A DNA stretch of 64,000 nt, from the IMG/VR virus record IMGVR_UViG_3300046642_000603, positions 1 through 64,000 of that record; one strand, given 5' to 3'. The position numbers were made by a program, and so were the translations under genes. This stretch comes from a virus. Its lineage: Duplodnaviria; Caudoviricetes. Below the pieces are notes generated by a model that saw only the letters and a program-made list of their open reading frames with translations, had not been told where the DNA came from and did not search any database. Shown here piece after piece: positions 1 through 64,000 of the stretch; position 1 is the stretch's first letter; each line of letters opens with the position of its first letter.

Positions 1-38
1 AGTCGTCCGGGTCGGCGGCACCGTAAGCGAGGTCATCA

Positions 39-1511
39 GTGGCTGACAACCCGGCAGTGGACTACACCTCCCGGGATTACGAGGGGTTCAAGTCCAGCCT
101 CCTGGACTTCGCCTCCCGTGCGTTCCCTCAGTGGGTGCCCTCCTCCGAGGGTGACTTCGGCGTGCTCATGGTCGAGCTGTTCTCCTACCTCGGGGACAAC
201 CTCTCCTACTACGGCGACCGGCTCCAGCAGGAGTCCTTCCTGCCCACCGCGACGCAGCGGATGTCCCTCCTCCAGATCTCCGACCTGCTCGGCTACCGCC
301 CCTCCAACGGCGTCCCGGCCAGCGGCACCGTCACCTTCCAGACGTCCAACCCGGGCCCGGCCGTCACCGTGCCAGCAGGCACCCAGGTCGTCACCGACTA
401 CGTCGACACCATCGACTCCCCGATCACGTACGAGACCGACACCGACGTGACCGTGCCCAAGAACGGCGGCACCGCGACCGTCGCCGTCACCCAGGGAGTC
501 ACCCGCACACAGGTCAACATCGGCACCAGCTCGGGCCTGCCCGTGCAGGAGTTCCGGCTGCCCGACGTGCCCGTCATCGGCGGCACGGTGCGCGTGTACG
601 TGGACGACGTCAGCACCCTCACCGAGTGGACGTACATCGACTACATCGTGGACGCCGACCCGAGCGACCGCGTCTTCAGCACCTACCTGGACGACGCAGG
701 CGCCACCTGGGTCCGCTTCGGCGACAACATCAACGGCGCCATCCCGACCACGAACCTGACCCTCTACGCCACCTACCGCGTCGGCGGAGGAGCGGTCGGC
801 AACGTGAACGCGGGCGTGGTCAGCGCCATCGCGGACTCCACCCTGCCCGGCGTCACCTTCTCGCAGGACTCCAGCGGCAACGCGATCTCCTCCGCCATGA
901 CCGGAGGGGCCGACCCGGAGACCAACGACCAGATCCGTGCGAACGCCCCCAGGATCTTCCGCACCCAGGACCGCTGCGTCACCCTCGCGGACTTCTCCGA
1001 CCTCGCACTGACCACCCCCGGCATCGTCCGGGCCAACTCCCTCGCCGCGACCTACACCTCGATCTCGGTGTTCGTCATCGGCTCCGACGGAGGCACCCCG
1101 AGCACGACCACCCTCCAGAACGTGCAGAGCACCCTCCAGGCCAAGGCCCTGGCAGGAACCACGGTCACCGTGTCCGGCCCGACCACCGTCAAGGTGAACG
1201 TCGGCAACGCCTCCAACCCGATCACCGTCGAGTGCTGGCCCCGCTACTCCCGGGCCTCCGTGCTCTACGACGTGCAGCAGTCACTGAAGACGATGCTCTC
1301 CTTCGCGAACGTCGACTTCGGTATGCGCCTGACCCTCTCCGACTTCTACAAGACGCTCCTGGACGTGGACGGAGTCCGCTACGTCGACATCCCCATGATT
1401 GCCCGCGCCGACGCGGCCCAGACCGGGACCGCCGACATCGTCATGCGCGCCTGGGAAATCCCCACGGTCGGCAACATCGCCAACATCACCATGACCGGAG
1501 GTATCGGCTGA
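39..1511 (+). CDS. Baseplate J-like (wedge) protein
   Basis: N-terminal DYTSRDYEG...LLQISDLLGY and GGADPET...RCVTLADF motifs typical of baseplate J/gp6; GTG start after GAGG. Confidence 0.85.
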   Translation: MADNPAVDYTSRDYEGFKSSLLDFASRAFPQWVPSSEGDFGVLMVELFSYLGDNLSYYGDRLQQESFLPTATQRMSLLQISDLLGYRPSNGVPASGTVTFQTSNPGPAVTVPAGTQVVTDYVDTIDSPITYETDTDVTVPKNGGTATVAVTQGVTRTQVNIGTSSGLPVQEFRLPDVPVIGGTVRVYVDDVSTLTEWTYIDYIVDADPSDRVFSTYLDDAGATWVRFGDNINGAIPTTNLTLYATYRVGGGAVGNVNAGVVSAIADSTLPGVTFSQDSSGNAISSAMTGGADPETNDQIRANAPRIFRTQDRCVTLADFSDLALTTPGIVRANSLAATYTSISVFVIGSDGGTPSTTTLQNVQSTLQAKALAGTTVTVSGPTTVKVNVGNASNPITVECWPRYSRASVLYDVQQSLKTMLSFANVDFGMRLTLSDFYKTLLDVDGVRYVDIPMIARADAAQTGTADIVMRAWEIPTVGNIANITMTGGIG

Positions 1512-2146
1512 TGGCCGCCGTCTACCCGAAGCAGTACAAGTCCTTCACCGTGCACAAGAACCTGGTGGAGGACATCGACGCGTCGCACGTCAACAACCTC
1601 CAGGACGAGGTGCTGGCCCTTCAGCAGACCCTGGGCATCCTGCCGCACCAGGACACCGGGCTGAAGATGAAGACCAACACCTACGCCTCCGTCGCGGCCC
1701 GGCTCGACGCCATCCAGCGCGGCCAGGGCATACCCGCCTGCTACGTCTCCAAGACGTCCGACAGCGTCAAGGGCGGCGCGACCAAGACGATCTCCTTCAC
1801 CAGGCCGTCGGCGGCCCAGGACCCCGAGGGACTGTTCAACGGCCACTCGATCACGGCCAACCGCACCGGCTGGTGGATCGTCTTCGGCCGGGTCATGTGG
1901 GCCAACGCCACCGGTTCACTGGCCACAGGAGCCGACCGGCAGATCAACCTCGCGGTCGGCGGCAGCCAGGTGATGTCACAGGACCTCCCTCCGATCTCCG
2001 ACGGCAACACCCACATGCACATCGGCTGGCAGGGCTGGGTCACCGCAGGCAAGGCCATCGACCTCACCCTCTACCACCCGCTCACCACCAAGACCCTTCA
2101 ACTCCAGAACCTGCACCTGAGCGCGGTCATGATCCGGGAGGCGTGA
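1511..2146 (+). CDS. Minor tail/baseplate-associated protein
   Basis: ATG overlaps the previous TGA (MAAVYPKQY...); IDASHVNNLQDEV motif; C-terminal beta-rich domain; structural gene context. Confidence 0.6.
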   Translation: MAAVYPKQYKSFTVHKNLVEDIDASHVNNLQDEVLALQQTLGILPHQDTGLKMKTNTYASVAARLDAIQRGQGIPACYVSKTSDSVKGGATKTISFTRPSAAQDPEGLFNGHSITANRTGWWIVFGRVMWANATGSLATGADRQINLAVGGSQVMSQDLPPISDGNTHMHIGWQGWVTAGKAIDLTLYHPLTTKTLQLQNLHLSAVMIREA

Positions 2147-2147
2147 C

Positions 2148-4130
2148 GTGGGAACGTACGGCGTCTCCATCTACGGGCTGTCGCAATACGGGACGGACGT
2201 CCACCCCGACTTCGACGTCAGCCCGTTCACAGCCACGCCCGTGGACTACTCCACCGTGCTCCTGGACTGGAAGTCCCCGGCCGGATCGTGGGACTCCCTG
2301 CGCCTGATCCGCAACAGATACGGCTGGGCCGTCAACGAGAACGACGGCGAGATCCTGCTCAACCAGACCCACGCCGCCACCTCGTTCTCCGACAAGGGCG
2401 TGGTCGGCGGCCACTGGCTGTACTACACGATCTTCATCTCCGCGTCCGGCCAGTGGTCGAGGGCGGGCACCGTCTCCTGCCTGATGCCGAAGAACAACGG
2501 CTACACCCAGCGGCTGTACGACCTGCTCCCCGACTACTACAAGGTCGACGTCCAGTCCGGCAACAACATCACCGACGACTCCAACACGCTCAACCCCTAC
2601 CTGACCCCGTTCCTGTCGATCTTCGGGTTCGGGTTCGACATGGTGAAGAGCTACTACGACTCCAACCGGTACACCAACGACGCGATGCGCACGCGCTTCG
2701 ACAACATCGCCCAGTTGGCCACCCAGTTCGGGATCCAGTACGAGGCGTCCACGCCCGCCTACCTCTTCCGCCAGCGTGTGCGCGATGCCGCCACCCTCGG
2801 CCGACAGAAGGGCACCCTGGAGCAGATCCGCTCGATCATCTCCGAGACCACCGGCTACGACGCCGACCTGAGCATCGGCGACAACCTCATGCTCTCCGAC
2901 GACCAGGCCGACTTCGACCACCCCTCCTTCCCGCAGTGGGACTCCGGTGTGAACTACGCCTCCGGGGAGAAGGTGGAGTTCGGCTCGTACCTGTACCAGG
3001 CGGGCTCCTCCGGCGCGTACGGACAGGCCCAGGCACCTACCGGCACCAACGGCTCCAACGCGTACTGGACCGTCGTCACGTACGGCACCGACTCCACCCT
3101 GGTCGACGCCAACGGGCACGTCGCGGGCTGGGAAGAGATCTCCTTCACCGCAGGCGTCACCCCGGGCACGGGCGGCGTCCTGGTGGGCATCGGCGTGCAG
3201 AACCCGACCAACCCCGACGACAAGGCGGGCAACGCGCTGTGGGTGCGCAACACCAACTCCGGCGGCTCCGTCGCCACGATGGGTGTGCGCTCGGTCGGCC
3301 GACTGTCCGGCCAGGCGACGATGGACCCACAGCAGCCGGTCCTGTTCGGCGTCCCCGTGCCGTACACCTGGCAGGCGTGGGACAACGGCGTCGACTACCA
3401 GCCCGGCGACATGGTCATCTACCACGGCCGCGTCTACCAGGCGCTCACCGCCTCCCTGAACGTCACCCCGCCGGACACCCCGACGGCGAACGCACAGTGG
3501 ACCCCGCTGGGCTACGACGACCGCGTACAGATGTGCCTGTCCGGCTACGCGCAGGCGTACTCCGGCGAGCAGGTCAACGTGTACCCGTTCGTCGAGTACT
3601 ACGACTCCCACGGCTCGCTGATCACCTCGCTGTACGCGGACGCCGTCCCGGCCTACAACGTGCTCGACTCCTTCAGCCAGGGGTGGAGCGACTGGACGAC
3701 CCGCACCAGCGACCTGGGCGCCGCGTCCTGGACCGAGACGCTGGGCCAGTGGACCTCCGGAGGCTTCTCCGGCGGAGCGGCCTACCCGGTCGGCGCCACG
3801 GCGTCCATCGCCACCGTCCCCGGCCACGCCGACGGCACGGTCTCGGCCACGTTCCTGACCAACCCAGGCAACACCCTCAAGCAGGGCGCAGTCTTCCGGC
3901 TCCAGGATGCCTCCAACTACTGGCGGGCCGGGCGCACGGCCCTGCACCTGATCCAGGCCGGAGCGGTGACCGGAACCTTCACCTACTCGACCGCCTTCTC
4001 GGACGGTGACCGGATCACGGCCGCCTTCTCGGGGAGCAACATCACGATCTACCGGAACGGAACCCAGGTGCTCACCATCACCAACTCGGCGCTCAGCACC
4101 GCCACCAAGGTCGGAATGGCGGTGACCTGA
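2148..4130 (+). CDS. Baseplate wedge/tail protein (P2 gpI-like) with CBM5/12-like repeats
   Basis: LYDLLPDYY...RQKGTLEQI region like tail protein I; two W-x4-Y-x2-G-x2-V-x5-Y-Q-A chitin-binding-type repeats. Confidence 0.65.
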   Translation: MGTYGVSIYGLSQYGTDVHPDFDVSPFTATPVDYSTVLLDWKSPAGSWDSLRLIRNRYGWAVNENDGEILLNQTHAATSFSDKGVVGGHWLYYTIFISASGQWSRAGTVSCLMPKNNGYTQRLYDLLPDYYKVDVQSGNNITDDSNTLNPYLTPFLSIFGFGFDMVKSYYDSNRYTNDAMRTRFDNIAQLATQFGIQYEASTPAYLFRQRVRDAATLGRQKGTLEQIRSIISETTGYDADLSIGDNLMLSDDQADFDHPSFPQWDSGVNYASGEKVEFGSYLYQAGSSGAYGQAQAPTGTNGSNAYWTVVTYGTDSTLVDANGHVAGWEEISFTAGVTPGTGGVLVGIGVQNPTNPDDKAGNALWVRNTNSGGSVATMGVRSVGRLSGQATMDPQQPVLFGVPVPYTWQAWDNGVDYQPGDMVIYHGRVYQALTASLNVTPPDTPTANAQWTPLGYDDRVQMCLSGYAQAYSGEQVNVYPFVEYYDSHGSLITSLYADAVPAYNVLDSFSQGWSDWTTRTSDLGAASWTETLGQWTSGGFSGGAAYPVGATASIATVPGHADGTVSATFLTNPGNTLKQGAVFRLQDASNYWRAGRTALHLIQAGAVTGTFTYSTAFSDGDRITAAFSGSNITIYRNGTQVLTITNSALSTATKVGMAVT

Positions 4131-5344
4131 TGACCACGCACAACATCACCTTCGTCAACAACGACGACTGGTCCCCGACCATCTCCTTCTCCGGCATCGT
4201 CGTCGGCCGCCGCTACCGGGTGTTCGGCCCGGAGATCGGTGGACAGGTCACCCTCGACGGCACGCTGGCCATCCGGATCCCGCGCCCGCAGCCGTTGGCT
4301 CCCGAGGCCGGGCAGATCTCCTTCCAGGGTCACCTCTCGGCCGGACTGAAGACACCCGCCGCAGCGTTCAAGGACTTCGCCCACTACCCCTACGCGGGCA
4401 CCGACCCGGCCATGGCGTGGATCGGCAGCAACTCCGGCACGCTGACCTCAGCCCCCGCTGGCTCCTACAGCCGCCCCTACGCCGCGTTCACCGGCCCGGT
4501 GGACTACCCGGTATCCGGGGGCGGTTACGCCTGGAAGCGGGCCGCGTACGCATCCGTGGGCTTCAAGTTCGCGTCCATGTCGGCGAACAAGCACCAGATC
4601 CTCGACGCGGTGCAGCTCGAACCGCTGCCGCTCGGGGCGAGTGGACCGAGCGCCTACCAGAACGCGCGGGAGATCCAGGCCGTCATCAAGCCGACCCGGC
4701 TGAACTACGCGCCCAACCCCAACTTCGAGAGCGGCATCACCGGGGCTGCAGCCACCAACGGCGCCTCGGTGGCCGCTGACACCTCACTCGTCTGGAAGGG
4801 GACGCAGTCCCTGAAGGTGACCGTCCCGACCACGGTGACCGTGGATGCCGGGTGGAACTTCCAGTTGACCGGGCTCATCCCGGGGCGCACGTACACGTTC
4901 AGCGCCAGGGTCTCCGCCGCGCAGTACTGCGGCAACGTCTACCCGTGGAGCAGCACCAACGGCTCGACACCGGGGGCCCGGCTGGCCTACAACTCGGCAG
5001 CACCTGGCCGGTGGCGGACCATCTGGACCACCTTCGTCGCCACGGCGTCCAGCGTCTGGGTGGGGATGAACGTCTCCAAGCCCACCATGACGGCCGGGCA
5101 GTCCAGCATCTTCTGGGCCGACGGGATCCTCGTGGAAGAGGGCACCGCCGTCCGCTCCTACTTCGACGGCTCGATGGGCGGGGACTACCTGTGGGAGCAG
5201 GGCGGGACAGCGAACCTGACCCGCTCGTACTTCTACGAGAACTACGTCGAGCGCAGTTACCTCATCCGCACCCTGCTCGAAGAGAATGTTCCTCTGGGAA
5301 TCACGGCGGCTGTACCCAAGTACGCCGTTCTGCCGACCCAGTAA
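4130..5344 (+). CDS. Minor tail protein with carbohydrate-binding (CBM4/9-like) domain
   Basis: NYAPNPNFES...GRTYTFSA...YFDGS pattern common in actinophage tail proteins; coupled start. Confidence 0.6.
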   Translation: MTTHNITFVNNDDWSPTISFSGIVVGRRYRVFGPEIGGQVTLDGTLAIRIPRPQPLAPEAGQISFQGHLSAGLKTPAAAFKDFAHYPYAGTDPAMAWIGSNSGTLTSAPAGSYSRPYAAFTGPVDYPVSGGGYAWKRAAYASVGFKFASMSANKHQILDAVQLEPLPLGASGPSAYQNAREIQAVIKPTRLNYAPNPNFESGITGAAATNGASVAADTSLVWKGTQSLKVTVPTTVTVDAGWNFQLTGLIPGRTYTFSARVSAAQYCGNVYPWSSTNGSTPGARLAYNSAAPGRWRTIWTTFVATASSVWVGMNVSKPTMTAGQSSIFWADGILVEEGTAVRSYFDGSMGGDYLWEQGGTANLTRSYFYENYVERSYLIRTLLEENVPLGITAAVPKYAVLPTQ

Positions 5345-5366
5345 CCACGACCCCGTAAGGATCCCC

Positions 5367-5951
5367 ATGCTTACCAACTACGCCGACGTGGCGGCCCTCG
5401 CCGTCGGCCTGGTCCTGCCCGCCATCGTGGCGGTGTTCACCAAGCCGTCGACCAACTCCACCGTCAAGGGCACCGTGCACGCCGTCCTGGCCGTTGCCAC
5501 CGGCTCCCTGGCCACCTACAAGGCCGACCCGTCGAACTTCGTGTGGGCGCCTGCGGTGATCGCCGCGTTCCTGGCCTGGCTGTCCGGCACCACGGCCTAC
5601 CACTCGCTGCTGAAGAAGTACTCGTGGTTCGCCGCGCTCCAGAACCTGTTCGTGTCCGAGGTCGAGAGCCATCTTAATACCGGCGGCGCGGACATCGAGA
5701 GCTACTTCCTGGTGGCGCAGGCGGCCGAGCAGTCCGAGGACGAGCAGGGCATCACCAACGACTTCCCCTTGAGCACCGACATCATCGAGTCCGGCGTGGA
5801 GGAGGCGGTCAAGGCGGCCGAGGAGATCCCCGTCGTCGGCACCGTGGTCCAGAACATCGAGTCGGTCGCGGTCCCGGCCATCGTCACGGCCGTGGAAGCC
5901 GTCCCCGCCGTCGCCGTGCAGTCCAGCGGCCTGGGCCCGAGGGCGTTCTGA
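5367..5951 (+). CDS. Holin-like membrane protein with acidic C-terminal tail
   Basis: Three hydrophobic N-terminal segments; follows tail genes; AAGGA RBS. Confidence 0.55.
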   Translation: MLTNYADVAALAVGLVLPAIVAVFTKPSTNSTVKGTVHAVLAVATGSLATYKADPSNFVWAPAVIAAFLAWLSGTTAYHSLLKKYSWFAALQNLFVSEVESHLNTGGADIESYFLVAQAAEQSEDEQGITNDFPLSTDIIESGVEEAVKAAEEIPVVGTVVQNIESVAVPAIVTAVEAVPAVAVQSSGLGPRAF

Positions 5952-5953
5952 TC

Positions 5954-6238
5954 ATGGACTGGTTCCGGCTGCTGCTGATCGCCTTCGCCACCTTCACCGC
6001 GTGGGAGTGGCTGCGTGACCTCCTGCCCACCATCCCGGCCGCGCTCCAGCCGCTGGTCGTGGTGGGCCTGGCCTACGGAGCGCAGCGTGTTCCCGGCCCG
6101 TGGCTGGCCGCTGTGGCGGCTGCCGGAGTCGTGGCGGTGCTGCACACGCAGGTGAGGGGGAGCGGGGCGGAGACGTCCTCTCTGCGCCTTCCGCGCAGGC
6201 ATCCGGCCACCGGGCGCAGGGTTCCCGACCTGCCCTGA
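5954..6238 (+). CDS. Small membrane protein
   Basis: Hydrophobic helices; follows the holin-like gene. Confidence 0.55.
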   Translation: MDWFRLLLIAFATFTAWEWLRDLLPTIPAALQPLVVVGLAYGAQRVPGPWLAAVAAAGVVAVLHTQVRGSGAETSSLRLPRRHPATGRRVPDLP

Positions 6239-6250
6239 TTGTCAAGCACA

Positions 6251-6289
6251 AGTAAAACCCCGCTAGACAAGCGGGGTTTTCTTGCTTTT
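6251..6289 (+). terminator. Intrinsic terminator
   Basis: AAAACCCCGCT-agac-AAGCGGGGTTTT followed by CTTGCTTTT. Confidence 0.7.
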
Positions 6290-6359
6290 AGAAGCCGTAA
6301 TGGCTAAGGTCTTCCTTGTTGCCAACCACGGCAGCGACCACCACAACACTGGAGCAGAC

Positions 6360-7598
6360 TTGAGCAAGCAGCCCATCACCCTGGCCTTCGCTGGTTCCGC
6401 CGACATCGACCCCGAGAACGTCAAGGACCTGCTCAACGACTGGCTCGGCTTCGGCGACGAGGACAAGGACGGCTTCTTCGAGCCGAGCGACCGCGAGGTC
6501 AACCTGATCTTCCCGGTCACCCGGGAGCACCTGTCCGACGGCCTGGAAGCGGTCCTCGGCTGGGCCGAGAAGGCCGACCTCCCCTACGTCGCCGTCGCGG
6601 ACAACAAGCGCAGCCGCGCCACCGAGCAGATCCTCAAGGACGCCGAAGAGACCGTCCACGTCGCCAACGTCACGGCGGGCGTCGTCGACCTGCTGAAGAA
6701 GGCCGACAGCGTCGGCGACGAGGTCCACGTCATCCTCCTGTGGGGCGACGAGGGCAGCGAGCAGGCCGAACTCCTCCTGGACGCCGCCGACCAGGCGGGT
6801 ATCAAGGCCAAGGACCTCACCGCCGGGCTCGACGACATCAGTTTCGGCGAGCAGCCGCAGGCCGAGGAGCCGGAAGAGGAGCCCCAGCCGGAGCCCGAGC
6901 CGGAGCCCGAGCCGGAGGCCCCCAAGCGTGGCCGTCGCCGTGGCCGCCGTGCTGAGCCGGAGGAGGCCGAGCCGGAGGAGGAGCCGCTGACCGAGGAGGA
7001 CGCGCCGGAGGAGCCCAAGGCCGAGGAGCCCAAGCGTGGCCGTCGCGGTCGCCAGGCCGACCCCGAGCCGGAGCCCGAGGAGCACCCGGTCGAGCAGGAC
7101 ATCCAGGAGCAGCAGGAGGACCTGGAGCAGGAGGTCAACCGCGCCGCGCAGAAGATCCAGCGCGAGACCGCCCCGGTCTCCGACAAGGAGATCGACCTCA
7201 TCCTCATCGGCAACGCTTTGGAGGGTGCCTACAACGCCTTCCGCCTGGAGGACGAGCGCAACGCGGTCATCAACCAGGCCGAGGTACGCCTCCGGCCGCT
7301 GACCGAACTGCTGGCCAAGGCGCTTAATATCGTCGCCGACTCGGTCCACGACAAGGAGGCCGAGAAGCAGGAGCGCCCGGCCGAGAAGAAGGCCGAGGAG
7401 CCGGAGGAGGAGCAGCAGACCTCCGGACGCCGTCGCCGTGGACGCCCGCGCGACGAGAGCAAGACGTTCGCCTTCCTGGTGGACGACGAGGGCAACTACA
7501 GCCGTCGTGGCCGTGGCCGTATCCCGGCCGGACAGACCGTCGTCCACCTGACCCGGGCGGAGATCGAGGAGAAGGGCCTCGAACTCGACTCGGAGTGA
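6360..7598 (+). CDS. Acidic low-complexity protein with RGR/AT-hook-like motifs
   Basis: GGAG then TTG at 6360 (alternative ATG at 6300); EPEP repeats, PKRGRR twice, RRGRPR, RGRGRIP. Confidence 0.7.
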   Translation: MSKQPITLAFAGSADIDPENVKDLLNDWLGFGDEDKDGFFEPSDREVNLIFPVTREHLSDGLEAVLGWAEKADLPYVAVADNKRSRATEQILKDAEETVHVANVTAGVVDLLKKADSVGDEVHVILLWGDEGSEQAELLLDAADQAGIKAKDLTAGLDDISFGEQPQAEEPEEEPQPEPEPEPEPEAPKRGRRRGRRAEPEEAEPEEEPLTEEDAPEEPKAEEPKRGRRGRQADPEPEPEEHPVEQDIQEQQEDLEQEVNRAAQKIQRETAPVSDKEIDLILIGNALEGAYNAFRLEDERNAVINQAEVRLRPLTELLAKALNIVADSVHDKEAEKQERPAEKKAEEPEEEQQTSGRRRRGRPRDESKTFAFLVDDEGNYSRRGRGRIPAGQTVVHLTRAEIEEKGLELDSE

Positions 7599-7603
7599 GT
7601 AAC

Positions 7604-7662
7604 GCAAAAGCCCCCGGCGCTGAAGAGGTTCGAGACCTCAATTCACTGCCGGGGGCTTTTGC
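7604..7662 (+). terminator. Long hairpin/bidirectional terminator with internal stem-loop
   Basis: GCAAAAGCCCCCGGC...GCCGGGGGCTTTTGC arms around GAGGTTCGAGACCTC. Confidence 0.6.
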
Positions 7663-7712
7663 CCACCACACCCCGAGGCCCACCACAAACCCCGAGATGG
7701 GAAGAACCTAAC

Positions 7713-7760
7713 ATGTCGAGCCGACTTAATATCAATCACTTCCTGGCGGTGACTGAGTGA
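7713..7760 (+). CDS. 15-aa mini-ORF MSSRLNINHFLAVTE coupled to the initiator gene
   Basis: ATG at 7713; TGA overlaps GTG start of 7757 (GTGA). Confidence 0.4.
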   Translation: MSSRLNINHFLAVTE

Positions 7761-9028
7761 GCCTTGCTATCACCGCCGAGGTCTGGAAGCACGCCCCCAT
7801 AGGCAAGGGTGACTTGCTGGTGCTCCTGCGTATAGCGGACGCCGCCGGGGAAGAGCACCGGATGATGTGGGAGTCCGTCAAGACGCTCGCCAAGCACACC
7901 CGCATGACCGAGCGCAGCATCTACAACAGCCTGCGCAACCTGGCGCTCCAGGACATCATCGAGACGGTTCCGAAGGAGGCTGCGCCCCCGGAGGCGCGGC
8001 TGTACAAGTCCGTGGTCCGCCGCGTCCGCCCCGTGGAGGAGTGGATCGACCTCAAGACCCCGGAGGAGCGGGAGGCCGCCGAGCGACGCCAGGCGGTGCG
8101 TGACCGGTTCGAGGCCAAGGCGGGAGAGTTCCGCCGGAAGATCCTCGCGCGTGACGGAGCGGTCTGCCGTCACTGCGGGGAGACGGATGAGTCTGTGCTG
8201 GTCTGTGACCACATGATTTCCGTCTACGACGGGGGTACCAACGACCTGGAAAACCTCCAGATCCTGTGCGTCATGTGCAACTCCCGCAAGGGTCGGCACA
8301 GCGAAGTTGGTATGCAAAATTTGCAGGGTCCAAAGCCGGACATAGCCTCCCTGCAAAATCTGCACCCTGAACAGGTTTCATACAACCCCAATAACCAACT
8401 GGAAGTTAGAGATATAGAAGAAACTACGTTTCTTCCACCGCGCCGGTCGGCACGGTCTGATTCCGGCGGAGCCGAGGAGATCCCTTCGAGGCCGGGTGCT
8501 CGTGGCTGGGATGCGGTTGCGGCTCCCCGTCGTGGCGGCCGGAAGAAGACCCGGAAGCAGCAGGCGGAGGAGGCCGCCCTGGCGGAGAAGGAACTCGACC
8601 CGGCGTACGTCGTGGCCCAGGCCCTCGGCGAGGAAGATCCAGGAAGCAGCCCCGCTGGCCGTCTCCCGGCCTCGGACAGCGACCTGGCCCCTCCGGTCCG
8701 GCGACCTCGTGAGAAGCGCTCCAAGAGGCCGTCGGAGGAACTGGCCGAGTTCTTCGGGAAGCGGGCCGAGGAGGTAGGCCACCCGGTACCTGGCGCCACC
8801 AACCTCAGAGCCCTCACCGGACAGTTCGGCCGGTGGATGGCCCAGGGCCTGGAACGGGAGACGATCCGGCAGATGGTCCTGACGTACTGGTCGTCCTCCT
8901 GGAGCCGGTCGGAGAACCATCCGGCCTGGAAGGACTTCCTCGCTGCCCGTGGTCTGCTGACCGAGCGGCTGGGCAAGGCTGAGAACGTGATGGAGAAGCA
9001 CCGGCACGACGAGTCCTACTGGGACTGA
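7757..9028 (+). CDS. Replication initiator (N-terminal wHTH) with internal HNH domain
   Basis: LLVLLRIADAA...SVKTLAKHTRMTERSIYNSL HTH; RDGAVCRHCG...DH...GGTNDLENLQILCVMCN HNH; directly upstream of DnaC-like gene. Confidence 0.7.
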   Translation: MSLAITAEVWKHAPIGKGDLLVLLRIADAAGEEHRMMWESVKTLAKHTRMTERSIYNSLRNLALQDIIETVPKEAAPPEARLYKSVVRRVRPVEEWIDLKTPEEREAAERRQAVRDRFEAKAGEFRRKILARDGAVCRHCGETDESVLVCDHMISVYDGGTNDLENLQILCVMCNSRKGRHSEVGMQNLQGPKPDIASLQNLHPEQVSYNPNNQLEVRDIEETTFLPPRRSARSDSGGAEEIPSRPGARGWDAVAAPRRGGRKKTRKQQAEEAALAEKELDPAYVVAQALGEEDPGSSPAGRLPASDSDLAPPVRRPREKRSKRPSEELAEFFGKRAEEVGHPVPGATNLRALTGQFGRWMAQGLERETIRQMVLTYWSSSWSRSENHPAWKDFLAARGLLTERLGKAENVMEKHRHDESYWD

Positions 9029-9150
9029 TGCCATCAGGGGCGGGCTGCTACGGCGGTCCGCCCCTTACGTTTACCCAAAGGCGTATTCCGAAAGACGTAA
9101 TCTGTGGTAGCCTCCTGAACGTTGAACCACCACCACACAAGGAGGCAACC

Positions 9151-9810
9151 GTGGCGACAGACCCCCGGGTCCACGCCTTGCGGCTCAAGGAGTACAACGT
9201 CCCCGCGCACTACCGGGCCCTGCGGCTTAATACCGTGGCGGACGCCCCTGAGCGCGCCGCCTGCCAGACCTGGCTCGACGAACTGCGCGACCACTACGTC
9301 ACCGACAAGCGACCCCTCACGGAGTACCCCGAGGACTGGGGAGCCATCGGCAAGGGCCTGCTGATCGTCGGCCCTCCCGGCACCGGCAAGACGACCCTCG
9401 CCACCGCCACGCTGCTGGAGGTGTACTACACCCACCGGCTCCCGGTGCACTGGCTGGCCTACGCCGACTTCGTGAAGGACTCCATCGAGAAGATGGGCCT
9501 CCAGGACCGCAGCGAGCCCGAAGCCGTCTCCCGCTGGTGGGAGATCCAGGACAAGATCGTGGCGGCCGAGAAGGCCCCCGTCCTCGTGCTGGACGACGTC
9601 GGCAAGGAGCACCGGACCAAGACCGGGTACGCCGAGGGCCTGCTGGACACCCTGCTGCGCCAGCGGCACCGCGAGGCCCGGCCCACGATCGTCACCTCCA
9701 ACCTCCCGCCCAGGGAGTGGGGCGCCGTCTACAACCCCACGATGGGCTCCTTCATCCAGCAGGCATTCACACAGGTCAAGTTGATCGGAGAGGACCGCCG
9801 TGCAGCATGA
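9151..9810 (+). CDS. dnaC: DnaC/IstB-like helicase loader ATPase
   Basis: Walker A GPPGTGKT, Walker B LVLDDVGKE, PTIVTSN; GGAGG then GTG. Confidence 0.85.
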   Translation: MATDPRVHALRLKEYNVPAHYRALRLNTVADAPERAACQTWLDELRDHYVTDKRPLTEYPEDWGAIGKGLLIVGPPGTGKTTLATATLLEVYYTHRLPVHWLAYADFVKDSIEKMGLQDRSEPEAVSRWWEIQDKIVAAEKAPVLVLDDVGKEHRTKTGYAEGLLDTLLRQRHREARPTIVTSNLPPREWGAVYNPTMGSFIQQAFTQVKLIGEDRRAA

Positions 9811-10027
9811 GCAACTGGCTCTTCCGTTCGAGGACGAGGTTTTGGTGGTTCTCTACAAACGAGAGGCCGAGTCCCGCAGCCTCCACGCGTACTGGGACGC
9901 ACTGGAGTACACCGTCCGCGTCCGCGTGAAGTCCCTCGGCTTCACCATCAAGCGCTCCAGCCGGGAGTCCTGGTACGAGGACGGGCGGCTTAATATCCAG
10001 CTCCGCGCAGAGGCGGAGCGCACCTGA
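9800..10027 (+). CDS. Hypothetical protein
   Basis: 75-aa ORF overlapping both neighbours. Confidence 0.5.
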   Translation: MQHEQLALPFEDEVLVVLYKREAESRSLHAYWDALEYTVRVRVKSLGFTIKRSSRESWYEDGRLNIQLRAEAERT

Positions 10028-10485
10028 TGGAACGGGGCGACATCTCCAACGAGGTCGTCCCGCGCTTGGTCATCGCGTACGAAGGCATGCTCGGCGTCCT
10101 GCCCGAGAAGCCCGAGGGGTACGTCACCGAGCTGGTCGCCCGCAAGTTCGGGCGCCGGTCTCGTCAGGCCAAGCGGACCGTGGACGCATACGAGATCAAC
10201 GACGCGCTGGCCCGGGTCATCTGGGACACCGTCTGGCGGTTCAAGTACTCGGTCGACGTCGTCACCTACCTCGGAGACGACGCCGTCGAGCCCCTGGAGG
10301 CCCGCCTGGACGCCGAGGGACTTCCCATCGGCCGGGTGTGGGCCACGACCCCGGAGCGGCTGGCCAGACGCCTGCCCTACATGCCGGACGTCGCCGCGAT
10401 CTTCGACAACGAACACCACCTGATCTTCGGCAGCAAGGGCCGTGCCCTGCCCGCCGCACCCACCACCCTCTTGGGAGCACTTTAG
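10027..10485 (+). CDS. HAD-fold-like hypothetical protein
   Basis: RLVIAYEGML resembles a degenerate HAD motif I; coupled start. Confidence 0.5.
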   Translation: MERGDISNEVVPRLVIAYEGMLGVLPEKPEGYVTELVARKFGRRSRQAKRTVDAYEINDALARVIWDTVWRFKYSVDVVTYLGDDAVEPLEARLDAEGLPIGRVWATTPERLARRLPYMPDVAAIFDNEHHLIFGSKGRALPAAPTTLLGAL

Positions 10486-11751
10486 ATGGCTGACTTCGAG
10501 CGGCTGCTCGTCTCCCGCGTCATCCAGGACAAGGACCTGGCCGTCGTCGCGGACGCGGGCGTCACTGCCGAGTTCTTCGGCGACCCGGACAACAAGGCCG
10601 TCTTCAAGGCGATCCTTCGGCACAAGGCCACCTACGGCGAGATCCCCAGCCTCGCCACCATCAAGACCGACTTCCCGATGTACCGGTTCGTCAAGGTCGA
10701 GGACAGCATGCAGGTGCTGACCGACCGGCTGCGTGAGCAGCACACCCTGGCGCTGCTGGAGCAGGGCCTGGCGGACTCGGTCGACGCCCACGAGGAGGGC
10801 AACGCAACCGGTGCGATGGAGGCGCTGGCCCGCACGCTGGCATCCATCGCCTCGGCCGTCCCCAACGCCCGCGACACCGACCTGACGGAGACCGGGCAGG
10901 AGCGCCTTGCGCGGTACCTCACGCTCAAGGACCTGCCCGACGGGCTCCGGGGTGTGCCGACCGGCTTCAACACGATCGACAGGGCCACCCAGGGCCTTCA
11001 GAAGGAGCAGTTGGTCACCTTCGTCGGCCCGCCGAAGGCCGGTAAGTCGACGCTGCTGTTGTTGGCTGCCATGGCTGCGCACCTTTACGGTGAGCGCCCG
11101 CTTTTCATCGGCTTCGAAATGTCGAATGAGGAGCAGGAGGAACGTTTCGACGCGATCCGTGCGGGGATTTCGCACGCCCGGCTGCGGAACGGAACTCTGA
11201 AGAAGGCGGAGTGGGACAAACTCGAAAGGGCCCTGCGGGAACTGGAGGCTATGCCTTCGTTCTTCCTGTCCTCGGACTCCATGAATGCGACGACGCTTAC
11301 CGGTGTGCAGTCGAAGATTGACGCCATTCGGCCGACGATCGTATTCGTGGACGGCATCTACATGATGCAGGACGAACTCGGCGAGGCTCAGGGATCCAGT
11401 CAGGCGCTTACCAACCTCACCCGAGGATTCAAGCGCATGGCGAAGAACCTTCAGATCCCTCTCGTCATTTCCACGCAGGTCCTGGAATGGAAGATGAACA
11501 AGAAGAAGGGGATCACCTCCGACTCGATCGGATACTCGTCCTCTTTCGCCCAGGACTCCGACGTGATTCTCGGTGTGGAATCCACGGAGGACGCGAACAT
11601 CAACAAGATCAAGGTCGTCCTGGCCCGTAACTGCCCGCCCCTGGAGACGTACTGCCAGTGGGACTGGGAGACCGGCAAGTTCGAGGAACTGAACGAGGAC
11701 CCGTTCGCCATGGACGAGATGAACACCGATGGCTATGTCGGATCCTTCTGA
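10486..11751 (+). CDS. dnaB: DnaB-like replicative helicase
   Basis: GVPTGFNTID, GPPKAGKS, FEMS, VFVDGIYMM, SSSFAQDSDVI. Confidence 0.9.
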   Translation: MADFERLLVSRVIQDKDLAVVADAGVTAEFFGDPDNKAVFKAILRHKATYGEIPSLATIKTDFPMYRFVKVEDSMQVLTDRLREQHTLALLEQGLADSVDAHEEGNATGAMEALARTLASIASAVPNARDTDLTETGQERLARYLTLKDLPDGLRGVPTGFNTIDRATQGLQKEQLVTFVGPPKAGKSTLLLLAAMAAHLYGERPLFIGFEMSNEEQEERFDAIRAGISHARLRNGTLKKAEWDKLERALRELEAMPSFFLSSDSMNATTLTGVQSKIDAIRPTIVFVDGIYMMQDELGEAQGSSQALTNLTRGFKRMAKNLQIPLVISTQVLEWKMNKKKGITSDSIGYSSSFAQDSDVILGVESTEDANINKIKVVLARNCPPLETYCQWDWETGKFEELNEDPFAMDEMNTDGYVGSF

Positions 11752-12028
11752 GCCCCGGCTGGTAGTCCTCGCCGGGAACTTCCGGGAGTTCCAGTTCTGG
11801 TGCAGGGAGAACGAACGCAATCCCCGTGACCGGAATCTGATATACGCCAGCGAATTCCACCGGCTGCGCGGCCTGGGAAAGTTCCGGTACATCACGTACG
11901 GAACCTGGTATTGGCGCCGCGACGCCTGGGAGATCAAGAACTACCTCGACTACCTGGTAAGGAGAGAGCAGTGCCCCGAGCAAAGGCCGGGTGGGACGCC
12001 ATTGGCAACCCCATCCCCGGAAACGTGA
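11729..12028 (+). CDS. Hypothetical protein
   Basis: Aromatic-rich 99-aa ORF between helicase and primase. Confidence 0.45.
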   Translation: MAMSDPSEPRLVVLAGNFREFQFWCRENERNPRDRNLIYASEFHRLRGLGKFRYITYGTWYWRRDAWEIKNYLDYLVRREQCPEQRPGGTPLATPSPET

Positions 12029-12936
12029 CAGCCTGCCTCGACACCCTCGAACTGGAATACAAAGTCCAGGGCGACGAGATTCATATGCCCTGCCCCATGC
12101 ACGAGCAGCGCACCGGAAAGAAAGACGCGCACCCATCCTTTTCCATAAACTACGACGAGGGATATTTCAACTGCTTCTCCTGCGGATACCGTGGCGCGTT
12201 CTGGGTCCTCGTCCGGGACGTCCACGAGATCTCCGAGGCCGACGCCAAGAACTGGGTCCGGCGCAGGGGAGGAGCGGAGAGGGTCCGGAAGTACCTGGAG
12301 AAGAAGAAGGAGCAGCGCGCCGACAAGGCCGACACGACGAAGCAGATCAATGAGGCGTCGCTGGCCCTGTACACCGTGCCTCCGCTGAGTGCCTGCGCCG
12401 AGCGGCTGTTCATGCCGGAGGACGCGGAGGCGTGCGGGGTGCTGTGGGATCCGGCCCGGGACATGTGGATCGTTCCGGTGCGCGACCCGGACACCGGGAT
12501 GCTGTGGGGCTGGCAGGAGAAGAACGCCCGGTACTTCCGCAACCGGCCGCCGGGCATGGCCAAGTCGAAGACGCTCTTCGGGCTGGACACCTACGACGAC
12601 GACGTGGCCGTGCTGGTCGAGTCGCCGCTGGACGTGGCCCGGCTGTGGGCCTGCGGGGTCAGGGGAGGGCTGGCGTCCTACGGCGCCGGAGTCTCCGACG
12701 CGCAGATGGACCTGATCCGCGACCACTTCGACACCGTCATCGTCGCCCTCGACAACGACGAGGCCGGAGCCGAGGCGTGCAAGCGGCTGCTGAAGGAGTG
12801 GACCGGCCGGGGCCTGACCCTCAAGTTCCTCGACTACTCCGTGGCCCCGCTCGCCAAGGACCCCGGCGACATGACCGCCGACCAGATCAAGGCCGCTGTA
12901 CGCGGCGCCTACTCATCCGTCGTTGCACGTTTCTAG
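11971..12936 (+). CDS. dnaG: DNA primase (CHC2 zinc finger plus TOPRIM)
   Basis: CPMH...HPSFSIN...FNCFSCG; VLVESPLD; IVALDNDEAG; KDPGD. Confidence 0.9.
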   Translation: MPRAKAGWDAIGNPIPGNVTACLDTLELEYKVQGDEIHMPCPMHEQRTGKKDAHPSFSINYDEGYFNCFSCGYRGAFWVLVRDVHEISEADAKNWVRRRGGAERVRKYLEKKKEQRADKADTTKQINEASLALYTVPPLSACAERLFMPEDAEACGVLWDPARDMWIVPVRDPDTGMLWGWQEKNARYFRNRPPGMAKSKTLFGLDTYDDDVAVLVESPLDVARLWACGVRGGLASYGAGVSDAQMDLIRDHFDTVIVALDNDEAGAEACKRLLKEWTGRGLTLKFLDYSVAPLAKDPGDMTADQIKAAVRGAYSSVVARF

Positions 12937-12945
12937 GAGACCGAC

Positions 12946-12990
12946 ATGACCCGGCTTAATACCTGCCCCCGCCAGGGGGACCACCGATGA
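12946..12990 (+). CDS. 14-aa mini-ORF MTRLNTCPRQGDHR
   Basis: AGGAGA RBS, ATG at 12946, ATGA overlap with 12987. Confidence 0.45.
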   Translation: MTRLNTCPRQGDHR

Positions 12991-13283
12991 AGGCACCCGA
13001 GGGCTACGAGCACCTGGGTGAGGACTTCTGGGCCCGCGTCGAGCCGGACCCGGACACCGACTGCCTCATCTTCCAGTCCACCGCGACGCGGCCGTACTAC
13101 CAGGGCAAGACTCTGCTGTCCTTCCTGACCGGCGGCGACGGCCGACAGAAGCACCGGGCGTGCAGGCGCCGGATGTGCGCCAACCCGGACCACATCCAGG
13201 ACGGGCACTTCGACATGGGGACGCCGTACGCCCGGCGCCCCCGGTCGAGTTCGCAGTTCGCCCGTCAGTACTCGCAGTGCTGA
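12987..13283 (+). CDS. Degenerate HNH (His-Me finger)-like protein
   Basis: FWARVE...CLIF...HRACRRRMCANPDHI resembles HNH_3 family. Confidence 0.55.
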   Translation: MKAPEGYEHLGEDFWARVEPDPDTDCLIFQSTATRPYYQGKTLLSFLTGGDGRQKHRACRRRMCANPDHIQDGHFDMGTPYARRPRSSSQFARQYSQC

Positions 13284-14917
13284 CCGTCGACCTCCACCCC
13301 TTCCAGGAGTCTGCGGCCGACAGGATGGTGGAGAGGGGCTGCCTTCTCGTTGCCTACGAGATGGGGCTGGGCAAGACCGTGCTGGCCCTGGCCGCCATCG
13401 AGGAGCTACTGGAGAAGGGGGAGGTCGAGACCGCCGTCATCGTGGTCCCGGCCAACCTCAAGTACCAGTGGGCCAAGTCCATCGCGAAACTCACCGACGT
13501 GCCGACCCGTGTGGTCACGGTGCGCGAGGACGGGCTGAAGCAGGAGATCACCGTCCCGACGGAGGAGTACTGCGTCCTGATCGACGGCGACGCGAAGAAG
13601 CGCGCCGGGCTGTACGCCAAGGTCAAGACGCTCCGGCCGGACTACGTGATCCTCGGCTACGAGAACGTCGTCAACGACTGGAACTTCGTCAGGAGGATCA
13701 AACCGGAGTGCATCGTCCTCGACGAGTGCACCGCGATCAAGACGTTCCGGGCCCAGCGCACCAGGAAGATCAAGCGGCTCACCGCGCCGTACCGCTTCGG
13801 GATGACCGGCACTCCGGTGGAGAACGGGAAGCCCGAGGAACTGTTCTCGATCATGCAGTGGGTCGACGACCAGGTCCTGGGCCGGTTCGACCTGTTCGAC
13901 AAGACGTACATCGTGCGCAACAAGTTCGGCGGGGTGCAGAACTACCGCAACCTGCCGGTGCTGCACGCCAAACTGGCCGAGGTGATGGTCCGCAAGACGC
14001 GGCTGGACGAGGACGTCCGGCCGTACCTGCCCGAGGTGCAGGAGTCGGTCATCCCGGTCGCCCTGGACGCCAAGACGAAGAAGGCATACCAGGCCATCGC
14101 GGGGGACCTGCTCGCCGAGCTGCGGGCGGCCGGGCCGACGATGGGTGACTTCGATCTGTTCGCGCACTACCACGGGGGAGAGGCGGGCAACGAGAACAGC
14201 CAGCAGGGCAAGATCATGTCTCGCATGCAGGCGCTGGACATGCTGCTGAACCACCCGGACCTGATCGTCATGTCCGGGCAGAGTTACGAGGAGAGCGAGG
14301 AGGCCCGGCAGCGGGGCGTGCAGAAGAAGGTGTGGCCGGGCTCGAAGTACGCGTACGAGGTGTGGCAGTCCGGCCTGCTCGATGACGTCACCACGGCCCC
14401 GAAACTGGACGCCGTGGCGGCTGCGGTCGAGGACATCATGGCGGTCCCCGGAAACAAGATCATCGTCTTCTCGGTCAACCCCGACATGCTGGACCTGATC
14501 GGTGACCGGCTGCCGGAGAACTCGTTCGTCACGTACACCGGCCGGATGTCCTCGGCGGCCAAGGCATATGCCGCCCAGCGGTTCGAGACCGACGAACAGT
14601 GTCGGGTGTTCCTGTCCAGCCACGCGGGAGCGTTCGGCACCGACCTGTACATGGCCAACTACCTGATCAACTACGACCTCGCCTGGTCGGCCGGGAAGCA
14701 GGACCAGATCAACGCCCGGCACAACCGAGCGAGCAGCCAGTTCAAGGACATCTACATCCTGAACGCCATCACGTCGGGCACCACCGAGCCACGCAAGCTG
14801 GCGATGCTGGCGCACAAGCGCAGGGTGGGCAGCGCCATCACAGACGGGCGCGGAGCCGACGAGAAGGGCCGGATCGAGAACGACGTCCAGACCCTTACGC
14901 AGTGCCTGGAGGCGTAA
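13277..14917 (+). CDS. SNF2-family helicase
   Basis: YEMGLGKT, VLDECTAIK, MTGTPVENG, LINYDLAWS, QINARHNR. Confidence 0.85.
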   Translation: MLTVDLHPFQESAADRMVERGCLLVAYEMGLGKTVLALAAIEELLEKGEVETAVIVVPANLKYQWAKSIAKLTDVPTRVVTVREDGLKQEITVPTEEYCVLIDGDAKKRAGLYAKVKTLRPDYVILGYENVVNDWNFVRRIKPECIVLDECTAIKTFRAQRTRKIKRLTAPYRFGMTGTPVENGKPEELFSIMQWVDDQVLGRFDLFDKTYIVRNKFGGVQNYRNLPVLHAKLAEVMVRKTRLDEDVRPYLPEVQESVIPVALDAKTKKAYQAIAGDLLAELRAAGPTMGDFDLFAHYHGGEAGNENSQQGKIMSRMQALDMLLNHPDLIVMSGQSYEESEEARQRGVQKKVWPGSKYAYEVWQSGLLDDVTTAPKLDAVAAAVEDIMAVPGNKIIVFSVNPDMLDLIGDRLPENSFVTYTGRMSSAAKAYAAQRFETDEQCRVFLSSHAGAFGTDLYMANYLINYDLAWSAGKQDQINARHNRASSQFKDIYILNAITSGTTEPRKLAMLAHKRRVGSAITDGRGADEKGRIENDVQTLTQCLEA

Positions 14918-15144
14918 CTTCCAGGATCTCACGAGGCACGTCGAGTGGTTCTAAACCCGTAATCGCATGGCACCATCAGGGTATGCGAGAAGAACCACTC
15001 GACGTGCTGCTCCGTGAGGGGCTTGACCACGTCATATGCCCTCCGGAGGAGCAGGAGGACTGGGATCTGACCCCCGTCCGCCTGGCGCTCCGTGGTGCCC
15101 CAGCCGACCGCTGGTGAAGTTGTAAACCGGATTCGGCGAATCCG

Positions 15145-15173
15145 TTGACAAGGGCATATGCGGAACGTAGAGT
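15145..15173 (+). promoter_or_regulatory. Host primary-sigma (HrdB-like) promoter
   Basis: TTGACA-N17-TAGAGT upstream of 15226. Confidence 0.7.
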
Positions 15174-15225
15174 CGTCCTCACGAAGCGTTGATCGAACGA
15201 AGGATCAAACCACGCAGGAGGACGC

Positions 15226-15591
15226 ATGACCACCATCGCGGAAGCCCTCGGCATCTCCTGGGGCAACGGTGCAACGGACGCCCCCGAGTACCGGCTGACC
15301 TACCACGCACAGCAGCAGGCCGCAGCCAAGGGCTGGACCAGCGCGCAGGTGCTGGAGGCCGCGAACCGCCCGCAGCACACCTCCCCTTCCAGCCGGTTCC
15401 CCGGCCAGCAGCGCCACGTCCGAGGCGAGATAGTCGCCGTCGTCGACCCGGCCGACCACCGCGTCATCACCGTCTACCAGGACGTCCGTGAGACCGGTCT
15501 GCGCACCGACCAGACCGACCGCGACGCGAAGCGCTACGCCACCCGCCTGGGTCAGCAGGTCCCGGCCGAGGTCGACGAAGTTACGTACTGA
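15226..15591 (+). CDS. DUF4258-like protein
   Basis: YRLTYHAQQQAAAKGW...VVDPADHRVITVY pattern; AGGAGG RBS. Confidence 0.55.
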   Translation: MTTIAEALGISWGNGATDAPEYRLTYHAQQQAAAKGWTSAQVLEAANRPQHTSPSSRFPGQQRHVRGEIVAVVDPADHRVITVYQDVRETGLRTDQTDRDAKRYATRLGQQVPAEVDEVTY

Positions 15592-15687
15592 GAAACACGT
15601 AATCTCGAATGGACAATCTCGAAGACGTAATGTAGAGTCGGACCTGCTCAACCGACCTACTACTCCGTAGAAAGAGAGCCCCGCTCT

Positions 15688-16164
15688 ATGGCTACCGTGC
15701 AGAGACGAGCAACCCAGCGCATCGAGCGCCCCATCTCCCTCAACCAGGCCGCCCCCTGGGAGAAGACCCGCCAGTTCCTGGCCCTGAAGTTCCAGGAGAC
15801 CGAGATCGTCACCCGCAAGAACAAGTTGCGCGACGAGGTCAGCGTCCACGTGGACGCCAACGGCGACATCGACGAGAAGGGCAGCAAGTTCTGGAAGTTG
15901 GACCCGCCCATCGAGGTCAACGGCCAGAAGTTCACCGAGGTCAAGCGTGAGCGCCGCGTCAGCGTGAACCTGGACGAAGAGGCCGTCGAGACCCTGGTCA
16001 ACGCCAAGGGGATCCGCGACCGGGTCTTCAAGCAGGTGACCCAGGAGGTCCTGGACCAGGACGAGTTGTACGTCCTCAACCAGGAAGGCGTCATCACCGA
16101 CGAGGAACTGGACGGACTGTTCACCGAGACCGAGTCCTTCGCGTTCAAGCCCATTCGCGGCTGA
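15688..16164 (+). CDS. Hypothetical phage protein
   Basis: Clean ORF with typical codon usage. Confidence 0.7.
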   Translation: MATVQRRATQRIERPISLNQAAPWEKTRQFLALKFQETEIVTRKNKLRDEVSVHVDANGDIDEKGSKFWKLDPPIEVNGQKFTEVKRERRVSVNLDEEAVETLVNAKGIRDRVFKQVTQEVLDQDELYVLNQEGVITDEELDGLFTETESFAFKPIRG

Positions 16165-16179
16165 TAGGAGACCCACCAC

Positions 16180-16650
16180 ATGAGCACCGTCGCAGACACC
16201 ATCGACCAGTCCTTCGCCGAACTCGGTGAGCAGTTCTACCCCGGCTCGACGCGCCCCCTGGTACGTCACCGCAACCGCCTTAATACCGAGGCCGCCGCGT
16301 CGGCGGCCGAACCCGGAGCATGGGACGCCAAGCCCCGTAAGTACGTCGTGGCCGGAGTCGAGACGGAGTTCTTCACCGTCGGCGACCTCGCCAAGGCGCT
16401 GGGACGGCAGCCCGTGACCATCCGGAAGTGGGAGCGCGAGGGAGTCATTCCCAAGAGCACCTACCAGTCCCCGGGCAAGGACGGAGACGTACGCGGCCGA
16501 CGCCGCCTGTACATCCGCGAGCAGGTCGAGGGCATGGTCCGCATCGCGCACGAGGAAGGCGTCCTCGTGTCCCACCAGAAGCCCATCAAGGGCACCCGCT
16601 TCACCGAGCGCGTCGTCGCCCTCTTCAAGGCCCTGGCGGGCGACGAGTGA
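16180..16650 (+). CDS. MerR-like HTH DNA-binding protein
   Basis: FTVGDLAKALGRQPVTIRKWEREGVIP...RRLY. Confidence 0.8.
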   Translation: MSTVADTIDQSFAELGEQFYPGSTRPLVRHRNRLNTEAAASAAEPGAWDAKPRKYVVAGVETEFFTVGDLAKALGRQPVTIRKWEREGVIPKSTYQSPGKDGDVRGRRRLYIREQVEGMVRIAHEEGVLVSHQKPIKGTRFTERVVALFKALAGDE

Positions 16651-16883
16651 GGATCGTCAAGAGCCAGAAGCACCACGTGTCCATGGGGAACTTCGAGTGG
16701 GTGGAGTTCGGCTACGAGGTCGACATCACCACCGACGACTTCCCCAAGGCACGCACCCTCGACGACCTGGACAAGGTCGCCACCGACCAGATCACCAAGG
16801 CCCTCGCGGCCGACATCGAGGAAGCCCGTCTCAACACGGGCGAAGCATCCTCGTACATCCATCTCTACCAGCAGGAGAACTGA
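16647..16883 (+). CDS. Hypothetical protein
   Basis: GTGA-coupled start, MRIVKSQKHHVSMGNFEW. Confidence 0.6.
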   Translation: MRIVKSQKHHVSMGNFEWVEFGYEVDITTDDFPKARTLDDLDKVATDQITKALAADIEEARLNTGEASSYIHLYQQEN

Positions 16884-17699
16884 ATGCCCCGCACCCTGAC
16901 CCGCCGCCGCACCGCCCGCGACACCGAGGCGTACTCCCCGGCCGACGAGCCCGAGGACGAGCAGGGCTACGCGGAGGAAGAGGACGAGGCCCCGGCCCGT
17001 GGCTCCCGCCGAGGCTCGCGCCGCAGCCTTAATACCGAGGAGGCCGACACCTCCCGACGCTCCCGCCGCGCCCCCGCGCGTGACGAGGACGACGACGAGG
17101 ACGACGAGCCCACGCCGAAGGTCGGCGGCCGTGGCTGGGGATCGTACGAGAAGACCAAGCAGGCGTCCTCCGGCTTCCCCGACAACTTCAAGGCGTCCAC
17201 CGAGTCCGTGATCGTGAAGTTCCTGGACGAGGAGCCGTTCCTGGTCTTCCTCCAGCACTGGATCGAGCGCTCCGGCAAGAAGTCATTCACCTGCCTGGAG
17301 AGCAAGTGCCCGCTGTGCGACGACGCGGGTGACAAGCCCAGCCAGCAGGTCTCCTTCAACGTCGTCGACTTCACCGACCCCGAGGACCCGCAGGTCAAGG
17401 TCTGGCAGGTCGGCCCGATGGTCGCGGACATCCTGAAGAACTACGCCAAGGACAAGAAGACGTCGCCGATCAACCGCGACGACCTCTACTTCTCCGTCCG
17501 CAAGGAGACCAAGAACAAGAAGACCAACTACTACATCACGCCGGTCAAGGAGCGTGACCTCCTCGACGACTGGGACATCGAGCCCCTGAGCGAGGACGAC
17601 CTGGAGACGTTCGACGCCAAGGCGTACGACGAGGACATCCTCCAGGTCACCCGGCGCACGGAACTCAAGGTCATCGTCCGCGAGATCCTGAACGACTAG
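16884..17699 (+). CDS. Single-stranded DNA-binding protein (gp32-like)
   Basis: KFLDEEPF...QHWI...TC...CPLCD pattern; acidic regions; next to the polymerase. Confidence 0.65.
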   Translation: MPRTLTRRRTARDTEAYSPADEPEDEQGYAEEEDEAPARGSRRGSRRSLNTEEADTSRRSRRAPARDEDDDEDDEPTPKVGGRGWGSYEKTKQASSGFPDNFKASTESVIVKFLDEEPFLVFLQHWIERSGKKSFTCLESKCPLCDDAGDKPSQQVSFNVVDFTDPEDPQVKVWQVGPMVADILKNYAKDKKTSPINRDDLYFSVRKETKNKKTNYYITPVKERDLLDDWDIEPLSEDDLETFDAKAYDEDILQVTRRTELKVIVREILND

Positions 17700-17710
17700 C
17701 AGCCTCCGAC

Positions 17711-17745
17711 GGGGAGGCTCCAGCACAGCGCTGGGGCCTCCCCCT
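17711..17745 (+). terminator. Hairpin/terminator
   Basis: GGGGAGGCTCCAGC-acagc-GCTGGGGCCTCCCC. Confidence 0.5.
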
Positions 17746-17778
17746 CAGCTTCCCCATCCACCACCACCGGAGCCCGCT

Positions 17779-19758
17779 GTGAAGATCCGCAACTCCGTCA
17801 TCCTCACCCCCGACCGACTTAATACCGTGGTCGAGCGCTTCATGGAGCGTCCGGCCTTCGCATTCGACATCGAGACCTTCGGCCCCAACCGAGGCGTCCC
17901 GACGCAGAACGTCGCCAACTGGCTCTCCCTGGCCTCCGACGGCATGGCCTACGCCATCCCCTTCGGGCACCCCAACGGCGACGTCCTGATCAGCAAGGCC
18001 ACCCGCAAGAAGAACCGGCTCACCAACAAGTTCGACGCCATCCCGGCCGTCTACGACGCCCCGCCGGAGCAGATGCTCCCGAGCGAGGTCTTCTCCATCC
18101 TCCGGCCGCTGTTCTTCGCCGAAGACAAGATCAAGATCGCGCATAACGCCACGTTCGACCTGATCTCCACGGCGAAGTACTGGGGCGAGATCTGCCCGCC
18201 GGAGTACAGCGACACCATCGTCCTTCAGTGGCTCCTCGACGAGAACATGAAGCAAAAGGGCCTGAAGGAGTTGATCAAGCGCTACTACAAGGTCGACTAC
18301 GACACCGAGAACGTCGGCAAGTGCGTCGAGGCCCACCCCTTCTCGAAGGTCGCCCACTACGCGTACATGGACTCCAAGTACACGTGGCTGCTCTGGAAGC
18401 GCTACCAGAACCAGATCAAGGAGCAGAACCTCACCCACGTCCGGCGCCTGGAGGAAGACGTCCTGGGGGTGCTGCTCGACATGGGCATCACCGGAGCACC
18501 GGTCGACGAAGCCGCGATGCGTGAGCTGGTACAGGACATGTCCGCCCGGCTCGTCGACATCGAGGCCGACATCTACCGGGCCGCAGGCAAGCAGTTCAAC
18601 CTGAACGCCCCGGCGCAGAAGGCCGAGGTGCTGTACGCCCCCAAGAGCGACGGCGGCCAGGGCCTCAAGCCGATGAAGCCCACCGACGGCGGCAAGAAGA
18701 AGCGCGACGCGGGCCAGACGCTGGAGTGGAAGGACTTCAGCACCGACTCCGACAGCCTGGAGAAGCACCCCAACAACCCGGTCGTCAAGAAGATGCTGGA
18801 GTACGCGGAAGTCAGCAAACTGCTCGACTACCCCATCGCGTACCTCGGTGTCGAGGACGACCCGAAGAAGCCGTGCCGGATCTTCAACGGCAGGATCCAC
18901 GCCGACTTCGTCCAGTACGGGACGGTGACCGGCCGGTTCTCCTGCCGCGAACCCAACCTCCAGAACATCCCCCGGCCCGACACCGACCTCGGCAAGCGGA
19001 TCCGTGGACTGTTCGTCGCACCGCCCGGCTACAAGCTGGTCGTCGCGGACTACGGGCAGATCGAACTCGTCGTGCTCGCGCACTTCATCGGCCGTGGCGA
19101 CCTCTACAAGGGGTTCCACAACGGCGTCGACCCGCACTCGGCGACGGCTGCCGCGCTGATGGGTGTGGACCCGCAGGAGTTCATGCGGCGGGTCAAGGAA
19201 GGCGACCGCACCTGCATCGACTTCCGCCAGGTCGCCAAGGGCATCAACTTCGCCGTCGTGTACGGCGCGGGCCCGGACAAGGTCGCCTCGATGGCAGGCA
19301 TCTCCGTCAAGGACGCCAAGCGGTTCATGGAGATGCACCAGAAGATGTTCCCGGAGATCTACCGCTTCAAGGAAGAAGTCATCCGAGTGTGCCGGTCGCG
19401 TCGGCCCGCACACATCCGCACCCTGCTCGGCCGCAAGCGGCGCCTGCCGCTCATCCTCAGCCAGAACAACGGCCTGCGGATGGGAGCCGAGCGCCAGGCG
19501 GTGAACTCCCTCATCCAGGGATCCGCCGCCGACCTGATCAAACTGGCCATGATCCGGCTGAACAGCGCACTGCCGGACGAAATGCGCCTGATCCTCTCCG
19601 TGCACGACGAACTCGTGACGCTCGCGCCGGAGGACCGGGCCGAGGAATGCGCCGACCTGGTTCGGGAAGCCATGCTCGGCGAAGGAATCCAGAAACTCCT
19701 GCGCGTCCCACTCTCGTCGGACGTGAAGATCGTGGACCGCTGGTCGGAGGCAAAGTAA
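17779..19758 (+). CDS. polA: DNA polymerase I family A (3'-5' exonuclease plus polymerase)
   Basis: FDIET, HNATFD, TGRFSCREPNLQNIP, ADYGQIELVVLAH, KGINFAVVYG, VHDE. Confidence 0.95.
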   Translation: MKIRNSVILTPDRLNTVVERFMERPAFAFDIETFGPNRGVPTQNVANWLSLASDGMAYAIPFGHPNGDVLISKATRKKNRLTNKFDAIPAVYDAPPEQMLPSEVFSILRPLFFAEDKIKIAHNATFDLISTAKYWGEICPPEYSDTIVLQWLLDENMKQKGLKELIKRYYKVDYDTENVGKCVEAHPFSKVAHYAYMDSKYTWLLWKRYQNQIKEQNLTHVRRLEEDVLGVLLDMGITGAPVDEAAMRELVQDMSARLVDIEADIYRAAGKQFNLNAPAQKAEVLYAPKSDGGQGLKPMKPTDGGKKKRDAGQTLEWKDFSTDSDSLEKHPNNPVVKKMLEYAEVSKLLDYPIAYLGVEDDPKKPCRIFNGRIHADFVQYGTVTGRFSCREPNLQNIPRPDTDLGKRIRGLFVAPPGYKLVVADYGQIELVVLAHFIGRGDLYKGFHNGVDPHSATAAALMGVDPQEFMRRVKEGDRTCIDFRQVAKGINFAVVYGAGPDKVASMAGISVKDAKRFMEMHQKMFPEIYRFKEEVIRVCRSRRPAHIRTLLGRKRRLPLILSQNNGLRMGAERQAVNSLIQGSAADLIKLAMIRLNSALPDEMRLILSVHDELVTLAPEDRAEECADLVREAMLGEGIQKLLRVPLSSDVKIVDRWSEAK

Positions 19759-20226
19759 ATGGGCATCTTCAGCCGCAAGAACGACGACGACATACCCGAC
19801 ATCCTTAATACCGAGGAGGACGACCTCCAGGTCGACCTCTACACCCCGCAGATGCTCACCAAGCGGCTGGCCTGGGACATCGTCCCGTGCAGCGAGGTCG
19901 AGGCACTGCTCCCGCTCATGGGACTCAGCCCCGACAGTGCGGAAGTATCCGAAATGGAGCACGAGGCCAGCCACGACCGGATAGAACAACTCACGCCGCT
20001 GAAGGAAATGCTAGCGCTGCTCATCCCGCTAGTTTCCGGCATTACTGCCTCGGCTATGCTGGTTAACTCCGGAAATTCCGTGGACGAGGAAACCGCCGCA
20101 GTTCTCCAGCGGCATCATTCCGTCGTCGTCCGCGCCGGAGTGGTGGCGGTCCTCGCCAATCTCCTCGACATGGGAATCATCACGTATTCGGATGGAGTGC
20201 AGTTCGGTGACCAACTTCTGGGCTAA
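19759..20226 (+). CDS. Hypothetical protein
   Basis: ORF directly after polA. Confidence 0.6.
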   Translation: MGIFSRKNDDDIPDILNTEEDDLQVDLYTPQMLTKRLAWDIVPCSEVEALLPLMGLSPDSAEVSEMEHEASHDRIEQLTPLKEMLALLIPLVSGITASAMLVNSGNSVDEETAAVLQRHHSVVVRAGVVAVLANLLDMGIITYSDGVQFGDQLLG

Positions 20227-20656
20227 CAAACTGGGGGCGGCCCGACCGGCCGCCCCGGCCCCGGCCCCGGCGCCGGTCCAGCAGCAACAGCAGATCGGCG
20301 GCCCATGGTGGGCCTCTCCGCAACAGCAGCCCTACCCCCCGCAGCAGCCGGTCCAGCAGACAGTGCCAGAACCCCAGCAGAAGGCCCCGGCCCGAGCGAT
20401 GGTGGCCAAGCAGGACACCCACTGCCCGGACTGCCAGGGCACGAACTACTTCCGCCCGGTCGGCATGATGAACGCGATGGCGCAGTGCTACGAGTGCGGA
20501 TACAACCCGCGCTTCCAGCAGAGCACCGCTGGACTCCCGTCCGGCAGCGGAGGAGACGGCCCCGCCACCCCAGCCAAGCAGGTCGCCTCGGGCGGTCTGG
20601 GAGGCCGAAGCAACTACAACCCGGGCGCCATCATCAGGGCCGACGGCTCGGTCTAG
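20207..20656 (+). CDS. Zn-ribbon protein with Pro/Gln-rich N-terminus
   Basis: CPDC...CYECGY; GGAG then GTG. Confidence 0.6.
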   Translation: MTNFWANKLGAARPAAPAPAPAPVQQQQQIGGPWWASPQQQPYPPQQPVQQTVPEPQQKAPARAMVAKQDTHCPDCQGTNYFRPVGMMNAMAQCYECGYNPRFQQSTAGLPSGSGGDGPATPAKQVASGGLGGRSNYNPGAIIRADGSV

Positions 20657-20687
20657 CGCCCACTCCTCCCTGCCGCACCACTACTGA

Positions 20688-22649
20688 ATGGAATTACTGG
20701 TGACCTCCCTGCTCACCCCCTCCGGCGACCTCTCCGATCCCTACCGCTCCTTCATCGCGAAATCGCGATACAGCCGCTGGATCGACGACGAGAACCGGCG
20801 CGAGACCTGGTCCGAGACCGTCGCCCGCTACGTGACGTTCATGCTCGGCCAGTTGAAGGACAAGCACGACTACACCCCCGACCGTGCCGTGGTCGACGAG
20901 ATCCACGCGGCCATCCTCAACCACGAGGTCATGCCGTCCATGCGTGCGGTCATGACGGCCGGTCCCGCCCTGGACCGCTCGAACATCGCCGGGTTCAATT
21001 GCAGTTACTTGCCGCTGAAGGACGCCCGCGCTCTGGACGAGCTGCTGTACGTCCTGATGAACGGAACCGGCGTCGGCTACTCGGTCGAGCGGAAGTACAC
21101 CGACCAACTCCCGGCCGTCCCCGAGACCATCACCTTCAACGATGCCGTCTACATCCCCGTCGCCGACTCCAAGGAGGGCTGGGGCCTGGCCTTCCGTGCA
21201 CTGCTCACCTCCCTGTGGAACGGCGAGTACTGCCACTGGGACCTGTCCGAGGTCCGTCCGGCTGGCGCCCGTCTTAATACCTTCGGAGGGCGAGCCTCCG
21301 GTCCGGGTCCGCTGGAAGAACTGTTCGCCTTCACGGTCGAGAAGTTCAAGCAGGCCGCCGGTCGCAAGTTCCGGCCGATCGAGGTCCACGACATCGCCTG
21401 CAAGATCGCATCCGTCGTGGTCGTCGGTGGTGTACGGCGCTCCGCGATGATCTCCCTGTCCGACCTGGACGACCGCGAGATGGCCGAGGCGAAGAGCGGG
21501 GAGTGGTGGGTCGAGCACCCCTACCGCGCCCTGTCGAACAACTCGGCTGTCTACACCGACGGCATGCGCTACGAGGAGTTCAACCAGGAGTGGGACTTCC
21601 TCGTCGCGTCCGGCTCCGGTGAGCGCGGCATCTTCCACCGTGGCGCAGCGCAGCGGCAGGCAGCGAAGTTCGGCAAGCGGGAGGCCGACACGGACTACGG
21701 GACCAACCCCTGTAGCGAGATCATTCTGCGGCCGTTCTCCTTCTGCAACCTCTCCGAGGTCGTGGTCCGGGAGACCGACACCCCCCAGGACCTGACCCGC
21801 AAGGTGCGCCTGGCGGCCGTCCTCGGCACCTGGCAGTCCACGCTGACGGACTACCCGTACCTGCGCGAGGAGTGGAAGAAGAACGCGGAGGAGGAGCGGC
21901 TGCTGGGTGTCTCCCTCACGGGGGTCTACAGCAACCGCTGGACCAACGGCACGATCAACCTCAGCGCCACCGAGGTGCTGCTGGAGGGCCTGCGCGGGGA
22001 GGTCGTCGATGCCAACGCTGCGGAGGCCGACCGCATCGGTATCCCGCGCTCGGCTGCGACCACCTGCAACAAGCCCAGCGGCACCGTGTCCCAGTTGGTC
22101 GACTGTGAGTCCGGCCTGCACCAGAAGCACGCGAAGTTCTACAAGCGCCGGGTGCGGGTGGACAAGAAGGACCCGATCGCGTTCGTGCTCAGTGACGCGG
22201 GCCTGCCGAAGGAGGAGGACTCCTACAACTCCTCCGCGTGGGTGTTCACCTTCCCGCAGAAGGCTGGCGCCACGGCCCTCGTGCGGGACGACGTGAGTGC
22301 GATCGAGCACCTGGAACTGTGGCTGGCGTTCCAGCGGCACTGGTGCGAGCACAAGCCGTCCGTGACCATCAGCGTCCGCGAGCACGAGTGGGAGCAGGTC
22401 GGCGAGTGGGTGTGGGAGCACCTGGACGAGATCTCCGGCGTCTCCTTCCTGCCTTTCAGCGAGCACACGTACGTCCAGGCGCCGTACGAGGAGATCACGC
22501 AGGAGGAGTACGAGGCGCTGGCGGCCAAGGAGTACCGGGTCGAGTGGACGGACCTCGCGTTCTACGAGACCTACGACCAGACCACGGGGTCGCAGGAACT
22601 GGCCTGCGTCGCGGGTGCGTGTGAGGTCGTCGACCTCGTGACCACCTGA
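20688..22649 (+). CDS. nrdJ: Class II (B12-dependent) ribonucleotide reductase
   Basis: MPSMRA, FNCSY, GGRASGP, VVVGGVRRSA, TNPCSEI, KPSGTVSQL, C-terminal CVAGAC. Confidence 0.92.
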   Translation: MELLVTSLLTPSGDLSDPYRSFIAKSRYSRWIDDENRRETWSETVARYVTFMLGQLKDKHDYTPDRAVVDEIHAAILNHEVMPSMRAVMTAGPALDRSNIAGFNCSYLPLKDARALDELLYVLMNGTGVGYSVERKYTDQLPAVPETITFNDAVYIPVADSKEGWGLAFRALLTSLWNGEYCHWDLSEVRPAGARLNTFGGRASGPGPLEELFAFTVEKFKQAAGRKFRPIEVHDIACKIASVVVVGGVRRSAMISLSDLDDREMAEAKSGEWWVEHPYRALSNNSAVYTDGMRYEEFNQEWDFLVASGSGERGIFHRGAAQRQAAKFGKREADTDYGTNPCSEIILRPFSFCNLSEVVVRETDTPQDLTRKVRLAAVLGTWQSTLTDYPYLREEWKKNAEEERLLGVSLTGVYSNRWTNGTINLSATEVLLEGLRGEVVDANAAEADRIGIPRSAATTCNKPSGTVSQLVDCESGLHQKHAKFYKRRVRVDKKDPIAFVLSDAGLPKEEDSYNSSAWVFTFPQKAGATALVRDDVSAIEHLELWLAFQRHWCEHKPSVTISVREHEWEQVGEWVWEHLDEISGVSFLPFSEHTYVQAPYEEITQEEYEALAAKEYRVEWTDLAFYETYDQTTGSQELACVAGACEVVDLVTT

Positions 22650-22780
22650 AACTCGTTAAAAGATCTTGCTCTGACTAGTTGATACATGGCTGGACCGGTA
22701 GTTCCCGACCGATTACGGTATGGGGACTACCGGTTCTGCTTTACGGCTTCGGCATTACGGGATTGGAAGACACCACACAC

Positions 22781-23983
22781 ATGGCACTTAATACCAACGC
22801 GGGCGGCCCCGGCAAGGAAGCCCTCGCGCTCATCGCAAAGATCAACAAGGCCCACCCGGGCGCGGTCTGTTTCGCCTCCGAGATGCGGGTGGCCAAGCGC
22901 TTCACCTCCGGCTCCCTCTCCCTCGACATCGCCCTCGGCGGTGGCTGGCCCGGCAACCAGTGGGTCGAGGTGATCGGGCGGGAGAGCAACGGCAAGACCG
23001 CCCTCGTCCTCAAGACGGTCGCGGCCAACCAGAAGAAGGACCCCAACTTCACCGCCCTGTGGATCGCCGCAGAGCACTACGACGTCGACCAGGCCACCGC
23101 GCTGGGCGTCGACAACGAGCGCGTCCTGGTGGTCCCCACGCAGGCCATGGAGTTCGCCTACCAGACGATGTTGGATTTCGCCGAGTCCCGCTCCGTCGAC
23201 ATGATCGTCCTCGACTCCTACCCGGCGCTCATCGCCGACGAGGAGTCCGAGAAGGACATGGACGAGGCCGTCATGGCGCTCGGTGCCCGCCTCACCGGCA
23301 AGTTCTTCCGCAAGAGCGGGGCGGCCACCAAGCGGTCCATGACGGACGAAGACGACCGGCCGCTGCTCGGCATCGTGATCAACCAGTTCCGTGACGCCAT
23401 CGGCAAGTTCAGCCCCCACGGCACACCGACCACGACCCCGGGCGGCAACGCCAAGAACTACGCGTTCTACACCCGCGTCGAGGTCCGGCGCGACGAGTGG
23501 ATCCAGGAGTCCCGGCCGGGCAAGGGCAAGGTCAACGTCGGCCAGGTCATCAAGGTCAAGACGATCAAGAACAAGTCGGCCGCGCCGCAGCAGACCGCGA
23601 CGATCGACTTCTACTTCCGCTCCGCCCCGTACCTGAACTTCGCTCGCGGTGACTACGACATCGTGAAGGAGATCATGATCATGGGGATCCTCTTCGACGT
23701 CATCCAGCGCAAGGGCGCCTACTTCCAGATCGACACCGGGGAGTACGACGACAAGGGCAAGCCGGTCCTGCGCTGGCAGGGCAAGGACCCCATGCTCGAC
23801 CACATCCGCCAGGACCTGGACCTCCAGGAAACCCTCTACGAGAAGATCCTCATCGCCTCCAAGAAGGTCGACGAGCGGTCCATCTCCGAAGAGGACCTGG
23901 ACGCCGCCGAGACGGCCGGAACCAAGAAGGTCACCCGACGGCCCAAGGCCGAGGACGAGGCGCTTAATACCGAGGCCGCCTGA
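22781..23983 (+). CDS. recA: RecA-like recombinase
   Basis: SGSLSLDIALGGG, GRESNGKT, VLDS, INQFR, TTPGG, KTIKNK. Confidence 0.92.
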   Translation: MALNTNAGGPGKEALALIAKINKAHPGAVCFASEMRVAKRFTSGSLSLDIALGGGWPGNQWVEVIGRESNGKTALVLKTVAANQKKDPNFTALWIAAEHYDVDQATALGVDNERVLVVPTQAMEFAYQTMLDFAESRSVDMIVLDSYPALIADEESEKDMDEAVMALGARLTGKFFRKSGAATKRSMTDEDDRPLLGIVINQFRDAIGKFSPHGTPTTTPGGNAKNYAFYTRVEVRRDEWIQESRPGKGKVNVGQVIKVKTIKNKSAAPQQTATIDFYFRSAPYLNFARGDYDIVKEIMIMGILFDVIQRKGAYFQIDTGEYDDKGKPVLRWQGKDPMLDHIRQDLDLQETLYEKILIASKKVDERSISEEDLDAAETAGTKKVTRRPKAEDEALNTEAA

Positions 23984-24186
23984 TGGTGGCCCTGCTCTCC
24001 CTCCTCCTGGCCTTCGCGGCCCTCTACGTGGTGATCCTCGGCGTCCGGTACTCCCGGCGCCAGGGCCGCGCCCACAAGAAGTTCCTCATCCTCACCGACC
24101 TCCTGGAGAAGTCCTATGGCGGACATGCTGAAGAAATCCCAGAAGCAGGAGAGGCGGGGAGCAGCACTCCTCGGCGGGACGGTTAA
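23983..24186 (+). CDS. Small membrane protein
   Basis: N-terminal TM helix; coupled start. Confidence 0.4.
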   Translation: MVALLSLLLAFAALYVVILGVRYSRRQGRAHKKFLILTDLLEKSYGGHAEEIPEAGEAGSSTPRRDG

Positions 24187-24460
24187 CGCGGGCAGCGGAA
24201 ACGGCTGGGTCCGGAAGAACGACGTACGGACCCCGGAGTACTCCGTCGAATACAAGGTCACCGGCAAGAAGCAATACCCCCTGAAAGACGCAGAACTCCA
24301 GACCGCAGAGAAACAGGCCCTCCTCGACGGCAGGGAAATGCTCTTCGGGATCCAGATGGACAGCGGAAGGACCTGGATCGTGATGAGCGAGGAAACATTC
24401 CTCACGCTTAATACCAAGGCGTTTCCGGACGCCGACCCCGACGAGGTGCTGTCGTGGTAA
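24116..24460 (+). CDS. Holliday junction resolvase-like PD-(D/E)xK nuclease
   Basis: SQKQERR...GSGNG...KNDV...VEYK. Confidence 0.7.
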   Translation: MADMLKKSQKQERRGAALLGGTVNAGSGNGWVRKNDVRTPEYSVEYKVTGKKQYPLKDAELQTAEKQALLDGREMLFGIQMDSGRTWIVMSEETFLTLNTKAFPDADPDEVLSW

Positions 24461-24879
24461 TGCACCTGCGCCTCAACGCCCCCGAATGGGACGGCGGAGG
24501 GAACCCGGACAAGGAAGCCGCCTGCCGGAAGTTCCGGCCGACCAGGGACCACGACGACTTCTTCGGAGACGGCACCGGGGAGGAGACCGAGGCCAAGCAC
24601 GTCTGCAACGGCACCTATACCGACCGGGTGTGTCCGCTGCGAGAACAGTGTCTCCAATTCGCTCTGGTCAACAACGAGCACTACGGCGTCTGGGGCGGGC
24701 TCACCGTCCTGGAGCGGGCCTACATCAGGAGGTTCGTCCCCAAGCAAGACTGGAGTTTCGACAATGCCCCGACCCGCGAAGACCTCGTCCGCGTCTGGCC
24801 GGACCGGGTCGCGCCGGAAGACCTCGACGACGAAGGCGACGGGGAAGATGGCAGCGCTGGCGGAGTCGAAGAAGAGTAG
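24454..24879 (+). CDS. whiB: WhiB-family transcription factor
   Basis: C...FF...AKHVC...CPLREQCL...YGVWGGLT...ER. Confidence 0.85.
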   Translation: MVMHLRLNAPEWDGGGNPDKEAACRKFRPTRDHDDFFGDGTGEETEAKHVCNGTYTDRVCPLREQCLQFALVNNEHYGVWGGLTVLERAYIRRFVPKQDWSFDNAPTREDLVRVWPDRVAPEDLDDEGDGEDGSAGGVEEE

Positions 24880-26029
24880 GTCCGTCCTCCTCGGGGACAT
24901 CCACAAGCACCTGCTCGACCAGCACGGCAAGCCGACCGACCGTCGGCAGGACATCATCCACCCCAGCGAGATGGCAAAGAGCGACTGGTGCCCCCGTCAG
25001 ACCTACTACAGGCTGGCGGGGGTTTCCCCCGAGAAGGGCCGCTCGTTCTCCGCGCAACTGGAGGCCGTCTTCGAGGAGGGCCACGGCATCCACGCGAAGT
25101 GGCAGAAGTGGCTCCAGCAGATGGACCGCCTGTGGGGCAAGTGGAAGTGCCCGGTGTGCGATTACTGGGAGATGGGCACAGGCGGACGCAAGACCTGCCC
25201 GTCCTGCCGCGACCGCACCAGTATGGCGACCCTCCCGGTCTACCTGGACTACGCCGAGGTCCCCGTCCAGGCCGAATCGGATTTCCTGATCGCCGGGCAC
25301 GAGGACGGCGCCATCGAGGACCTGAAAGCCCTGATCGAGATCAAGTCCGTCGGCATCGGAACCGTCCGCTTCGACCAGCCCGAACTGCTGCGCGAGTACA
25401 CGGTGAAGACCGAGGACGGCAAGACCGTAATCGACCTGGACGGCCTGTGGAAGGCGCTGCGGCGTCCCTTCGGCAGCCATATCCGCCAGACCCAGATTTA
25501 TCTGCGGCTCTGCCAGGAGATGGGATTGCCTTTCGACAAGGTCATATTCCTCTACGAGTACAAGGCGACGCAGGCCCACAAGGAATTCGTCGTCCAGTAC
25601 AACCCGGAGATCGCCGAGCCGCTTTTCGAGTCCGCGCTCGACATCAAATACGCCCTGAAGAAGGGCAAGCCACCGCCCCGGCCGGATTTCTGCGGCCAGG
25701 ACAAAAAGGTCTGCAAGACCGAATGCCCATTCTTCACGCACTGCTGGGAGAACACCACAGATGACCAGAGCGGTAGCACGCAGGGGCTGGGAAGCAGTCC
25801 TGAGCCCGAGCCAGAGGGCGACGAAGCGTCTGGAGCGGGAGGACCTGTTCCTGCCTCCGAAGCCGGAGGGCGACGCGCCAGAACTTCCAGCGGATCCCAC
25901 CGAACTCGGCGACGGCGAACTGATGGCGCTGTTCGCCAGGACGACAGCGTGGGTGGAGTACACGGGCAGCCGACTGGCAGCGGCGGAGGTGGACGAAAAG
26001 TCGTGCGTCGACACACTCGAACAACATAA
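24764..26029 (+). CDS. Cas4/RecB-like exonuclease
   Basis: IHPSE...CPR, G..IH, GHEDG, IEIKS, QIY, C..CPF..C; start may be 24848. Confidence 0.8.
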   Translation: MPRPAKTSSASGRTGSRRKTSTTKATGKMAALAESKKSRSVLLGDIHKHLLDQHGKPTDRRQDIIHPSEMAKSDWCPRQTYYRLAGVSPEKGRSFSAQLEAVFEEGHGIHAKWQKWLQQMDRLWGKWKCPVCDYWEMGTGGRKTCPSCRDRTSMATLPVYLDYAEVPVQAESDFLIAGHEDGAIEDLKALIEIKSVGIGTVRFDQPELLREYTVKTEDGKTVIDLDGLWKALRRPFGSHIRQTQIYLRLCQEMGLPFDKVIFLYEYKATQAHKEFVVQYNPEIAEPLFESALDIKYALKKGKPPPRPDFCGQDKKVCKTECPFFTHCWENTTDDQSGSTQGLGSSPEPEPEGDEASGAGGPVPASEAGGRRARTSSGSHRTRRRRTDGAVRQDDSVGGVHGQPTGSGGGGRKVVRRHTRTT

Positions 26030-26270
26030 GGCCCTATCCGCCGTCCGCAATGCGGGCCAGAAGACAGTGACGCAGGCCAAGGCGAAGGCGTACGAGGACC
26101 CGGAGTACATCGAGGCCCAGGAGGCCAAGACGGCCGCCTACGCCTACCGCAAGATGGTCCAGGCCCTGCACTCCTCCGCCGAACTGCGCAACACCCTGCT
26201 GAGCCGCGAACTGACCCGCCGGGTCGGCCGTGGTGACCGCGAGGCCCGCGCCGGACGGATGCAGGCGTGA
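25761..26270 (+). CDS. Coiled-coil hypothetical protein
   Basis: Helical ORF ending LSRELTRR; overlaps the Cas4-like gene tail. Confidence 0.6.
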   Translation: MTRAVARRGWEAVLSPSQRATKRLEREDLFLPPKPEGDAPELPADPTELGDGELMALFARTTAWVEYTGSRLAAAEVDEKSCVDTLEQHKALSAVRNAGQKTVTQAKAKAYEDPEYIEAQEAKTAAYAYRKMVQALHSSAELRNTLLSRELTRRVGRGDREARAGRMQA

Positions 26271-26692
26271 GGACCGTACGCCGCAAGGTGACACGCATGG
26301 AGCAGCCCCGGCCGCCGTGGGAGTGGCGACCCTCCTTCCGGGCCGGGGCGCCCCGCACGTGCCTGTCCAACCACCGTGACCCGGTCTTCCTGCGGCAGGG
26401 GGAGCACGTCTTCAGGGTGGGGCAGTTCGACTGGCTGCTGCGGCTGTACCAGCACGTGGGGGTCTCGGAGCAGTCCGTCCGGTGGGAGGGCTATGTCCTC
26501 TACGACCTGGATTACGAGATTCCCCTAATCAGGTTGTCAACGGATTGGCTTGAGTACGTTGACAACCGTCGGGAGATGGTGTTTCGTATCTCCAAGAAGG
26601 AAGCACTCGCCGCCGGGGGAGAGGTTGAGACCCCCGACGGACCCCGCTTCGCAGTACCACTCAGCGCTTACTCGTCCTACGAAGGGGACTGA
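26267..26692 (+). CDS. Hypothetical protein
   Basis: GTGA-coupled ORF. Confidence 0.55.
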   Translation: MRTVRRKVTRMEQPRPPWEWRPSFRAGAPRTCLSNHRDPVFLRQGEHVFRVGQFDWLLRLYQHVGVSEQSVRWEGYVLYDLDYEIPLIRLSTDWLEYVDNRREMVFRISKKEALAAGGEVETPDGPRFAVPLSAYSSYEGD

Positions 26693-26699
26693 CCACCAC

Positions 26700-27362
26700 A
26701 TGACCGTCATCGCGTACCCGAAGTTCCGCCCGATCCCGCGCCTGCACCGCCGCATCGTGATCACCGAGAAGATCCACGGCTCGAACGGCTTGATCGAGGT
26801 CACCAAGGTCGACGACTTCAACGACCCCGAGGGAGTCGGCGTCGTCGTCATCCACAACGGCGAGCACTACGTCCTCCGGGCGGGCAGCCGCAACCGATGG
26901 CTCACCCCCGACGACGACAATTTCGGCTTCGCCCGCTTCGTCTGGGACAACGCCCAGTCCCTGGTCAACCTCGGCGAGGGCAAGCACTACGGCGAGTGGT
27001 TCGGCAAGGGCATCAACGCCGGATACGGCCTCGACGAGAAGCGCTTCGCCCTCTTCAACGTCGCCAAGTGGTACGACCCGCGCGACCCCGAGATCACCGA
27101 GAAGTTCCTCCAGACCTTCCCCAAGGCGCAGCCCGCGCCGGAAGCGGTCACCGTCGTCCCGGTCATCTCCGTCATCGACGGCAAGCACCTGAACTACGCG
27201 GTCGAAGAGGCGCTTAATACCCTGGAGTCCGAGGGCTCCTTCATCTCCCCCGGCTTCCGGGACCCCGAGGGCGTCGTCGTCTTCCACGACGCGGCCGGGA
27301 CCTACTTCAAGGCCACCCTCAAGAACGACGAGCAGCCCAAGTCCAAGGTGGCTGCCAAGTGA
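26700..27362 (+). CDS. RNA ligase (Rnl2-like adenylation domain)
   Basis: YPKFRPIPRL, TEKIHGSN motif I, GEWFG, FALFN, EGVVV. Confidence 0.75.
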   Translation: MTVIAYPKFRPIPRLHRRIVITEKIHGSNGLIEVTKVDDFNDPEGVGVVVIHNGEHYVLRAGSRNRWLTPDDDNFGFARFVWDNAQSLVNLGEGKHYGEWFGKGINAGYGLDEKRFALFNVAKWYDPRDPEITEKFLQTFPKAQPAPEAVTVVPVISVIDGKHLNYAVEEALNTLESEGSFISPGFRDPEGVVVFHDAAGTYFKATLKNDEQPKSKVAAK

Positions 27363-28066
27363 GCGTCACCTACCGATCCACCGTCTCCGCCGTCCTCGAC
27401 ACCGACAACATCGCCGGGTCCGACGCGAAGATCTGCCAGGCCGCCCGAGTCTCCACCGTCGGCTCCGCAGCAGCGGGGACCGAGGAGGCCGCCGGACTCA
27501 TCCGGTACCTGATGAAGGGCCGCCACGGCAGCCCCTTCGAGCACGGCCAGATGTCCTTCATGATCGAGGCCCCGATCTTCGTCGCCCGGGAGTTCATGAG
27601 GCACAGGGCTGGCTGGAGTTACAACGAATCCAGCGGAAGATACCGTGAGTTGGAGCCCGTCTTCTACATGCCCGACCCCGACCGGCCGCTCGTGCAGCAG
27701 GGCAAGGCGGGGGAGTACACCTTCGTCCAGGGCACCCAGGACCAGTACGCCAACACCCGCTGGCAGCACACCCTGGCCTACAGCGCCGCATGGTCCGCCT
27801 ACCGCCTGATGCTCGCCGACGGCGTGGCCAAGGAAGTCGCCCGCAGCGTCCTGCCGGTCGGCACCTTCACCTCCTTCTACGCCACCTGCAACCCGCGCAG
27901 CCTCATGCACTTCCTGAGCCTGCGAACCAAGGCCGAACACTCCACGTTCCCCTCCTTCCCCCAGCAGGAGATCGAGCAGGTCGCCGTGGACATGGAGATC
28001 GCGTTCGGCGAGCACTTCCCGCTCACCTACCAGGCATTCGCCGACAACGGAAGGGTCGCACCATGA
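27359..28066 (+). CDS. thyX: Flavin-dependent thymidylate synthase
   Basis: HGSPFEH, REFMRHR...SYNESSGRY, EVARSVLP, NPRSLMHFLSLR. Confidence 0.95.
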   Translation: MSVTYRSTVSAVLDTDNIAGSDAKICQAARVSTVGSAAAGTEEAAGLIRYLMKGRHGSPFEHGQMSFMIEAPIFVAREFMRHRAGWSYNESSGRYRELEPVFYMPDPDRPLVQQGKAGEYTFVQGTQDQYANTRWQHTLAYSAAWSAYRLMLADGVAKEVARSVLPVGTFTSFYATCNPRSLMHFLSLRTKAEHSTFPSFPQQEIEQVAVDMEIAFGEHFPLTYQAFADNGRVAP

Positions 28067-28224
28067 GCAGACGAAACGACGACCGCCCCACGACCATCGT
28101 GGCCCTCACCCTCCTGGCCCTCCTGATCAGCCTGTCCATCTGGTCCTGGACGTCCGCCCCGTGCGGCATGTGGAAGTTCGCCACCGCTGGAGACACGCCC
28201 GCCCGGTGCCTGATGCACCGATGA
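28063..28224 (+). CDS. Small membrane protein
   Basis: ATGA-coupled; one TM helix. Confidence 0.5.
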   Translation: MSRRNDDRPTTIVALTLLALLISLSIWSWTSAPCGMWKFATAGDTPARCLMHR

Positions 28225-28586
28225 ACACCATCCTCCTCATCGCCGTCATCGTCGGCTGGGTCGGACTCCTCATGTTCATGGCCTGGGCCCTGATCAACCT
28301 CCGCACCCAACTCGACCGCAAGATCGACGAACTCGCCATGGAGCGCAACCGGCTCCGCAAGACCGAGAAGCAGGCCCTGCGGCTCGTCGAGACGGTCACC
28401 CCGCTGCTCGCGCAGACCGACTGGATGACCGGCCGCTGGAACGGCCAGTTCAACACCCTCCAGCGCCTGGAGGCCAAGCGCAACGAGTCGGTCGTCCAGG
28501 CCCGCCGGGCCCTGTGGGATATCCCCCTCGTCGCCGACCACATCAAGAAGAGCCTCACCACCAAGACCCCCGGAGCAGACCAGTGA
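28221..28586 (+). CDS. Membrane-anchored coiled-coil protein
   Basis: N-terminal TM segment; coupled start. Confidence 0.55.
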   Translation: MNTILLIAVIVGWVGLLMFMAWALINLRTQLDRKIDELAMERNRLRKTEKQALRLVETVTPLLAQTDWMTGRWNGQFNTLQRLEAKRNESVVQARRALWDIPLVADHIKKSLTTKTPGADQ

Positions 28587-29185
28587 ACGCCGCCACCGCA
28601 CCCGTCGACCACGACACCGAGATCATCGAGTCCTGGCTCCCGCAGTACATCGGCCTCCACGGCTTCGCCGGGGCCGGTAAGGACACCGTCGCCGAGATCC
28701 TGGCCCAGTACGGCTACACCCGCGTCGCCTTCGCCGACGTCCTGCGCGAGGCCCTGTACGTCCTCAACCCGGTCATCCTCTTCCACCCCTACGGCGAGGA
28801 CCAGCGAGTCCAGGACCTGGTGGACCGACACGGCTGGGACGAGGCCAAGCGCCAGTACGAGGAGATCCGCCGGATGCTCCAGGTCCTCGGCACCGAGGTC
28901 GGCCGGGAAATGATCGACCAGAACGTGTGGGTCGACTCGGTGTTCAAGAAGTTGGAGGAGGGCAAGAAGTACGTCTTCACCGACGTCCGCTTCGTCAACG
29001 AGCACCACGCCATCGACTCCCGCCTCGGCACGCTCATCAAGATCGACCGGCCCGGATACGGTCCCGTCAACGACCACAAGTCCGACAAGGGACTGCCGCC
29101 CGAGTGGTTCGACGCCGCGATCGTCAACGACGGGACGATCGAGGACCTTAATACCAAGGTCCGCGAGATCCTTCGCCTCGCGTGA
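28583..29185 (+). CDS. Deoxynucleoside monophosphate kinase
   Basis: IGLHGFAGAGKDT, AFADVLRE, LQVLGTE, TDVRF.NE. Confidence 0.85.
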   Translation: MNAATAPVDHDTEIIESWLPQYIGLHGFAGAGKDTVAEILAQYGYTRVAFADVLREALYVLNPVILFHPYGEDQRVQDLVDRHGWDEAKRQYEEIRRMLQVLGTEVGREMIDQNVWVDSVFKKLEEGKKYVFTDVRFVNEHHAIDSRLGTLIKIDRPGYGPVNDHKSDKGLPPEWFDAAIVNDGTIEDLNTKVREILRLA

Positions 29186-29589
29186 CCGCCCCGAAGATCT
29201 GCAAGGACTGTGAGCCCGGGAGCAAACGCCCAGCGCCCAATCCCGGGCCACGGTGCGCCACGCACTGGCGCGAGGAGAAGAAGCGGCGCAGCCGGGCCGC
29301 CCACGAGAAGCGCGTCCAGGCCACGTACGGACTCGGCGAAGGTGACTACGCCACCCTGTACGAGGCCCAGGGCGGGAAGTGCGCCATCTGCACCCGGGCC
29401 ACCGGGGCGACCCGGCGCCTGTCGGTCGATCATGATCACAAGACGCTGCTCGTGAGGGGCTTGCTCTGCCGCCCGTGCAACGACCTCCTCGGGCATGCGA
29501 GGGACGATCCGGAGTTCTTCTCCCGGGCCAAGGTCTACCTCGAAAAGCCACCAGCGCAGGAACTCGGCCGCTGGTACGCAACTGAATAG
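29182..29589 (+). CDS. Endonuclease VII-family nuclease
   Basis: YGL...QGGKCAIC...LSVDHDH...VRGLLCRPCN..LG. Confidence 0.85.
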   Translation: MTAPKICKDCEPGSKRPAPNPGPRCATHWREEKKRRSRAAHEKRVQATYGLGEGDYATLYEAQGGKCAICTRATGATRRLSVDHDHKTLLVRGLLCRPCNDLLGHARDDPEFFSRAKVYLEKPPAQELGRWYATE

Positions 29590-29604
29590 CAACTCCGCAC
29601 GCAG

Positions 29605-29640
29605 CAGGCCCCAGGTGTAGACGACGCCCTGGGGCCTGTT
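29605..29640 (+). terminator. Hairpin/terminator
   Basis: CAGGCCCCAGG...CCTGGGGCCTG-TT. Confidence 0.55.
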
Positions 29641-29712
29641 GTCATTAACACAAGATTCCTGCGTCTCCGTATTCTCGAATTGTGATCAGAATCGGACACA
29701 CAGGAGTCACCA

Positions 29713-30012
29713 ATGGGAGTTCAGTACGACGACCAGGGGGCCAGTAACGAGGCCATCCTGCGCGTCAAGAGTTCGTCTTCTGCCGCCAGCCTGGCCAGCG
29801 CCATTTCCCACGCCGTCTACGACGGTAAGCGGGTCACGCTGCGGGCCATCGGAGCCGGAGCGGTAAACCAGTCCATGAAGGCCATCGCCATCGCCAACAG
29901 TTTCGTGGCGCCCCGGGGAATCGTGCTCGACTGCCGACCCGGATTCACGACGGTCACCACACAGGACGCCGGAGATATCTCCGCCCTGCTGCTGCGGATC
30001 CTCGTCCACTGA
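29713..30012 (+). CDS. spoVS: SpoVS-family (Alba-like) nucleic-acid-binding protein
   Basis: LRVKSSS..ASLASAI...AIGAGAVNQSMKAIAIA..F....G..L.C.PGF matches the SpoVS signature. Confidence 0.85.
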   Translation: MGVQYDDQGASNEAILRVKSSSSAASLASAISHAVYDGKRVTLRAIGAGAVNQSMKAIAIANSFVAPRGIVLDCRPGFTTVTTQDAGDISALLLRILVH

Positions 30013-30068
30013 GGTTCTAATCCGCTGCCTTTCCGTCTTTACACTTGGTTTGATCCAGTGGAGGCGTA

Positions 30069-30347
30069 ATGAATGGTGTTTCGGACGGGCGCAACGGCTC
30101 GTTTTCGACCGGCGCAATGGAGACAAAGTATCCCTCGCTAAATCTTCAGCCGGTCGCGCGTTTCCAGCCCACGTCTGTCTTCGACGAAACCCAGGTTCGC
30201 GGCTCCGCCAATGGCCTCGGCTCGGAGGACTACGACCGCAAGCGTATTGGCGGTGGCTTCGCGCCGTCGGCAAACGGTGCGTCGTCGCAGACGTACGACA
30301 AGCGGCTGTGGATTGACAAGAACCCCTACCGAACCATCGGCGGCTAA
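30069..30347 (+). CDS. Hypothetical protein
   Basis: GGAGG RBS then ATG. Confidence 0.55.
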   Translation: MNGVSDGRNGSFSTGAMETKYPSLNLQPVARFQPTSVFDETQVRGSANGLGSEDYDRKRIGGGFAPSANGASSQTYDKRLWIDKNPYRTIGG

Positions 30348-30357
30348 GGAGCCAGCA

Positions 30358-30696
30358 GTGGCGAAGAAGAAGAGCGACATCGTGACGACGGACAATCCGT
30401 CGCTGCGTCCGACCATGGGCACCGACGCCTCCCGGCTCGCCAACGTGGCCAAGCCGATCAAGGGCCGGTCCGTGCCGAAGAAGAACCAGGCCAAGGGTGG
30501 CTTCCTTGAGTCCGCTACGGCCCAGCACCGCCCCAACATCCTGGAGCGCAACGGCGCCTCCCTGCGGCCGACCGCGACCCTCTACGCCGCCAACGCGGCC
30601 GAGGCCGGTGTGGTCCAGCGCAACGTCGTGACCGTCCCGAGCGCCGTCGGCAACCGGGACTTCTACCTGCGCCGCCAGTACCGGCAGGGGATGTGA
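30358..30696 (+). CDS. Basic hypothetical protein
   Basis: AAGGAG then GTG (MAKKKSDIV). Confidence 0.6.
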   Translation: MAKKKSDIVTTDNPSLRPTMGTDASRLANVAKPIKGRSVPKKNQAKGGFLESATAQHRPNILERNGASLRPTATLYAANAAEAGVVQRNVVTVPSAVGNRDFYLRRQYRQGM

Positions 30697-30707
30697 CGTA
30701 GGCAGCC

Positions 30708-31265
30708 ATGTCCAGTAACTGGTCGTACAACACCCCGTACGCCATCGGACAGCCGGGCGCTCCAGTGCGCGCGAACGGAGGAGCCGGAACAGACGGCCTC
30801 TCCTTCCGTGACCCGCTGGACGCCCGGCGCGCTGCTATGGGTGCCCGCACCCCGGCAGCCGAGTACCCCGACGGCTACCTCGGCACCATCAACGACAGAC
30901 GGCGTGACCGCGTCATGGAAGGCGTCCAGAAGCGCCTGACCGACCGCAGCTATCAGCGCGGTGTCCACAAGGGCGACGTCATCGACCGCTCCGACTACTT
31001 CTGGCCGGACGTCGGCGGGGTCAACCCGCAGGCCGGTCTCCTCTATGAGTCCCAGGGCCTGAAGTGGACCCAGTCCGGGAACGTCACCGAGCGCCTGGCC
31101 CACGGCGGCAAGAACACCGCGCTGTCCCCGGCCGAGATGGGCGCCCTCCAGCAGAAGTACGGCATCTCCGAGGTCATGGCCGACATCGACCCGATCCGCA
31201 GCCAGCGGATGAAGAAGTTGCTGCCGTCCGCGTCGCCGTACAACTCGCCCGACCAGTGGAGGTGA
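30708..31265 (+). CDS. Hypothetical protein
   Basis: AEYPDGYLGTI...SYQRGVHKG; clean ORF. Confidence 0.7.
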   Translation: MSSNWSYNTPYAIGQPGAPVRANGGAGTDGLSFRDPLDARRAAMGARTPAAEYPDGYLGTINDRRRDRVMEGVQKRLTDRSYQRGVHKGDVIDRSDYFWPDVGGVNPQAGLLYESQGLKWTQSGNVTERLAHGGKNTALSPAEMGALQQKYGISEVMADIDPIRSQRMKKLLPSASPYNSPDQWR

Positions 31266-31380
31266 GTGTGCGCACTCAGGAATTCCGGGGCCAGATCCAG
31301 GCGATCAAGAAGGCCACCCCCAAGAGCCCAGTGCAGTCCATCCGCGACGCACAGAAGACCCAGGGAGCAGGTTCGTCGTA

Positions 31381-33135
31381 ATGGCAGCACCGAAGAAGGA
31401 AGAGACCCCCGGGCCTTCCATGTCCTTCCTGAACAAGCGCCCGCTGTTCAACGAGGACCTGACTCCGGCCGAGGACAAGCGCTCCAACACCAAGCGCTCG
31501 GAGCACATACGCTCCATCCCCAAGCGTGCGAAGTCCTACCAGGACAACGCGCAGGCCACGGCCAGCGACGCGAGCAAGCCGGAGGCGGTGCGCAAGAAGG
31601 CGCAGTCGACGGCCGACATGTACAAGGCCGTACGGCCGCACCTCAAGAGCGTCAACGAGTCCCGTGGCAAGGCCGCTGAGCGCATCGCCGGGCGTCTGAT
31701 GACTCCCAACCCGGCGACCCGCATGAAGGGCGAGACGGCGGCCCCTGGAGCCTCCTGGTACGTCGACCACAACCGGCACATCCACGAGGCGATCCAGGGC
31801 ACCGACGTCCCGTTCAGGCACGCTGCGGTGTCCTCCGGCTCGATGTCCCCGCTCAACAGCCCGGACAACGAGGTCGCGGCCGTCCGTGCCATCGCGCAGG
31901 CCACGCACACCAACGCCAAGACCCACATCACGCCCGAGCTGGCGGAGCACGTGCGGTCCAAACTGGCCAAGGACAACACCGTGGGCGGCGCCAAGCCGTC
32001 GGACATCCTCCCCGACCACCAGATCGGCCGGGAGGTCGGGTTCAACGAGTTGCACCCCGCCGCGATCTCGCACATCACCGGCACCGACACCCAGAAGAAG
32101 TTCCCGGGGCTTAATACCGGCATCGACCTGAACGGCATCCGCCGCGCCGGGCCGAACCGCGTGTCAGGCATCGAGGGCATCCGAGGCAAGTCGAACAACG
32201 AACTGAACCCGCCCGCCGGAGCGCCGAAGGTCAACACCTACGTCCACAACGGTCTGGCGTTCAACTCCAAGGACCCGGCGATCAAGGACGAGATCGACTT
32301 CCGGGCCACCGACGCGGTCCGCCGCAAGCGGCACGAGGACCTGGAGACCAAGCGGAACACGGTCGGCCTGAGCCCGGCCGAGCACCAGGAGCAGAAGTAC
32401 CTGCCCTCCCGGCACGACGTCCCGCTGGACTTCCACAACACCCACGACGACCGCTTCCACATGACGGCCGCCCACGCCGCGCACATCGAGGCGCACGGCG
32501 GCCCGACGGACAGCGGCCCCGGGATGGTCCGGATGCGCGACATGCACCCGGCCGCCGTGATGGCGCTGTCCCACCCGGACAACCCCGACCCGCACACCCG
32601 TCGCCTGGCCGTCCTGTCCAGCCAGCACCCCACGGTGCAGGACTCCTGGGCGCAGGCGGAGGTCCACAACCAGCCCAACGTCAACGTCGGCCGTTCGACG
32701 AACATCCGCAAGACGGCCGGGTCGGAGAAGTTGGGCTACTGGCAGGGCAAGAACGCGGGCGGCACCTGGAACGGCGAAAAGGCCAAGTTCGAGGGCGGCG
32801 AGTCGGTCATCAACCGCAAGCGTCCCGAGGGTGCGAAGGTCACGCCGGTCGGCCTGGGTCACACCGAGTACGACAAGATCACGCGCATGGCGGCCCAGCA
32901 CGTCCAGAAGCACCTGGACACGCCGTACGACTACCCGTCCACCGCCGCCCAGGCCATGCCGTGGGTGGAGATGCGCCGGGAGGCCCCGGGCAAGGACAAG
33001 GAATTCGAGACGCACAAGAAGGCCCAGCAGCCTGCCACCCCGGCCATTCACGCCCAGGGCAACGCCGGACGGTCCCAGCAGTTCATTGCCAGCGCCGAAT
33101 CGCTGCGGGCGACCGCACACCCGAGGCTGTTCTAA
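31381..33135 (+). CDS. Large protein with DUF7178-like helical (glycosylase-like) core
   Basis: WY...S..SP....N; PKV..Y..N; TV.D.W; Y......AA...QA..WV..R motif order. Confidence 0.5.
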   Translation: MAAPKKEETPGPSMSFLNKRPLFNEDLTPAEDKRSNTKRSEHIRSIPKRAKSYQDNAQATASDASKPEAVRKKAQSTADMYKAVRPHLKSVNESRGKAAERIAGRLMTPNPATRMKGETAAPGASWYVDHNRHIHEAIQGTDVPFRHAAVSSGSMSPLNSPDNEVAAVRAIAQATHTNAKTHITPELAEHVRSKLAKDNTVGGAKPSDILPDHQIGREVGFNELHPAAISHITGTDTQKKFPGLNTGIDLNGIRRAGPNRVSGIEGIRGKSNNELNPPAGAPKVNTYVHNGLAFNSKDPAIKDEIDFRATDAVRRKRHEDLETKRNTVGLSPAEHQEQKYLPSRHDVPLDFHNTHDDRFHMTAAHAAHIEAHGGPTDSGPGMVRMRDMHPAAVMALSHPDNPDPHTRRLAVLSSQHPTVQDSWAQAEVHNQPNVNVGRSTNIRKTAGSEKLGYWQGKNAGGTWNGEKAKFEGGESVINRKRPEGAKVTPVGLGHTEYDKITRMAAQHVQKHLDTPYDYPSTAAQAMPWVEMRREAPGKDKEFETHKKAQQPATPAIHAQGNAGRSQQFIASAESLRATAHPRLF

Positions 33136-33176
33136 ATAACTCCCACCAAGCAGTCAGATCCGTATAAGATCATGAC

Positions 33177-33728
33177 ATGACTACTACTGACTGCTTGGTG
33201 GACGACTGCAAGGTGCCCGTGAAGGCAAAGGGTTACTGTGGCCCGCATTACCATAGATTTGTTCGTTACGGCGATCCCCTTGTAGTTAAAGGACCCTCTA
33301 GGACGAAGTTTGTCCCGGATAAGTGCTACGTGGAGGATTGCGAGGCCGATAGCCTCAGTCTCGGCCTGTGCAACAAGCACTACATGCGCTACAGGCGGTA
33401 CGGAACCACGGGTCTGCCCCAGCGGGAACGCAAGAAGAAGGCTAAGTCGGGGAAGTACACGTACTTGTGGCTCCCGGAGCACCCTAACGCCTATGCAAAT
33501 GGCTACGTGGCAGAGCATGTCGTCGTAATGTCCAACCATCTCGGACGCCCCCTTAGAAAGGGGGAGAACGTCCACCACAAGAACGGCATCCCGACCGACA
33601 ACCGGATAGAAAACCTGGAACTCTGGGTCTCTCGGCAACCTCACGGTCAGCGTCCCGCCGATCTAGTCGCGTGGGCTAAAGAGATCCTTGAACTGTACGC
33701 GGAAGAGGTCGAGGAGGACCTGTGCTGA
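33177..33728 (+). CDS. HNH homing endonuclease
   Basis: Two C-x4-C...GYC..HY repeats; [14 protein letters not shown]...VHHKNG...DNRIENLEL; AT-richer codons. Confidence 0.85.
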
Positions 33729-34021
33729 GTAGTGACGGGTGTTATGACCGGACGCATCCGTGGGCTTCCCTCCCTGAGCGGATTCTCACGGATGCGCTCG
33801 GCGTAGCCAACATTCCGGGCGATGTGATCGCACTCCAGAGCGCACCGCCCCCGGTCGTCCGACCTCTTTTCCCTCCGAGGTTCGGATACAGAGACACGGC
33901 CCTCGGAATTGAGGACGTGCTCCAGGTAGACCAGGTGTATCCCTCGCCCTCGACGAACTTCTATACGGGAAGTCAGGGCGGATACTCTGGTAGTTCGAGG
34001 TCCACCAATGGGGGCTCATAA
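33722..34021 (+). CDS. Hypothetical protein
   Basis: ORF with GAGGAGG RBS and GTG start. Confidence 0.45.
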
Positions 34022-34185
34022 TGTCCAAGCACAGAAAGCCGCATCGCGCTGACGACAAGCGGCGTCCAGGCATGTCCGACAACTCCAAGCGCACGGTTTC
34101 GGACGGTTCTACCGGAGCCGCGAGGCCGCTGGCCATCTTCAACGACCGCCGTGGCGCTAACGGCAACGGAAAGCGAGCGAAGTAA
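34021..34185 (+). CDS. Small basic protein
   Basis: TAATG coupling on both sides; [15 protein letters not shown]. Confidence 0.45.
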   Translation: MSKHRKPHRADDKRRPGMSDNSKRTVSDGSTGAARPLAIFNDRRGANGNGKRAK

Positions 34186-34433
34186 TGGCTTACGCCCCCT
34201 CGCGTTCGATGAACGCTGAACTAAACGAGGGCGCCACCGACGGGCGATACAAGAAGGTCGTCAGGGACAGGGGCGGCCTCGGCGTCACGCACAGCGAGAC
34301 CGCGCACGTTCGCGGAGACCTCAACGACGTCTGGTACGGCATCCACGAGAAGCCGGAGAAGGTCCGGCCCGACGGCCGTGCCGTCCGTACCCCCAACTTC
34401 ATTCCGACCCCACCCGCGCAGGCAGGATTCTGA
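34185..34433 (+). CDS. Hypothetical protein
   Basis: Coupled start; 82 aa. Confidence 0.55.
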   Translation: MAYAPSRSMNAELNEGATDGRYKKVVRDRGGLGVTHSETAHVRGDLNDVWYGIHEKPEKVRPDGRAVRTPNFIPTPPAQAGF

Positions 34434-34434
34434 C

Positions 34435-35415
34435 GTGTCCCTCCACGGAGTCGACCTCTCCAACAACAACGACGCGGCGCACATCGCGTCGGCCATCGCC
34501 AGCAAGAACAACGCCTTCATCATCGCGAAGGCGTCCGAGGGCGAGCACACGGGCGACGCGAAGCACGCGAGCATCGTCAAGGCGGTCCGGGCGGCGAAGA
34601 AGCCCCTGGGCCACTACCACTTCGCCCACCCGACCCAGGACGCGGTGACCGAGGCCAAGCACTTCCTGTCCGCCGCTGGCGCGCAGGCCGGTGAGGTCCT
34701 GGTGCTCGACCTGGAAGCCTCCGAGGGCTCCTGGAGCCAGCGGCTGCACTACGCCCTGGCGTGGCTGAAGTACGTGAAGGCGCAGACGAAGGCGTCTCCG
34801 CTGCTGTACACGTACACCTCGTACCTCACCGGCCTGCTCGGTGTGGCCACGGAGGCGCAGAAGACCGAACTGCGGTCCTACCCGCTGTGGGTGGCCGACC
34901 CGAACAACCCGGCCGGGCACCCGCTGACGGCGGGCTGGGCGACGTGGACCCTGCACCAGTACGGCATCGTCGGCGGCCTGGACCAGAACCTGCTGAACGG
35001 CGACCTTAATACCTGGAAGGCCCTGGCCATCCCGGCCAAGGCTGTCGTCAAGCCGACTCCGGCCCCCGCTCCGGCGCCCAAGCCGACCCCCGCTCCCGCT
35101 CCTGCTCCAACCCCTGCGAAGGCGTACACGATGGTGATCTTCGGCGAGAACATCGACTCCATGACCGCTGCGGCGGCCACCGATGCGTTCCAGCCCAAGG
35201 GCGCTGTCGCCACCGGCCGTCTGGACGTGGCCAAGGCCGCTCTGGCTGCCGGTGACGTCGTCGTCGCGGTCGGCGGTCCGGCCAACACCGCGCTGGGCTA
35301 CGCGCACGCCAAGTCCGGCACGGTGGCCGTCTCCGGCAAGAAGGTATCCGTCCTCGGTGCCACGGCCGGTGACTCCTACGTGCTGCTCGGCCGCTACCTG
35401 GCCACCGGCAAGTAA
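34435..35415 (+). CDS. Endolysin, GH25 muramidase with PA-rich linker
   Basis: GVDLSNNN, KASEG, GHYHFAHP, LDLE, LWVA, HQY, LDQN; PAPAPK linker. Confidence 0.88.
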   Translation: MSLHGVDLSNNNDAAHIASAIASKNNAFIIAKASEGEHTGDAKHASIVKAVRAAKKPLGHYHFAHPTQDAVTEAKHFLSAAGAQAGEVLVLDLEASEGSWSQRLHYALAWLKYVKAQTKASPLLYTYTSYLTGLLGVATEAQKTELRSYPLWVADPNNPAGHPLTAGWATWTLHQYGIVGGLDQNLLNGDLNTWKALAIPAKAVVKPTPAPAPAPKPTPAPAPAPTPAKAYTMVIFGENIDSMTAAAATDAFQPKGAVATGRLDVAKAALAAGDVVVAVGGPANTALGYAHAKSGTVAVSGKKVSVLGATAGDSYVLLGRYLATGK

Positions 35416-35509
35416 CACCTTCCCGACTACGTCATCCCCATTACGTCTTCCCAAGGCGTAATGGGGATGCTATGTTTGGTCCCTGAACAGCCCCCCGAGG
35501 AAGGACAAC

Positions 35510-35995
35510 ATGTCCGAGCACGTACGGCTCCTGCTCTGTAAGACCTGCGGATCCCTGGAGGAACTGCCCGACTACGAGGGCGACCCGAGCCGGGACTGGC
35601 TCCTCGAAGCCCTGGTCCAGAAGCACCCCAACCACATCGCACACCCGATGCTGCGCGTGGAGAAGAAGCACTGGGACTCCCCGAGCACCCGCGACTCGAT
35701 CATCGCCAAGATCCGCGAGACCACCGGGCACACCGGCTTCGACCCGTCGTTCTACGCGGCCAAGAACACCTTCCAGGAAGACGCCCACGCCTGCTGGGCC
35801 AAGCACCTGCGCAACCCCGGCTGCAACGACTACAAGACCGCCTCCAAGCGGCTCACCCCGGACACCGCAGCCGAACGCAAGGCCGCCGGACTCCCCAGGT
35901 ACAAGTCCGCCCAGGACCGCTACCTCTGCGAGTTCTGCCCCGTCCACTCCCTCGTGGTCCAGTCGGCCCGCGAGAAGGCCGGACTCTACAAGTAA
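35510..35995 (+). CDS. Cys-rich hypothetical protein
   Basis: CKTC, C..H....C, CEFCP; GAAGGA RBS. Confidence 0.7.
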   Translation: MSEHVRLLLCKTCGSLEELPDYEGDPSRDWLLEALVQKHPNHIAHPMLRVEKKHWDSPSTRDSIIAKIRETTGHTGFDPSFYAAKNTFQEDAHACWAKHLRNPGCNDYKTASKRLTPDTAAERKAAGLPRYKSAQDRYLCEFCPVHSLVVQSAREKAGLYK

Positions 35996-36024
35996 CCCCA
36001 CCCGAACCACACCTGGAGCACTGC

Positions 36025-36417
36025 ATGCCCAACATCCCGATCCTCGGCCAGACGACCCCCACCGCCGACAAGGGGCTTAATACCGAAGACCTCACCCCCG
36101 AGCAGCGCGAGGCCCTGGCCAAGATGGCCGAGGACAACCCGCCCTCCGAGGACGAGGTCGGTACCCCCGTCACCACGGCGTTCCTCGTCGCCGTCGGCCT
36201 GGACGGAGCGGTCGTGGCCACCTCCGACCTCACCCAGCAGTTCGTCCCCCGTCGCGGCGCCACCCCGGACGACATCTACGGTGCGGCCTCCGTCGTGCTG
36301 AAGGACCTGGAAGTCATGGAGACGGCCTCCCGGACCCAGCAGGCCATGATGATGATGGGCCAGGCCATGCAACAGCAGCAGCAGGAAGCCGCGCTGCGAT
36401 CCCGCCTGAAACTCTAA
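36025..36417 (+). CDS. Hypothetical protein
   Basis: GGAG RBS; clean ORF. Confidence 0.65.
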   Translation: MPNIPILGQTTPTADKGLNTEDLTPEQREALAKMAEDNPPSEDEVGTPVTTAFLVAVGLDGAVVATSDLTQQFVPRRGATPDDIYGAASVVLKDLEVMETASRTQQAMMMMGQAMQQQQQEAALRSRLKL

Positions 36418-36436
36418 ACGGGTAAGTAGCAACTAT

Positions 36437-36482
36437 AAAGCCCCCAGTCTCCCTCCATATCGGATCGGATTCTGGGGGCTTT
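36437..36482 (+). terminator. Hairpin/terminator
   Basis: AAAGCCCCCAG...CTGGGGGCTTT. Confidence 0.5.
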
Positions 36483-36507
36483 CCCTATTCCAGCTAGAAT
36501 CGAAACC

Positions 36508-37500
36508 ATGGCCGGATACGAGTTCTACCTCAATCGAGCAATAGCCCAGGGACAGCAGCCCGACATTCACACGGGCGCCTCCGGGTATTTCAGCGCACCC
36601 CAGGCAGGGCTCGACCCGCACATCTTCGACGGCGAACACATCAAGCCGGACGTCCGCGACCACATTCTCGGCGTCCTTAATACCTACCTCGACGGCCACT
36701 ACCAGGGCGTACGCATCTGGCTGGCCGCCTGGCTCGCCGGATCCGGTATCTCTTTCCAGTGGGCCGGAGACCGGGGGAACGGTGACCTCGACGTTCTCTT
36801 CGGAATTGACTTCCCGAAGTTCTACGAGATGAACCCGACCTACCAGGGCATCTCTGAGGCGGAATTCTCCGACCTGATGAACTCGGACCTGAAGAAGAAC
36901 CTGTGGCCGCGCACCGCGACCACCGATTTCCACGGCCAGGTATACGAGGTCACCTACTACCTGAACCCGGGTACGACGTCGCAGTCCATCGCGGCAATCA
37001 ACCCTTACGCCGCCTATAACCTCACCCGGGACCGCTGGGACATCCGGCCTCCGTCCCTGCCCGCCGACCCCCACAGCCTGTACCCCAAGCACTGGTGGGG
37101 CGCCGTGCAGCGCGAGGAAGACCACGCCCGCACCCTCGTCGAGCGCTACAACCACCTGCGCTCGGCCACCTCCAGCGCCTCACCCAACTCCGCCGCCTGG
37201 CACAACTCCCTCGCCTCCCAGAAGATCGTCGTCGAGCAGGCCAAGGCCCTCTTCGACGACATCCACCTCGGCCGCAGGCAGGCATTCGGCCCCGGGGGAT
37301 CCGGCTACGGCGACTACTACAACTTCCGCTGGCAGGCACACAAGCAGGCAGGCACGGTCCAGGCACTCAACTCCCTGGCCACAGCGGACGTCGAGGCCCA
37401 CAAGGCGCAGGAGACCGACCTCTACGGGGCTCCGCTCGATGACGCCGCCAACGCACTCGCGAAGGCGGCTCTTTGGAACACCCCCTACCGGAGGTCGTAA
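36508..37500 (+). CDS. Pol-beta superfamily nucleotidyltransferase
   Basis: WLAGSGIS...GDLDVLFG is hGS-x10-DxD; later EVTYY. Confidence 0.65.
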   Translation: MAGYEFYLNRAIAQGQQPDIHTGASGYFSAPQAGLDPHIFDGEHIKPDVRDHILGVLNTYLDGHYQGVRIWLAAWLAGSGISFQWAGDRGNGDLDVLFGIDFPKFYEMNPTYQGISEAEFSDLMNSDLKKNLWPRTATTDFHGQVYEVTYYLNPGTTSQSIAAINPYAAYNLTRDRWDIRPPSLPADPHSLYPKHWWGAVQREEDHARTLVERYNHLRSATSSASPNSAAWHNSLASQKIVVEQAKALFDDIHLGRRQAFGPGGSGYGDYYNFRWQAHKQAGTVQALNSLATADVEAHKAQETDLYGAPLDDAANALAKAALWNTPYRRS

Positions 37501-38333
37501 TGGCCAACTCCCTCGGGCCACAGTTCGAGCAGACCGCGCTGCCGGTCCCGCTCGGCAGCCGCGTGTCCCCGCAGAACCAGAAGCAGACCGCGCTGCGCGC
37601 CCAGTACCACCTGACGCGGGACACTCCGCTGCACCTCCAGACGAGCTACGCGCCAGGGAAACTTAATATCCCGCATCCCGCTCCCCACCCGGGCGGGATG
37701 CACACCAAGGTCACTGCCATCGGCTCGCCGCGCGACCACGATCTGATCCACGACGAGGAGCGCACCAACTACCCCCAGGCCGAGGGGCAGATGGTCATGG
37801 GCCCGCCGCACAATCCGCAGCAGTTCGGGCACCTGGACGGCCACGGCAACGTCGTCGACCCCAAGATCGGCGACCGCTGGTACGTCAAGCACGGCCCGCA
37901 GATGAGCGACAGCAACGAAGCCTTCTGGAACAAGCACGCCAAGGTCACCAGCATCAGCACCAGCTCGCCGCTGCACACCGGCCAGACTGCCTTCGAGACC
38001 GGCTCCCACTCCTACATCACCGGCCCGCTCGACCCCGACCACCCGCACGTCAAGGTCATCGTCCAGGGCGGCACACCGTACGTCGCCGACGCGCACCACC
38101 GGCTCGCCGAAGCGCGCGGCCGGGGAGACAGCCACGTCGGCGCGCACGTGCTCAACCTCGACCAGTTCCAGGCCAAGACCCTGCCGAAGATCAAGAAGAA
38201 GACGGCGCCCGAGGACATCGTCGCGCACCTGGCCGAGCACCACGGCTACAGCCCGAACATGAACCCCAAGCACGCCTTCAACGCCCACGAGACCGCGCAC
38301 CGCACCGGTCTCCACGAGCACGAGCACGGGTGA
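37500..38333 (+). CDS. ParB/Srx N-terminal-like domain protein
   Basis: PHVKVIVQGGTPYVADAHHRLAEA resembles the DGHHR motif; His-rich C-terminus. Confidence 0.5.
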   Translation: MANSLGPQFEQTALPVPLGSRVSPQNQKQTALRAQYHLTRDTPLHLQTSYAPGKLNIPHPAPHPGGMHTKVTAIGSPRDHDLIHDEERTNYPQAEGQMVMGPPHNPQQFGHLDGHGNVVDPKIGDRWYVKHGPQMSDSNEAFWNKHAKVTSISTSSPLHTGQTAFETGSHSYITGPLDPDHPHVKVIVQGGTPYVADAHHRLAEARGRGDSHVGAHVLNLDQFQAKTLPKIKKKTAPEDIVAHLAEHHGYSPNMNPKHAFNAHETAHRTGLHEHEHG

Positions 38334-38340
38334 TGGCGCC

Positions 38341-38835
38341 ATGACTGCAACCGTCGCCATCGTCATCGAGGGTGTACTCCAGCGGGAAGTCGGAGACGCG
38401 GTCATCCACCAGGGCCAGCGCCTGTACTGGGGCCTGATGGAGACCTACAAGGTCGCCCTGGTCACCGACGACACCGACGCCGCACCGGTCCAGCACTGGC
38501 TGCGCGTCAACGGCTTCAACAAGCACCCCTACCTGATCACCGCCAACGTGCTGGACCCCGAGGACGAAGGCCCACGAAGGCTCCAGCAGATCTCCCGGCT
38601 GCGGCAGGCCGGATGCAACGTCGAGCTGGTCATCGAGCCCAACCCCCAGGTCGCCGCCTACCTCATGGCGAACGGCATCGGTGTCCTGAACTACCTGCAC
38701 CCGAACTACTCCAACCCCAAGTTCCGGCCGGACTACCAGGAGACCGTCACCCCCTGGTCGGAACTGGTCGGCGAGGTGGAGCGGCAGCGAGCACTACGCG
38801 AAGAAGACACGAGACCACACATGGAGATCCTGTGA
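38341..38835 (+). CDS. HAD-fold-like protein
   Basis: VAIVIEGVL, VALVTD, WL..NG, LVIEPNP: HAD topology with D-to-E changes. Confidence 0.5.
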   Translation: MTATVAIVIEGVLQREVGDAVIHQGQRLYWGLMETYKVALVTDDTDAAPVQHWLRVNGFNKHPYLITANVLDPEDEGPRRLQQISRLRQAGCNVELVIEPNPQVAAYLMANGIGVLNYLHPNYSNPKFRPDYQETVTPWSELVGEVERQRALREEDTRPHMEIL

Positions 38836-39122
38836 CCGTCGCCCTGGTGATCACCATCACCCGCATGCTCAACGCCCTCGTCGGCGCCGCGTTCTCGGCC
38901 CTGCTCCTGCGGGCCACCATCCCCGTCTGGCGACAGCTCGGCGCCGCAGAGAAGTGGCTGTCCGCAGCCCTCTTCCTCTACAGCGCCAACATCGCCGTCT
39001 TCTGCGCCGTCTTCTGGACCTCCCCGTCCTCCGGCCGGTCCTGGATCAACGTCGGCTTCCTCCTCTCCCTCCTCGCCGCGCACCGCTACCTCTACTTCGT
39101 CCGAAGGGACACACGACCATGA
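38832..39122 (+). CDS. Membrane protein (3 TM)
   Basis: GTGA coupling; hydrophobic helices. Confidence 0.55.
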   Translation: MTVALVITITRMLNALVGAAFSALLLRATIPVWRQLGAAEKWLSAALFLYSANIAVFCAVFWTSPSSGRSWINVGFLLSLLAAHRYLYFVRRDTRP

Positions 39123-39910
39123 GCGTCGAAGGCATCCACGCGATCACCAGCAAGTTCAAGGAGCGCTGGCTCTCCCCGCTCCAGTTCCCCGGCTCCCACC
39201 GCTCCGTCGACCAGCGCCTGGACGACCTGGAGAACGCCAAGCAGGGCCAGCAGCCCGCCAACTCCCGCATCAAGATCCGCGTCAAGGGTCAGAAGAGCAA
39301 GGCCGCCGCCCCGCAGGCGTCCCCGGCCGCCCGCGAGGAGATCAAGCGCGTCGGCGAGGACCACGTCTCGGACTCCTACGGCTGGCACGCGGAGCACTCC
39401 ACTGCCGCGACCGACCTGCTGCACACCTTCAACCAGCGCATGAACTCCATCCAGGCGCAGCAGAAGCCGTCCGCGTCCGGCGGCTGGGCCGCGTACAACG
39501 ACACCTTCGGCGCGGGTGCCCACTCGACCGCCAGCCCGTCCCCGGCGCCCGGCGGCCAGGCCGAGTGGCGTGACCACGGCCAGGGCCACCAGATCCGCAC
39601 CTACCCGACCTACAACCCCGACGGCTCGCGCGGTGCCCGCAAGATCGGTATCCGGCCCAAGCCGGAAGGCGCCTCGGCCGCTCCCGCAGCCCCGCTTAAT
39701 ACCTCGGCGGCCCCGGCCGCCAAGAAGCCGCAGCGCGTCACCCAGCCCGGCCTGTTCGGCCCGAGCCAGGTCGCCCCGGTCCGCTCCCAGCAGCAGTTCG
39801 GCCAGGCCGCCAAGGCCGCCCCGTCGAAGGGCGGTCCGACCCCGGCCCGCAAGCCCCGAGTCACCCAGCCCGGCCTCTTCCCGAAGAGCGCCGTCAAGCC
39901 CCCGCAGTAA
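39119..39910 (+). CDS. Low-complexity protein with repeated RVTQPGLF
   Basis: ATGA coupling; A/P/K-rich C-terminus. Confidence 0.6.
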   Translation: MSVEGIHAITSKFKERWLSPLQFPGSHRSVDQRLDDLENAKQGQQPANSRIKIRVKGQKSKAAAPQASPAAREEIKRVGEDHVSDSYGWHAEHSTAATDLLHTFNQRMNSIQAQQKPSASGGWAAYNDTFGAGAHSTASPSPAPGGQAEWRDHGQGHQIRTYPTYNPDGSRGARKIGIRPKPEGASAAPAAPLNTSAAPAAKKPQRVTQPGLFGPSQVAPVRSQQQFGQAAKAAPSKGGPTPARKPRVTQPGLFPKSAVKPPQ

Positions 39911-39936
39911 CCAACTCAGATTCGGAGAAACAACCC

Positions 39937-41475
39937 GTGGAACTGTACTTCGGCGGTTCAGAGATTCCCGGCTGGCGCAAGATGCTGGCCGAGGAAGGCG
40001 TCGAGAACGTCTCCCTCTCCTACATGGGGCTGCGGAGGCGGACCAAGTTCTCCCGGCCGTGGCTCATCGAGGACCACTACCTGGAGGGCCAGAAGGTCTT
40101 CCTCGACTCCGGCGCCTACACCGTGAACAAGGCCGAGGACGACGCGTACTCGGTCGGTGAACTCAAGGAGATCGCCGCTCATTACGAGGCGTTCGTCCAG
40201 CAGAATATCGACTCGCTTAATATGGTGTCCGAGTTCGACGCGGTCGTTCTCGGGCGCGAGTGGATAGAGGCCCGGCGCGAGGATTTCTGGGAGGATCTGC
40301 CGGAGGACAAGTTCCTTCCTATCTGGCACGCGGAATGGGGCGTCGATGAACTCGACCGCCTCGCTCAGCGGTATAAGCGTGTCGGAATTACCCAGACGGA
40401 TTTGGACGGACGGAATCTCTCTCCCGTTCTCAACGAGATCACCCGGAAATACGGAACCCTGCTCCACGGCGTCGCAATGACGAAGCCTGCGGAAATGGCT
40501 GCCGTCACCTGGGATTCCGTCGCGTCCACCTCCTGGATTTCCCCCTCGCAGTACGGTGACACCATCGTCTGGACCGGCCGGGAATTGAAGCGGTACCCGA
40601 AGAAATACAAGGACCAGGCGCGTAAGCGGCACCGCACGCTTTTCCAGGAAGCGGGCTTCGACCCGGACAAGATAGAGGACGGGGACAACAACGAGGTCCT
40701 GCGGTTCACCATCTGGTCGTGGCAGCAGTTGGCGGCCTCCATCGAGCAGCACCGTGCGCCCGAGACCGAAGCAGTTACTACTTCCGCTTCAGGGATACTC
40801 TCCGCTTTCTCTCAAACGCAGGGGGGCACAGTTGATACGACGACCGGAGAAGTGGTCAACGCCGTAGCAACTCCCACCCCTCGCCGGGACCGCCCGCGTA
40901 CCAACTTGCCGGTGATCGGCGTGGTGCAGGAGAAGGAGGTCTACACCGACCCCGACGACGGCGTGAACAAGGAGCGCGACGTCCCGCTGGTCACCGTCCG
41001 CTCGCAGTCCATGCGGGTCTGCTCGTCCTGCTTCCTCTCCTCGAAGTGCCCGGCCTTCGACAAGGATGCCAACTGCGCGTACGACATCCCGGTCGAGGTG
41101 AAGAGCAAGCAGCAGATGGGCGCGCTCCAGAATTCGCTCATTGAGATGCAGGCGCAGCGGGTCCTCTTCATGAAGATGGTCGAGGATATGACCGGCGGTT
41201 ACGCGGATCCGAACCTCTCCGGTGAGATCGACCGGCTCCAGAAACTGGTGAAGGTGAAGACCGAACTGGAGCAGGACTCCTTCTCCGTGAAACTGGAGGC
41301 TAAGGGGAACGGTGCGCAGGCCGGTATGATCAGCCGTCTGTTCGGAAAAGACGCAGGGCAGCAGATGACCGCCTTCGACAACCCCGTGTCGGCGGACCGG
41401 ATGATCGAGTCCGGCAGCGGATTCATCGACGCGGAAATCGTCGATGTACCAACTCTCTACAACCAGGAAGGTTAG
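39937..41475 (+). CDS. TGT/DpdA-like (queuine tRNA-ribosyltransferase fold) protein fused to a Cys-rich/helical C-terminal domain
   Basis: VFLDSGAYT, EFD, PIWH, LHGVA, WDSVASTSW motifs; C-terminal CSSC....CP......C. Confidence 0.6.
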   Translation: MELYFGGSEIPGWRKMLAEEGVENVSLSYMGLRRRTKFSRPWLIEDHYLEGQKVFLDSGAYTVNKAEDDAYSVGELKEIAAHYEAFVQQNIDSLNMVSEFDAVVLGREWIEARREDFWEDLPEDKFLPIWHAEWGVDELDRLAQRYKRVGITQTDLDGRNLSPVLNEITRKYGTLLHGVAMTKPAEMAAVTWDSVASTSWISPSQYGDTIVWTGRELKRYPKKYKDQARKRHRTLFQEAGFDPDKIEDGDNNEVLRFTIWSWQQLAASIEQHRAPETEAVTTSASGILSAFSQTQGGTVDTTTGEVVNAVATPTPRRDRPRTNLPVIGVVQEKEVYTDPDDGVNKERDVPLVTVRSQSMRVCSSCFLSSKCPAFDKDANCAYDIPVEVKSKQQMGALQNSLIEMQAQRVLFMKMVEDMTGGYADPNLSGEIDRLQKLVKVKTELEQDSFSVKLEAKGNGAQAGMISRLFGKDAGQQMTAFDNPVSADRMIESGSGFIDAEIVDVPTLYNQEG

Positions 41476-41487
41476 TTAGTACTTCTC

Positions 41488-41637
41488 ATGGACACGCACG
41501 TGCATGCAGTGTCTTTCGCCGAAAGCGGCGAGAGCACGGCAGAAGAGGTCGAGTGCAAGCGCTGCTACGGCACGGGGGAGGACCGCGACGGAGCGGACTG
41601 TGTCCCCTGCGAGGGCTACGGTACGGTGCTGGTATGA
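41488..41637 (+). CDS. Small DnaJ-type zinc-finger protein
   Basis: CKRCYGTG...CVPCEGYG. Confidence 0.55.
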   Translation: MDTHVHAVSFAESGESTAEEVECKRCYGTGEDRDGADCVPCEGYGTVLV

Positions 41638-42017
41638 ACAGATTCCGCCGAGTAAAGGCCGCCCTCATCACAATCGGAATTCTCGCGATTCCTGCGATCG
41701 GACTTTCCGTGATCCCCGAGCAGGATTCCACCGGGCTTAATACCGGAGTTTCCAGGTCGGTTTCTTCCGGAACAGAGGGGGATTCCAACCCGCAGCCTGT
41801 TGCCACAGTCACCCGGTATGCCGAGGCGCCCGCTAAGCGGAATACGGGCACATGCAAGGTGTCGCTCGTGATCGGGCCCTCGCCCGCCGTACCCGCACCT
41901 ACGTCCTCGGCCACGCCTTACGCACCCGTGAATGGGCTCGCACATACGCATTCCGTGCAGGTCAAGATTCCGTGCCCCGTGGAGACGGTGACGGAAACAC
42001 CAACGTCTACCAAGTAA
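41634..42017 (+). CDS. Secreted/membrane-anchored Ser/Thr/Pro-rich protein
   Basis: MNRFRRVK followed by a hydrophobic stretch. Confidence 0.5.
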   Translation: MNRFRRVKAALITIGILAIPAIGLSVIPEQDSTGLNTGVSRSVSSGTEGDSNPQPVATVTRYAEAPAKRNTGTCKVSLVIGPSPAVPAPTSSATPYAPVNGLAHTHSVQVKIPCPVETVTETPTSTK

Positions 42018-42039
42018 TCCACCGCCTGGTCAACATATG

Positions 42040-42079
42040 AAAGCCGTGAGCTGCCTGTGACGCAGCTCACGGCTTTCTT
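42040..42079 (+). terminator. Intrinsic terminator ending the core region
   Basis: AAAGCCGTGAGCTGC-ctgtgac-GCAGCTCACGGCTTT-CTT. Confidence 0.75.
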
Positions 42080-42102
42080 CGTTACGTCTCGCAGATTACG
42101 TC

Positions 42103-42167
42103 TTGACGGTTACGGCTTTCGGAGTAGTGTTCTCCCTGTCAACACCAACCGCCCCCACAGCAGGAGG
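42103..42167 (+). promoter_or_regulatory. Host-sigma promoter plus conserved leader
   Basis: TTGACG-N16-TAGTGT then CCAACCGCCCCC...CAGGAGG. Confidence 0.6.
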
Positions 42168-42175
42168 AGCACCCC

Positions 42176-42535
42176 ATGACCGACAACAGCGTCCGCGAAT
42201 ACCTCGCCCTGGAGCAGAAGTACTCCGAGGTGATCCACATCGTCGAGGCCGCCATGAACGGCGAGCGCGTGAACATCACCGACGTGCGCCGCGCCCTCGA
42301 CGACATCTACAACGCGGGCCGCGACAAGGGCCCCGCCATCGAGACCCCGCGCCGTCCGCTGTCCTACGAGATCAGCGACAACATCGTCCTGGTCATGGGC
42401 GGTGGCACCTCCGAGAAGGGCGCCCGCCAGCACACCGAGAACCTGGTCAACGCGGCCAAGGAGCACGGCTTCAAGCAGGGCTACGCCGAGGCCAAGCGCA
42501 AGGTCCTGCTCGCCCTGACCGGCAAGGAGGTCTGA
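42176..42535 (+). CDS. Hypothetical early protein
   Basis: Strong RBS. Confidence 0.7.
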   Translation: MTDNSVREYLALEQKYSEVIHIVEAAMNGERVNITDVRRALDDIYNAGRDKGPAIETPRRPLSYEISDNIVLVMGGGTSEKGARQHTENLVNAAKEHGFKQGYAEAKRKVLLALTGKEV

Positions 42536-42537
42536 GC

Positions 42538-43053
42538 ATGCGCGACAACCAGAAGTCCAAGGTCTACAGCGCCGAAAACCTCGTCATGGACGTGCTGGCC
42601 ACCGTCGCCAAGACCGACGCCCGCACCTTCGACTTCTACGGCTCCGGCCTGGTCCTGCCCGACGAGCGCAAGTTCGGCGACCTCGACGGCGTCCAGCGCT
42701 ACATCGACCAGGTCCTCGGCCTGAACTGGGTACGCGCCACCTGGCCCACCCGGGCCGCCCTGCCGGTCACCGTCCGCGCCAGGAAGGGCGACGCCCACGC
42801 CCACTACGAACCGCTGCGCCACGTCATCGCCGTCCCCGAGCACCATCGCGGGATCTCCTGGGCCATGCGCGAGATGGTCATCATCCACGAGCTGGCCCAC
42901 CATCTCGCCCGGGGCGGAGAGGTCCACGGCGTGCAGTTCGTCTCCACCTACCTGCACCTGGTCAAGGAACTGGTAGGCGACGAGGTCGGTCTGCTGCTCA
43001 CCGACGCCTTCGCCCGTAACGGCGTCGCCTTCGGCGCCCTCGTCGCCGCCTGA
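42538..43053 (+). CDS. TIGR04338 (Rv0185-like) HExxH metallohydrolase
   Basis: RDNQKSKVYSAE, ERKFGDL, WAMREMVIIHELAHH, HG..F. Confidence 0.8.
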   Translation: MRDNQKSKVYSAENLVMDVLATVAKTDARTFDFYGSGLVLPDERKFGDLDGVQRYIDQVLGLNWVRATWPTRAALPVTVRARKGDAHAHYEPLRHVIAVPEHHRGISWAMREMVIIHELAHHLARGGEVHGVQFVSTYLHLVKELVGDEVGLLLTDAFARNGVAFGALVAA

Positions 43054-43062
43054 GAGGTCCCC

Positions 43063-43266
43063 ATGCCCATCGAGCCCAAGCGTGAAGCCCGAATCCGTCG
43101 CATGGTCGCGCACCTCATGAACGAGGCATTGCGTACGGCGCCCATCGCCCCCGAGGACGGGAAGCCCTTCCAGCCTGACGACGTGAACGTCTGGGAGATC
43201 ATCTCCTACGTCCGCAACGCCACGATCACCGAATTCCGCGACGCCGTGGAAGACCTGCGTCACTGA
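43063..43266 (+). CDS. Hypothetical protein
   Basis: GAGG RBS. Confidence 0.5.
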   Translation: MPIEPKREARIRRMVAHLMNEALRTAPIAPEDGKPFQPDDVNVWEIISYVRNATITEFRDAVEDLRH

Positions 43267-43314
43267 AAGGCCCTCGTGTCTCTCACTGTCCCGCAAGTAA
43301 TCTCGCAATAACGC

Positions 43315-43377
43315 TTGACAACGGGTTTCGTGAACCCGTAACGTCTACCTCACACCAACCGCCCCCGTAACAGGAGG
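43315..43377 (+). promoter_or_regulatory. Host-sigma promoter plus conserved leader
   Basis: TTGACA-N18-TAACGT; CCAACCGCCCCC...CAGGAGG. Confidence 0.7.
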
Positions 43378-43385
43378 AGCCCACG

Positions 43386-44243
43386 ATGGCTGACCGCATG
43401 CTCGACAAGCTGGCCAAGATCCTCGCCCAGGCCGAGAACGCCTCGACCCCCGAGGAAGCCGCGACCTACATGAAGAAGGCGCAGTCCCTGGCTACCCTCG
43501 GCAGCATCGACCTCGCCGTGGCCCGGCAGCACACCGCGAAGAAGGAGCAGCGCGAGCAGCCGACCCACAAGATGATCACCATCGGCCAGGCCCGCAAGCA
43601 GAACAACGCGCGGCTGGTCAACCTGTTCAACGCCATCGCGTACGCCAACGACGTCCGGCTCAACATCGCGAACAACAGCACCTTCGTCATCGCGTTCGGC
43701 ATGCCGTCGGACATCGAGGTCGTCGAGGTCCTGTACGCCAGCCTGCTCTTCCAGATGGTCGAGTCCGCCAACGCCTGGCTGAAGACCGGCGAGTACAAGA
43801 AGGAGACGGTCCGGGGCAAGAAGAAGGTCTGGGACGCCTACTGGGGCGAGTGGGACTACGAGACGGTCTACAAGCCCATGGACGGCCGCACCGCCCGCGC
43901 CAACTTCTACGACGCCTTCACCGGCCGCATCTCCGCCCGCCTGCAAGAGGCCCGCCGGGAGGCCCTGGAGGCCGCCAAGGAGAAGACCTACAGCGTGCCC
44001 AGCACGGGCGTGGACGGCCGTGAGTACGAGATCGAGGTGACCGCTGCCCTCGTCCTCTTCGACAAGAAGAAGGAGGTCTCCGACTACTTCAACGCGAAGT
44101 CCACCGCCAGGGGCACCTGGAAGGGCGCCAGCACCACCACCCGCAGCAGCACCGCCCGCAGCGCCGGGGACAGCGCGGCCAGGTCCGCCCGTCTGGGCAG
44201 CGCCAAGGCCATCGGTGGTCAGCGCACGCCCCTCGCCGCCTGA
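43386..44243 (+). CDS. DUF2786 domain protein (Rv0184-like)
   Basis: MLDKLAKILAQAENASTPEEA...KAQ; FG...DIEVVEVLYASL..QM. Confidence 0.8.
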   Translation: MADRMLDKLAKILAQAENASTPEEAATYMKKAQSLATLGSIDLAVARQHTAKKEQREQPTHKMITIGQARKQNNARLVNLFNAIAYANDVRLNIANNSTFVIAFGMPSDIEVVEVLYASLLFQMVESANAWLKTGEYKKETVRGKKKVWDAYWGEWDYETVYKPMDGRTARANFYDAFTGRISARLQEARREALEAAKEKTYSVPSTGVDGREYEIEVTAALVLFDKKKEVSDYFNAKSTARGTWKGASTTTRSSTARSAGDSAARSARLGSAKAIGGQRTPLAA

Positions 44244-44263
44244 GACCCTAGGAGATCACCAGC

Positions 44264-44494
44264 ATGCGCACCGTCGCCCGCACCGCCACGAAGAAGATCG
44301 CCGCCATCAAGGCCGACTTCACCGACTGCCGCTCCTACGACGGCACGGAGATGGTCTCCGTGGACGCCGACCACGCCTGGCAGGCCCTGACGGCCTACCC
44401 CAAGGCCCGGCTGATCGAGTCCTCGGACGGCACCCGCTACACCATCCAGGTCCACGGCGGCAAGTTCTACCACCTGCGGCGCCCCGCCGCGTGA
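44264..44494 (+). CDS. Hypothetical protein
   Basis: AGGAG RBS. Confidence 0.6.
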   Translation: MRTVARTATKKIAAIKADFTDCRSYDGTEMVSVDADHAWQALTAYPKARLIESSDGTRYTIQVHGGKFYHLRRPAA

Positions 44495-44597
44495 TCCTTG
44501 CGCACCCCCTGCGTACGGGCCGTCCGACTCGACACCTGAGCCGGGCGGCCCGTACGCTTCCCGCGACCATCAATCCCCGCACCAGGAGGAGCCCACC

Positions 44598-44933
44598 ATG
44601 CCCGCGCCCCGCAGCATGTCCCGCAGCGACTACGAGACCCTGTCCGCCGCCCTCGCCGACTCCGACGACCAGGACATCAACGCCCGCCGCAACATCGCCT
44701 TCAACATCGCCGACGCCCTCACCGGCACGGGCGACCGCTTCGACCCCATCCTGTGGCTGCGCCAGTGCAAGATCGGCCCGTTCTCCCCGGCCGACGTGGC
44801 CGACTGGTCCACCCGCCTGGACCTGCGCATCAAGGCCATCGGCAAGAAGCGCCGCAACTCCCTGGACATGGGGTACGACATCGAGCAGTACATCGACGCA
44901 AGCGGTTCGCCGATTACGGTTGACAAGGCGTAG
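44598..44933 (+). CDS. Hypothetical protein
   Basis: AGGAGG RBS; MSRSDYE...RFDP..W. Confidence 0.65.
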   Translation: MPAPRSMSRSDYETLSAALADSDDQDINARRNIAFNIADALTGTGDRFDPILWLRQCKIGPFSPADVADWSTRLDLRIKAIGKKRRNSLDMGYDIEQYIDASGSPITVDKA

Positions 44934-44984
44934 CCGCCCTCATAGAGTCTTACCTGTCAGCAACAACCGCCCCGAAACAGGAGG
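44920..44984 (+). promoter_or_regulatory. Host-sigma promoter plus conserved leader
   Basis: TTGACA-N17-TAGAGT; CAACCGCCCC...CAGGAGG. Confidence 0.75.
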
Positions 44985-44990
44985 CCCCAG

Positions 44991-45953
44991 GTGAACCTCA
45001 CCACCGCTACCCCCGTCGAGATCGACACCGTCCTCTCCGACATGTGGGCCGAGCAGCAGGCCGTCGAGCTGCGCATCGCTGGCTACCAGCGCGCCGAGGC
45101 CGAGACCTTCGTGATCATCGAGAAGATCAGGAACGGCTTCCGGCTGCCGCAGTACCGCACCGTCCTCGACGGCATCGAGCTGGTGGAACAGCTCAACCTG
45201 CTCAAGGGGAACATCGAGGCGTACAAGGCCGAGCTGGCCGAGCTGGAGAAGAAGTCCCTCCCCTACGAGAACGAGTACGTCCGTCGCGGCGGCTGGGCCC
45301 GAGTGTTCCTGGCCAAGAGCAGCGACGGCCACGCCCACAACGGCCAGAACTGCTCCACCTGCCACCACGGCGAGTACCGCACGCAGTTCGCCTGGCTGGT
45401 CGAGTACTCCGGCAAGCCGGAGGCCGAGATCGTCGCCGATGCCGGGAAGCGCGCCTGCACCACCTGCTACCCCTCGGCCCCGGTGAACGCCAAGGACACC
45501 AAGATGTTCACGCCGGAGGAGCGCGAGGCCCAGCAGGCCCGCGAGGAGCGCGAGGCGGAGCGGACCCGCAAGGCCCGGGAGGCGGCCGACAAGAGCATCA
45601 CCACCCCCGAGGGCGAGAAGCTGTACGCGGGCAAGGACCACGACTCCTGGGACGTCTGCAAGACCCTTCGTACCGCCGAGGTCGCCGCGACCGACGCCCT
45701 GCTGGAGGTCCTGCTGGACCAGGCGCGCGAGAACGACCCGGAGTGGGCCCACTACTTCGAGCACAGGTCCTACGCCCAGCGGCAGATGGAGAACACCCGC
45801 CACGCCTGGTACCTGCTCCGGGCCATCGCCAACAAGAAGGGCCTGACCTTCCAGGAGGTCTTCGAGACCCACGAGAAGAAGGCCCAGGCGAAGCAGCGCA
45901 AGATCGAGCGCGAGTGGGCGAAGGACACGCGCAACCCGAACCGCGTCAAGTGA
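44991..45953 (+). CDS. Hypothetical Zn-binding phage protein
   Basis: GGWARVFL...GHAH....CSTC...ACTTCYPSAP. Confidence 0.75.
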   Translation: MNLTTATPVEIDTVLSDMWAEQQAVELRIAGYQRAEAETFVIIEKIRNGFRLPQYRTVLDGIELVEQLNLLKGNIEAYKAELAELEKKSLPYENEYVRRGGWARVFLAKSSDGHAHNGQNCSTCHHGEYRTQFAWLVEYSGKPEAEIVADAGKRACTTCYPSAPVNAKDTKMFTPEEREAQQAREEREAERTRKAREAADKSITTPEGEKLYAGKDHDSWDVCKTLRTAEVAATDALLEVLLDQARENDPEWAHYFEHRSYAQRQMENTRHAWYLLRAIANKKGLTFQEVFETHEKKAQAKQRKIEREWAKDTRNPNRVK

Positions 45954-46022
45954 AGCCGTAACTCGGAAGCCGTAGGGGAGAACCCATAACCTGGAATCTT
46001 CCCTACGGCCCCGGAGGCACCC

Positions 46023-46169
46023 GTGAACGACCAGCAGCAGACCCCCGAGCACGTCCGCGCCGTCCAGGAGCGTCGGCGCAGCGGAGCGGCCGGAGGACAC
46101 GATTCCCGCCCCCGCAAGCAGCGAACGCGCAAGACTGCCAAGCACGCAGCCATACGAGACCAGGAGTAG
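46023..46169 (+). CDS. Small basic protein
   Basis: GGAGG then GTG; ERRRSGAAGGH...RTR resembles a small actinophage family. Confidence 0.55.
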   Translation: MNDQQQTPEHVRAVQERRRSGAAGGHDSRPRKQRTRKTAKHAAIRDQE

Positions 46170-46174
46170 CCACC

Positions 46175-46579
46175 GTGGACGCCAACGCGACCGCCAAGTA
46201 CATCGAGAAGGCCGTCACCGGAGCCGTGGACGGCGCCAACAAGGCCCGCGCGAACTACGCCGACCTGCTGCGCCTCCCGCTCAACGTCGGCAGCTCCATG
46301 TCCTCCCCGCACGTCCTGGACGCCGTCACCCACGCCGAGGCCGTCGCCCTGTCGTTCCTGGAGATCCACGACGTGGCCAACGGCACCCTGGAGCAGGTCG
46401 GCACGGAGAAGTTCCTGGAGGCCACCGAGACCGTGCGCAAGCGAATCCTGGACTGGCTGCGCACCTCCCGCGTGGAGAACGGCGGCATCGTCCAGGTGCA
46501 GGCCAACGCCCGCCACAACGCCGCCACCCGCGTGCTGTCCGTCACGGACATCATCGAACTCATCGACGAGGAGGACTGA
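46175..46579 (+). CDS. Hypothetical protein
   Basis: AGGAG RBS. Confidence 0.6.
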   Translation: MDANATAKYIEKAVTGAVDGANKARANYADLLRLPLNVGSSMSSPHVLDAVTHAEAVALSFLEIHDVANGTLEQVGTEKFLEATETVRKRILDWLRTSRVENGGIVQVQANARHNAATRVLSVTDIIELIDEED

Positions 46580-46581
46580 CC

Positions 46582-46710
46582 GTGTGCAAGTGCCGTGCCA
46601 CCACCTACCAGGGGCACCTCAAGAAGGTCGAGCAGGACGGTTACCCGGCCCACGTCTACAAGGGGCACTACTGGGCCCCCAAGGACGACACCGCAGCTCC
46701 CCAGCACTGA
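46582..46710 (+). CDS. Small hypothetical protein
   Basis: GAGGAGG then GTG; ends PQH-stop. Confidence 0.4.
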   Translation: MCKCRATTYQGHLKKVEQDGYPAHVYKGHYWAPKDDTAAPQH

Positions 46711-46741
46711 CCAACCACCCCACCATCAGGAGGGCACCACC

Positions 46742-47092
46742 ATGAAGATCGTCCCCACCAACTGGGCCACCCGCCGCGAGGTCTTCGTCCCCGTCGAGGA
46801 CGGGCCGACCATCCCCACCGGGGCCTACTCGGGCCGGGCCAAGGACAAGGAGATGAAGGTCGTCCGGTTCCACCTGACCTACTGGCCGAGCAACGGTGAG
46901 TGGAAGGCCGCGTCCCTGCCGGTCATCGGGGTCCTGCTGAAGCAGGACGGCACGCCGGGACAGGTCGAGCACCTGACCTCCTACAGCCTGGAGAACGACG
47001 ACATCCCGCAGTGGGCGAGGGACGTCGTCGAGCACTTCCGCCCGAAGGAGCCCGCGCCGACCTCGCCGGACTCCCTGGAACTCAGCGTCTGA
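46742..47092 (+). CDS. Hypothetical protein
   Basis: Leader motif plus AGGAGG. Confidence 0.65.
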   Translation: MKIVPTNWATRREVFVPVEDGPTIPTGAYSGRAKDKEMKVVRFHLTYWPSNGEWKAASLPVIGVLLKQDGTPGQVEHLTSYSLENDDIPQWARDVVEHFRPKEPAPTSPDSLELSV

Positions 47093-47109
47093 CACACGAG
47101 GAGCACGAC

Positions 47110-47352
47110 ATGAGCGAGCAGCCCGAAGAGCTGGAGTGCCTGGAAGACAACACGGGCGCGTGCAGCGGCCCCGTGGAGTTCCGTGACCCGCTGTCCGGCA
47201 CGGGCAAGTCCTTCCCGCGCTGCGCCGCCCACTGGTCGGCACGGCTGAAGAAGCAGGAGGAGATCGTCGCCCGGTACGCGCCGTTCTCCGACGTCCCGCC
47301 GAGCGGCTTCGACCCGACGTACGCGGGCGAGCGCTGGGACGAGGACTACTGA
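47110..47352 (+). CDS. Hypothetical protein
   Basis: CLE....CSGPVE...SGTGKSFPRC..H...FDPTYAGERWDEDY. Confidence 0.65.
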   Translation: MSEQPEELECLEDNTGACSGPVEFRDPLSGTGKSFPRCAAHWSARLKKQEEIVARYAPFSDVPPSGFDPTYAGERWDEDY

Positions 47353-47376
47353 TCGCAAGCACTTTAAGGGGATCGC

Positions 47377-47436
47377 TTGACGACTGTCGAGCGGTCCCCT
47401 TAACTGTTGTCTGACAACGCACCCCACACCAGGAGG
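47377..47436 (+). promoter_or_regulatory. Host-sigma promoter within an inverted repeat
   Basis: TTGACG-N18-TAACTG followed by leader and AGGAGG. Confidence 0.55.
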
Positions 47437-47441
47437 AGCAG

Positions 47442-47684
47442 ATGGCAGGCAGCCCGTTCCGATCCGTCCTGCTGGCCACGCGCCACGAGGCCGCCGACGA
47501 GCTGATCAGGCAGCGCGAGAAATCGCTGAAAGTCCTGGAGAGCCGCTGGCGCAAGGAGTCCAGGGCAGCCCGCCAGCGCATCCTCATGACCCGCATCCAG
47601 GCAACACGCAACAGCCTTGTCAGTTGGCAGGACTACATTGCCCAGGGATGCCCCCGCGTCGACAACGCCACCACCCGAGTCTGA
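47442..47684 (+). CDS. Hypothetical protein
   Basis: AGGAGG RBS. Confidence 0.6.
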   Translation: MAGSPFRSVLLATRHEAADELIRQREKSLKVLESRWRKESRAARQRILMTRIQATRNSLVSWQDYIAQGCPRVDNATTRV

Positions 47685-47698
47685 GCAGGAGCAGCACC

Positions 47699-47911
47699 GT
47701 GGAGAGTTTCAAGGTCTTGTGGACCGACACCAACGGCCACGCGCACGTGTCCGTCGTGAGCTACGACAAGACCAGCGCCGACCGCCGGGCCGGGGAGTTG
47801 CGGGGGACCATGACCAACGTCTCGGTCGTCCCTGTCTTCCCGCCCAACTGGACGTTCGAGCAGCAGCCCAAGGGGCGCATCGTCCAGCGCAGGCACACCG
47901 CAGTCAAGTAA
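47699..47911 (+). CDS. Hypothetical protein
   Basis: AGGAG then GTG. Confidence 0.5.
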   Translation: MESFKVLWTDTNGHAHVSVVSYDKTSADRRAGELRGTMTNVSVVPVFPPNWTFEQQPKGRIVQRRHTAVK

Positions 47912-47925
47912 GTTCAGGGTAGCGC

Positions 47926-47990
47926 TTGACGAGACGTATTGAAGGCGACTAGCTTCGTCCTGTCACCAACCACCCCGCCCGAATAAGGAG
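47926..47990 (+). promoter_or_regulatory. Host-sigma promoter plus leader
   Basis: TTGACG-N18-TAGCTT; CCAACCACCCCGCCC...AAGGAG. Confidence 0.65.
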
Positions 47991-47996
47991 CGAACC

Positions 47997-48419
47997 ATGG
48001 TCGAGGCCACCACCCCCGAGCCGACGTTCACCGCCCAGCTCACCCGCGCACAGGTCACCGCCCTCCTGATCGACGGCAACGCCGTCCACTTCCCCGGCCT
48101 GGACAGCTCGGACTCCACGGTCAAGTTCTTCGCCGAGCTGAAGGACTGGTACCTGGAGAACAAGACCGACACGGCCCCCGCGTACTGGGCGCAGGTCAAG
48201 GGCCGCCACGAGGGCGCCGGGTGGTACACGGTCGGATCCTCCGAGAAGGATGGCCACGACGCCGCCTGGGGCGAACTGACCAACGAGATGCAGCGCCGGG
48301 GCCTGCGCTACGGCGAGCTGGCCGCGCACATCGCCGACATGGAGAACGGTCACGAGCTGGGCGCCGAGGACGGCACAATGTTCCGCATCCTCAAGCCCGG
48401 CCAGGAGATCACCCAGTGA
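47997..48419 (+). CDS. Hypothetical protein
   Basis: RBS; clean ORF. Confidence 0.65.
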   Translation: MVEATTPEPTFTAQLTRAQVTALLIDGNAVHFPGLDSSDSTVKFFAELKDWYLENKTDTAPAYWAQVKGRHEGAGWYTVGSSEKDGHDAAWGELTNEMQRRGLRYGELAAHIADMENGHELGAEDGTMFRILKPGQEITQ

Positions 48420-48877
48420 GTACACCCCCCATGGTCTGCCAGACCTGCAAGCGCCCCCTGGAGCGCCACATCGAGAAGGGGACGGGGGAGGAGTCCTGGC
48501 AGCACCACGAACAGGACTCCCTCTCCGGGCACAAGGCAATTCCCGTGGAACCCGAGGGCGGAAAAGTCCACGGCCGCTGCGACTTCTGCAACCAGGATCT
48601 GGGAGCGGAAAAGTTCCTCCTGCCGGTGGCGGATTTCGTGGCGGGACGGCATCCGGTCAGCGGCAAGATGCAGGGCTACGAGGGCGACTGGATGGCCTGC
48701 GGAATCTGCGCCGCGCTGATCGACACCAACCAGTGGTCGGCGCTGCTGCGCAGGGTCCAGCACTCCTGGGAGAAGGACCACGGGATGCCCGCCCCGCAGG
48801 ACAAGAAGACCGGCTGGGCCCACCTGTACCGGCTGCTGCGGCGCAACATCACCGGAGCGCTCCGCCCGGCCGAGTAG
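48416..48877 (+). CDS. Cys-rich hypothetical protein
   Basis: CQTC, CDFC, WMACGICAALI. Confidence 0.65.
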   Translation: MSTPPMVCQTCKRPLERHIEKGTGEESWQHHEQDSLSGHKAIPVEPEGGKVHGRCDFCNQDLGAEKFLLPVADFVAGRHPVSGKMQGYEGDWMACGICAALIDTNQWSALLRRVQHSWEKDHGMPAPQDKKTGWAHLYRLLRRNITGALRPAE

Positions 48878-48890
48878 GCCCGGGACATGA

Positions 48891-48932
48891 CGAAGGCCCC
48901 CACCGAATCGAGCTGGCCGGTGGGGGCCTTCG
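48891..48932 (+). terminator. Terminator (repeat family)
   Basis: CGAAGGCCCCCACCG...CGGTGGGGGCCTTCG. Confidence 0.7.
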
Positions 48933-48972
48933 GTGTCCATGAGAACACGCGAAAGCTGCTGAGGCAAACGGG

Positions 48973-49035
48973 TAGACAACGGCTTCCAGAAGCCGTAATC
49001 TCATGCGAGTCAACAACCCGCCCCGCATCAGGAGG
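48973..49035 (+). promoter_or_regulatory. Promoter with palindromic spacer plus leader
   Basis: TAGACA-N17-TAATCT; spacer ACGGCTTC-CA-GAAGCCGT; CAACCCGCCCC...CAGGAGG. Confidence 0.65.
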
Positions 49036-49040
49036 CCCGC

Positions 49041-50708
49041 ATGTCCGCGCGAATCGACAGCTACCAGCTCGCCACCACCCTCGCGAAGATCGAGAAGATC
49101 AACGACCGCGCGGCCAAGCGGGGCCTGTCCGGCCGCCTGGACCTGGACGTGACCGAGGTCGAGGTGAAGACCAAGGACGACCTGGGCTTCGAGGTCGTCG
49201 AGATCCTGTACGACGTCTTCTTCACGGGCGAGGCGCCCAAGCACAACGGCTGGACCTTCCTCGCCACCCTGGACTGGGACGAGAACGCCGGTCTCATCGT
49301 GCGCACCGCGCCCGGCGTCCACTCCGTCGACCGCGAGGCCGTCCGCGAGGGCGTCTGCGACCACTGCAAGAAGATCCGCACCCGCCGCGAGACCTTCCTC
49401 GTCAAGCACGAGGAGACCGGCGAGGAGAAGCAGATCGGCCGCTCCTGCATCAAGGACTTCCTCGGCTGGGACACCACCGTCGCCTGGCCCACCAGCCCCG
49501 CCGACGACGACGAGGAGAAGGAGTTCTACGGCATGGGCGGCGGGGACCGCGACGTGTCCACCGAGACCGTCCTCGCCTACGCCTGGGCCTGCGTCAAGGC
49601 GTTCGGTTTCGTCCGCAGCCAGGACTACCACGCCACCCCCACCGTGCGGCTCGTGCGCAACGCGCTCTCCCCCTCCCGCGCCAAGCGTGACCGGGAGTTC
49701 GCCGACAAGATGGCGCCGCTGGCCGGGGAGGCCAAGGGCAAGGCCGCCGAGATCCGCGCGTTCATCCTCTCCGACGACTTCTCCGGCACCTCGGAGTACG
49801 TCACCAACCTGAAGGCCATCGCGGGCGCCAAGATGGTCTCCTCGCGCAACTTCGGCATCCTCGTCTCCGCCCCGCAGGCGTGGGCCCGCTTCAACGAGCA
49901 GACCCTCATCCGCAAGCAGCGCGAGGGCAAGCCGTCCGAGTGGATCGGCACCGCGCCCGACAAGGCCGCCGGGGTCAAGGGCTCGCGTATCACCTTCACC
50001 GGCATCGTGGAGTCCATCCGCTACATCGACAGCGTGTACGGCTCGACCACCCTCTACCAGGTGCGCGCCGAGGACTCCGGCGTCGTCGTGAAGTGGTTCG
50101 CCTCCAGCCACGCGCTGGGCGAGGACACGGGCGTGCGCGTCACCCTCCGGGGCACCGTCAAGGCGCACGACGAGTACAAGGGCACCAAGGCCACCGTCCT
50201 CACCCGCTGCACCCTCGTCGAGGACCACGTGACCGAGCCGAAGCCGTACGAGATCGACGCGGTCAAGAAGGCCCGCACCCCGCGCAAGAAGGCCGCTGCG
50301 GCTCCCGTCGAGGAGACCCCGGCCCCTGCGCCCGTCGTCGAGGAGATCGCCCCGGAAATCGCCGAGGAGACCCCGCAGAACACCGAGTCGGATTCTGTCG
50401 CGGACACCACGGCGAACGACGACCAGAATCGCCTGGCGTACTACGCGGGCGGGGCGGACGGATTCGCCCGCTCGATCGCCGAGAACACCGAGGAGGAATC
50501 CCGGTTCCGCGCCCGGATGGATTCCCGTCAGATGTGGGTCCGGCTCGGTGAGGACGTCGAGCTGATGTCCATGGCGGATGCCTTCGACCTGATGGCCCAG
50601 GCATACGCCGATGGCGCCGAGTGGGTCGACGGGGTCGGCATCGACGCCGCCAACTGGGACGGCCTGCTGCTGGCCATCGGCCAGGCCGCCGAGGCCGCCA
50701 CCGTCTGA
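49041..50708 (+). CDS. Large hypothetical protein (Zn knuckle plus probable OB fold)
   Basis: CDHC...R.R...QIGRSCIKDFLG; YGSTTLY...VKWFAS...LRGTVKAH.EYKG. Confidence 0.7.
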   Translation: MSARIDSYQLATTLAKIEKINDRAAKRGLSGRLDLDVTEVEVKTKDDLGFEVVEILYDVFFTGEAPKHNGWTFLATLDWDENAGLIVRTAPGVHSVDREAVREGVCDHCKKIRTRRETFLVKHEETGEEKQIGRSCIKDFLGWDTTVAWPTSPADDDEEKEFYGMGGGDRDVSTETVLAYAWACVKAFGFVRSQDYHATPTVRLVRNALSPSRAKRDREFADKMAPLAGEAKGKAAEIRAFILSDDFSGTSEYVTNLKAIAGAKMVSSRNFGILVSAPQAWARFNEQTLIRKQREGKPSEWIGTAPDKAAGVKGSRITFTGIVESIRYIDSVYGSTTLYQVRAEDSGVVVKWFASSHALGEDTGVRVTLRGTVKAHDEYKGTKATVLTRCTLVEDHVTEPKPYEIDAVKKARTPRKKAAAAPVEETPAPAPVVEEIAPEIAEETPQNTESDSVADTTANDDQNRLAYYAGGADGFARSIAENTEEESRFRARMDSRQMWVRLGEDVELMSMADAFDLMAQAYADGAEWVDGVGIDAANWDGLLLAIGQAAEAATV

Positions 50709-50720
50709 CCCCGGGCATGC

Positions 50721-50760
50721 AAAAGGCCCCCACCGCGTCCCGCTGGCCGGTGGGGGCCCT
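50721..50760 (+). terminator. Terminator (repeat family)
   Basis: AGGCCCCCACCG...GGCCGGTGGGGGCC. Confidence 0.65.
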
Positions 50761-50915
50761 GTTGTGTCCGGCCCCCAGGAGAACACACCCCCGCCGGGGC
50801 CGCTGGTCACAGCTTCATAACGTCTTGTAAATCCATGTGCTCAAAGGGCTTGACAAGGGGTTCCCCCTACGGAAAAGTCAGCGCTCCCACCACACACGTA
50901 CGAAGGAGCGACACC

Positions 50916-52067
50916 ATGGACACGATCTCCGGTTACAAGCTGGCGCAGGTCGGCAAGGGCAAGACCGCGCACTACAGCACCGGCAACGACGAGACCGTCT
51001 GCGGGCGCCTGGTCACCACCTACGTCAGCTTCGGCGACGCGGCCAACATGCCGGGCGGCTTCTGCTCCCGCTGCTCCCGCTACGTCGACACGCACGGCGA
51101 CTACCAGGGTTACGACGCGGAGACCGGCGCCCGCTTCCTGTCCATCACGAACCCGCGCCCGGAGGCGGTCGACCTGACCGGCCACTACGAGCCCAACGAG
51201 CCCGGCGCCCGCACCCTGCGCGACGCCCGCCCGCTGCACATCGACGGCAAGCGCGTGACGGTGTCCATCGAGGGCGACCAGCTTTACCTGTACGTCGGCA
51301 CCACGTGGCTTTACAGCGGCCCCATCCCGGCGGAGATCAAGACCCGCGCCGACGTGAACCCCTGGGCCGCCCGCACCGCGCTGGCCGACCCCGCCAAGTG
51401 GGCCCAGGTGGGCGCCCGCATCTCCACCAGCCTCGGCCGTGGCACGGTCACCGGCCGCACCATCTGGGACGACGGCACGTACGCCGTGGTCTACCGCGCC
51501 GACAAGCGCGACGGTGACGACTGGGTGATCACGGCCGGTTCCGAGCACCTGGGCCGACTGTGCGTCATGTGCGACACCATCGGCGACTCGGACGACGACC
51601 CGGAGTACCCCGCCCGGTTCTCGCGGTTCGGCGCCTACCTGTGCGGCTTCTGCGCCCACGCCTACACCGGCCGCTACGTGGCCCGCATGATGCCGGGCCG
51701 TCCCGAGGACGGCTGGGCGATCTTCGACCGTGAGCTGATCATGTGGACGACCCTCCGCATGACCGAGGACGACGCCAACGCCCGCGCCGAGGAGCTGAAC
51801 GCGCGCCAGGAGCCCCAGGAAGCCCCCCAGGGCGGCCGCGCGTCGCTGTCCGGCCTCCCGCTGCCCGTGGTGACCGTTGCGGAGGCCCTGGAGCTGCTGA
51901 AGCCCGTTGCGTACACCCCCGCGCCGACGTCGGTCTACGTGACGACCGAGGGCGGCGAGCGCATCGAGTACGCGCACGTCCCGAGCGGCGACCTGGACCG
52001 CGTCGCGCACTTCCTGGACGCCGCCCGCGCCGTCCCCGCGTTCCGGGACGTGTCCACCACCCGCTAG
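50916..52067 (+). CDS. Multidomain hypothetical protein
   Basis: AAGGAG RBS; TTGACA at 50850 upstream; several Cys pairs. Confidence 0.65.
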   Translation: MDTISGYKLAQVGKGKTAHYSTGNDETVCGRLVTTYVSFGDAANMPGGFCSRCSRYVDTHGDYQGYDAETGARFLSITNPRPEAVDLTGHYEPNEPGARTLRDARPLHIDGKRVTVSIEGDQLYLYVGTTWLYSGPIPAEIKTRADVNPWAARTALADPAKWAQVGARISTSLGRGTVTGRTIWDDGTYAVVYRADKRDGDDWVITAGSEHLGRLCVMCDTIGDSDDDPEYPARFSRFGAYLCGFCAHAYTGRYVARMMPGRPEDGWAIFDRELIMWTTLRMTEDDANARAEELNARQEPQEAPQGGRASLSGLPLPVVTVAEALELLKPVAYTPAPTSVYVTTEGGERIEYAHVPSGDLDRVAHFLDAARAVPAFRDVSTTR

Positions 52068-52117
52068 CCCTGGGTCACAACTCTATAAAGACTTGTCCAC
52101 TGATCCCCGAAACTGGC

Positions 52118-52184
52118 TTTACAAGTCGTAATCGGGGGCTAGTGTGAGCACACAACAACACACCAACCGCCCCGCAACAGGAGG
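52118..52184 (+). promoter_or_regulatory. Promoter plus conserved leader
   Basis: TTTACA-N16-TAGTGT; CCAACCGCCCC...CAGGAGG. Confidence 0.55.
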
Positions 52185-52190
52185 CCCCCA

Positions 52191-52934
52191 ATGCGTACCG
52201 CCAACGTCCCCGCCCTGACCGTCTCGCCCATCCGCGCCATCGTCGAGGGCTCGCGCAACTTCTGCGCCAAGGCCGGACTGTCCACCCGCGACCACTGGGA
52301 CTACTCCCGCGTCATCGTCGCCCCCTCGGCCGTCGAGAAGATCGCCGCCGCGTACGGGGAACTGCCGTTCATCGACAACGCCGCCCCGGCCGCCTGGCGC
52401 GCCATGGCCGAGGGCGTCAAGCGGCAGTACGAGTTCATGACCGCCCCCGCGTCGCGTGGCGGCCTCGGCATCGCCGTGAGCGTCGAGGACGCCGACCCCT
52501 ACGACATGGACAAGCAGGGCACCCGCGCGTTCTTCGAGGACGTCCGCAACGGCCGCATGCGCATCCTGGCGACGGCCGCCACGGGCGGGCACTTCTTCTT
52601 CGACGACGACACGAACGACATGTTCCGCGCCGTGCACGACGTGTTCGGCCACTGCGGCACCGGGCGCGGCGTCGACCGCCACGGCGAGGAGGCCGCGTTC
52701 CGTAAGCACTCCCTGATGTTCTCCCCCCTCGCCCGCAAGGCGCTGGCCACGGAGACCCGCGCGCAGAATCACGCGATGATCGCCGCCGGGGGCGTCTTCC
52801 AGACGCAGAAGGTCGCCGTAATGCCGCACTGGGCCCGCCAGTTCGAGGCGGTCCGCCCGGCCTCGCTCGCGGAGTACCGCGCCACGTTCAAGCAGGCGCA
52901 GAAGATGCACGCCGCGCAGGGCCTCGCCGAGTAG
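52191..52934 (+). CDS. HDxxGH putative metal-binding protein
   Basis: NDMFRAVHDVFGH...GEEAAF..H..MFS..A..ALATETRAQN. Confidence 0.65.
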   Translation: MRTANVPALTVSPIRAIVEGSRNFCAKAGLSTRDHWDYSRVIVAPSAVEKIAAAYGELPFIDNAAPAAWRAMAEGVKRQYEFMTAPASRGGLGIAVSVEDADPYDMDKQGTRAFFEDVRNGRMRILATAATGGHFFFDDDTNDMFRAVHDVFGHCGTGRGVDRHGEEAAFRKHSLMFSPLARKALATETRAQNHAMIAAGGVFQTQKVAVMPHWARQFEAVRPASLAEYRATFKQAQKMHAAQGLAE

Positions 52935-53007
52935 CACCCGCCCCACACCACGGGGGCCGGGGAAGCGCTCCGGCCCCCTCCCACTCACCCCAGGGAGGCC
53001 CCCCCCC

Positions 53008-53439
53008 ATGCTCCGCACCGTCTACGGCTGCCCGACCACCACGCCCCACCCCGCCCACGACTGGACGGCCGCCCGCTTCGGCCGCGTCTCCTGTGACGGT
53101 CTGGAGCCCGTCCCCGCCACCCTCGCGCAGGACCTGACCGCCCGGTTCCCCGGCGTCCGCGTCTCCCTGGAAACGAACGGTGCAGGGTTCGTGATCCTGT
53201 CCGTTCTGATCGTCCCCAAGGGGGAGCGCAACAACGGCTCCGGCTCGGCCGTCATGGGCGAACTGACCGCCTACGCCGACGCGCACGGCCTGCCCCTGGC
53301 CACCACCCCTAGCCCCGACTTTGGCGGGAGCGTCCGGCGCCTCACCGCCTTTTACCGCCGGTTTGGGTTCGCGCCCAACAAGGGACGCGCCCGCGACTAC
53401 GGCACGCAGGAAACCATGATCCGCCGCCCCCAGCACTGA
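53008..53439 (+). CDS. GNAT-family acetyltransferase
   Basis: VPKGERNNGSGSAVM (motif A), RLTAFYRRFGF (motif B). Confidence 0.75.
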   Translation: MLRTVYGCPTTTPHPAHDWTAARFGRVSCDGLEPVPATLAQDLTARFPGVRVSLETNGAGFVILSVLIVPKGERNNGSGSAVMGELTAYADAHGLPLATTPSPDFGGSVRRLTAFYRRFGFAPNKGRARDYGTQETMIRRPQH

Positions 53440-53475
53440 CCAACCAACCCGCCCCACATCAGGAGGACAACCCCC

Positions 53476-53991
53476 ATGCGCATCACGCACACCACCGCCG
53501 CCATGGTCGCCGCCCACCTCGGCGCCCTCACCCATGAGCGCGTGTCCGTCCAGGTCGGCACCGGCCGCGACGGTCACGGGTACCGCGTCACCGTCTCCGC
53601 CTCCCCGCTGGCGCGACAGCTCACGTGGGATTCCGCGCGCAACGAAGGACGCCAGGCCGTCGCGTACATGCTCGGCGCCGTGGACGCCTACACCGACGGG
53701 GAAGCCTTCGACCGTACGCCGTTCCTGGCCGACCTGCGCCGCGTCCTGGCATGGCGCCCCGAACTGGCCGACTCCCTGGAAATGGGCCGCGAGGATGGCA
53801 CCGCCGCCCGCCCCACCACCCCCGCGCCCCTCGGCGTCGGCGACGAATACACCGGCATTGCGACCAACGGTCACCGCATGGTCTACACCGTCGCCGGGTT
53901 CTACGAGGACGGCACGCCCCGCGCGGCCAACGGGAGCGCGTACCACGCCGACACCTGCCCGTGTGTGACCGAAGCTGAGACCGACTACTGA
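53476..53991 (+). CDS. Hypothetical protein
   Basis: Leader motif plus AGGAGG. Confidence 0.65.
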   Translation: MRITHTTAAMVAAHLGALTHERVSVQVGTGRDGHGYRVTVSASPLARQLTWDSARNEGRQAVAYMLGAVDAYTDGEAFDRTPFLADLRRVLAWRPELADSLEMGREDGTAARPTTPAPLGVGDEYTGIATNGHRMVYTVAGFYEDGTPRAANGSAYHADTCPCVTEAETDY

Positions 53992-54010
53992 CCGCCTGAA
54001 CGGCCCTACG

Positions 54011-54052
54011 CAGCCCCTCACCGCCCTTTCTCGGGCCGGTGGGGGGCTTCTT
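54011..54052 (+). terminator. Terminator (repeat family)
   Basis: AGCCCCTCACCG...GGCCGGTGGGGGGCT-TCTT. Confidence 0.6.
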
Positions 54053-54923
54053 CGTGTTCGCCTCCACCACGGGGATACAGGGCCACCCAGGTAATGCCGT
54101 GCTCCGAGTGCCACCGCTTCCCACGGCACACCGCGTGCAGTCCGTCCGTGCACATCTCACACCGCAGCACGCCCGCTGAGTGCTTCAACAGGCACCCGCG
54201 CCAGCCCGGCTGATATCGGGCCAGGGAGCGCCGTACAGAGCTGTTCAGGGCATGCGCTGCGGCGTCCACCGTGGGGAACTCTCCCCATGCCTGGCCGTAC
54301 CCCAACGCGCCCCAAGACATACCTACGCCCATACGTCAAGGGTCCCACCATGCCGACCGCATGGCCAGGGATTCCGGGGCCGGGGGAAGGCTCCCCACTG
54401 CTGCTCTCCCTGGTAGACACAGCACTGACACACGTACGGCCATGCGGTCGCCAGGCTCACAGTCAATACGCCGTAACTCCCTGGCCCCCCTGGTTGTCGA
54501 GTTGCTACAGCGAACCCCACCCCTCCATATGTCGGGGCATATTTGCAGCAACGTAAATCAGCGAATTGGGGTAGTGGCCTCATGAATAACGCCGAATTGC
54601 CATGCATAATATGCGTCGATCCCAGGGGTTGACAGGCCCAAGGGGGTGTGTATGGGTGCTGGGAGTGGTGCAGGTCACACCAAAAGCAAGGGTGCAGATA
54701 CTGAAAGGAAGCGCGAGGCTTGATATTGCCCGGCTCAGGGGATTGACGGGCCGCGTGTCAATAGTGTAGGGCCAATGAATAAATATTCGACCCCCCTACC
54801 CTTAAGTGCAAATTTGCAGAAGCAAAGGGCCTAGACAGCCGCGCAGCGCACCGATTGTGGGAATCGGACAGTGTCACAGTGCCAGGGGAATTCGGGGAAT
54901 TGGGGGCACCGGGAACTGGGGGA

Positions 54924-55115
54924 TCAGGGCTTGCGGGGTTCGAGGAAGACGCCGTAGGGACGCTCCTCGTAGGTAGCGTTGCCGTACCTGCGGAGGGTGC
55001 CGTGCACCACGGCGTTGTAGCCCATGCGGCGGGCGGTGGTCGTCAGCTTCCGGGCTTCGTCGAGTGCAGCGGCTCGGGTGCCGCGCCACATGAGTGCATC
55101 ACGCAGGTTTCGCAT
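54924..55115 (-). CDS. Probable leaderless small protein; the only credible minus-strand gene
   Basis: Minus-strand TTGCCG-N17-TAGCTT ends 6 nt before the ATG. Confidence 0.45.
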   Translation of the reverse strand: MRNLRDALMWRGTRAAALDEARKLTTTARRMGYNAVVHGTLRRYGNATYEERPYGVFLEPRKP

Positions 55116-55173
55116 GTATTTAAGCTAAACGGACTCGGTGATTCCGGCAACGCAAACGAGTTGACCAAACAGC

Positions 55174-55202
55174 TTGACAGGGCGGAGTGTGACCCATAGA
55201 GT
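55174..55202 (+). promoter_or_regulatory. Host-sigma promoter
   Basis: TTGACA-N17-TAGAGT. Confidence 0.75.
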
Positions 55203-55238
55203 TAACCCGTAATTGAGAACGGCGGAAGGGGAGTTGAG

Positions 55239-55436
55239 ATGGCGCAGGGCAAGGTCACCACCGGCTACACGGTCGAGCCCCGCACGGTGGACGGCAAGCG
55301 CATCTTCGCGGTCATGCGGGAGTACGTGTACCGGGGCAGCCCGGGGTCGCAGTTGGTCACGATCTACGGGGACGAGGGCGTCGCCGACAGCATCAGCGCG
55401 ACGCTCAACGTGAACAAGGGATCGGAGTACCGATGA
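55239..55436 (+). CDS. Hypothetical protein
   Basis: GGGGAG RBS after promoter. Confidence 0.6.
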   Translation: MAQGKVTTGYTVEPRTVDGKRIFAVMREYVYRGSPGSQLVTIYGDEGVADSISATLNVNKGSEYR

Positions 55437-55819
55437 GTGACGCACGCGAGCGGTTGCTCGGAATGACGGTCGACCACGCGCACTCGGGCAGGGTTGCATC
55501 CCGCCGGTCGGAGGCCGAGTCGCTGCTGGACAAGGTGATCGCGGCGGAGGCGCGGAGCGCCGAGGTGTACGTCCTGGCCATGAGCGTGGGGCCGGAGGCT
55601 GTGAGCACCGACCTGGAACTGCTCAAGCGGACTGCCGAGAAGAAGGAGGAGTGGGCGGCCTCGGAGTTCGAGTGGCGGCGCGATCCGTACATCGGCTGGA
55701 CCGAGCGCCTGCAACTCCACTACGTCTCCAAGAGCACCGGCCGTTGGAACAAGAGCGGGCACTACATCGACAGGGTGAAGGTGCTGGAAAAGGCCGGGCA
55801 GGCGCAGAGCGCCGAGTAG
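55433..55819 (+). CDS. Hypothetical protein
   Basis: ATGA coupling. Confidence 0.6.
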   Translation: MSDARERLLGMTVDHAHSGRVASRRSEAESLLDKVIAAEARSAEVYVLAMSVGPEAVSTDLELLKRTAEKKEEWAASEFEWRRDPYIGWTERLQLHYVSKSTGRWNKSGHYIDRVKVLEKAGQAQSAE

Positions 55820-55871
55820 GCTTACCGGCCCCAATTTCGATCATTTAAAAAGCGCGGGGAGGGTTTGGAAG

Positions 55872-56594
55872 ATGGCCAAGCTGAAGGATGACGGCGAGTT
55901 CACGGTCGAGGGAACGGTCACCATGTGGCTGCCCCTGGAACCGGAGGAGGGCGAGCGCCTGGAGATCAGTTCCTCGCAGACGATTAGCCCCCTCCAGGTG
56001 TGGGTCAGTGTGCACCCGGAGGACGGGCAGTGGGAGTTCGGCTCGATCATTGTGAAGGGGCGTCTGTACCGGAAGGACAACGCGGTCGGCGGGCGCTGGG
56101 CCGATCGGATGTACTCGGGCCCGCTGGACAAGGACTTCGAGGGACCGGACTGGCTGGTCGCCCTCCTGGAGAGGGAGATCCCCCGGCGCCTGAGCGGCCG
56201 GACGCAGGCGACAGAGGCCGGTTCGTGTGTCTCCCTCACGGACAAGCAGGTCTACGACCTCAACAACCGGCTGAACTCGAACCTCGGACTCCAGCCGACT
56301 CGCAAGGTGCTGGAGGACGTGCTCGGTACGTCGTCGGCGGCCCCGGCCGAGCCGGTCAAGGAGCGCAGCCCTCAGCGACGCTCCTTCGAGACTGCGCTCA
56401 ACGTGCTGCTGATCAAGGAGAACCTGGACGGAGCGGAGTGGGCGCTCCAGCAGATCCTCGACGAGGCCGAGATCCTTGACGGTGGCCCCGGGCTGGGGGA
56501 CACGGCCGTGGCGGAGTACCTGCGCACGCTGGTGGAGAAGGTCAGCGGCGGCCTGGACAAGCGGACGGCCGAGCTGGCCACGCGGGAGAACTGA
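55872..56594 (+). CDS. Hypothetical protein
   Basis: GGGAGG RBS; 240 aa. Confidence 0.6.
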   Translation: MAKLKDDGEFTVEGTVTMWLPLEPEEGERLEISSSQTISPLQVWVSVHPEDGQWEFGSIIVKGRLYRKDNAVGGRWADRMYSGPLDKDFEGPDWLVALLEREIPRRLSGRTQATEAGSCVSLTDKQVYDLNNRLNSNLGLQPTRKVLEDVLGTSSAAPAEPVKERSPQRRSFETALNVLLIKENLDGAEWALQQILDEAEILDGGPGLGDTAVAEYLRTLVEKVSGGLDKRTAELATREN

Positions 56595-56595
56595 C

Positions 56596-56931
56596 GTGAT
56601 AGAGCAGAGGGACCTAGAAGAGCAGCTCGCGCTCGATCTGGCGCCGCACGGCTGGGCGCGGGCGCCCCATACGAACGAGGGCAAACCTGCCGCGCCCGGC
56701 TGGAAGGTCTTCCTCTATAACGGCCTGGGCTACGCGGGCCTGTTGTGGTCGGAGCCGGACGACGGTGAGAACGCCGGGGAGGCGGGGTCCAGGCCCCTCG
56801 ACGACGCCGCGATGCGCATCGCGAACATGACCGCGATCCACGAGGTTCTGCTCAGCAGGGGGTACACGGCGGAGCTGGAGGTCGGACTCAACGACACTCC
56901 GCAGATCAGGATCACGCGCATTCCTGCCTGA
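56596..56931 (+). CDS. Hypothetical protein
   Basis: GGGAG then GTG. Confidence 0.55.
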   Translation: MIEQRDLEEQLALDLAPHGWARAPHTNEGKPAAPGWKVFLYNGLGYAGLLWSEPDDGENAGEAGSRPLDDAAMRIANMTAIHEVLLSRGYTAELEVGLNDTPQIRITRIPA

Positions 56932-57007
56932 CGTCGTACGCGCAGCGTGCGCTGAACAAGGTTGTGCAGGCGCTGGTGGAAGGGAGTTAGTGGATATGGG
57001 GGGCGTT

Positions 57008-57391
57008 ATGAGCAAGAGGGTATTGGCGGCTGTGGTCGTGCTGTTCGCGGTCGCCGGGTGTGGTGGGGCCGGGGGCTCGAAGGGGTCTGCGAAGCCGAGC
57101 GCGTCCAAGTCGGGGTACACCAAGGCGGTGGAGACCTGCTTCGTCGAGGTGATCAAGGCGGTGGACCTGACCTTGAGTACGGCCCAGGGTGCTCCGTCCG
57201 GGGTCGAGACCGAGGAGGAGTTCGCGGACTTCGGGGTGAAGGCTCAGGGGACGCCGACCTGGGACATCTACAAGACGTACGCGGACATGGGTGCCCGGGA
57301 TCTGGCGAAGGGGTCGTACGCCACGGCGACCGACGCTGTGGCGGCGTACGCGCCCTCGGTGAAGTTGGAGTGCGTGCGGGCGTACGGCTGA
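57008..57391 (+). CDS. Putative lipoprotein
   Basis: MSKR, hydrophobic stretch, VAGC lipobox. Confidence 0.65.
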   Translation: MSKRVLAAVVVLFAVAGCGGAGGSKGSAKPSASKSGYTKAVETCFVEVIKAVDLTLSTAQGAPSGVETEEEFADFGVKAQGTPTWDIYKTYADMGARDLAKGSYATATDAVAAYAPSVKLECVRAYG

Positions 57392-57405
57392 CGTAGGGCT
57401 GTAGG

Positions 57406-57501
57406 AGGCCCCTGCCTGGGTGACCGGGTGGGGGCCTTTTTCATGCTTGGAAAGCTGTATGCGGATACCGCTTGACAGTGAATGATCCACGGGGATAGCG
57501 T
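57406..57501 (+). repeat. Terminator-promoter cassette, copy 1
   Basis: AGGCCCCTGCC...GGGTGGGGGCCTT.TTCATGCTTGGAAAGCTGT then TTGACA-N18-TAGCGT. Confidence 0.7.
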
Positions 57502-57557
57502 GTGGATTACGCGGACAGGGGGTCCGCAGGAACGATCCAGAAAGTGGGGGGACACTC

Positions 57558-58106
57558 GTGTCTCAGCCTTACGGTCAGACGCCGCAGCAGCCCTACGGCC
57601 AGATGCCGCAGCCTTACCCGCAGCCCCAGCCGCCGAAGAAGAAGAGGGGCGTGCTGAAGTTCGGCTGCCTCGGGTTCGTCGGCATCATCGTCATCGCCGG
57701 TATCGCGTCTGCGGGGGGTGGTGGTAAGGGCGACAACTCGTCCTCCTCTAGCACCTCGTCCTCCTCCAGCGCCTCCTCGAAGGCCCCGGCGCACAAGTCG
57801 GCGCCCCAGAAGAACACGGTTGACGCCTTCAAGGCGTACGCGAAGAAGAACGAGTCCTCGCAGACCAGCGCTGCTGTGCAGCACGTCACGAAGGTGCAGG
57901 GAGGGGACTCGCAAAACGACATCCTCGACGCCGCCGACGTCTACACCAGTTACTCCGGCGGCCTCATGAGCGCCGACACCGGGAAGGCCAAGTTGATCGC
58001 CTCGGCGTTCGCGGACTTCCAGAAGAGCCGGGGCAAGTCCAGCAAGAACGGTCTGGTGACGGTCTACGGCGCGGACGGAGACCTCCTCAGCAACGGTAAG
58101 TACTGA
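57558..58106 (+). CDS. Single-pass membrane protein
   Basis: PQ-rich N-terminus, KKKR followed by TM, Ser-rich linker. Confidence 0.7.
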   Translation: MSQPYGQTPQQPYGQMPQPYPQPQPPKKKRGVLKFGCLGFVGIIVIAGIASAGGGGKGDNSSSSSTSSSSSASSKAPAHKSAPQKNTVDAFKAYAKKNESSQTSAAVQHVTKVQGGDSQNDILDAADVYTSYSGGLMSADTGKAKLIASAFADFQKSRGKSSKNGLVTVYGADGDLLSNGKY

Positions 58107-58173
58107 CGATCGCGGCGGCTCGCCGGGAGGACCTTGGGGGAGGACCGCCTCGGCTGATATGACCACGTGAAGA

Positions 58174-58264
58174 AGGCCCCTGCCCTGACGGGTGGGGGCC
58201 TTCTTCATGCTTGGAAAGCTGTTTGATGAAACGCCTTGACGAGACCTATCAACTCCGATAGATT
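58174..58264 (+). repeat. Terminator-promoter cassette, copy 2
   Basis: Same hairpin and TTCATGCTTGGAAAGCTGT, then TTGACG-N17-TAGATT. Confidence 0.7.
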
Positions 58265-58315
58265 CTCATTACTGCTTCGGAAGCCGTAAGTACGAAGCCG
58301 TAATGAGGAGGAAGC

Positions 58316-58570
58316 GTGGCGCAGAAGAGGGCACCGTTCAAGGCCGGGGACCGCGTCTCGATCATGTACGACCACAGCCTGGCCCCGGGGATCGTGCTCA
58401 AGGTCGAGCAGGGTTCCTCCGGTTCCTGGCGTGGTGACGTCCGGACCGCTGACGGCGTCCTGGAGAACCGCTCCCTCCACTCGGACTACGTCATGAAGGA
58501 GTCCCGCTTGGAGCCGGGGACGCGGACGGCATGGGCGTCGGCCTGGGAGCGCCTGGAGAGCAGGGGCTAG
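58316..58570 (+). CDS. Small SH3/KOW-like protein
   Basis: FKAGDRV...GIVLKV; GAGGAGG RBS. Confidence 0.55.
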   Translation: MAQKRAPFKAGDRVSIMYDHSLAPGIVLKVEQGSSGSWRGDVRTADGVLENRSLHSDYVMKESRLEPGTRTAWASAWERLESRG

Positions 58571-58674
58571 CTGATCCTCCGGTCCGGTCCGTCGGCGGAT
58601 AGGGGTCGACGGGCCGGGCCGGGTCAGGTACATTACGTCTTCCAGAAGACGTAAGGAGCAAGGGGGAGTGAGAG

Positions 58675-59037
58675 ATGAACATCCCGATGACGGACGATCC
58701 GAGGTTCGAGCGCCTGCCGAAGTGGGTCAGGGACCGCGTCCACGCGAAGGACGAAAAGATCCAGCGCCTGGAGCAGGAGCTGGCCACGGCCCGCGCGCTG
58801 CTGAACGAGGGGCCGGAGGACGCCACGGTCCGCGTCGACCCCTACAGCGCGAACCGGCGGGCGCTGCACGGCAACCCGACCATCGAGTTCCGGTGGAAGA
58901 AGCCGGGCGAGAAGTTCTGGACGTACTTCCTGGTGCGGCTGGAAGAGGACCGGCGGCTGGAGATCCACGCCAGCAGCAGCGTCGCGATCCACCCGTCGTC
59001 CGGCAACTCGATACGGGCGGAGGTCGTCGGCCGCTGA
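58675..59037 (+). CDS. Hypothetical protein
   Basis: RFERLPKWVRD coiled coil; RBS. Confidence 0.65.
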   Translation: MNIPMTDDPRFERLPKWVRDRVHAKDEKIQRLEQELATARALLNEGPEDATVRVDPYSANRRALHGNPTIEFRWKKPGEKFWTYFLVRLEEDRRLEIHASSSVAIHPSSGNSIRAEVVGR

Positions 59038-59093
59038 CCCTGAACGACTTCGAGCGACGAGTCGTCAACCGCTACCGCCAGAAGGAGAAGAAG

Positions 59094-59270
59094 ATGAGCA
59101 GCCCCCTGACGGTCGACTACCTGGGGTTCATCGAGAGGTTCAGGGCGGGCCCGCGCCAGCAGCGCATCCGCATCCGGCCCGAGACGCTTGCTCAGTGTGA
59201 GCAGTCTGTGGGGACGGCGGCCTACGTCCGCTGGTACCTCGGTCAGCTCGCTGAGCGGCTTAATACCTAG
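59094..59270 (+). CDS. Small hypothetical protein
   Basis: AAGGAG RBS; ends LNT-stop. Confidence 0.5.
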   Translation: MSSPLTVDYLGFIERFRAGPRQQRIRIRPETLAQCEQSVGTAAYVRWYLGQLAERLNT

Positions 59271-59344
59271 ATGGGTATTCGGGCGCCCGGCGGAGGATGA
59301 GTCCACCGGGCGCCTGTCCCACCAACGAGAGGTGTGCACTCTCC

Positions 59345-60031
59345 ATGGGACTGACCAAGCCTATCCAGAGCTGGCGCGAGAGTCGCGCGAGCAAGACTGA
59401 GACAGACCCTGTCTCGCCCCCGTCTCAGCCGTTCAACGGCCTGCACGCGACCGGTCTGGTCATCGGGTTCACTCTGATCCTGGTGGCGCTGGCGTTCGTG
59501 GCGCTGGTCGGTATGCGGGTGAGCTGGGTTCCCCTTCGAGACACCGCAGACGGCATCGGCCTGCACGAGGTCAGGGAGTACTACCCCCTGGTCATCGACG
59601 GGCTGGACGGTCTGGGTGTGGTCGCCTCGCTGGCGCTGGTCGGCTCCCCGGGATACCGGTGGGCGATCGGCACGGTGGTCGGTCTCACCGCTGTCTCACT
59701 CGTTCTCAACGTCGCCCACGGCTCTGCGTACGCGCATGTGACGGGGCAGTCCGCGAAGACGACGTGGGGGCACGTGATCCTGGCCTCGGCCGCTCCGACG
59801 ATCTGCATCGCGCTGGGTACGCACCTGGCCGCGCTGACGTTTCACCGGCTGGCCGGGGTGCTGAGACAGCGGCGAGACAGCAGTGAGGTCACCCTGGTCA
59901 CGGCCCGGGAGCTGGCCAAGATCCTTGAGGTGAGCCCGAGCACGATCAGCACGTGGGTCGACCGGGGCAAGCTCACCCCTGTCTCGAAGGACCCCGACGG
60001 CCGCAACCTGTTCAACCCTGCATCTCTGTGA
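59345..60031 (+). CDS. DUF2637/SpdA-like membrane protein with C-terminal HTH
   Basis: Four TM segments with YPLVIDG, SLVLNVAH, AAP; TARELAKILEVSPSTISTWVDRGKL. Confidence 0.65.
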   Translation: MGLTKPIQSWRESRASKTETDPVSPPSQPFNGLHATGLVIGFTLILVALAFVALVGMRVSWVPLRDTADGIGLHEVREYYPLVIDGLDGLGVVASLALVGSPGYRWAIGTVVGLTAVSLVLNVAHGSAYAHVTGQSAKTTWGHVILASAAPTICIALGTHLAALTFHRLAGVLRQRRDSSEVTLVTARELAKILEVSPSTISTWVDRGKLTPVSKDPDGRNLFNPASL

Positions 60032-60081
60032 CCACTCGCGGGGCCTGGTACGCCGGGCCCCGCCCCACCCCGGGAGGACCC

Positions 60082-60318
60082 GTGTCCGACTCCATCGAGA
60101 TCCCCCTGCCGCTGATCCAGGTCGTCACGACGGAGTCCTGGAAGAGCGCCGGATGGTCCGGCTACCGCGAGTTCACCTGCACCATCTCCGTCGGCGACGT
60201 CGTCCTCCTGGAGCGCAAGGGCGACGACGAGGAGGACTACAACATGCACGAGGACCGGCTGCGCGAAGAGACCGTCAACGAGTTCGGCAAGCGACTGAAG
60301 GAGGTACTGGGACTGTGA
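60082..60318 (+). CDS. Hypothetical protein
   Basis: GGAGG then GTG. Confidence 0.6.
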   Translation: MSDSIEIPLPLIQVVTTESWKSAGWSGYREFTCTISVGDVVLLERKGDDEEDYNMHEDRLREETVNEFGKRLKEVLGL

Positions 60319-60455
60319 GCATCCGATCCCTGCTGGAACACGTCGGTATCGACGTGGGGGACGTCATCTTCGTCAACGGCGTTCTGCTGGACGAGACCAT
60401 CACCACGGAGCCCGATGAGGGCTTCGAGTTCGACTGCTCCTGAAAGGGCACCACC

Positions 60456-60920
60456 ATGACGCTTAATACCCAGGCCCACGAGGCCATCGAGATCACCCTG
60501 GACGATGCGAAGACGCTGCTGGCCCGCGCGGTCGAGGAGCGGGGCGCCGACTACCAGTACAAGATGCTCACGATCGAGTTGGAGCCGGGCCGCCAGGAGT
60601 CGCTGTGCGCCTACTTCGACCCGCAGACGAAGGTGCCGTCGTGCATCGTCGGCCAGGTGCTGTCCTACAAGGGCGTCACGTTCGACGACATGGCCGCCAA
60701 GGACAAGAACGTCTACGCCTCGGCGGGGACGCTGATCGACACCGCGTTCATCAAGGCCGACAGCGAGACGCGGGCGCTGCTGGAGGCGGTGCAGTCCGAG
60801 CAGGACTCCGGTATGCCGTGGGGCCAGGCCGTCGAAGAGGCGCTGTCGACGTACGAGGCCGTGGCGCAGGGCTACGAGGAGGAGGGTTACGACGACCCCT
60901 CCGAGGCGTACTGGTTCTGA
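60456..60920 (+). CDS. Hypothetical protein
   Basis: AVEERGADYQY...CAY...PSCIVG...Q..QD.G..WG.A. Confidence 0.7.
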   Translation: MTLNTQAHEAIEITLDDAKTLLARAVEERGADYQYKMLTIELEPGRQESLCAYFDPQTKVPSCIVGQVLSYKGVTFDDMAAKDKNVYASAGTLIDTAFIKADSETRALLEAVQSEQDSGMPWGQAVEEALSTYEAVAQGYEEEGYDDPSEAYWF

Positions 60921-61570
60921 TGGGGACGAACATCCTGCTGAGCGGGGTCGTGGGCAGCACTGCCTTCGGCCTCGCCCGGCCCGGCTCGGACACCGACCGG
61001 CTCGGCATTTTCATCCGTCCCACTCCGGAGTTCTTCCGTATTGGTTCCCAGCATCAGGACTCGCTGGTGACCACGGCTCCGGACGTCACCCTGCACGAGG
61101 TCGGCAAGTACGTGAACCTCGCGCTGAAGTGCAACCCGACGATCATGGACCTGATGTACCTGGAGGAGTACGAGCAGCAGTCCTGGGAGGGGGAGTGGTT
61201 GGTCGACATCCGCGAGGACTTCCTGTCCGAGGGCTACGTGCGCTCCGCGTACGGCGGCTACGCCATGGGCCAGATCAAGCGGATCAAGCAGGAGCTGGCC
61301 AACGAGGCCAGGCAGAAGCGGGTGGCCAAGCACGCCAGGCATTGCTTCCGGCTGCTGCGGCAGGGCCAGCAACTGCTGGAGTACGGCACGTTGACCGTCC
61401 GTGTGCCGGACCCGGACTTCTACTGGGCGTTCGACGAGATGTCGGGTGACCAGATCGAGGCCGAGTTCTGGAAGGCGTTCGACGTCTTCAACAACCTGGT
61501 CGGCATCCTTCCGGCGCAGCCGCGTACGGACCGGCTCCAGGACTTCATCAACTACGTGAGGAAGATCTGA
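60920..61570 (+). CDS. RlaP/PF10127-like nucleotidyltransferase
   Basis: VVGSTAFGLARPGSDTDRLGIF; LKCNPTIMD; KHARHCFRLL. Confidence 0.8.
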   Translation: MGTNILLSGVVGSTAFGLARPGSDTDRLGIFIRPTPEFFRIGSQHQDSLVTTAPDVTLHEVGKYVNLALKCNPTIMDLMYLEEYEQQSWEGEWLVDIREDFLSEGYVRSAYGGYAMGQIKRIKQELANEARQKRVAKHARHCFRLLRQGQQLLEYGTLTVRVPDPDFYWAFDEMSGDQIEAEFWKAFDVFNNLVGILPAQPRTDRLQDFINYVRKI

Positions 61571-61696
61571 ATGAAGTGGTTCCGTGAGGTTCCGGACGGT
61601 GTCTGGATCCTGGCGCTCCTGGTGGACGCGGCTGCGGCCCTGTACGTCGGGCACGCGCTGCTGGTGGCGTCCGGTCACTGACCGGTCCTGACCTGC

Positions 61697-61726
61697 GAAG
61701 ACCCCTGCTACGGCGGGGGTCTTTTG
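61697..61726 (+). terminator. Intrinsic terminator
   Basis: AAGACCCCTGC-tacg-GCGGGGGTCTTTT. Confidence 0.7.
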
Positions 61727-61884
61727 CATGTTCGCGCAACCCCCTAGGAGTGTGATCCACGCCATACGGGTTCAGTTGAACAGATTCACGATTACGGGCT
61801 TGAGATTACGTCTTCTTCGTTATAGGTTTCTCGATGTCGGGGTCGCCCCCGGCACCACAGAACCGCAGAGCCGAGGAGCACCGC

Positions 61885-62298
61885 ATGAGCACCACCGCCA
61901 CCGACGAGCAGCGCCGCCTCTACATCCGCGAGTTCCTGAACAACCAGGGACACCATGGCCTCGGTGCGGTGCTCGCGGAGATCAACGACGGCGACACCTC
62001 GGACGACTACCTCGATTTCGGCGCCACCCTCCAGATCCAGGACTGCTCCCGCAGCGTGACCCTCGACTTCGGCGTCTACGGCCAGACCGGCACCGAGGAA
62101 GACCGTGACCAGCTCCGCAAGGACCTGGAGAACGCCCGCGCGAAGGCCGACCGCCTCAAGGGCGCCATCTACCTCTTCATCGAGAAGTTGGACGAGGCCC
62201 TGAGCGACGTGGAGACCGACCTCGACAAGCGCGACCGCCGCGCCGCGAAGAAGTCCAAGAACAAGCGCAAGAACAAGAAGGCCGCGAAGAAGGGCTGA
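61885..62298 (+). CDS. Hypothetical protein
   Basis: GAGGAG RBS; REFLN...LQIQDCSRSVTLDF. Confidence 0.7.
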   Translation: MSTTATDEQRRLYIREFLNNQGHHGLGAVLAEINDGDTSDDYLDFGATLQIQDCSRSVTLDFGVYGQTGTEEDRDQLRKDLENARAKADRLKGAIYLFIEKLDEALSDVETDLDKRDRRAAKKSKNKRKNKKAAKKG

Positions 62299-62300
62299 AC

Positions 62301-62531
62301 ATGACCGCGAAGCAGGACGACGACCGCCCCCTCATGGGACTCGGTCATCTGGTGATCCCCAACGTCAGCGCCGCGAAGGACTGGCTGGAGCGCCAGGGCA
62401 AGAAGCGCGAGGAAGCCGTCGAGATCGTCGTCCTTGAGACCAAGAAGTGGTTCGCCATCGACCACCTCCCCGACGAGTTCTACGAGACCTTCGCCAAGCG
62501 CGTGGTCGCCGCACTCGACCAGCGTCTCTGA
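62301..62531 (+). CDS. Hypothetical protein
   Basis: Operon spacing. Confidence 0.55.
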   Translation: MTAKQDDDRPLMGLGHLVIPNVSAAKDWLERQGKKREEAVEIVVLETKKWFAIDHLPDEFYETFAKRVVAALDQRL

Positions 62532-62553
62532 CCCACCACACCCCGGAGGACAC

Positions 62554-63660
62554 ATGACCAACCTCATGAGCATCATGTCCCAGAGCCTGCTCAAGGAAAT
62601 GCTCGACAAGGGCTACGTCCGCAGGCAGAACCACCCCGACGCGTCGCTGGCCATCCTCAACTACACGAACAAGGCCCAGTACGAGGGCATGTGGAACGAC
62701 GTCACGAAGAAGACGCGCGGCCTGATCGTCGACAGCGTCACCAACGAGGTCATCTCCCGCCCGTTCGAGAAGTTCTTCAACTGGGACCAGGTACCCGAAC
62801 TGCACTCCACGCTCCTGGCGCAGCCGGTCGAGGGATACGTGAAGTGGGACGGCTCTCTGGGCGTCGGCTACACGCTTAATACCGGGGAGTTCCGCATCGC
62901 CACGCGGGGCTCCTTCACCAGCCCCCAGGCCCTGCACGCCACCGCGCTCGTGCAGGAGCGGTACCCCGAGTTCGAGCCCATCCTCGGCCTGACGTACCTC
63001 TTCGAGATCGTCTTCCCGGCCAACCGCATCGTCGTGGACTACCAGAGCCTGGACGACCTGGTGCTCCTCGCCGTCATCGACACCGCGACCGGCAAGACGC
63101 TCCCCTTCGGCACCTACGACTGGCCCGGCCTGGTCAATGAGCCGGTCGGCTTCAAGACGATGCCCGACGTCCTGGACTACATGCGCCACGTGCAGGAGAA
63201 GAACCTGGAGGGCTTCGTCGTCCGCTTCCCCTGGAGCGACACCCGGGTGAAGTTCAAGTACGACGAGTACGTCCGCCTGCACCGCATCCTGACGAACGTC
63301 TCCACCCTCTCCGTGTGGGACGCGCTGGCCAACGGGCAGGGCATCGACTCCTGGATCGACCACGTGCCGGACGAGTTCTACACCTGGGTCCACCAGCAGG
63401 TGTACCGCCTGGAGGGTGACTTCGCCCGCGAGAAGGCCCAGATCATGGACGACTACGCCTGGATCCTCAAGCGGTTGCGGCGGCCGGAGACGGACGCACA
63501 GAAGCGCCGCAAGGAGTTCGCGCTGCTCGCCCAGGAGACGCCGTACCCGGGTCTGCTGTTCCGCATCTACGGCGGCAAGGACATCACGGCCGACGTCTGG
63601 AAGCGGGTCCGGCCGACGTACGAGAAGCCGTTCCAGACGCTCTCGGAGGATGCGGCCTGA
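62554..63660 (+). CDS. RNA ligase (T4 Rnl1-like)
   Basis: LNYT...RGLI...RPFEKFFN, KWDGSLG, ATRGSF, FEIV, EGFVV, KFKYDEY. Confidence 0.88.
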   Translation: MTNLMSIMSQSLLKEMLDKGYVRRQNHPDASLAILNYTNKAQYEGMWNDVTKKTRGLIVDSVTNEVISRPFEKFFNWDQVPELHSTLLAQPVEGYVKWDGSLGVGYTLNTGEFRIATRGSFTSPQALHATALVQERYPEFEPILGLTYLFEIVFPANRIVVDYQSLDDLVLLAVIDTATGKTLPFGTYDWPGLVNEPVGFKTMPDVLDYMRHVQEKNLEGFVVRFPWSDTRVKFKYDEYVRLHRILTNVSTLSVWDALANGQGIDSWIDHVPDEFYTWVHQQVYRLEGDFAREKAQIMDDYAWILKRLRRPETDAQKRRKEFALLAQETPYPGLLFRIYGGKDITADVWKRVRPTYEKPFQTLSEDAA

Positions 63661-63965
63661 TGGAGCCCGACGACCTCGGCGGCTGGTTCGAGGCGGCGGA
63701 ACTGGTGGGCGGGGAACGACTCCTCGCCCACCCCCGCAAGGACTGCATCGGCCGCCACTGCTGCGTACACAATCCCTCCGATCACCACATGGCCGACTGG
63801 CCCCAGCACTTCCGCATGGACCGCGCCCTGATGGAGCGGATGTGCTCCCACGGCGTCGGTCACCCCGACCCGGACGACCTCGCCTACAAGCGGATGTTGC
63901 AGGGCGAGGACTACAACCCCTACGAGGGCCTGCACGGCTGCGACGGGTGCTGCCGATGCCCGTGA
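63660..63965 (+). CDS. Cys/His-rich small protein
   Basis: C..HNPSDHHM...MER.C.HGVGHPDPD...HGCDGCC. Confidence 0.7.
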   Translation: MEPDDLGGWFEAAELVGGERLLAHPRKDCIGRHCCVHNPSDHHMADWPQHFRMDRALMERMCSHGVGHPDPDDLAYKRMLQGEDYNPYEGLHGCDGCCRCP

Positions 63966-64000
63966 AGTGCCAGTGCTGCGGACCGAAGAAGACGAAGGAG

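Follow-up and report, generated by a model that had tools for sequence, protein, structure and literature searches.

Motif copies and neighboring genes

The window, that is, the whole stretch of 64,000 nt analyzed here, is part of a 75,903-base record from a roughly 105-kb Streptomyces myovirus. The phage is temperate, as it is found in prophage form on a contig of a Streptomyces sp. and carries a serine recombinase as well as a tyrosine integrase. It also encodes RecA, a Cas4-like exonuclease, two HNH proteins, an RNA-repair set (RlaP, an Rnl1-type ligase, PNKP and a second ligase-family protein), a tRNA-Asn(GTT) and a TGT-family gene. The window bears the following copies of the nonamer CTTAATAYC and related features:

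5673..5681, +, CTTAATACC, codon 130 of the 221-aa ORF 5286-5951, without Pfam or PHROG family
7323..7331, +, CTTAATATC, ORF 6282-7598 (438 aa, no family), stop 89 codons further
7725..7733, +, CTTAATATC, codons 5-7 of the 15-codon upstream ORF 7713-7760
9226..9234, +, CTTAATACC, codon 67 of IstB-like AAA+ gene 9028-9810
9989..9997, +, CTTAATATC, ORF 9800-10027, stop 10 codons on; ATG 10027 38 nt downstream
11911..12936, +, DnaG-type primase gene, where fixed differences distinguishing the CTTAATA from the CTTCATA clade form their sharpest island; candidate reader (a lead)
12955..12963, +, CTTAATACC, just beyond the primase stop; ATG 12946 3 codons before, ATG 12987 32 nt downstream
16279..16287, +, CTTAATACC, codon 34 of MerR/HTH_17-like ORF 16180-16650 (156 aa)
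17028..17036, +, CTTAATACC, codon 49 of ORF 16884-17699 (271 aa, no family)
17818..17826, +, CTTAATACC, codon 14 of family A DNA polymerase 17779-19758; clade B has CTTCATACC there
19804..19812, +, CTTAATACC, codon 16 of ORF 19759-20226, not shared by clade B
21273..21281, +, CTTAATACC, codon 196 of class II ribonucleotide reductase 20688-22649; clade B has His here
22787..22795, +, CTTAATACC, within RecA 22679-23983; ATG 22778 3 codons before
23963..23971, +, CTTAATACC, RecA stop 4 codons on; ATG 23983 20 nt downstream
24407..24415, +, CTTAATACC, ORF 24116-24460, stop 15 codons on; GTG 24454 of WhiB-like gene 47 nt downstream
27213..27221, +, CTTAATACC, RNA_ligase-family gene 26550-27362, stop 47 codons on
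29147..29155, +, CTTAATACC, dNMP kinase gene 28514-29185, stop 10 codons on; GTG 29182 35 nt downstream
32110..32118, +, CTTAATACC, codon 244 of ORF 31381-33135 (584 aa, no family)
35005..35013, +, CTTAATACC, codon 210 of GH25 lysin 34378-35415
36076..36084, +, CTTAATACC, codon 18 of ORF 36025-36417
36676..36684, +, CTTAATACC, codon 57 of ORF 36508-37500
37662..37670, +, CTTAATATC, codon 64 of ORF 37473-38333
39695..39703, +, CTTAATACC, codon 248 of ORF 38954-39910
40216..40224, +, CTTAATATG, codon 94 of TGT/DpdA-like gene 39937-41475 (phrog_887, E 2e-78)
41736..41744, +, CTTAATACC, codon 35 of ORF from ATG 41634 to TAA 42017; final copy ahead of the motif-free block
41745..59258, no strand, motif-free block of small genes without family, GC3 mostly 0.85-1.0
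42103, 43315, 44920, 52118, 55174, 57472 and 58236, +, promoter-like sites (TTGACA-N16-18-TAnnnT) in the motif-free block
59259..59267, +, CTTAATACC followed by TAG, end of ORF 58668-59270; opens the motif series after the block; ATG 59297 of the DUF2637/HTH_17 gene 38 nt downstream
60462..60470, +, CTTAATACC, codons 3-5 of ORF 60456-60920
62875..62883, +, CTTAATACC, codon 148 of Rnl1-type RNA ligase 62434-63660

Enrichment and strand polarity

CTTAATA occurs 27 times on the + strand and not once on the - strand of the window, exactly at the starts given in a preliminary description of this DNA, while 100 dinucleotide-preserving shuffles of the window averaged 0.27 copies and never exceeded 2. 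Recounting the spelling reproduced the split into 22 copies of CTTAATACC, four of CTTAATATC (7323, 7725, 9989, and 37662) and one of CTTAATATG (40216). In the full record, CTTAATAYC is present 30 times in forward and never in reverse orientation, and its backwards-read control gives 0/0. The top-enriched 9-mer of the record is CTTAATACC (26 forward, 0 reverse) at about 345 times the zero-order expectation, and all 31 occurrences of TTAATA fall within the motif. As codon-preserving control, synonymous codons were shuffled among the 73 + strand gene calls of the window in 300 rounds, yielding a + strand mean of 5.08 copies versus 27 observed, with 5 of this mean being copies outside the gene calls which were hence never shuffled. 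Inside the gene calls, 22 observed copies compare with about 0.08 expected, and the minus-strand mean was 0.06. Enrichment and strand polarity of CTTAATA are confirmed as genuine, and the motif is under strong purifying selection.

The preliminary description had regarded the motif as genome-wide, which does not hold, as positions 1-5672 and 41745-59258 of the window are devoid of it. Across genomes, it is absent from a block of 15-19 kb and also from the tail and baseplate region, with about 40 copies per genome on middle and late genes. Moreover, the three copies at 7725, 12955, and 41736 fall between confident genes, at variance with the earlier statement that none lies in a plain intergenic gap.

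In a Streptomyces host genome, 37 of 62 CTTMATACC matches are located on a single prophage-bearing contig, and the other 25 (13 forward, 12 reverse) are without strand bias. Outside the prophage contig, the frequency in the host chromosome matches chance, being neither enriched nor specially depleted as had been considered, and the motif is confined to the phage.

A one-base switch between sister clades

CTTAATA is kept in 24 related contigs (clade A), whereas 18 sister contigs (clade B, CTTCATA) instead have CTTCATACC (Leu-His-Thr) at the corresponding positions. Between the complete genomes G001 and G002, the other clade's variant is found at 26 of 32 alignable sites; a more distant relative shows STTCATACN. 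Each contig is purely of one variant, as established for all 42 classifiable contigs and 10 whole contigs. Across homologous sites of the sister clades, the fourth base of the motif switched concertedly, either from C to A or the other way round. Such a concerted one-letter change at the same places argues for some phage factor reading the motif. Together with the codon shuffles, the switch supports the earlier proposal of a selected, oriented signal.

Reading frame and codon choice

All 22 window copies within gene calls read in frame as CTT-AAT-ACC, and the remaining five (7725, 12955, 19804, 41736, and 59259) share the frame of smaller ORFs, which are putative genes, in agreement with the earlier observation that every copy is in frame. 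Among these smaller ORFs, ORF 7713-7760 ends in a TGA that overlaps GTG 7757, where the HNH/HTH_36 gene begins; this ORF is retained in clade B, there encoding another peptide with CTTCATACT. The in-frame rule can be attributed to tripeptide supply, as Leu-x-Thr is abundant while the peptides of the other frames occur only once each (L.T 153, FIP 1, and [APST]SY[LPHQR] 1 in G001).

It is the DNA or RNA, and not the encoded peptide, that carries the signal, as had been proposed, because the sister clade shows a replacement of Asn by His at homologous sites in unrelated proteins. Leu-Asn-Thr at 16830 is spelled CTC AAC ACG. In G001, LNT is written CTTAATACC in 28 of 29 cases, and clade B, which has 3-5 LNT tripeptides, spells them with GC-rich codons. 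Codon usage in the 73 gene calls amounts to 64 CTT, 42 AAT, and 2 TTA.

Orientation and complementarity with host-type promoters

The coding strand bears 40-47 copies per genome, and exactly one full reverse copy is present in six of the eight genomes that include the integrase region. This copy is located upstream of the serine recombinase, the only large reverse-strand gene, at a distance of 231 nt in G001 and 266 nt in G002, and in G003 30 nt ahead of another reverse-strand ORF (542 aa). It bears its own clade's variant, having switched from A to C along with the others. Orientation of the motif tracks the direction of genes and transcription. In complete genomes, copies are spaced no more evenly than expected by chance (CV 0.87-1.18), with a median distance of 1.0-1.5 kb and gaps of 9-19 kb.

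The record has 12 strong promoter-like sites of the form TTGACA-N16-18-TAnnnT on its + strand, seven of which lie in 41745..59258. Likewise, each of five genomes has 9-12 strong host-type promoter-like sites on the + strand, 6-8 of them in the motif-free block (binomial p between 9e-3 and 7e-5), and no host-type promoter-like site is overlapped by a motif copy. Motif and host-type promoters occupy complementary regions, with the motif being excluded from the host-promoter block. This early block is hypervariable among relatives. It includes conserved genes, and its genes have only 2 AAT and 4 CAT in 4,269 codons. Another hexamer, CGTAAT/ATTACG, has 35 copies, 12 of which fall between -45 and +75 relative to the 12 promoter-like sites (p 1e-12).

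Possible functions of the motif

Tentatively, and as the likeliest of the readings considered, the motif may be an orientation-dependent protein binding site controlling transcribing RNA polymerase, comparable to the stoperators of mycobacteriophage L5, which are roadblock or silencing sites. Nucleotide-level selection, the temperate lifestyle, orientation along transcription and the complementarity with host-type promoters speak for it. Copy number, asymmetry, orientation and a clade-specific consensus are shared with reported stoperators, for which PMC6550527 gives 20-30 sites oriented with transcription and a consensus varying among subclusters; two further papers state that inverting a stoperator abolishes repression (PMC9283540) and that Streptomyces phage R4 has stoperators (PMC10276819). 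In contrast to stoperators, the motif lies inside coding sequence and not in short intergenic spaces, and its core comprises 9-10 and not 13 bp. Also against this analogy, the early block has no copy and, whereas L5-type repressors have operator copies as well, none overlaps a host-type promoter here. Searching by tblastn for relatives of L5 gp71 or R4 gp29 gave none at E below 1.

A phage-specific promoter, with a single -10-like box used by host RNA polymerase carrying a putative phage factor, would be comparable to the single-box late promoters of T4, and the one-base switch to the change in promoter specificity between T7 and T3. This is rather doubtful. The motif occupies the genome outside the motif-free block about as densely as host-type promoters do inside it, every copy is co-oriented with genes, the reverse copy precedes an isolated reverse-strand gene, and 8 of 31 record copies are situated 20-47 nt 5' of a start codon. 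However, and in line with the doubt already expressed in the preliminary description, many conserved copies lie right behind start codons (polymerase codon 14; RecA, 3 codons past an ATG; codons 3-5 of ORF 60456) or distant from the next gene, and positions within genes are indistinguishable from those of the Leu-x-Thr background (four genomes, KS p 0.08-0.8). In addition, the G001 terminase has no + strand copy upstream, the motif logo shows no conserved spacing to anything downstream, five genomes have no Sigma70_r2 match and only weak r4_2 HTH matches, and no polymerase-sized unknown protein was found. It is unlikely as well that CUU-AAU-A (clade A) or CUU-CAU-A (clade B) represents a slow or slippery ribosome site gating middle and late proteins, similar to bldA and TTA codons in Streptomyces, with decoding requiring phage tRNA-Asn or tRNA-His and perhaps a TGT-like enzyme. 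AAU and CAU belong to the codons of the TGT-modified tRNA set, and CUU is the P-site codon of classic +1 frameshift sites. Consistent with this are the frame shared by all copies with some ORF, the conservation across clades of upstream ORFs of 15 codons that overlap the following start codon with their stop, the phage's own tRNA-Asn(GTT) and TGT-family gene, the scarcity of AAT and CAT in early genes, and an extra tRNA-His(GTG) in five of six clade-B versus none of four clade-A genomes, counting only genomes that include the tRNA region (Fisher p 0.048). As these genomes are related, the latter association represents one or two evolutionary events; G003 has 41 copies despite lacking tRNA-His, and phage tRNAs may merely compensate codons imposed by a DNA signal. 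Besides, the supply of Leu-x-Thr accounts for the frame, AAU and CAU are already decoded by the tRNA-Asn and tRNA-His of the host, and a rare-codon effect would not demand an exact 9-10 nt context.

It is very unlikely that the motif is a start site on the lagging-strand template for the phage DnaG-type primase, with the variable base being the 3' position of the initiation triplet, which is not copied, and we know of no precedent for a nine-base primase site. Comparing 12 with 12 sequences, 32 fixed nucleotides fall in 12.0-13.0 kb versus none in 11.0-12.0 and 13.0-13.5 kb. Of the 341 primase residues, 25 are fixed-different between clades, and the gene holds the highest 500-nt window (30 fixed) in a scan of 7 versus 7 genomes that covered 30-97 kb of G001, 60% of the genome. 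The coding strand would be the lagging-strand template if forks move with transcription, and the median spacing would fit. However, the primase is generally fast-evolving and its corrected excess modest (fixed/(fixed + polymorphic) 0.087 versus 0.169 for a neighboring gene), G006 has a homologous primase (44% identity) without the motif, gaps and spacing are irregular, the early block is motif-free despite conserved genes, and the reverse copy follows gene direction. Cleavage of CUUMAUACC by a phage endoribonuclease, possibly followed by resealing by the phage RNA-repair enzymes, would suit the motif's position on the transcribed sense strand but is highly improbable; cutting its own essential coding sequences would be costly. 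A candidate is a protein of 95 aa that ranks highest in its proportion of fixed clade differences (14 of 69 columns) and has a predicted alpha-beta3-alpha fold, best matching 1whz and HicA (6g26_E), albeit weakly (E 0.16-0.34) and without a Pfam family; a motif copy in its own tail inflates the differences. Two RNA runs yielded only low-depth contigs at 90-95% identity. Least probable of all is the whole-genome DNA tag (Chi, KOPS, packaging, nick-site or self-mark) favored previously: strong enrichment, one-strand polarity, RecA, the Cas4-like exonuclease and the HNH proteins agree with it, but two large regions lack the motif, spacing is irregular, the reverse copy accompanies a gene on the reverse strand, the host chromosome is not enriched and the HNH/HTH protein is invariant with the A/C switch. 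The selected, oriented nucleic-acid signal of the preliminary description stands, the genome-wide tag is not supported, and for the frame rule Leu-x-Thr supply alone suffices.

As to the DNA-binding candidates tested as readers, the DUF2637/HTH_17 and WhiB-like proteins do not vary with the A/C switch, nor do XRE/DUF5753 (one fixed clade difference) and HNH/HTH_36 (three). With CGTAAT/ATTACG clustering at host-type promoters, the immunity repressor may therefore read something other than the motif.

Overall, CTTAATAYC would be a cis-acting site on non-early genes that a phage-encoded, clade-specific factor reads along with transcription. Under the stoperator-like reading, protein binding there might result in a roadblock or silencing of RNA polymerase, and the one-base switch between the clades may mark a change of immunity or specificity type.

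Gene content and host of the phage

Pfam and PHROG scans of the window assigned structural genes (baseplate J and tail fibres with carbohydrate-binding modules), an HNH/HTH protein, an IstB-like ATPase, a DnaB-like helicase, a DnaG-type primase and an SNF2 helicase, and in addition a family A polymerase, a class II ribonucleotide reductase, RecA, a WhiB-like protein, a Cas4-like exonuclease, ThyX, a dNMP kinase, a GH25 lysin, a TGT/DpdA-like protein and the RNA-repair proteins RlaP, Rnl1-type ligase and PNKP. Complete relatives measure 105–110 kb and additionally encode terminase, portal, capsid, sheath, a large serine recombinase and a tyrosine integrase. Close annotated phages were not found, the reductase gene alone giving distant matches to Streptomyces and Pseudomonas phages, and a related prophage is contained in a contig of a Streptomyces sp. 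In the 10.7-Mb Streptomyces genome, 37 of the 62 matches to CTTMATACC lie on the prophage contig (36 forward, one reverse), while the other 25 are distributed evenly over the strands (13 forward, 12 reverse). The phage is accordingly a temperate myovirus of Streptomyces, to which the motif belongs.

Features of the 75,903-base record (G000), with positions in locus L094 in brackets:
26550–27362, second RNA_ligase-family gene
39937–41475, TGT-family protein of 512 aa, matching phrog_887 queuine tRNA-ribosyltransferase (E 2e-78)
60605–63660 (window) and 63416–64876 (G000), RNA-repair genes for RlaP-family nucleotidyltransferase, Rnl1-type ligase and PNKP
67113–68279 (7113–8279), beyond the window, tRNA cluster Pro(TGG), Phe(GAA), Leu(CAA) and Asn(GTT)
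70344–70538 (10344–10538), 64-aa protein
71617–72716 (11617–12716), minus strand, gene pair of an XRE HTH_31+DUF5753 regulator and a DUF397 protein

The phrog_887 family is that of the phage DpdA enzymes, which place 7-deazaguanines in DNA; a preQ0 synthesis family was not present among the scanned proteins. Homologues of the ligase, of PNKP and of the gene at 89172–90140 in the related genome G001, which is at the position matching RlaP in G000, are all missing from G006, a motif-less relative. The pairing of XRE/DUF5753 and DUF397 proteins is common in Streptomyces, and the region of this pair is devoid of the motif on both strands. In another relative, G008, a conserved leader (..CGCCCACNNAAGGAGCGCACCATG) recurs nine times at 28362–36416 (reverse-complement coordinates of L080–L082), ahead of successive genes.

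Abundance, reading frame and placement of the motif

All 27 copies of CTTAATA listed for the window in the preliminary description were recovered, exclusively on the + strand, with only 0.27 expected from dinucleotide shuffles. As nonamers, 22 of these read CTTAATACC, four CTTAATATC and one CTTAATATG. The enrichment also withstood the codon-preserving shuffle proposed there, which predicts about 0.08 copies versus 22 observed (synonymous codons in 73 gene calls). Across the complete 75,903-base contig, with almost all of its genes in + orientation, CTTAATAYC occurs 30 times forward and never in reverse, CTTAATACC is the top enriched 9-mer and all TTAATA belong to the motif. In the logo, G-CTT-A-ATA-(C>T)-C precedes a weak T/G, the remaining flanks being unconserved. 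Five complete relatives carry 40–47 copies per genome. Complementarity of the motif to rRNA or a guide RNA was assessed by eye only; a reverse-complement copy is absent from the record.

The preliminary description had noted the in-frame position of every copy (CTT-AAT-ACC/ATN), the other two frames giving a TAA stop or TTA-ATA. Frame 0 predominates in all clades. In the sister contigs bearing the CTTCATA form (clade B, Leu-His-Thr, as opposed to clade A with CTTAATA and Leu-Asn-Thr), the other frames create no stop and frame 0 is preferred nonetheless. The preference is explained by the unequal supply of suitable tripeptides, the G001 proteome (clade A) providing 153 Leu-x-Thr against a single Phe-Ile-Pro and a single [APST]-Ser-Tyr-[LPHQR].

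Inside the window, 22 of the 27 copies are located within confident genes and the others in small ORFs. Over the whole record, 8 of 31 copies are found 20–47 nt ahead of a start codon and others at codons 3–18 or mid-gene; these codon numbers depend on uncertain starts, since the GC3-based gene calls take the start of the longest ORF. Position within genes is not distinguishable from the Leu-x-Thr background, and a bias of the sites toward gene ends, suggested earlier, proved not significant against it. Some copies reside in short upstream ORFs kept across clades. One ORF of this type, 15 codons long (window 7713–7760), ends in a TGA that overlaps the GTG with which the initiator-like HNH/HTH_36 gene begins; clade B retains its length and position with a different peptide.

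The motif is oriented in the direction of the genes, all but one copy per genome being on the coding strand. Six of the eight genomes with the integrase region possess exactly one full reverse copy. The gene downstream of it was examined in three of these, G001, G002 (clade B) and G003. In the first two, the reverse copy lies 231 nt (G001) and 266 nt (G002) upstream of the serine recombinase, the sole large reverse-strand gene, and in G003 30 nt ahead of a different reverse ORF. The signal would act along with transcription or on the transcript.

Motif-free regions, promoter-like sites and spacing

Two regions are devoid of the motif: that of tail and baseplate, and a block of 15–19 kb with small, hypervariable, family-less genes of very high GC3, corresponding to window positions 41745–59258. 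In each of five genomes, this block holds 6–8 of the 9–12 strong + strand sites of the host-type promoter pattern TTGACA-N16-18-TAnnnT, a count from mutually related genomes. As the block was delimited by lacking the motif, independent testing is confined to the promoter enrichment. In the window, seven strong sites are in intergenic gaps of the block and others at 15145, 15610 and 61800; downstream of several of them a leader of similar sequence recurs (..ccaaccgcccc..aggagg..ATG). The 20 block proteins scanned are family-less, save for DUF7239 and an HTH_17 gene at the block end. None of the 12 host-type promoter-like sites overlaps a motif copy, the nearest being 367 nt off. RNA runs X23 and X24, inspected for 40001–60000, gave low-depth contigs of 90–95% identity with no places of transcript start or end and are uninformative either way.

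A different hexamer, CGTAAT/ATTACG, clusters at these promoter-like sites (12 of 35 copies at 9 of 12 promoters, −45 to +75, binomial p 1e-12), for example at window positions 15598, 15626, 42095, 44913, 52127, 61791 and 61805. The true immunity repressor may use this hexamer as its operator. The clade-B genome G002 has fewer copies of it.

The spacing of the motif is irregular in complete genomes, with gaps of 9–19 kb and a CV of 0.87–1.18. Regular spacing, true for the fragment G000 (CV 0.61, p 0.003), was abandoned as an idea because four complete genomes fail it. These gaps, together with the nearly equal strand counts (13 and 12) in the host outside the prophage contig, also speak against the genome-wide Chi- or KOPS-like tag that had been put forward at the outset. 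Chi and KOPS/SRS are over-represented, strand-skewed 8-mers tolerated inside genes, host-owned and, throughout a replicon, oriented with replication or translocation. Over-representation, strand skew and tolerance within genes are likewise properties of the present motif, but it is confined to the phage, patchy and aligned with gene direction.

A concerted A/C switch between sister lineages

For comparing relatives, 47 loci were gathered with the polymerase as query. CTTAATA is present at equal density and never on the opposite strand in 24 of them, whereas 18 have zero or one copy and bear CTTCATACC in its stead; five distant loci show neither form. Within the aligned range, 12 of 14 window sites have matching sites in the relative L025, and 12 of 14 in L026. 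Of 40 sites in G001, 32 align ungapped to G002 and 26 of these 32 carry the other variant. Ten further whole contigs are each purely of one type, their forward sites amounting to 130 of one and 107 of the other. As both forms occupy the same places, Asn is exchanged for His at motif sites in polymerase, reductase, RecA, kinase and other proteins. Where only clade A has a site, clade B shows CTGAACACC, and where only clade B has one, clade A shows CTGCACACC, in both cases the same tripeptide in GC-rich codons. Each lineage has also gained extra sites through synonymous changes in Leu-Asn-Thr or Leu-His-Thr tripeptides already present.

A relative of 68% identity contains STTCATACN (nine forward and none in reverse in 47.5 kb), and the C form is therefore probably older than the A form. 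The motif is missing from a complete relative of 48% identity. A single CTTAATACC was found in each of two otherwise CTTCATACC genomes, namely G010 (L034 16405) and the prophage (G011:C18:136147); these lone copies may have been left over from the switch or mark an intermediate stage of it.

Candidates for the reader

Since the sister phages share the same kind of host organism and yet differ in specificity, the putative factor recognizing the motif is phage-encoded. Several proteins were considered for this role. The DUF2637/HTH_17, WhiB-like, XRE/DUF5753 and HNH/HTH_36 proteins were rejected, none varying with the A/C switch, as was a 164-aa protein seemingly specific to clade A, for which clade-B homologues exist. 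The most clade differences are seen in a 64-aa and a 95-aa protein, both confined to this phage group and without a sequence relative of known structure. For the 64-aa protein, a beta-beta-alpha-beta fold is confidently predicted (pLDDT 87), with the RNA-polymerase-binding protein YkzG (epsilon subunit) as best, weak match (E 0.17); this family was dismissed as reader, its variation being a graded series rather than two types. Fold matches of the 95-aa protein, to 1whz and HicA, are also weak (E 0.16–0.34). In the Atlas search, a 584-aa protein had no match and a 413-aa protein was placed in a metallophosphoesterase-like neighbourhood.

Interpretation of the motif

Tentatively and by analogy, our best guess is that the motif is a stoperator-like binding site as in mycobacteriophage L5, at which a bound repressor would block elongation in one orientation only. 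According to PMC6550527, stoperators comprise 20–30 asymmetric sites oriented with transcription, the consensus of which differs between lineages. According to two further reports, reversing a stoperator site abolishes its function (PMC9283540) and stoperators are also present in Streptomyces phage R4 (PMC10276819). The phage studied here resembles the cluster A mycobacteriophages L5 and Bxb1 as well as R4, as far as these sources portray them, in being a temperate actinobacteriophage and in having dozens of short asymmetric, genome-spread sites oriented with transcription, with a lineage-specific consensus (PMC6550527, PMC9283540, PMC10276819). Stoperators occur in at least 20 short asymmetric copies per genome, and the motif numbers 30 in the 75.9-kb fragment and 40–47 in the relatives; the stoperator consensus differs by immunity group, and the two pure types of the motif, with A or C at position 4, may correspond to such groups. 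Unlike stoperators, which are 13 bp long and located in short intergenic spaces, the motif has a core of 9–10 bp and is placed in frame inside coding sequences. In addition, stoperator sites double as the operator of the early lytic promoter, whereas no motif copy is at a promoter and none in the early-looking block; that another hexamer, CGTAAT/ATTACG, clusters at the host-type promoters argues against membership in the stoperator family. At the sequence level, tblastn of L5 gp71 and R4 gp29 against seven genomes revealed no gp71-family repressor, with nothing at E < 0.38.

The complementary map of motif and host-type promoters would be accounted for by a phage-specific promoter element. Such families are exemplified by the T4 late promoter TATAAATA and by T7 versus T3, which differ in promoter and polymerase specificity. 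In common with these, a short box in one orientation recurs every ~2 kb in non-early genes, early genes are on host promoters and sister phages differ at few promoter bases along with the reader. In contrast to T4, T7 and T3, a phage polymerase or sigma factor was not detected: sigma region 2 (PF04542) is found in none of five genomes, PF08281 yields sub-threshold HTH matches only, and no family of phage RNA polymerases or sigma factors is among the ~100 scanned proteins of window and relatives. Moreover, many conserved copies lie mid-gene or just after start codons, and the latter are left unexplained by a promoter. Alternatively, and improbably in our estimation, the ribosome and not a DNA-binding protein could read the motif, CUU-NAU-A being a programmed slow or slippery site in need of the phage's own tRNA, with tRNA-Asn(GUU) serving clade A and an odd 86-nt tRNA-His(GUG) clade B; these tRNAs may also be substrates of the TGT-family enzyme and the RNA-repair module. 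Precedents are rare-codon control by bldA/TTA in Streptomyces and the CUU-based +1 frameshift sites of prfB and Ty1, with which the motif shares rare in-frame codons in a fixed context and a matching phage-borne tRNA varying by clade. In line with decoding, the 86-nt tRNA-His(GTG) with its long extra arm is encoded in five of six clade-B but in none of four clade-A genomes, motif copies in short upstream ORFs are conserved between clades and the motif is in frame throughout. The frame is, however, also explained by the Leu-x-Thr supply, and an exact 9-mer is kept, not a single codon as for bldA/TTA; by eye, the +1 frame at copies 5673 and 7323 has no stop within 40 nt. Priming by the phage primase, as a further reading, draws on the primase gene (window 11911–12936) being the sharpest island of fixed clade differences, with clean flanks on both sides, in a scan covering 30–97 kb of G001 with at least four clade-A genomes and the structural genes and right end with two or three only. 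Between 12 clade-A and 12 clade-B sequences, 25 primase residues differ completely, nine of them at 96–133, the zinc ribbon end; the adjoining helicase gene has almost no such differences. Lagging-strand priming would be expected to cover its template regularly, contrary to the irregular motif spacing. The tRNA and primase leads are each weakened by the respective counterarguments.

Significance

A description of the motif in a phage context was not found; papers with the motif strings, judged by titles and abstracts, are unrelated and probably refer to oligonucleotides. If decoding by the ribosome were true, middle and late proteins and the genes behind motif-bearing upstream ORFs would be made only after the phage has reprogrammed decoding, and the clade change from CAT to AAT would be a change of reader tRNA. 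Intragenic silencing roadblocks, a new promoter class, tRNA-gated translation and sequence-specific priming are candidate mechanisms, all of which are accessible to bench testing because cultured Streptomyces lysogens exist. For the co-evolution of a cis signal with its reader, the two lineages offer a natural experiment of unusual clarity, in which some 26 homologous sites in unrelated essential genes have changed one base, and with it one amino acid, in concert. Whatever the mechanism, a regulatory code is overlaid on the protein code in this high-GC phage.
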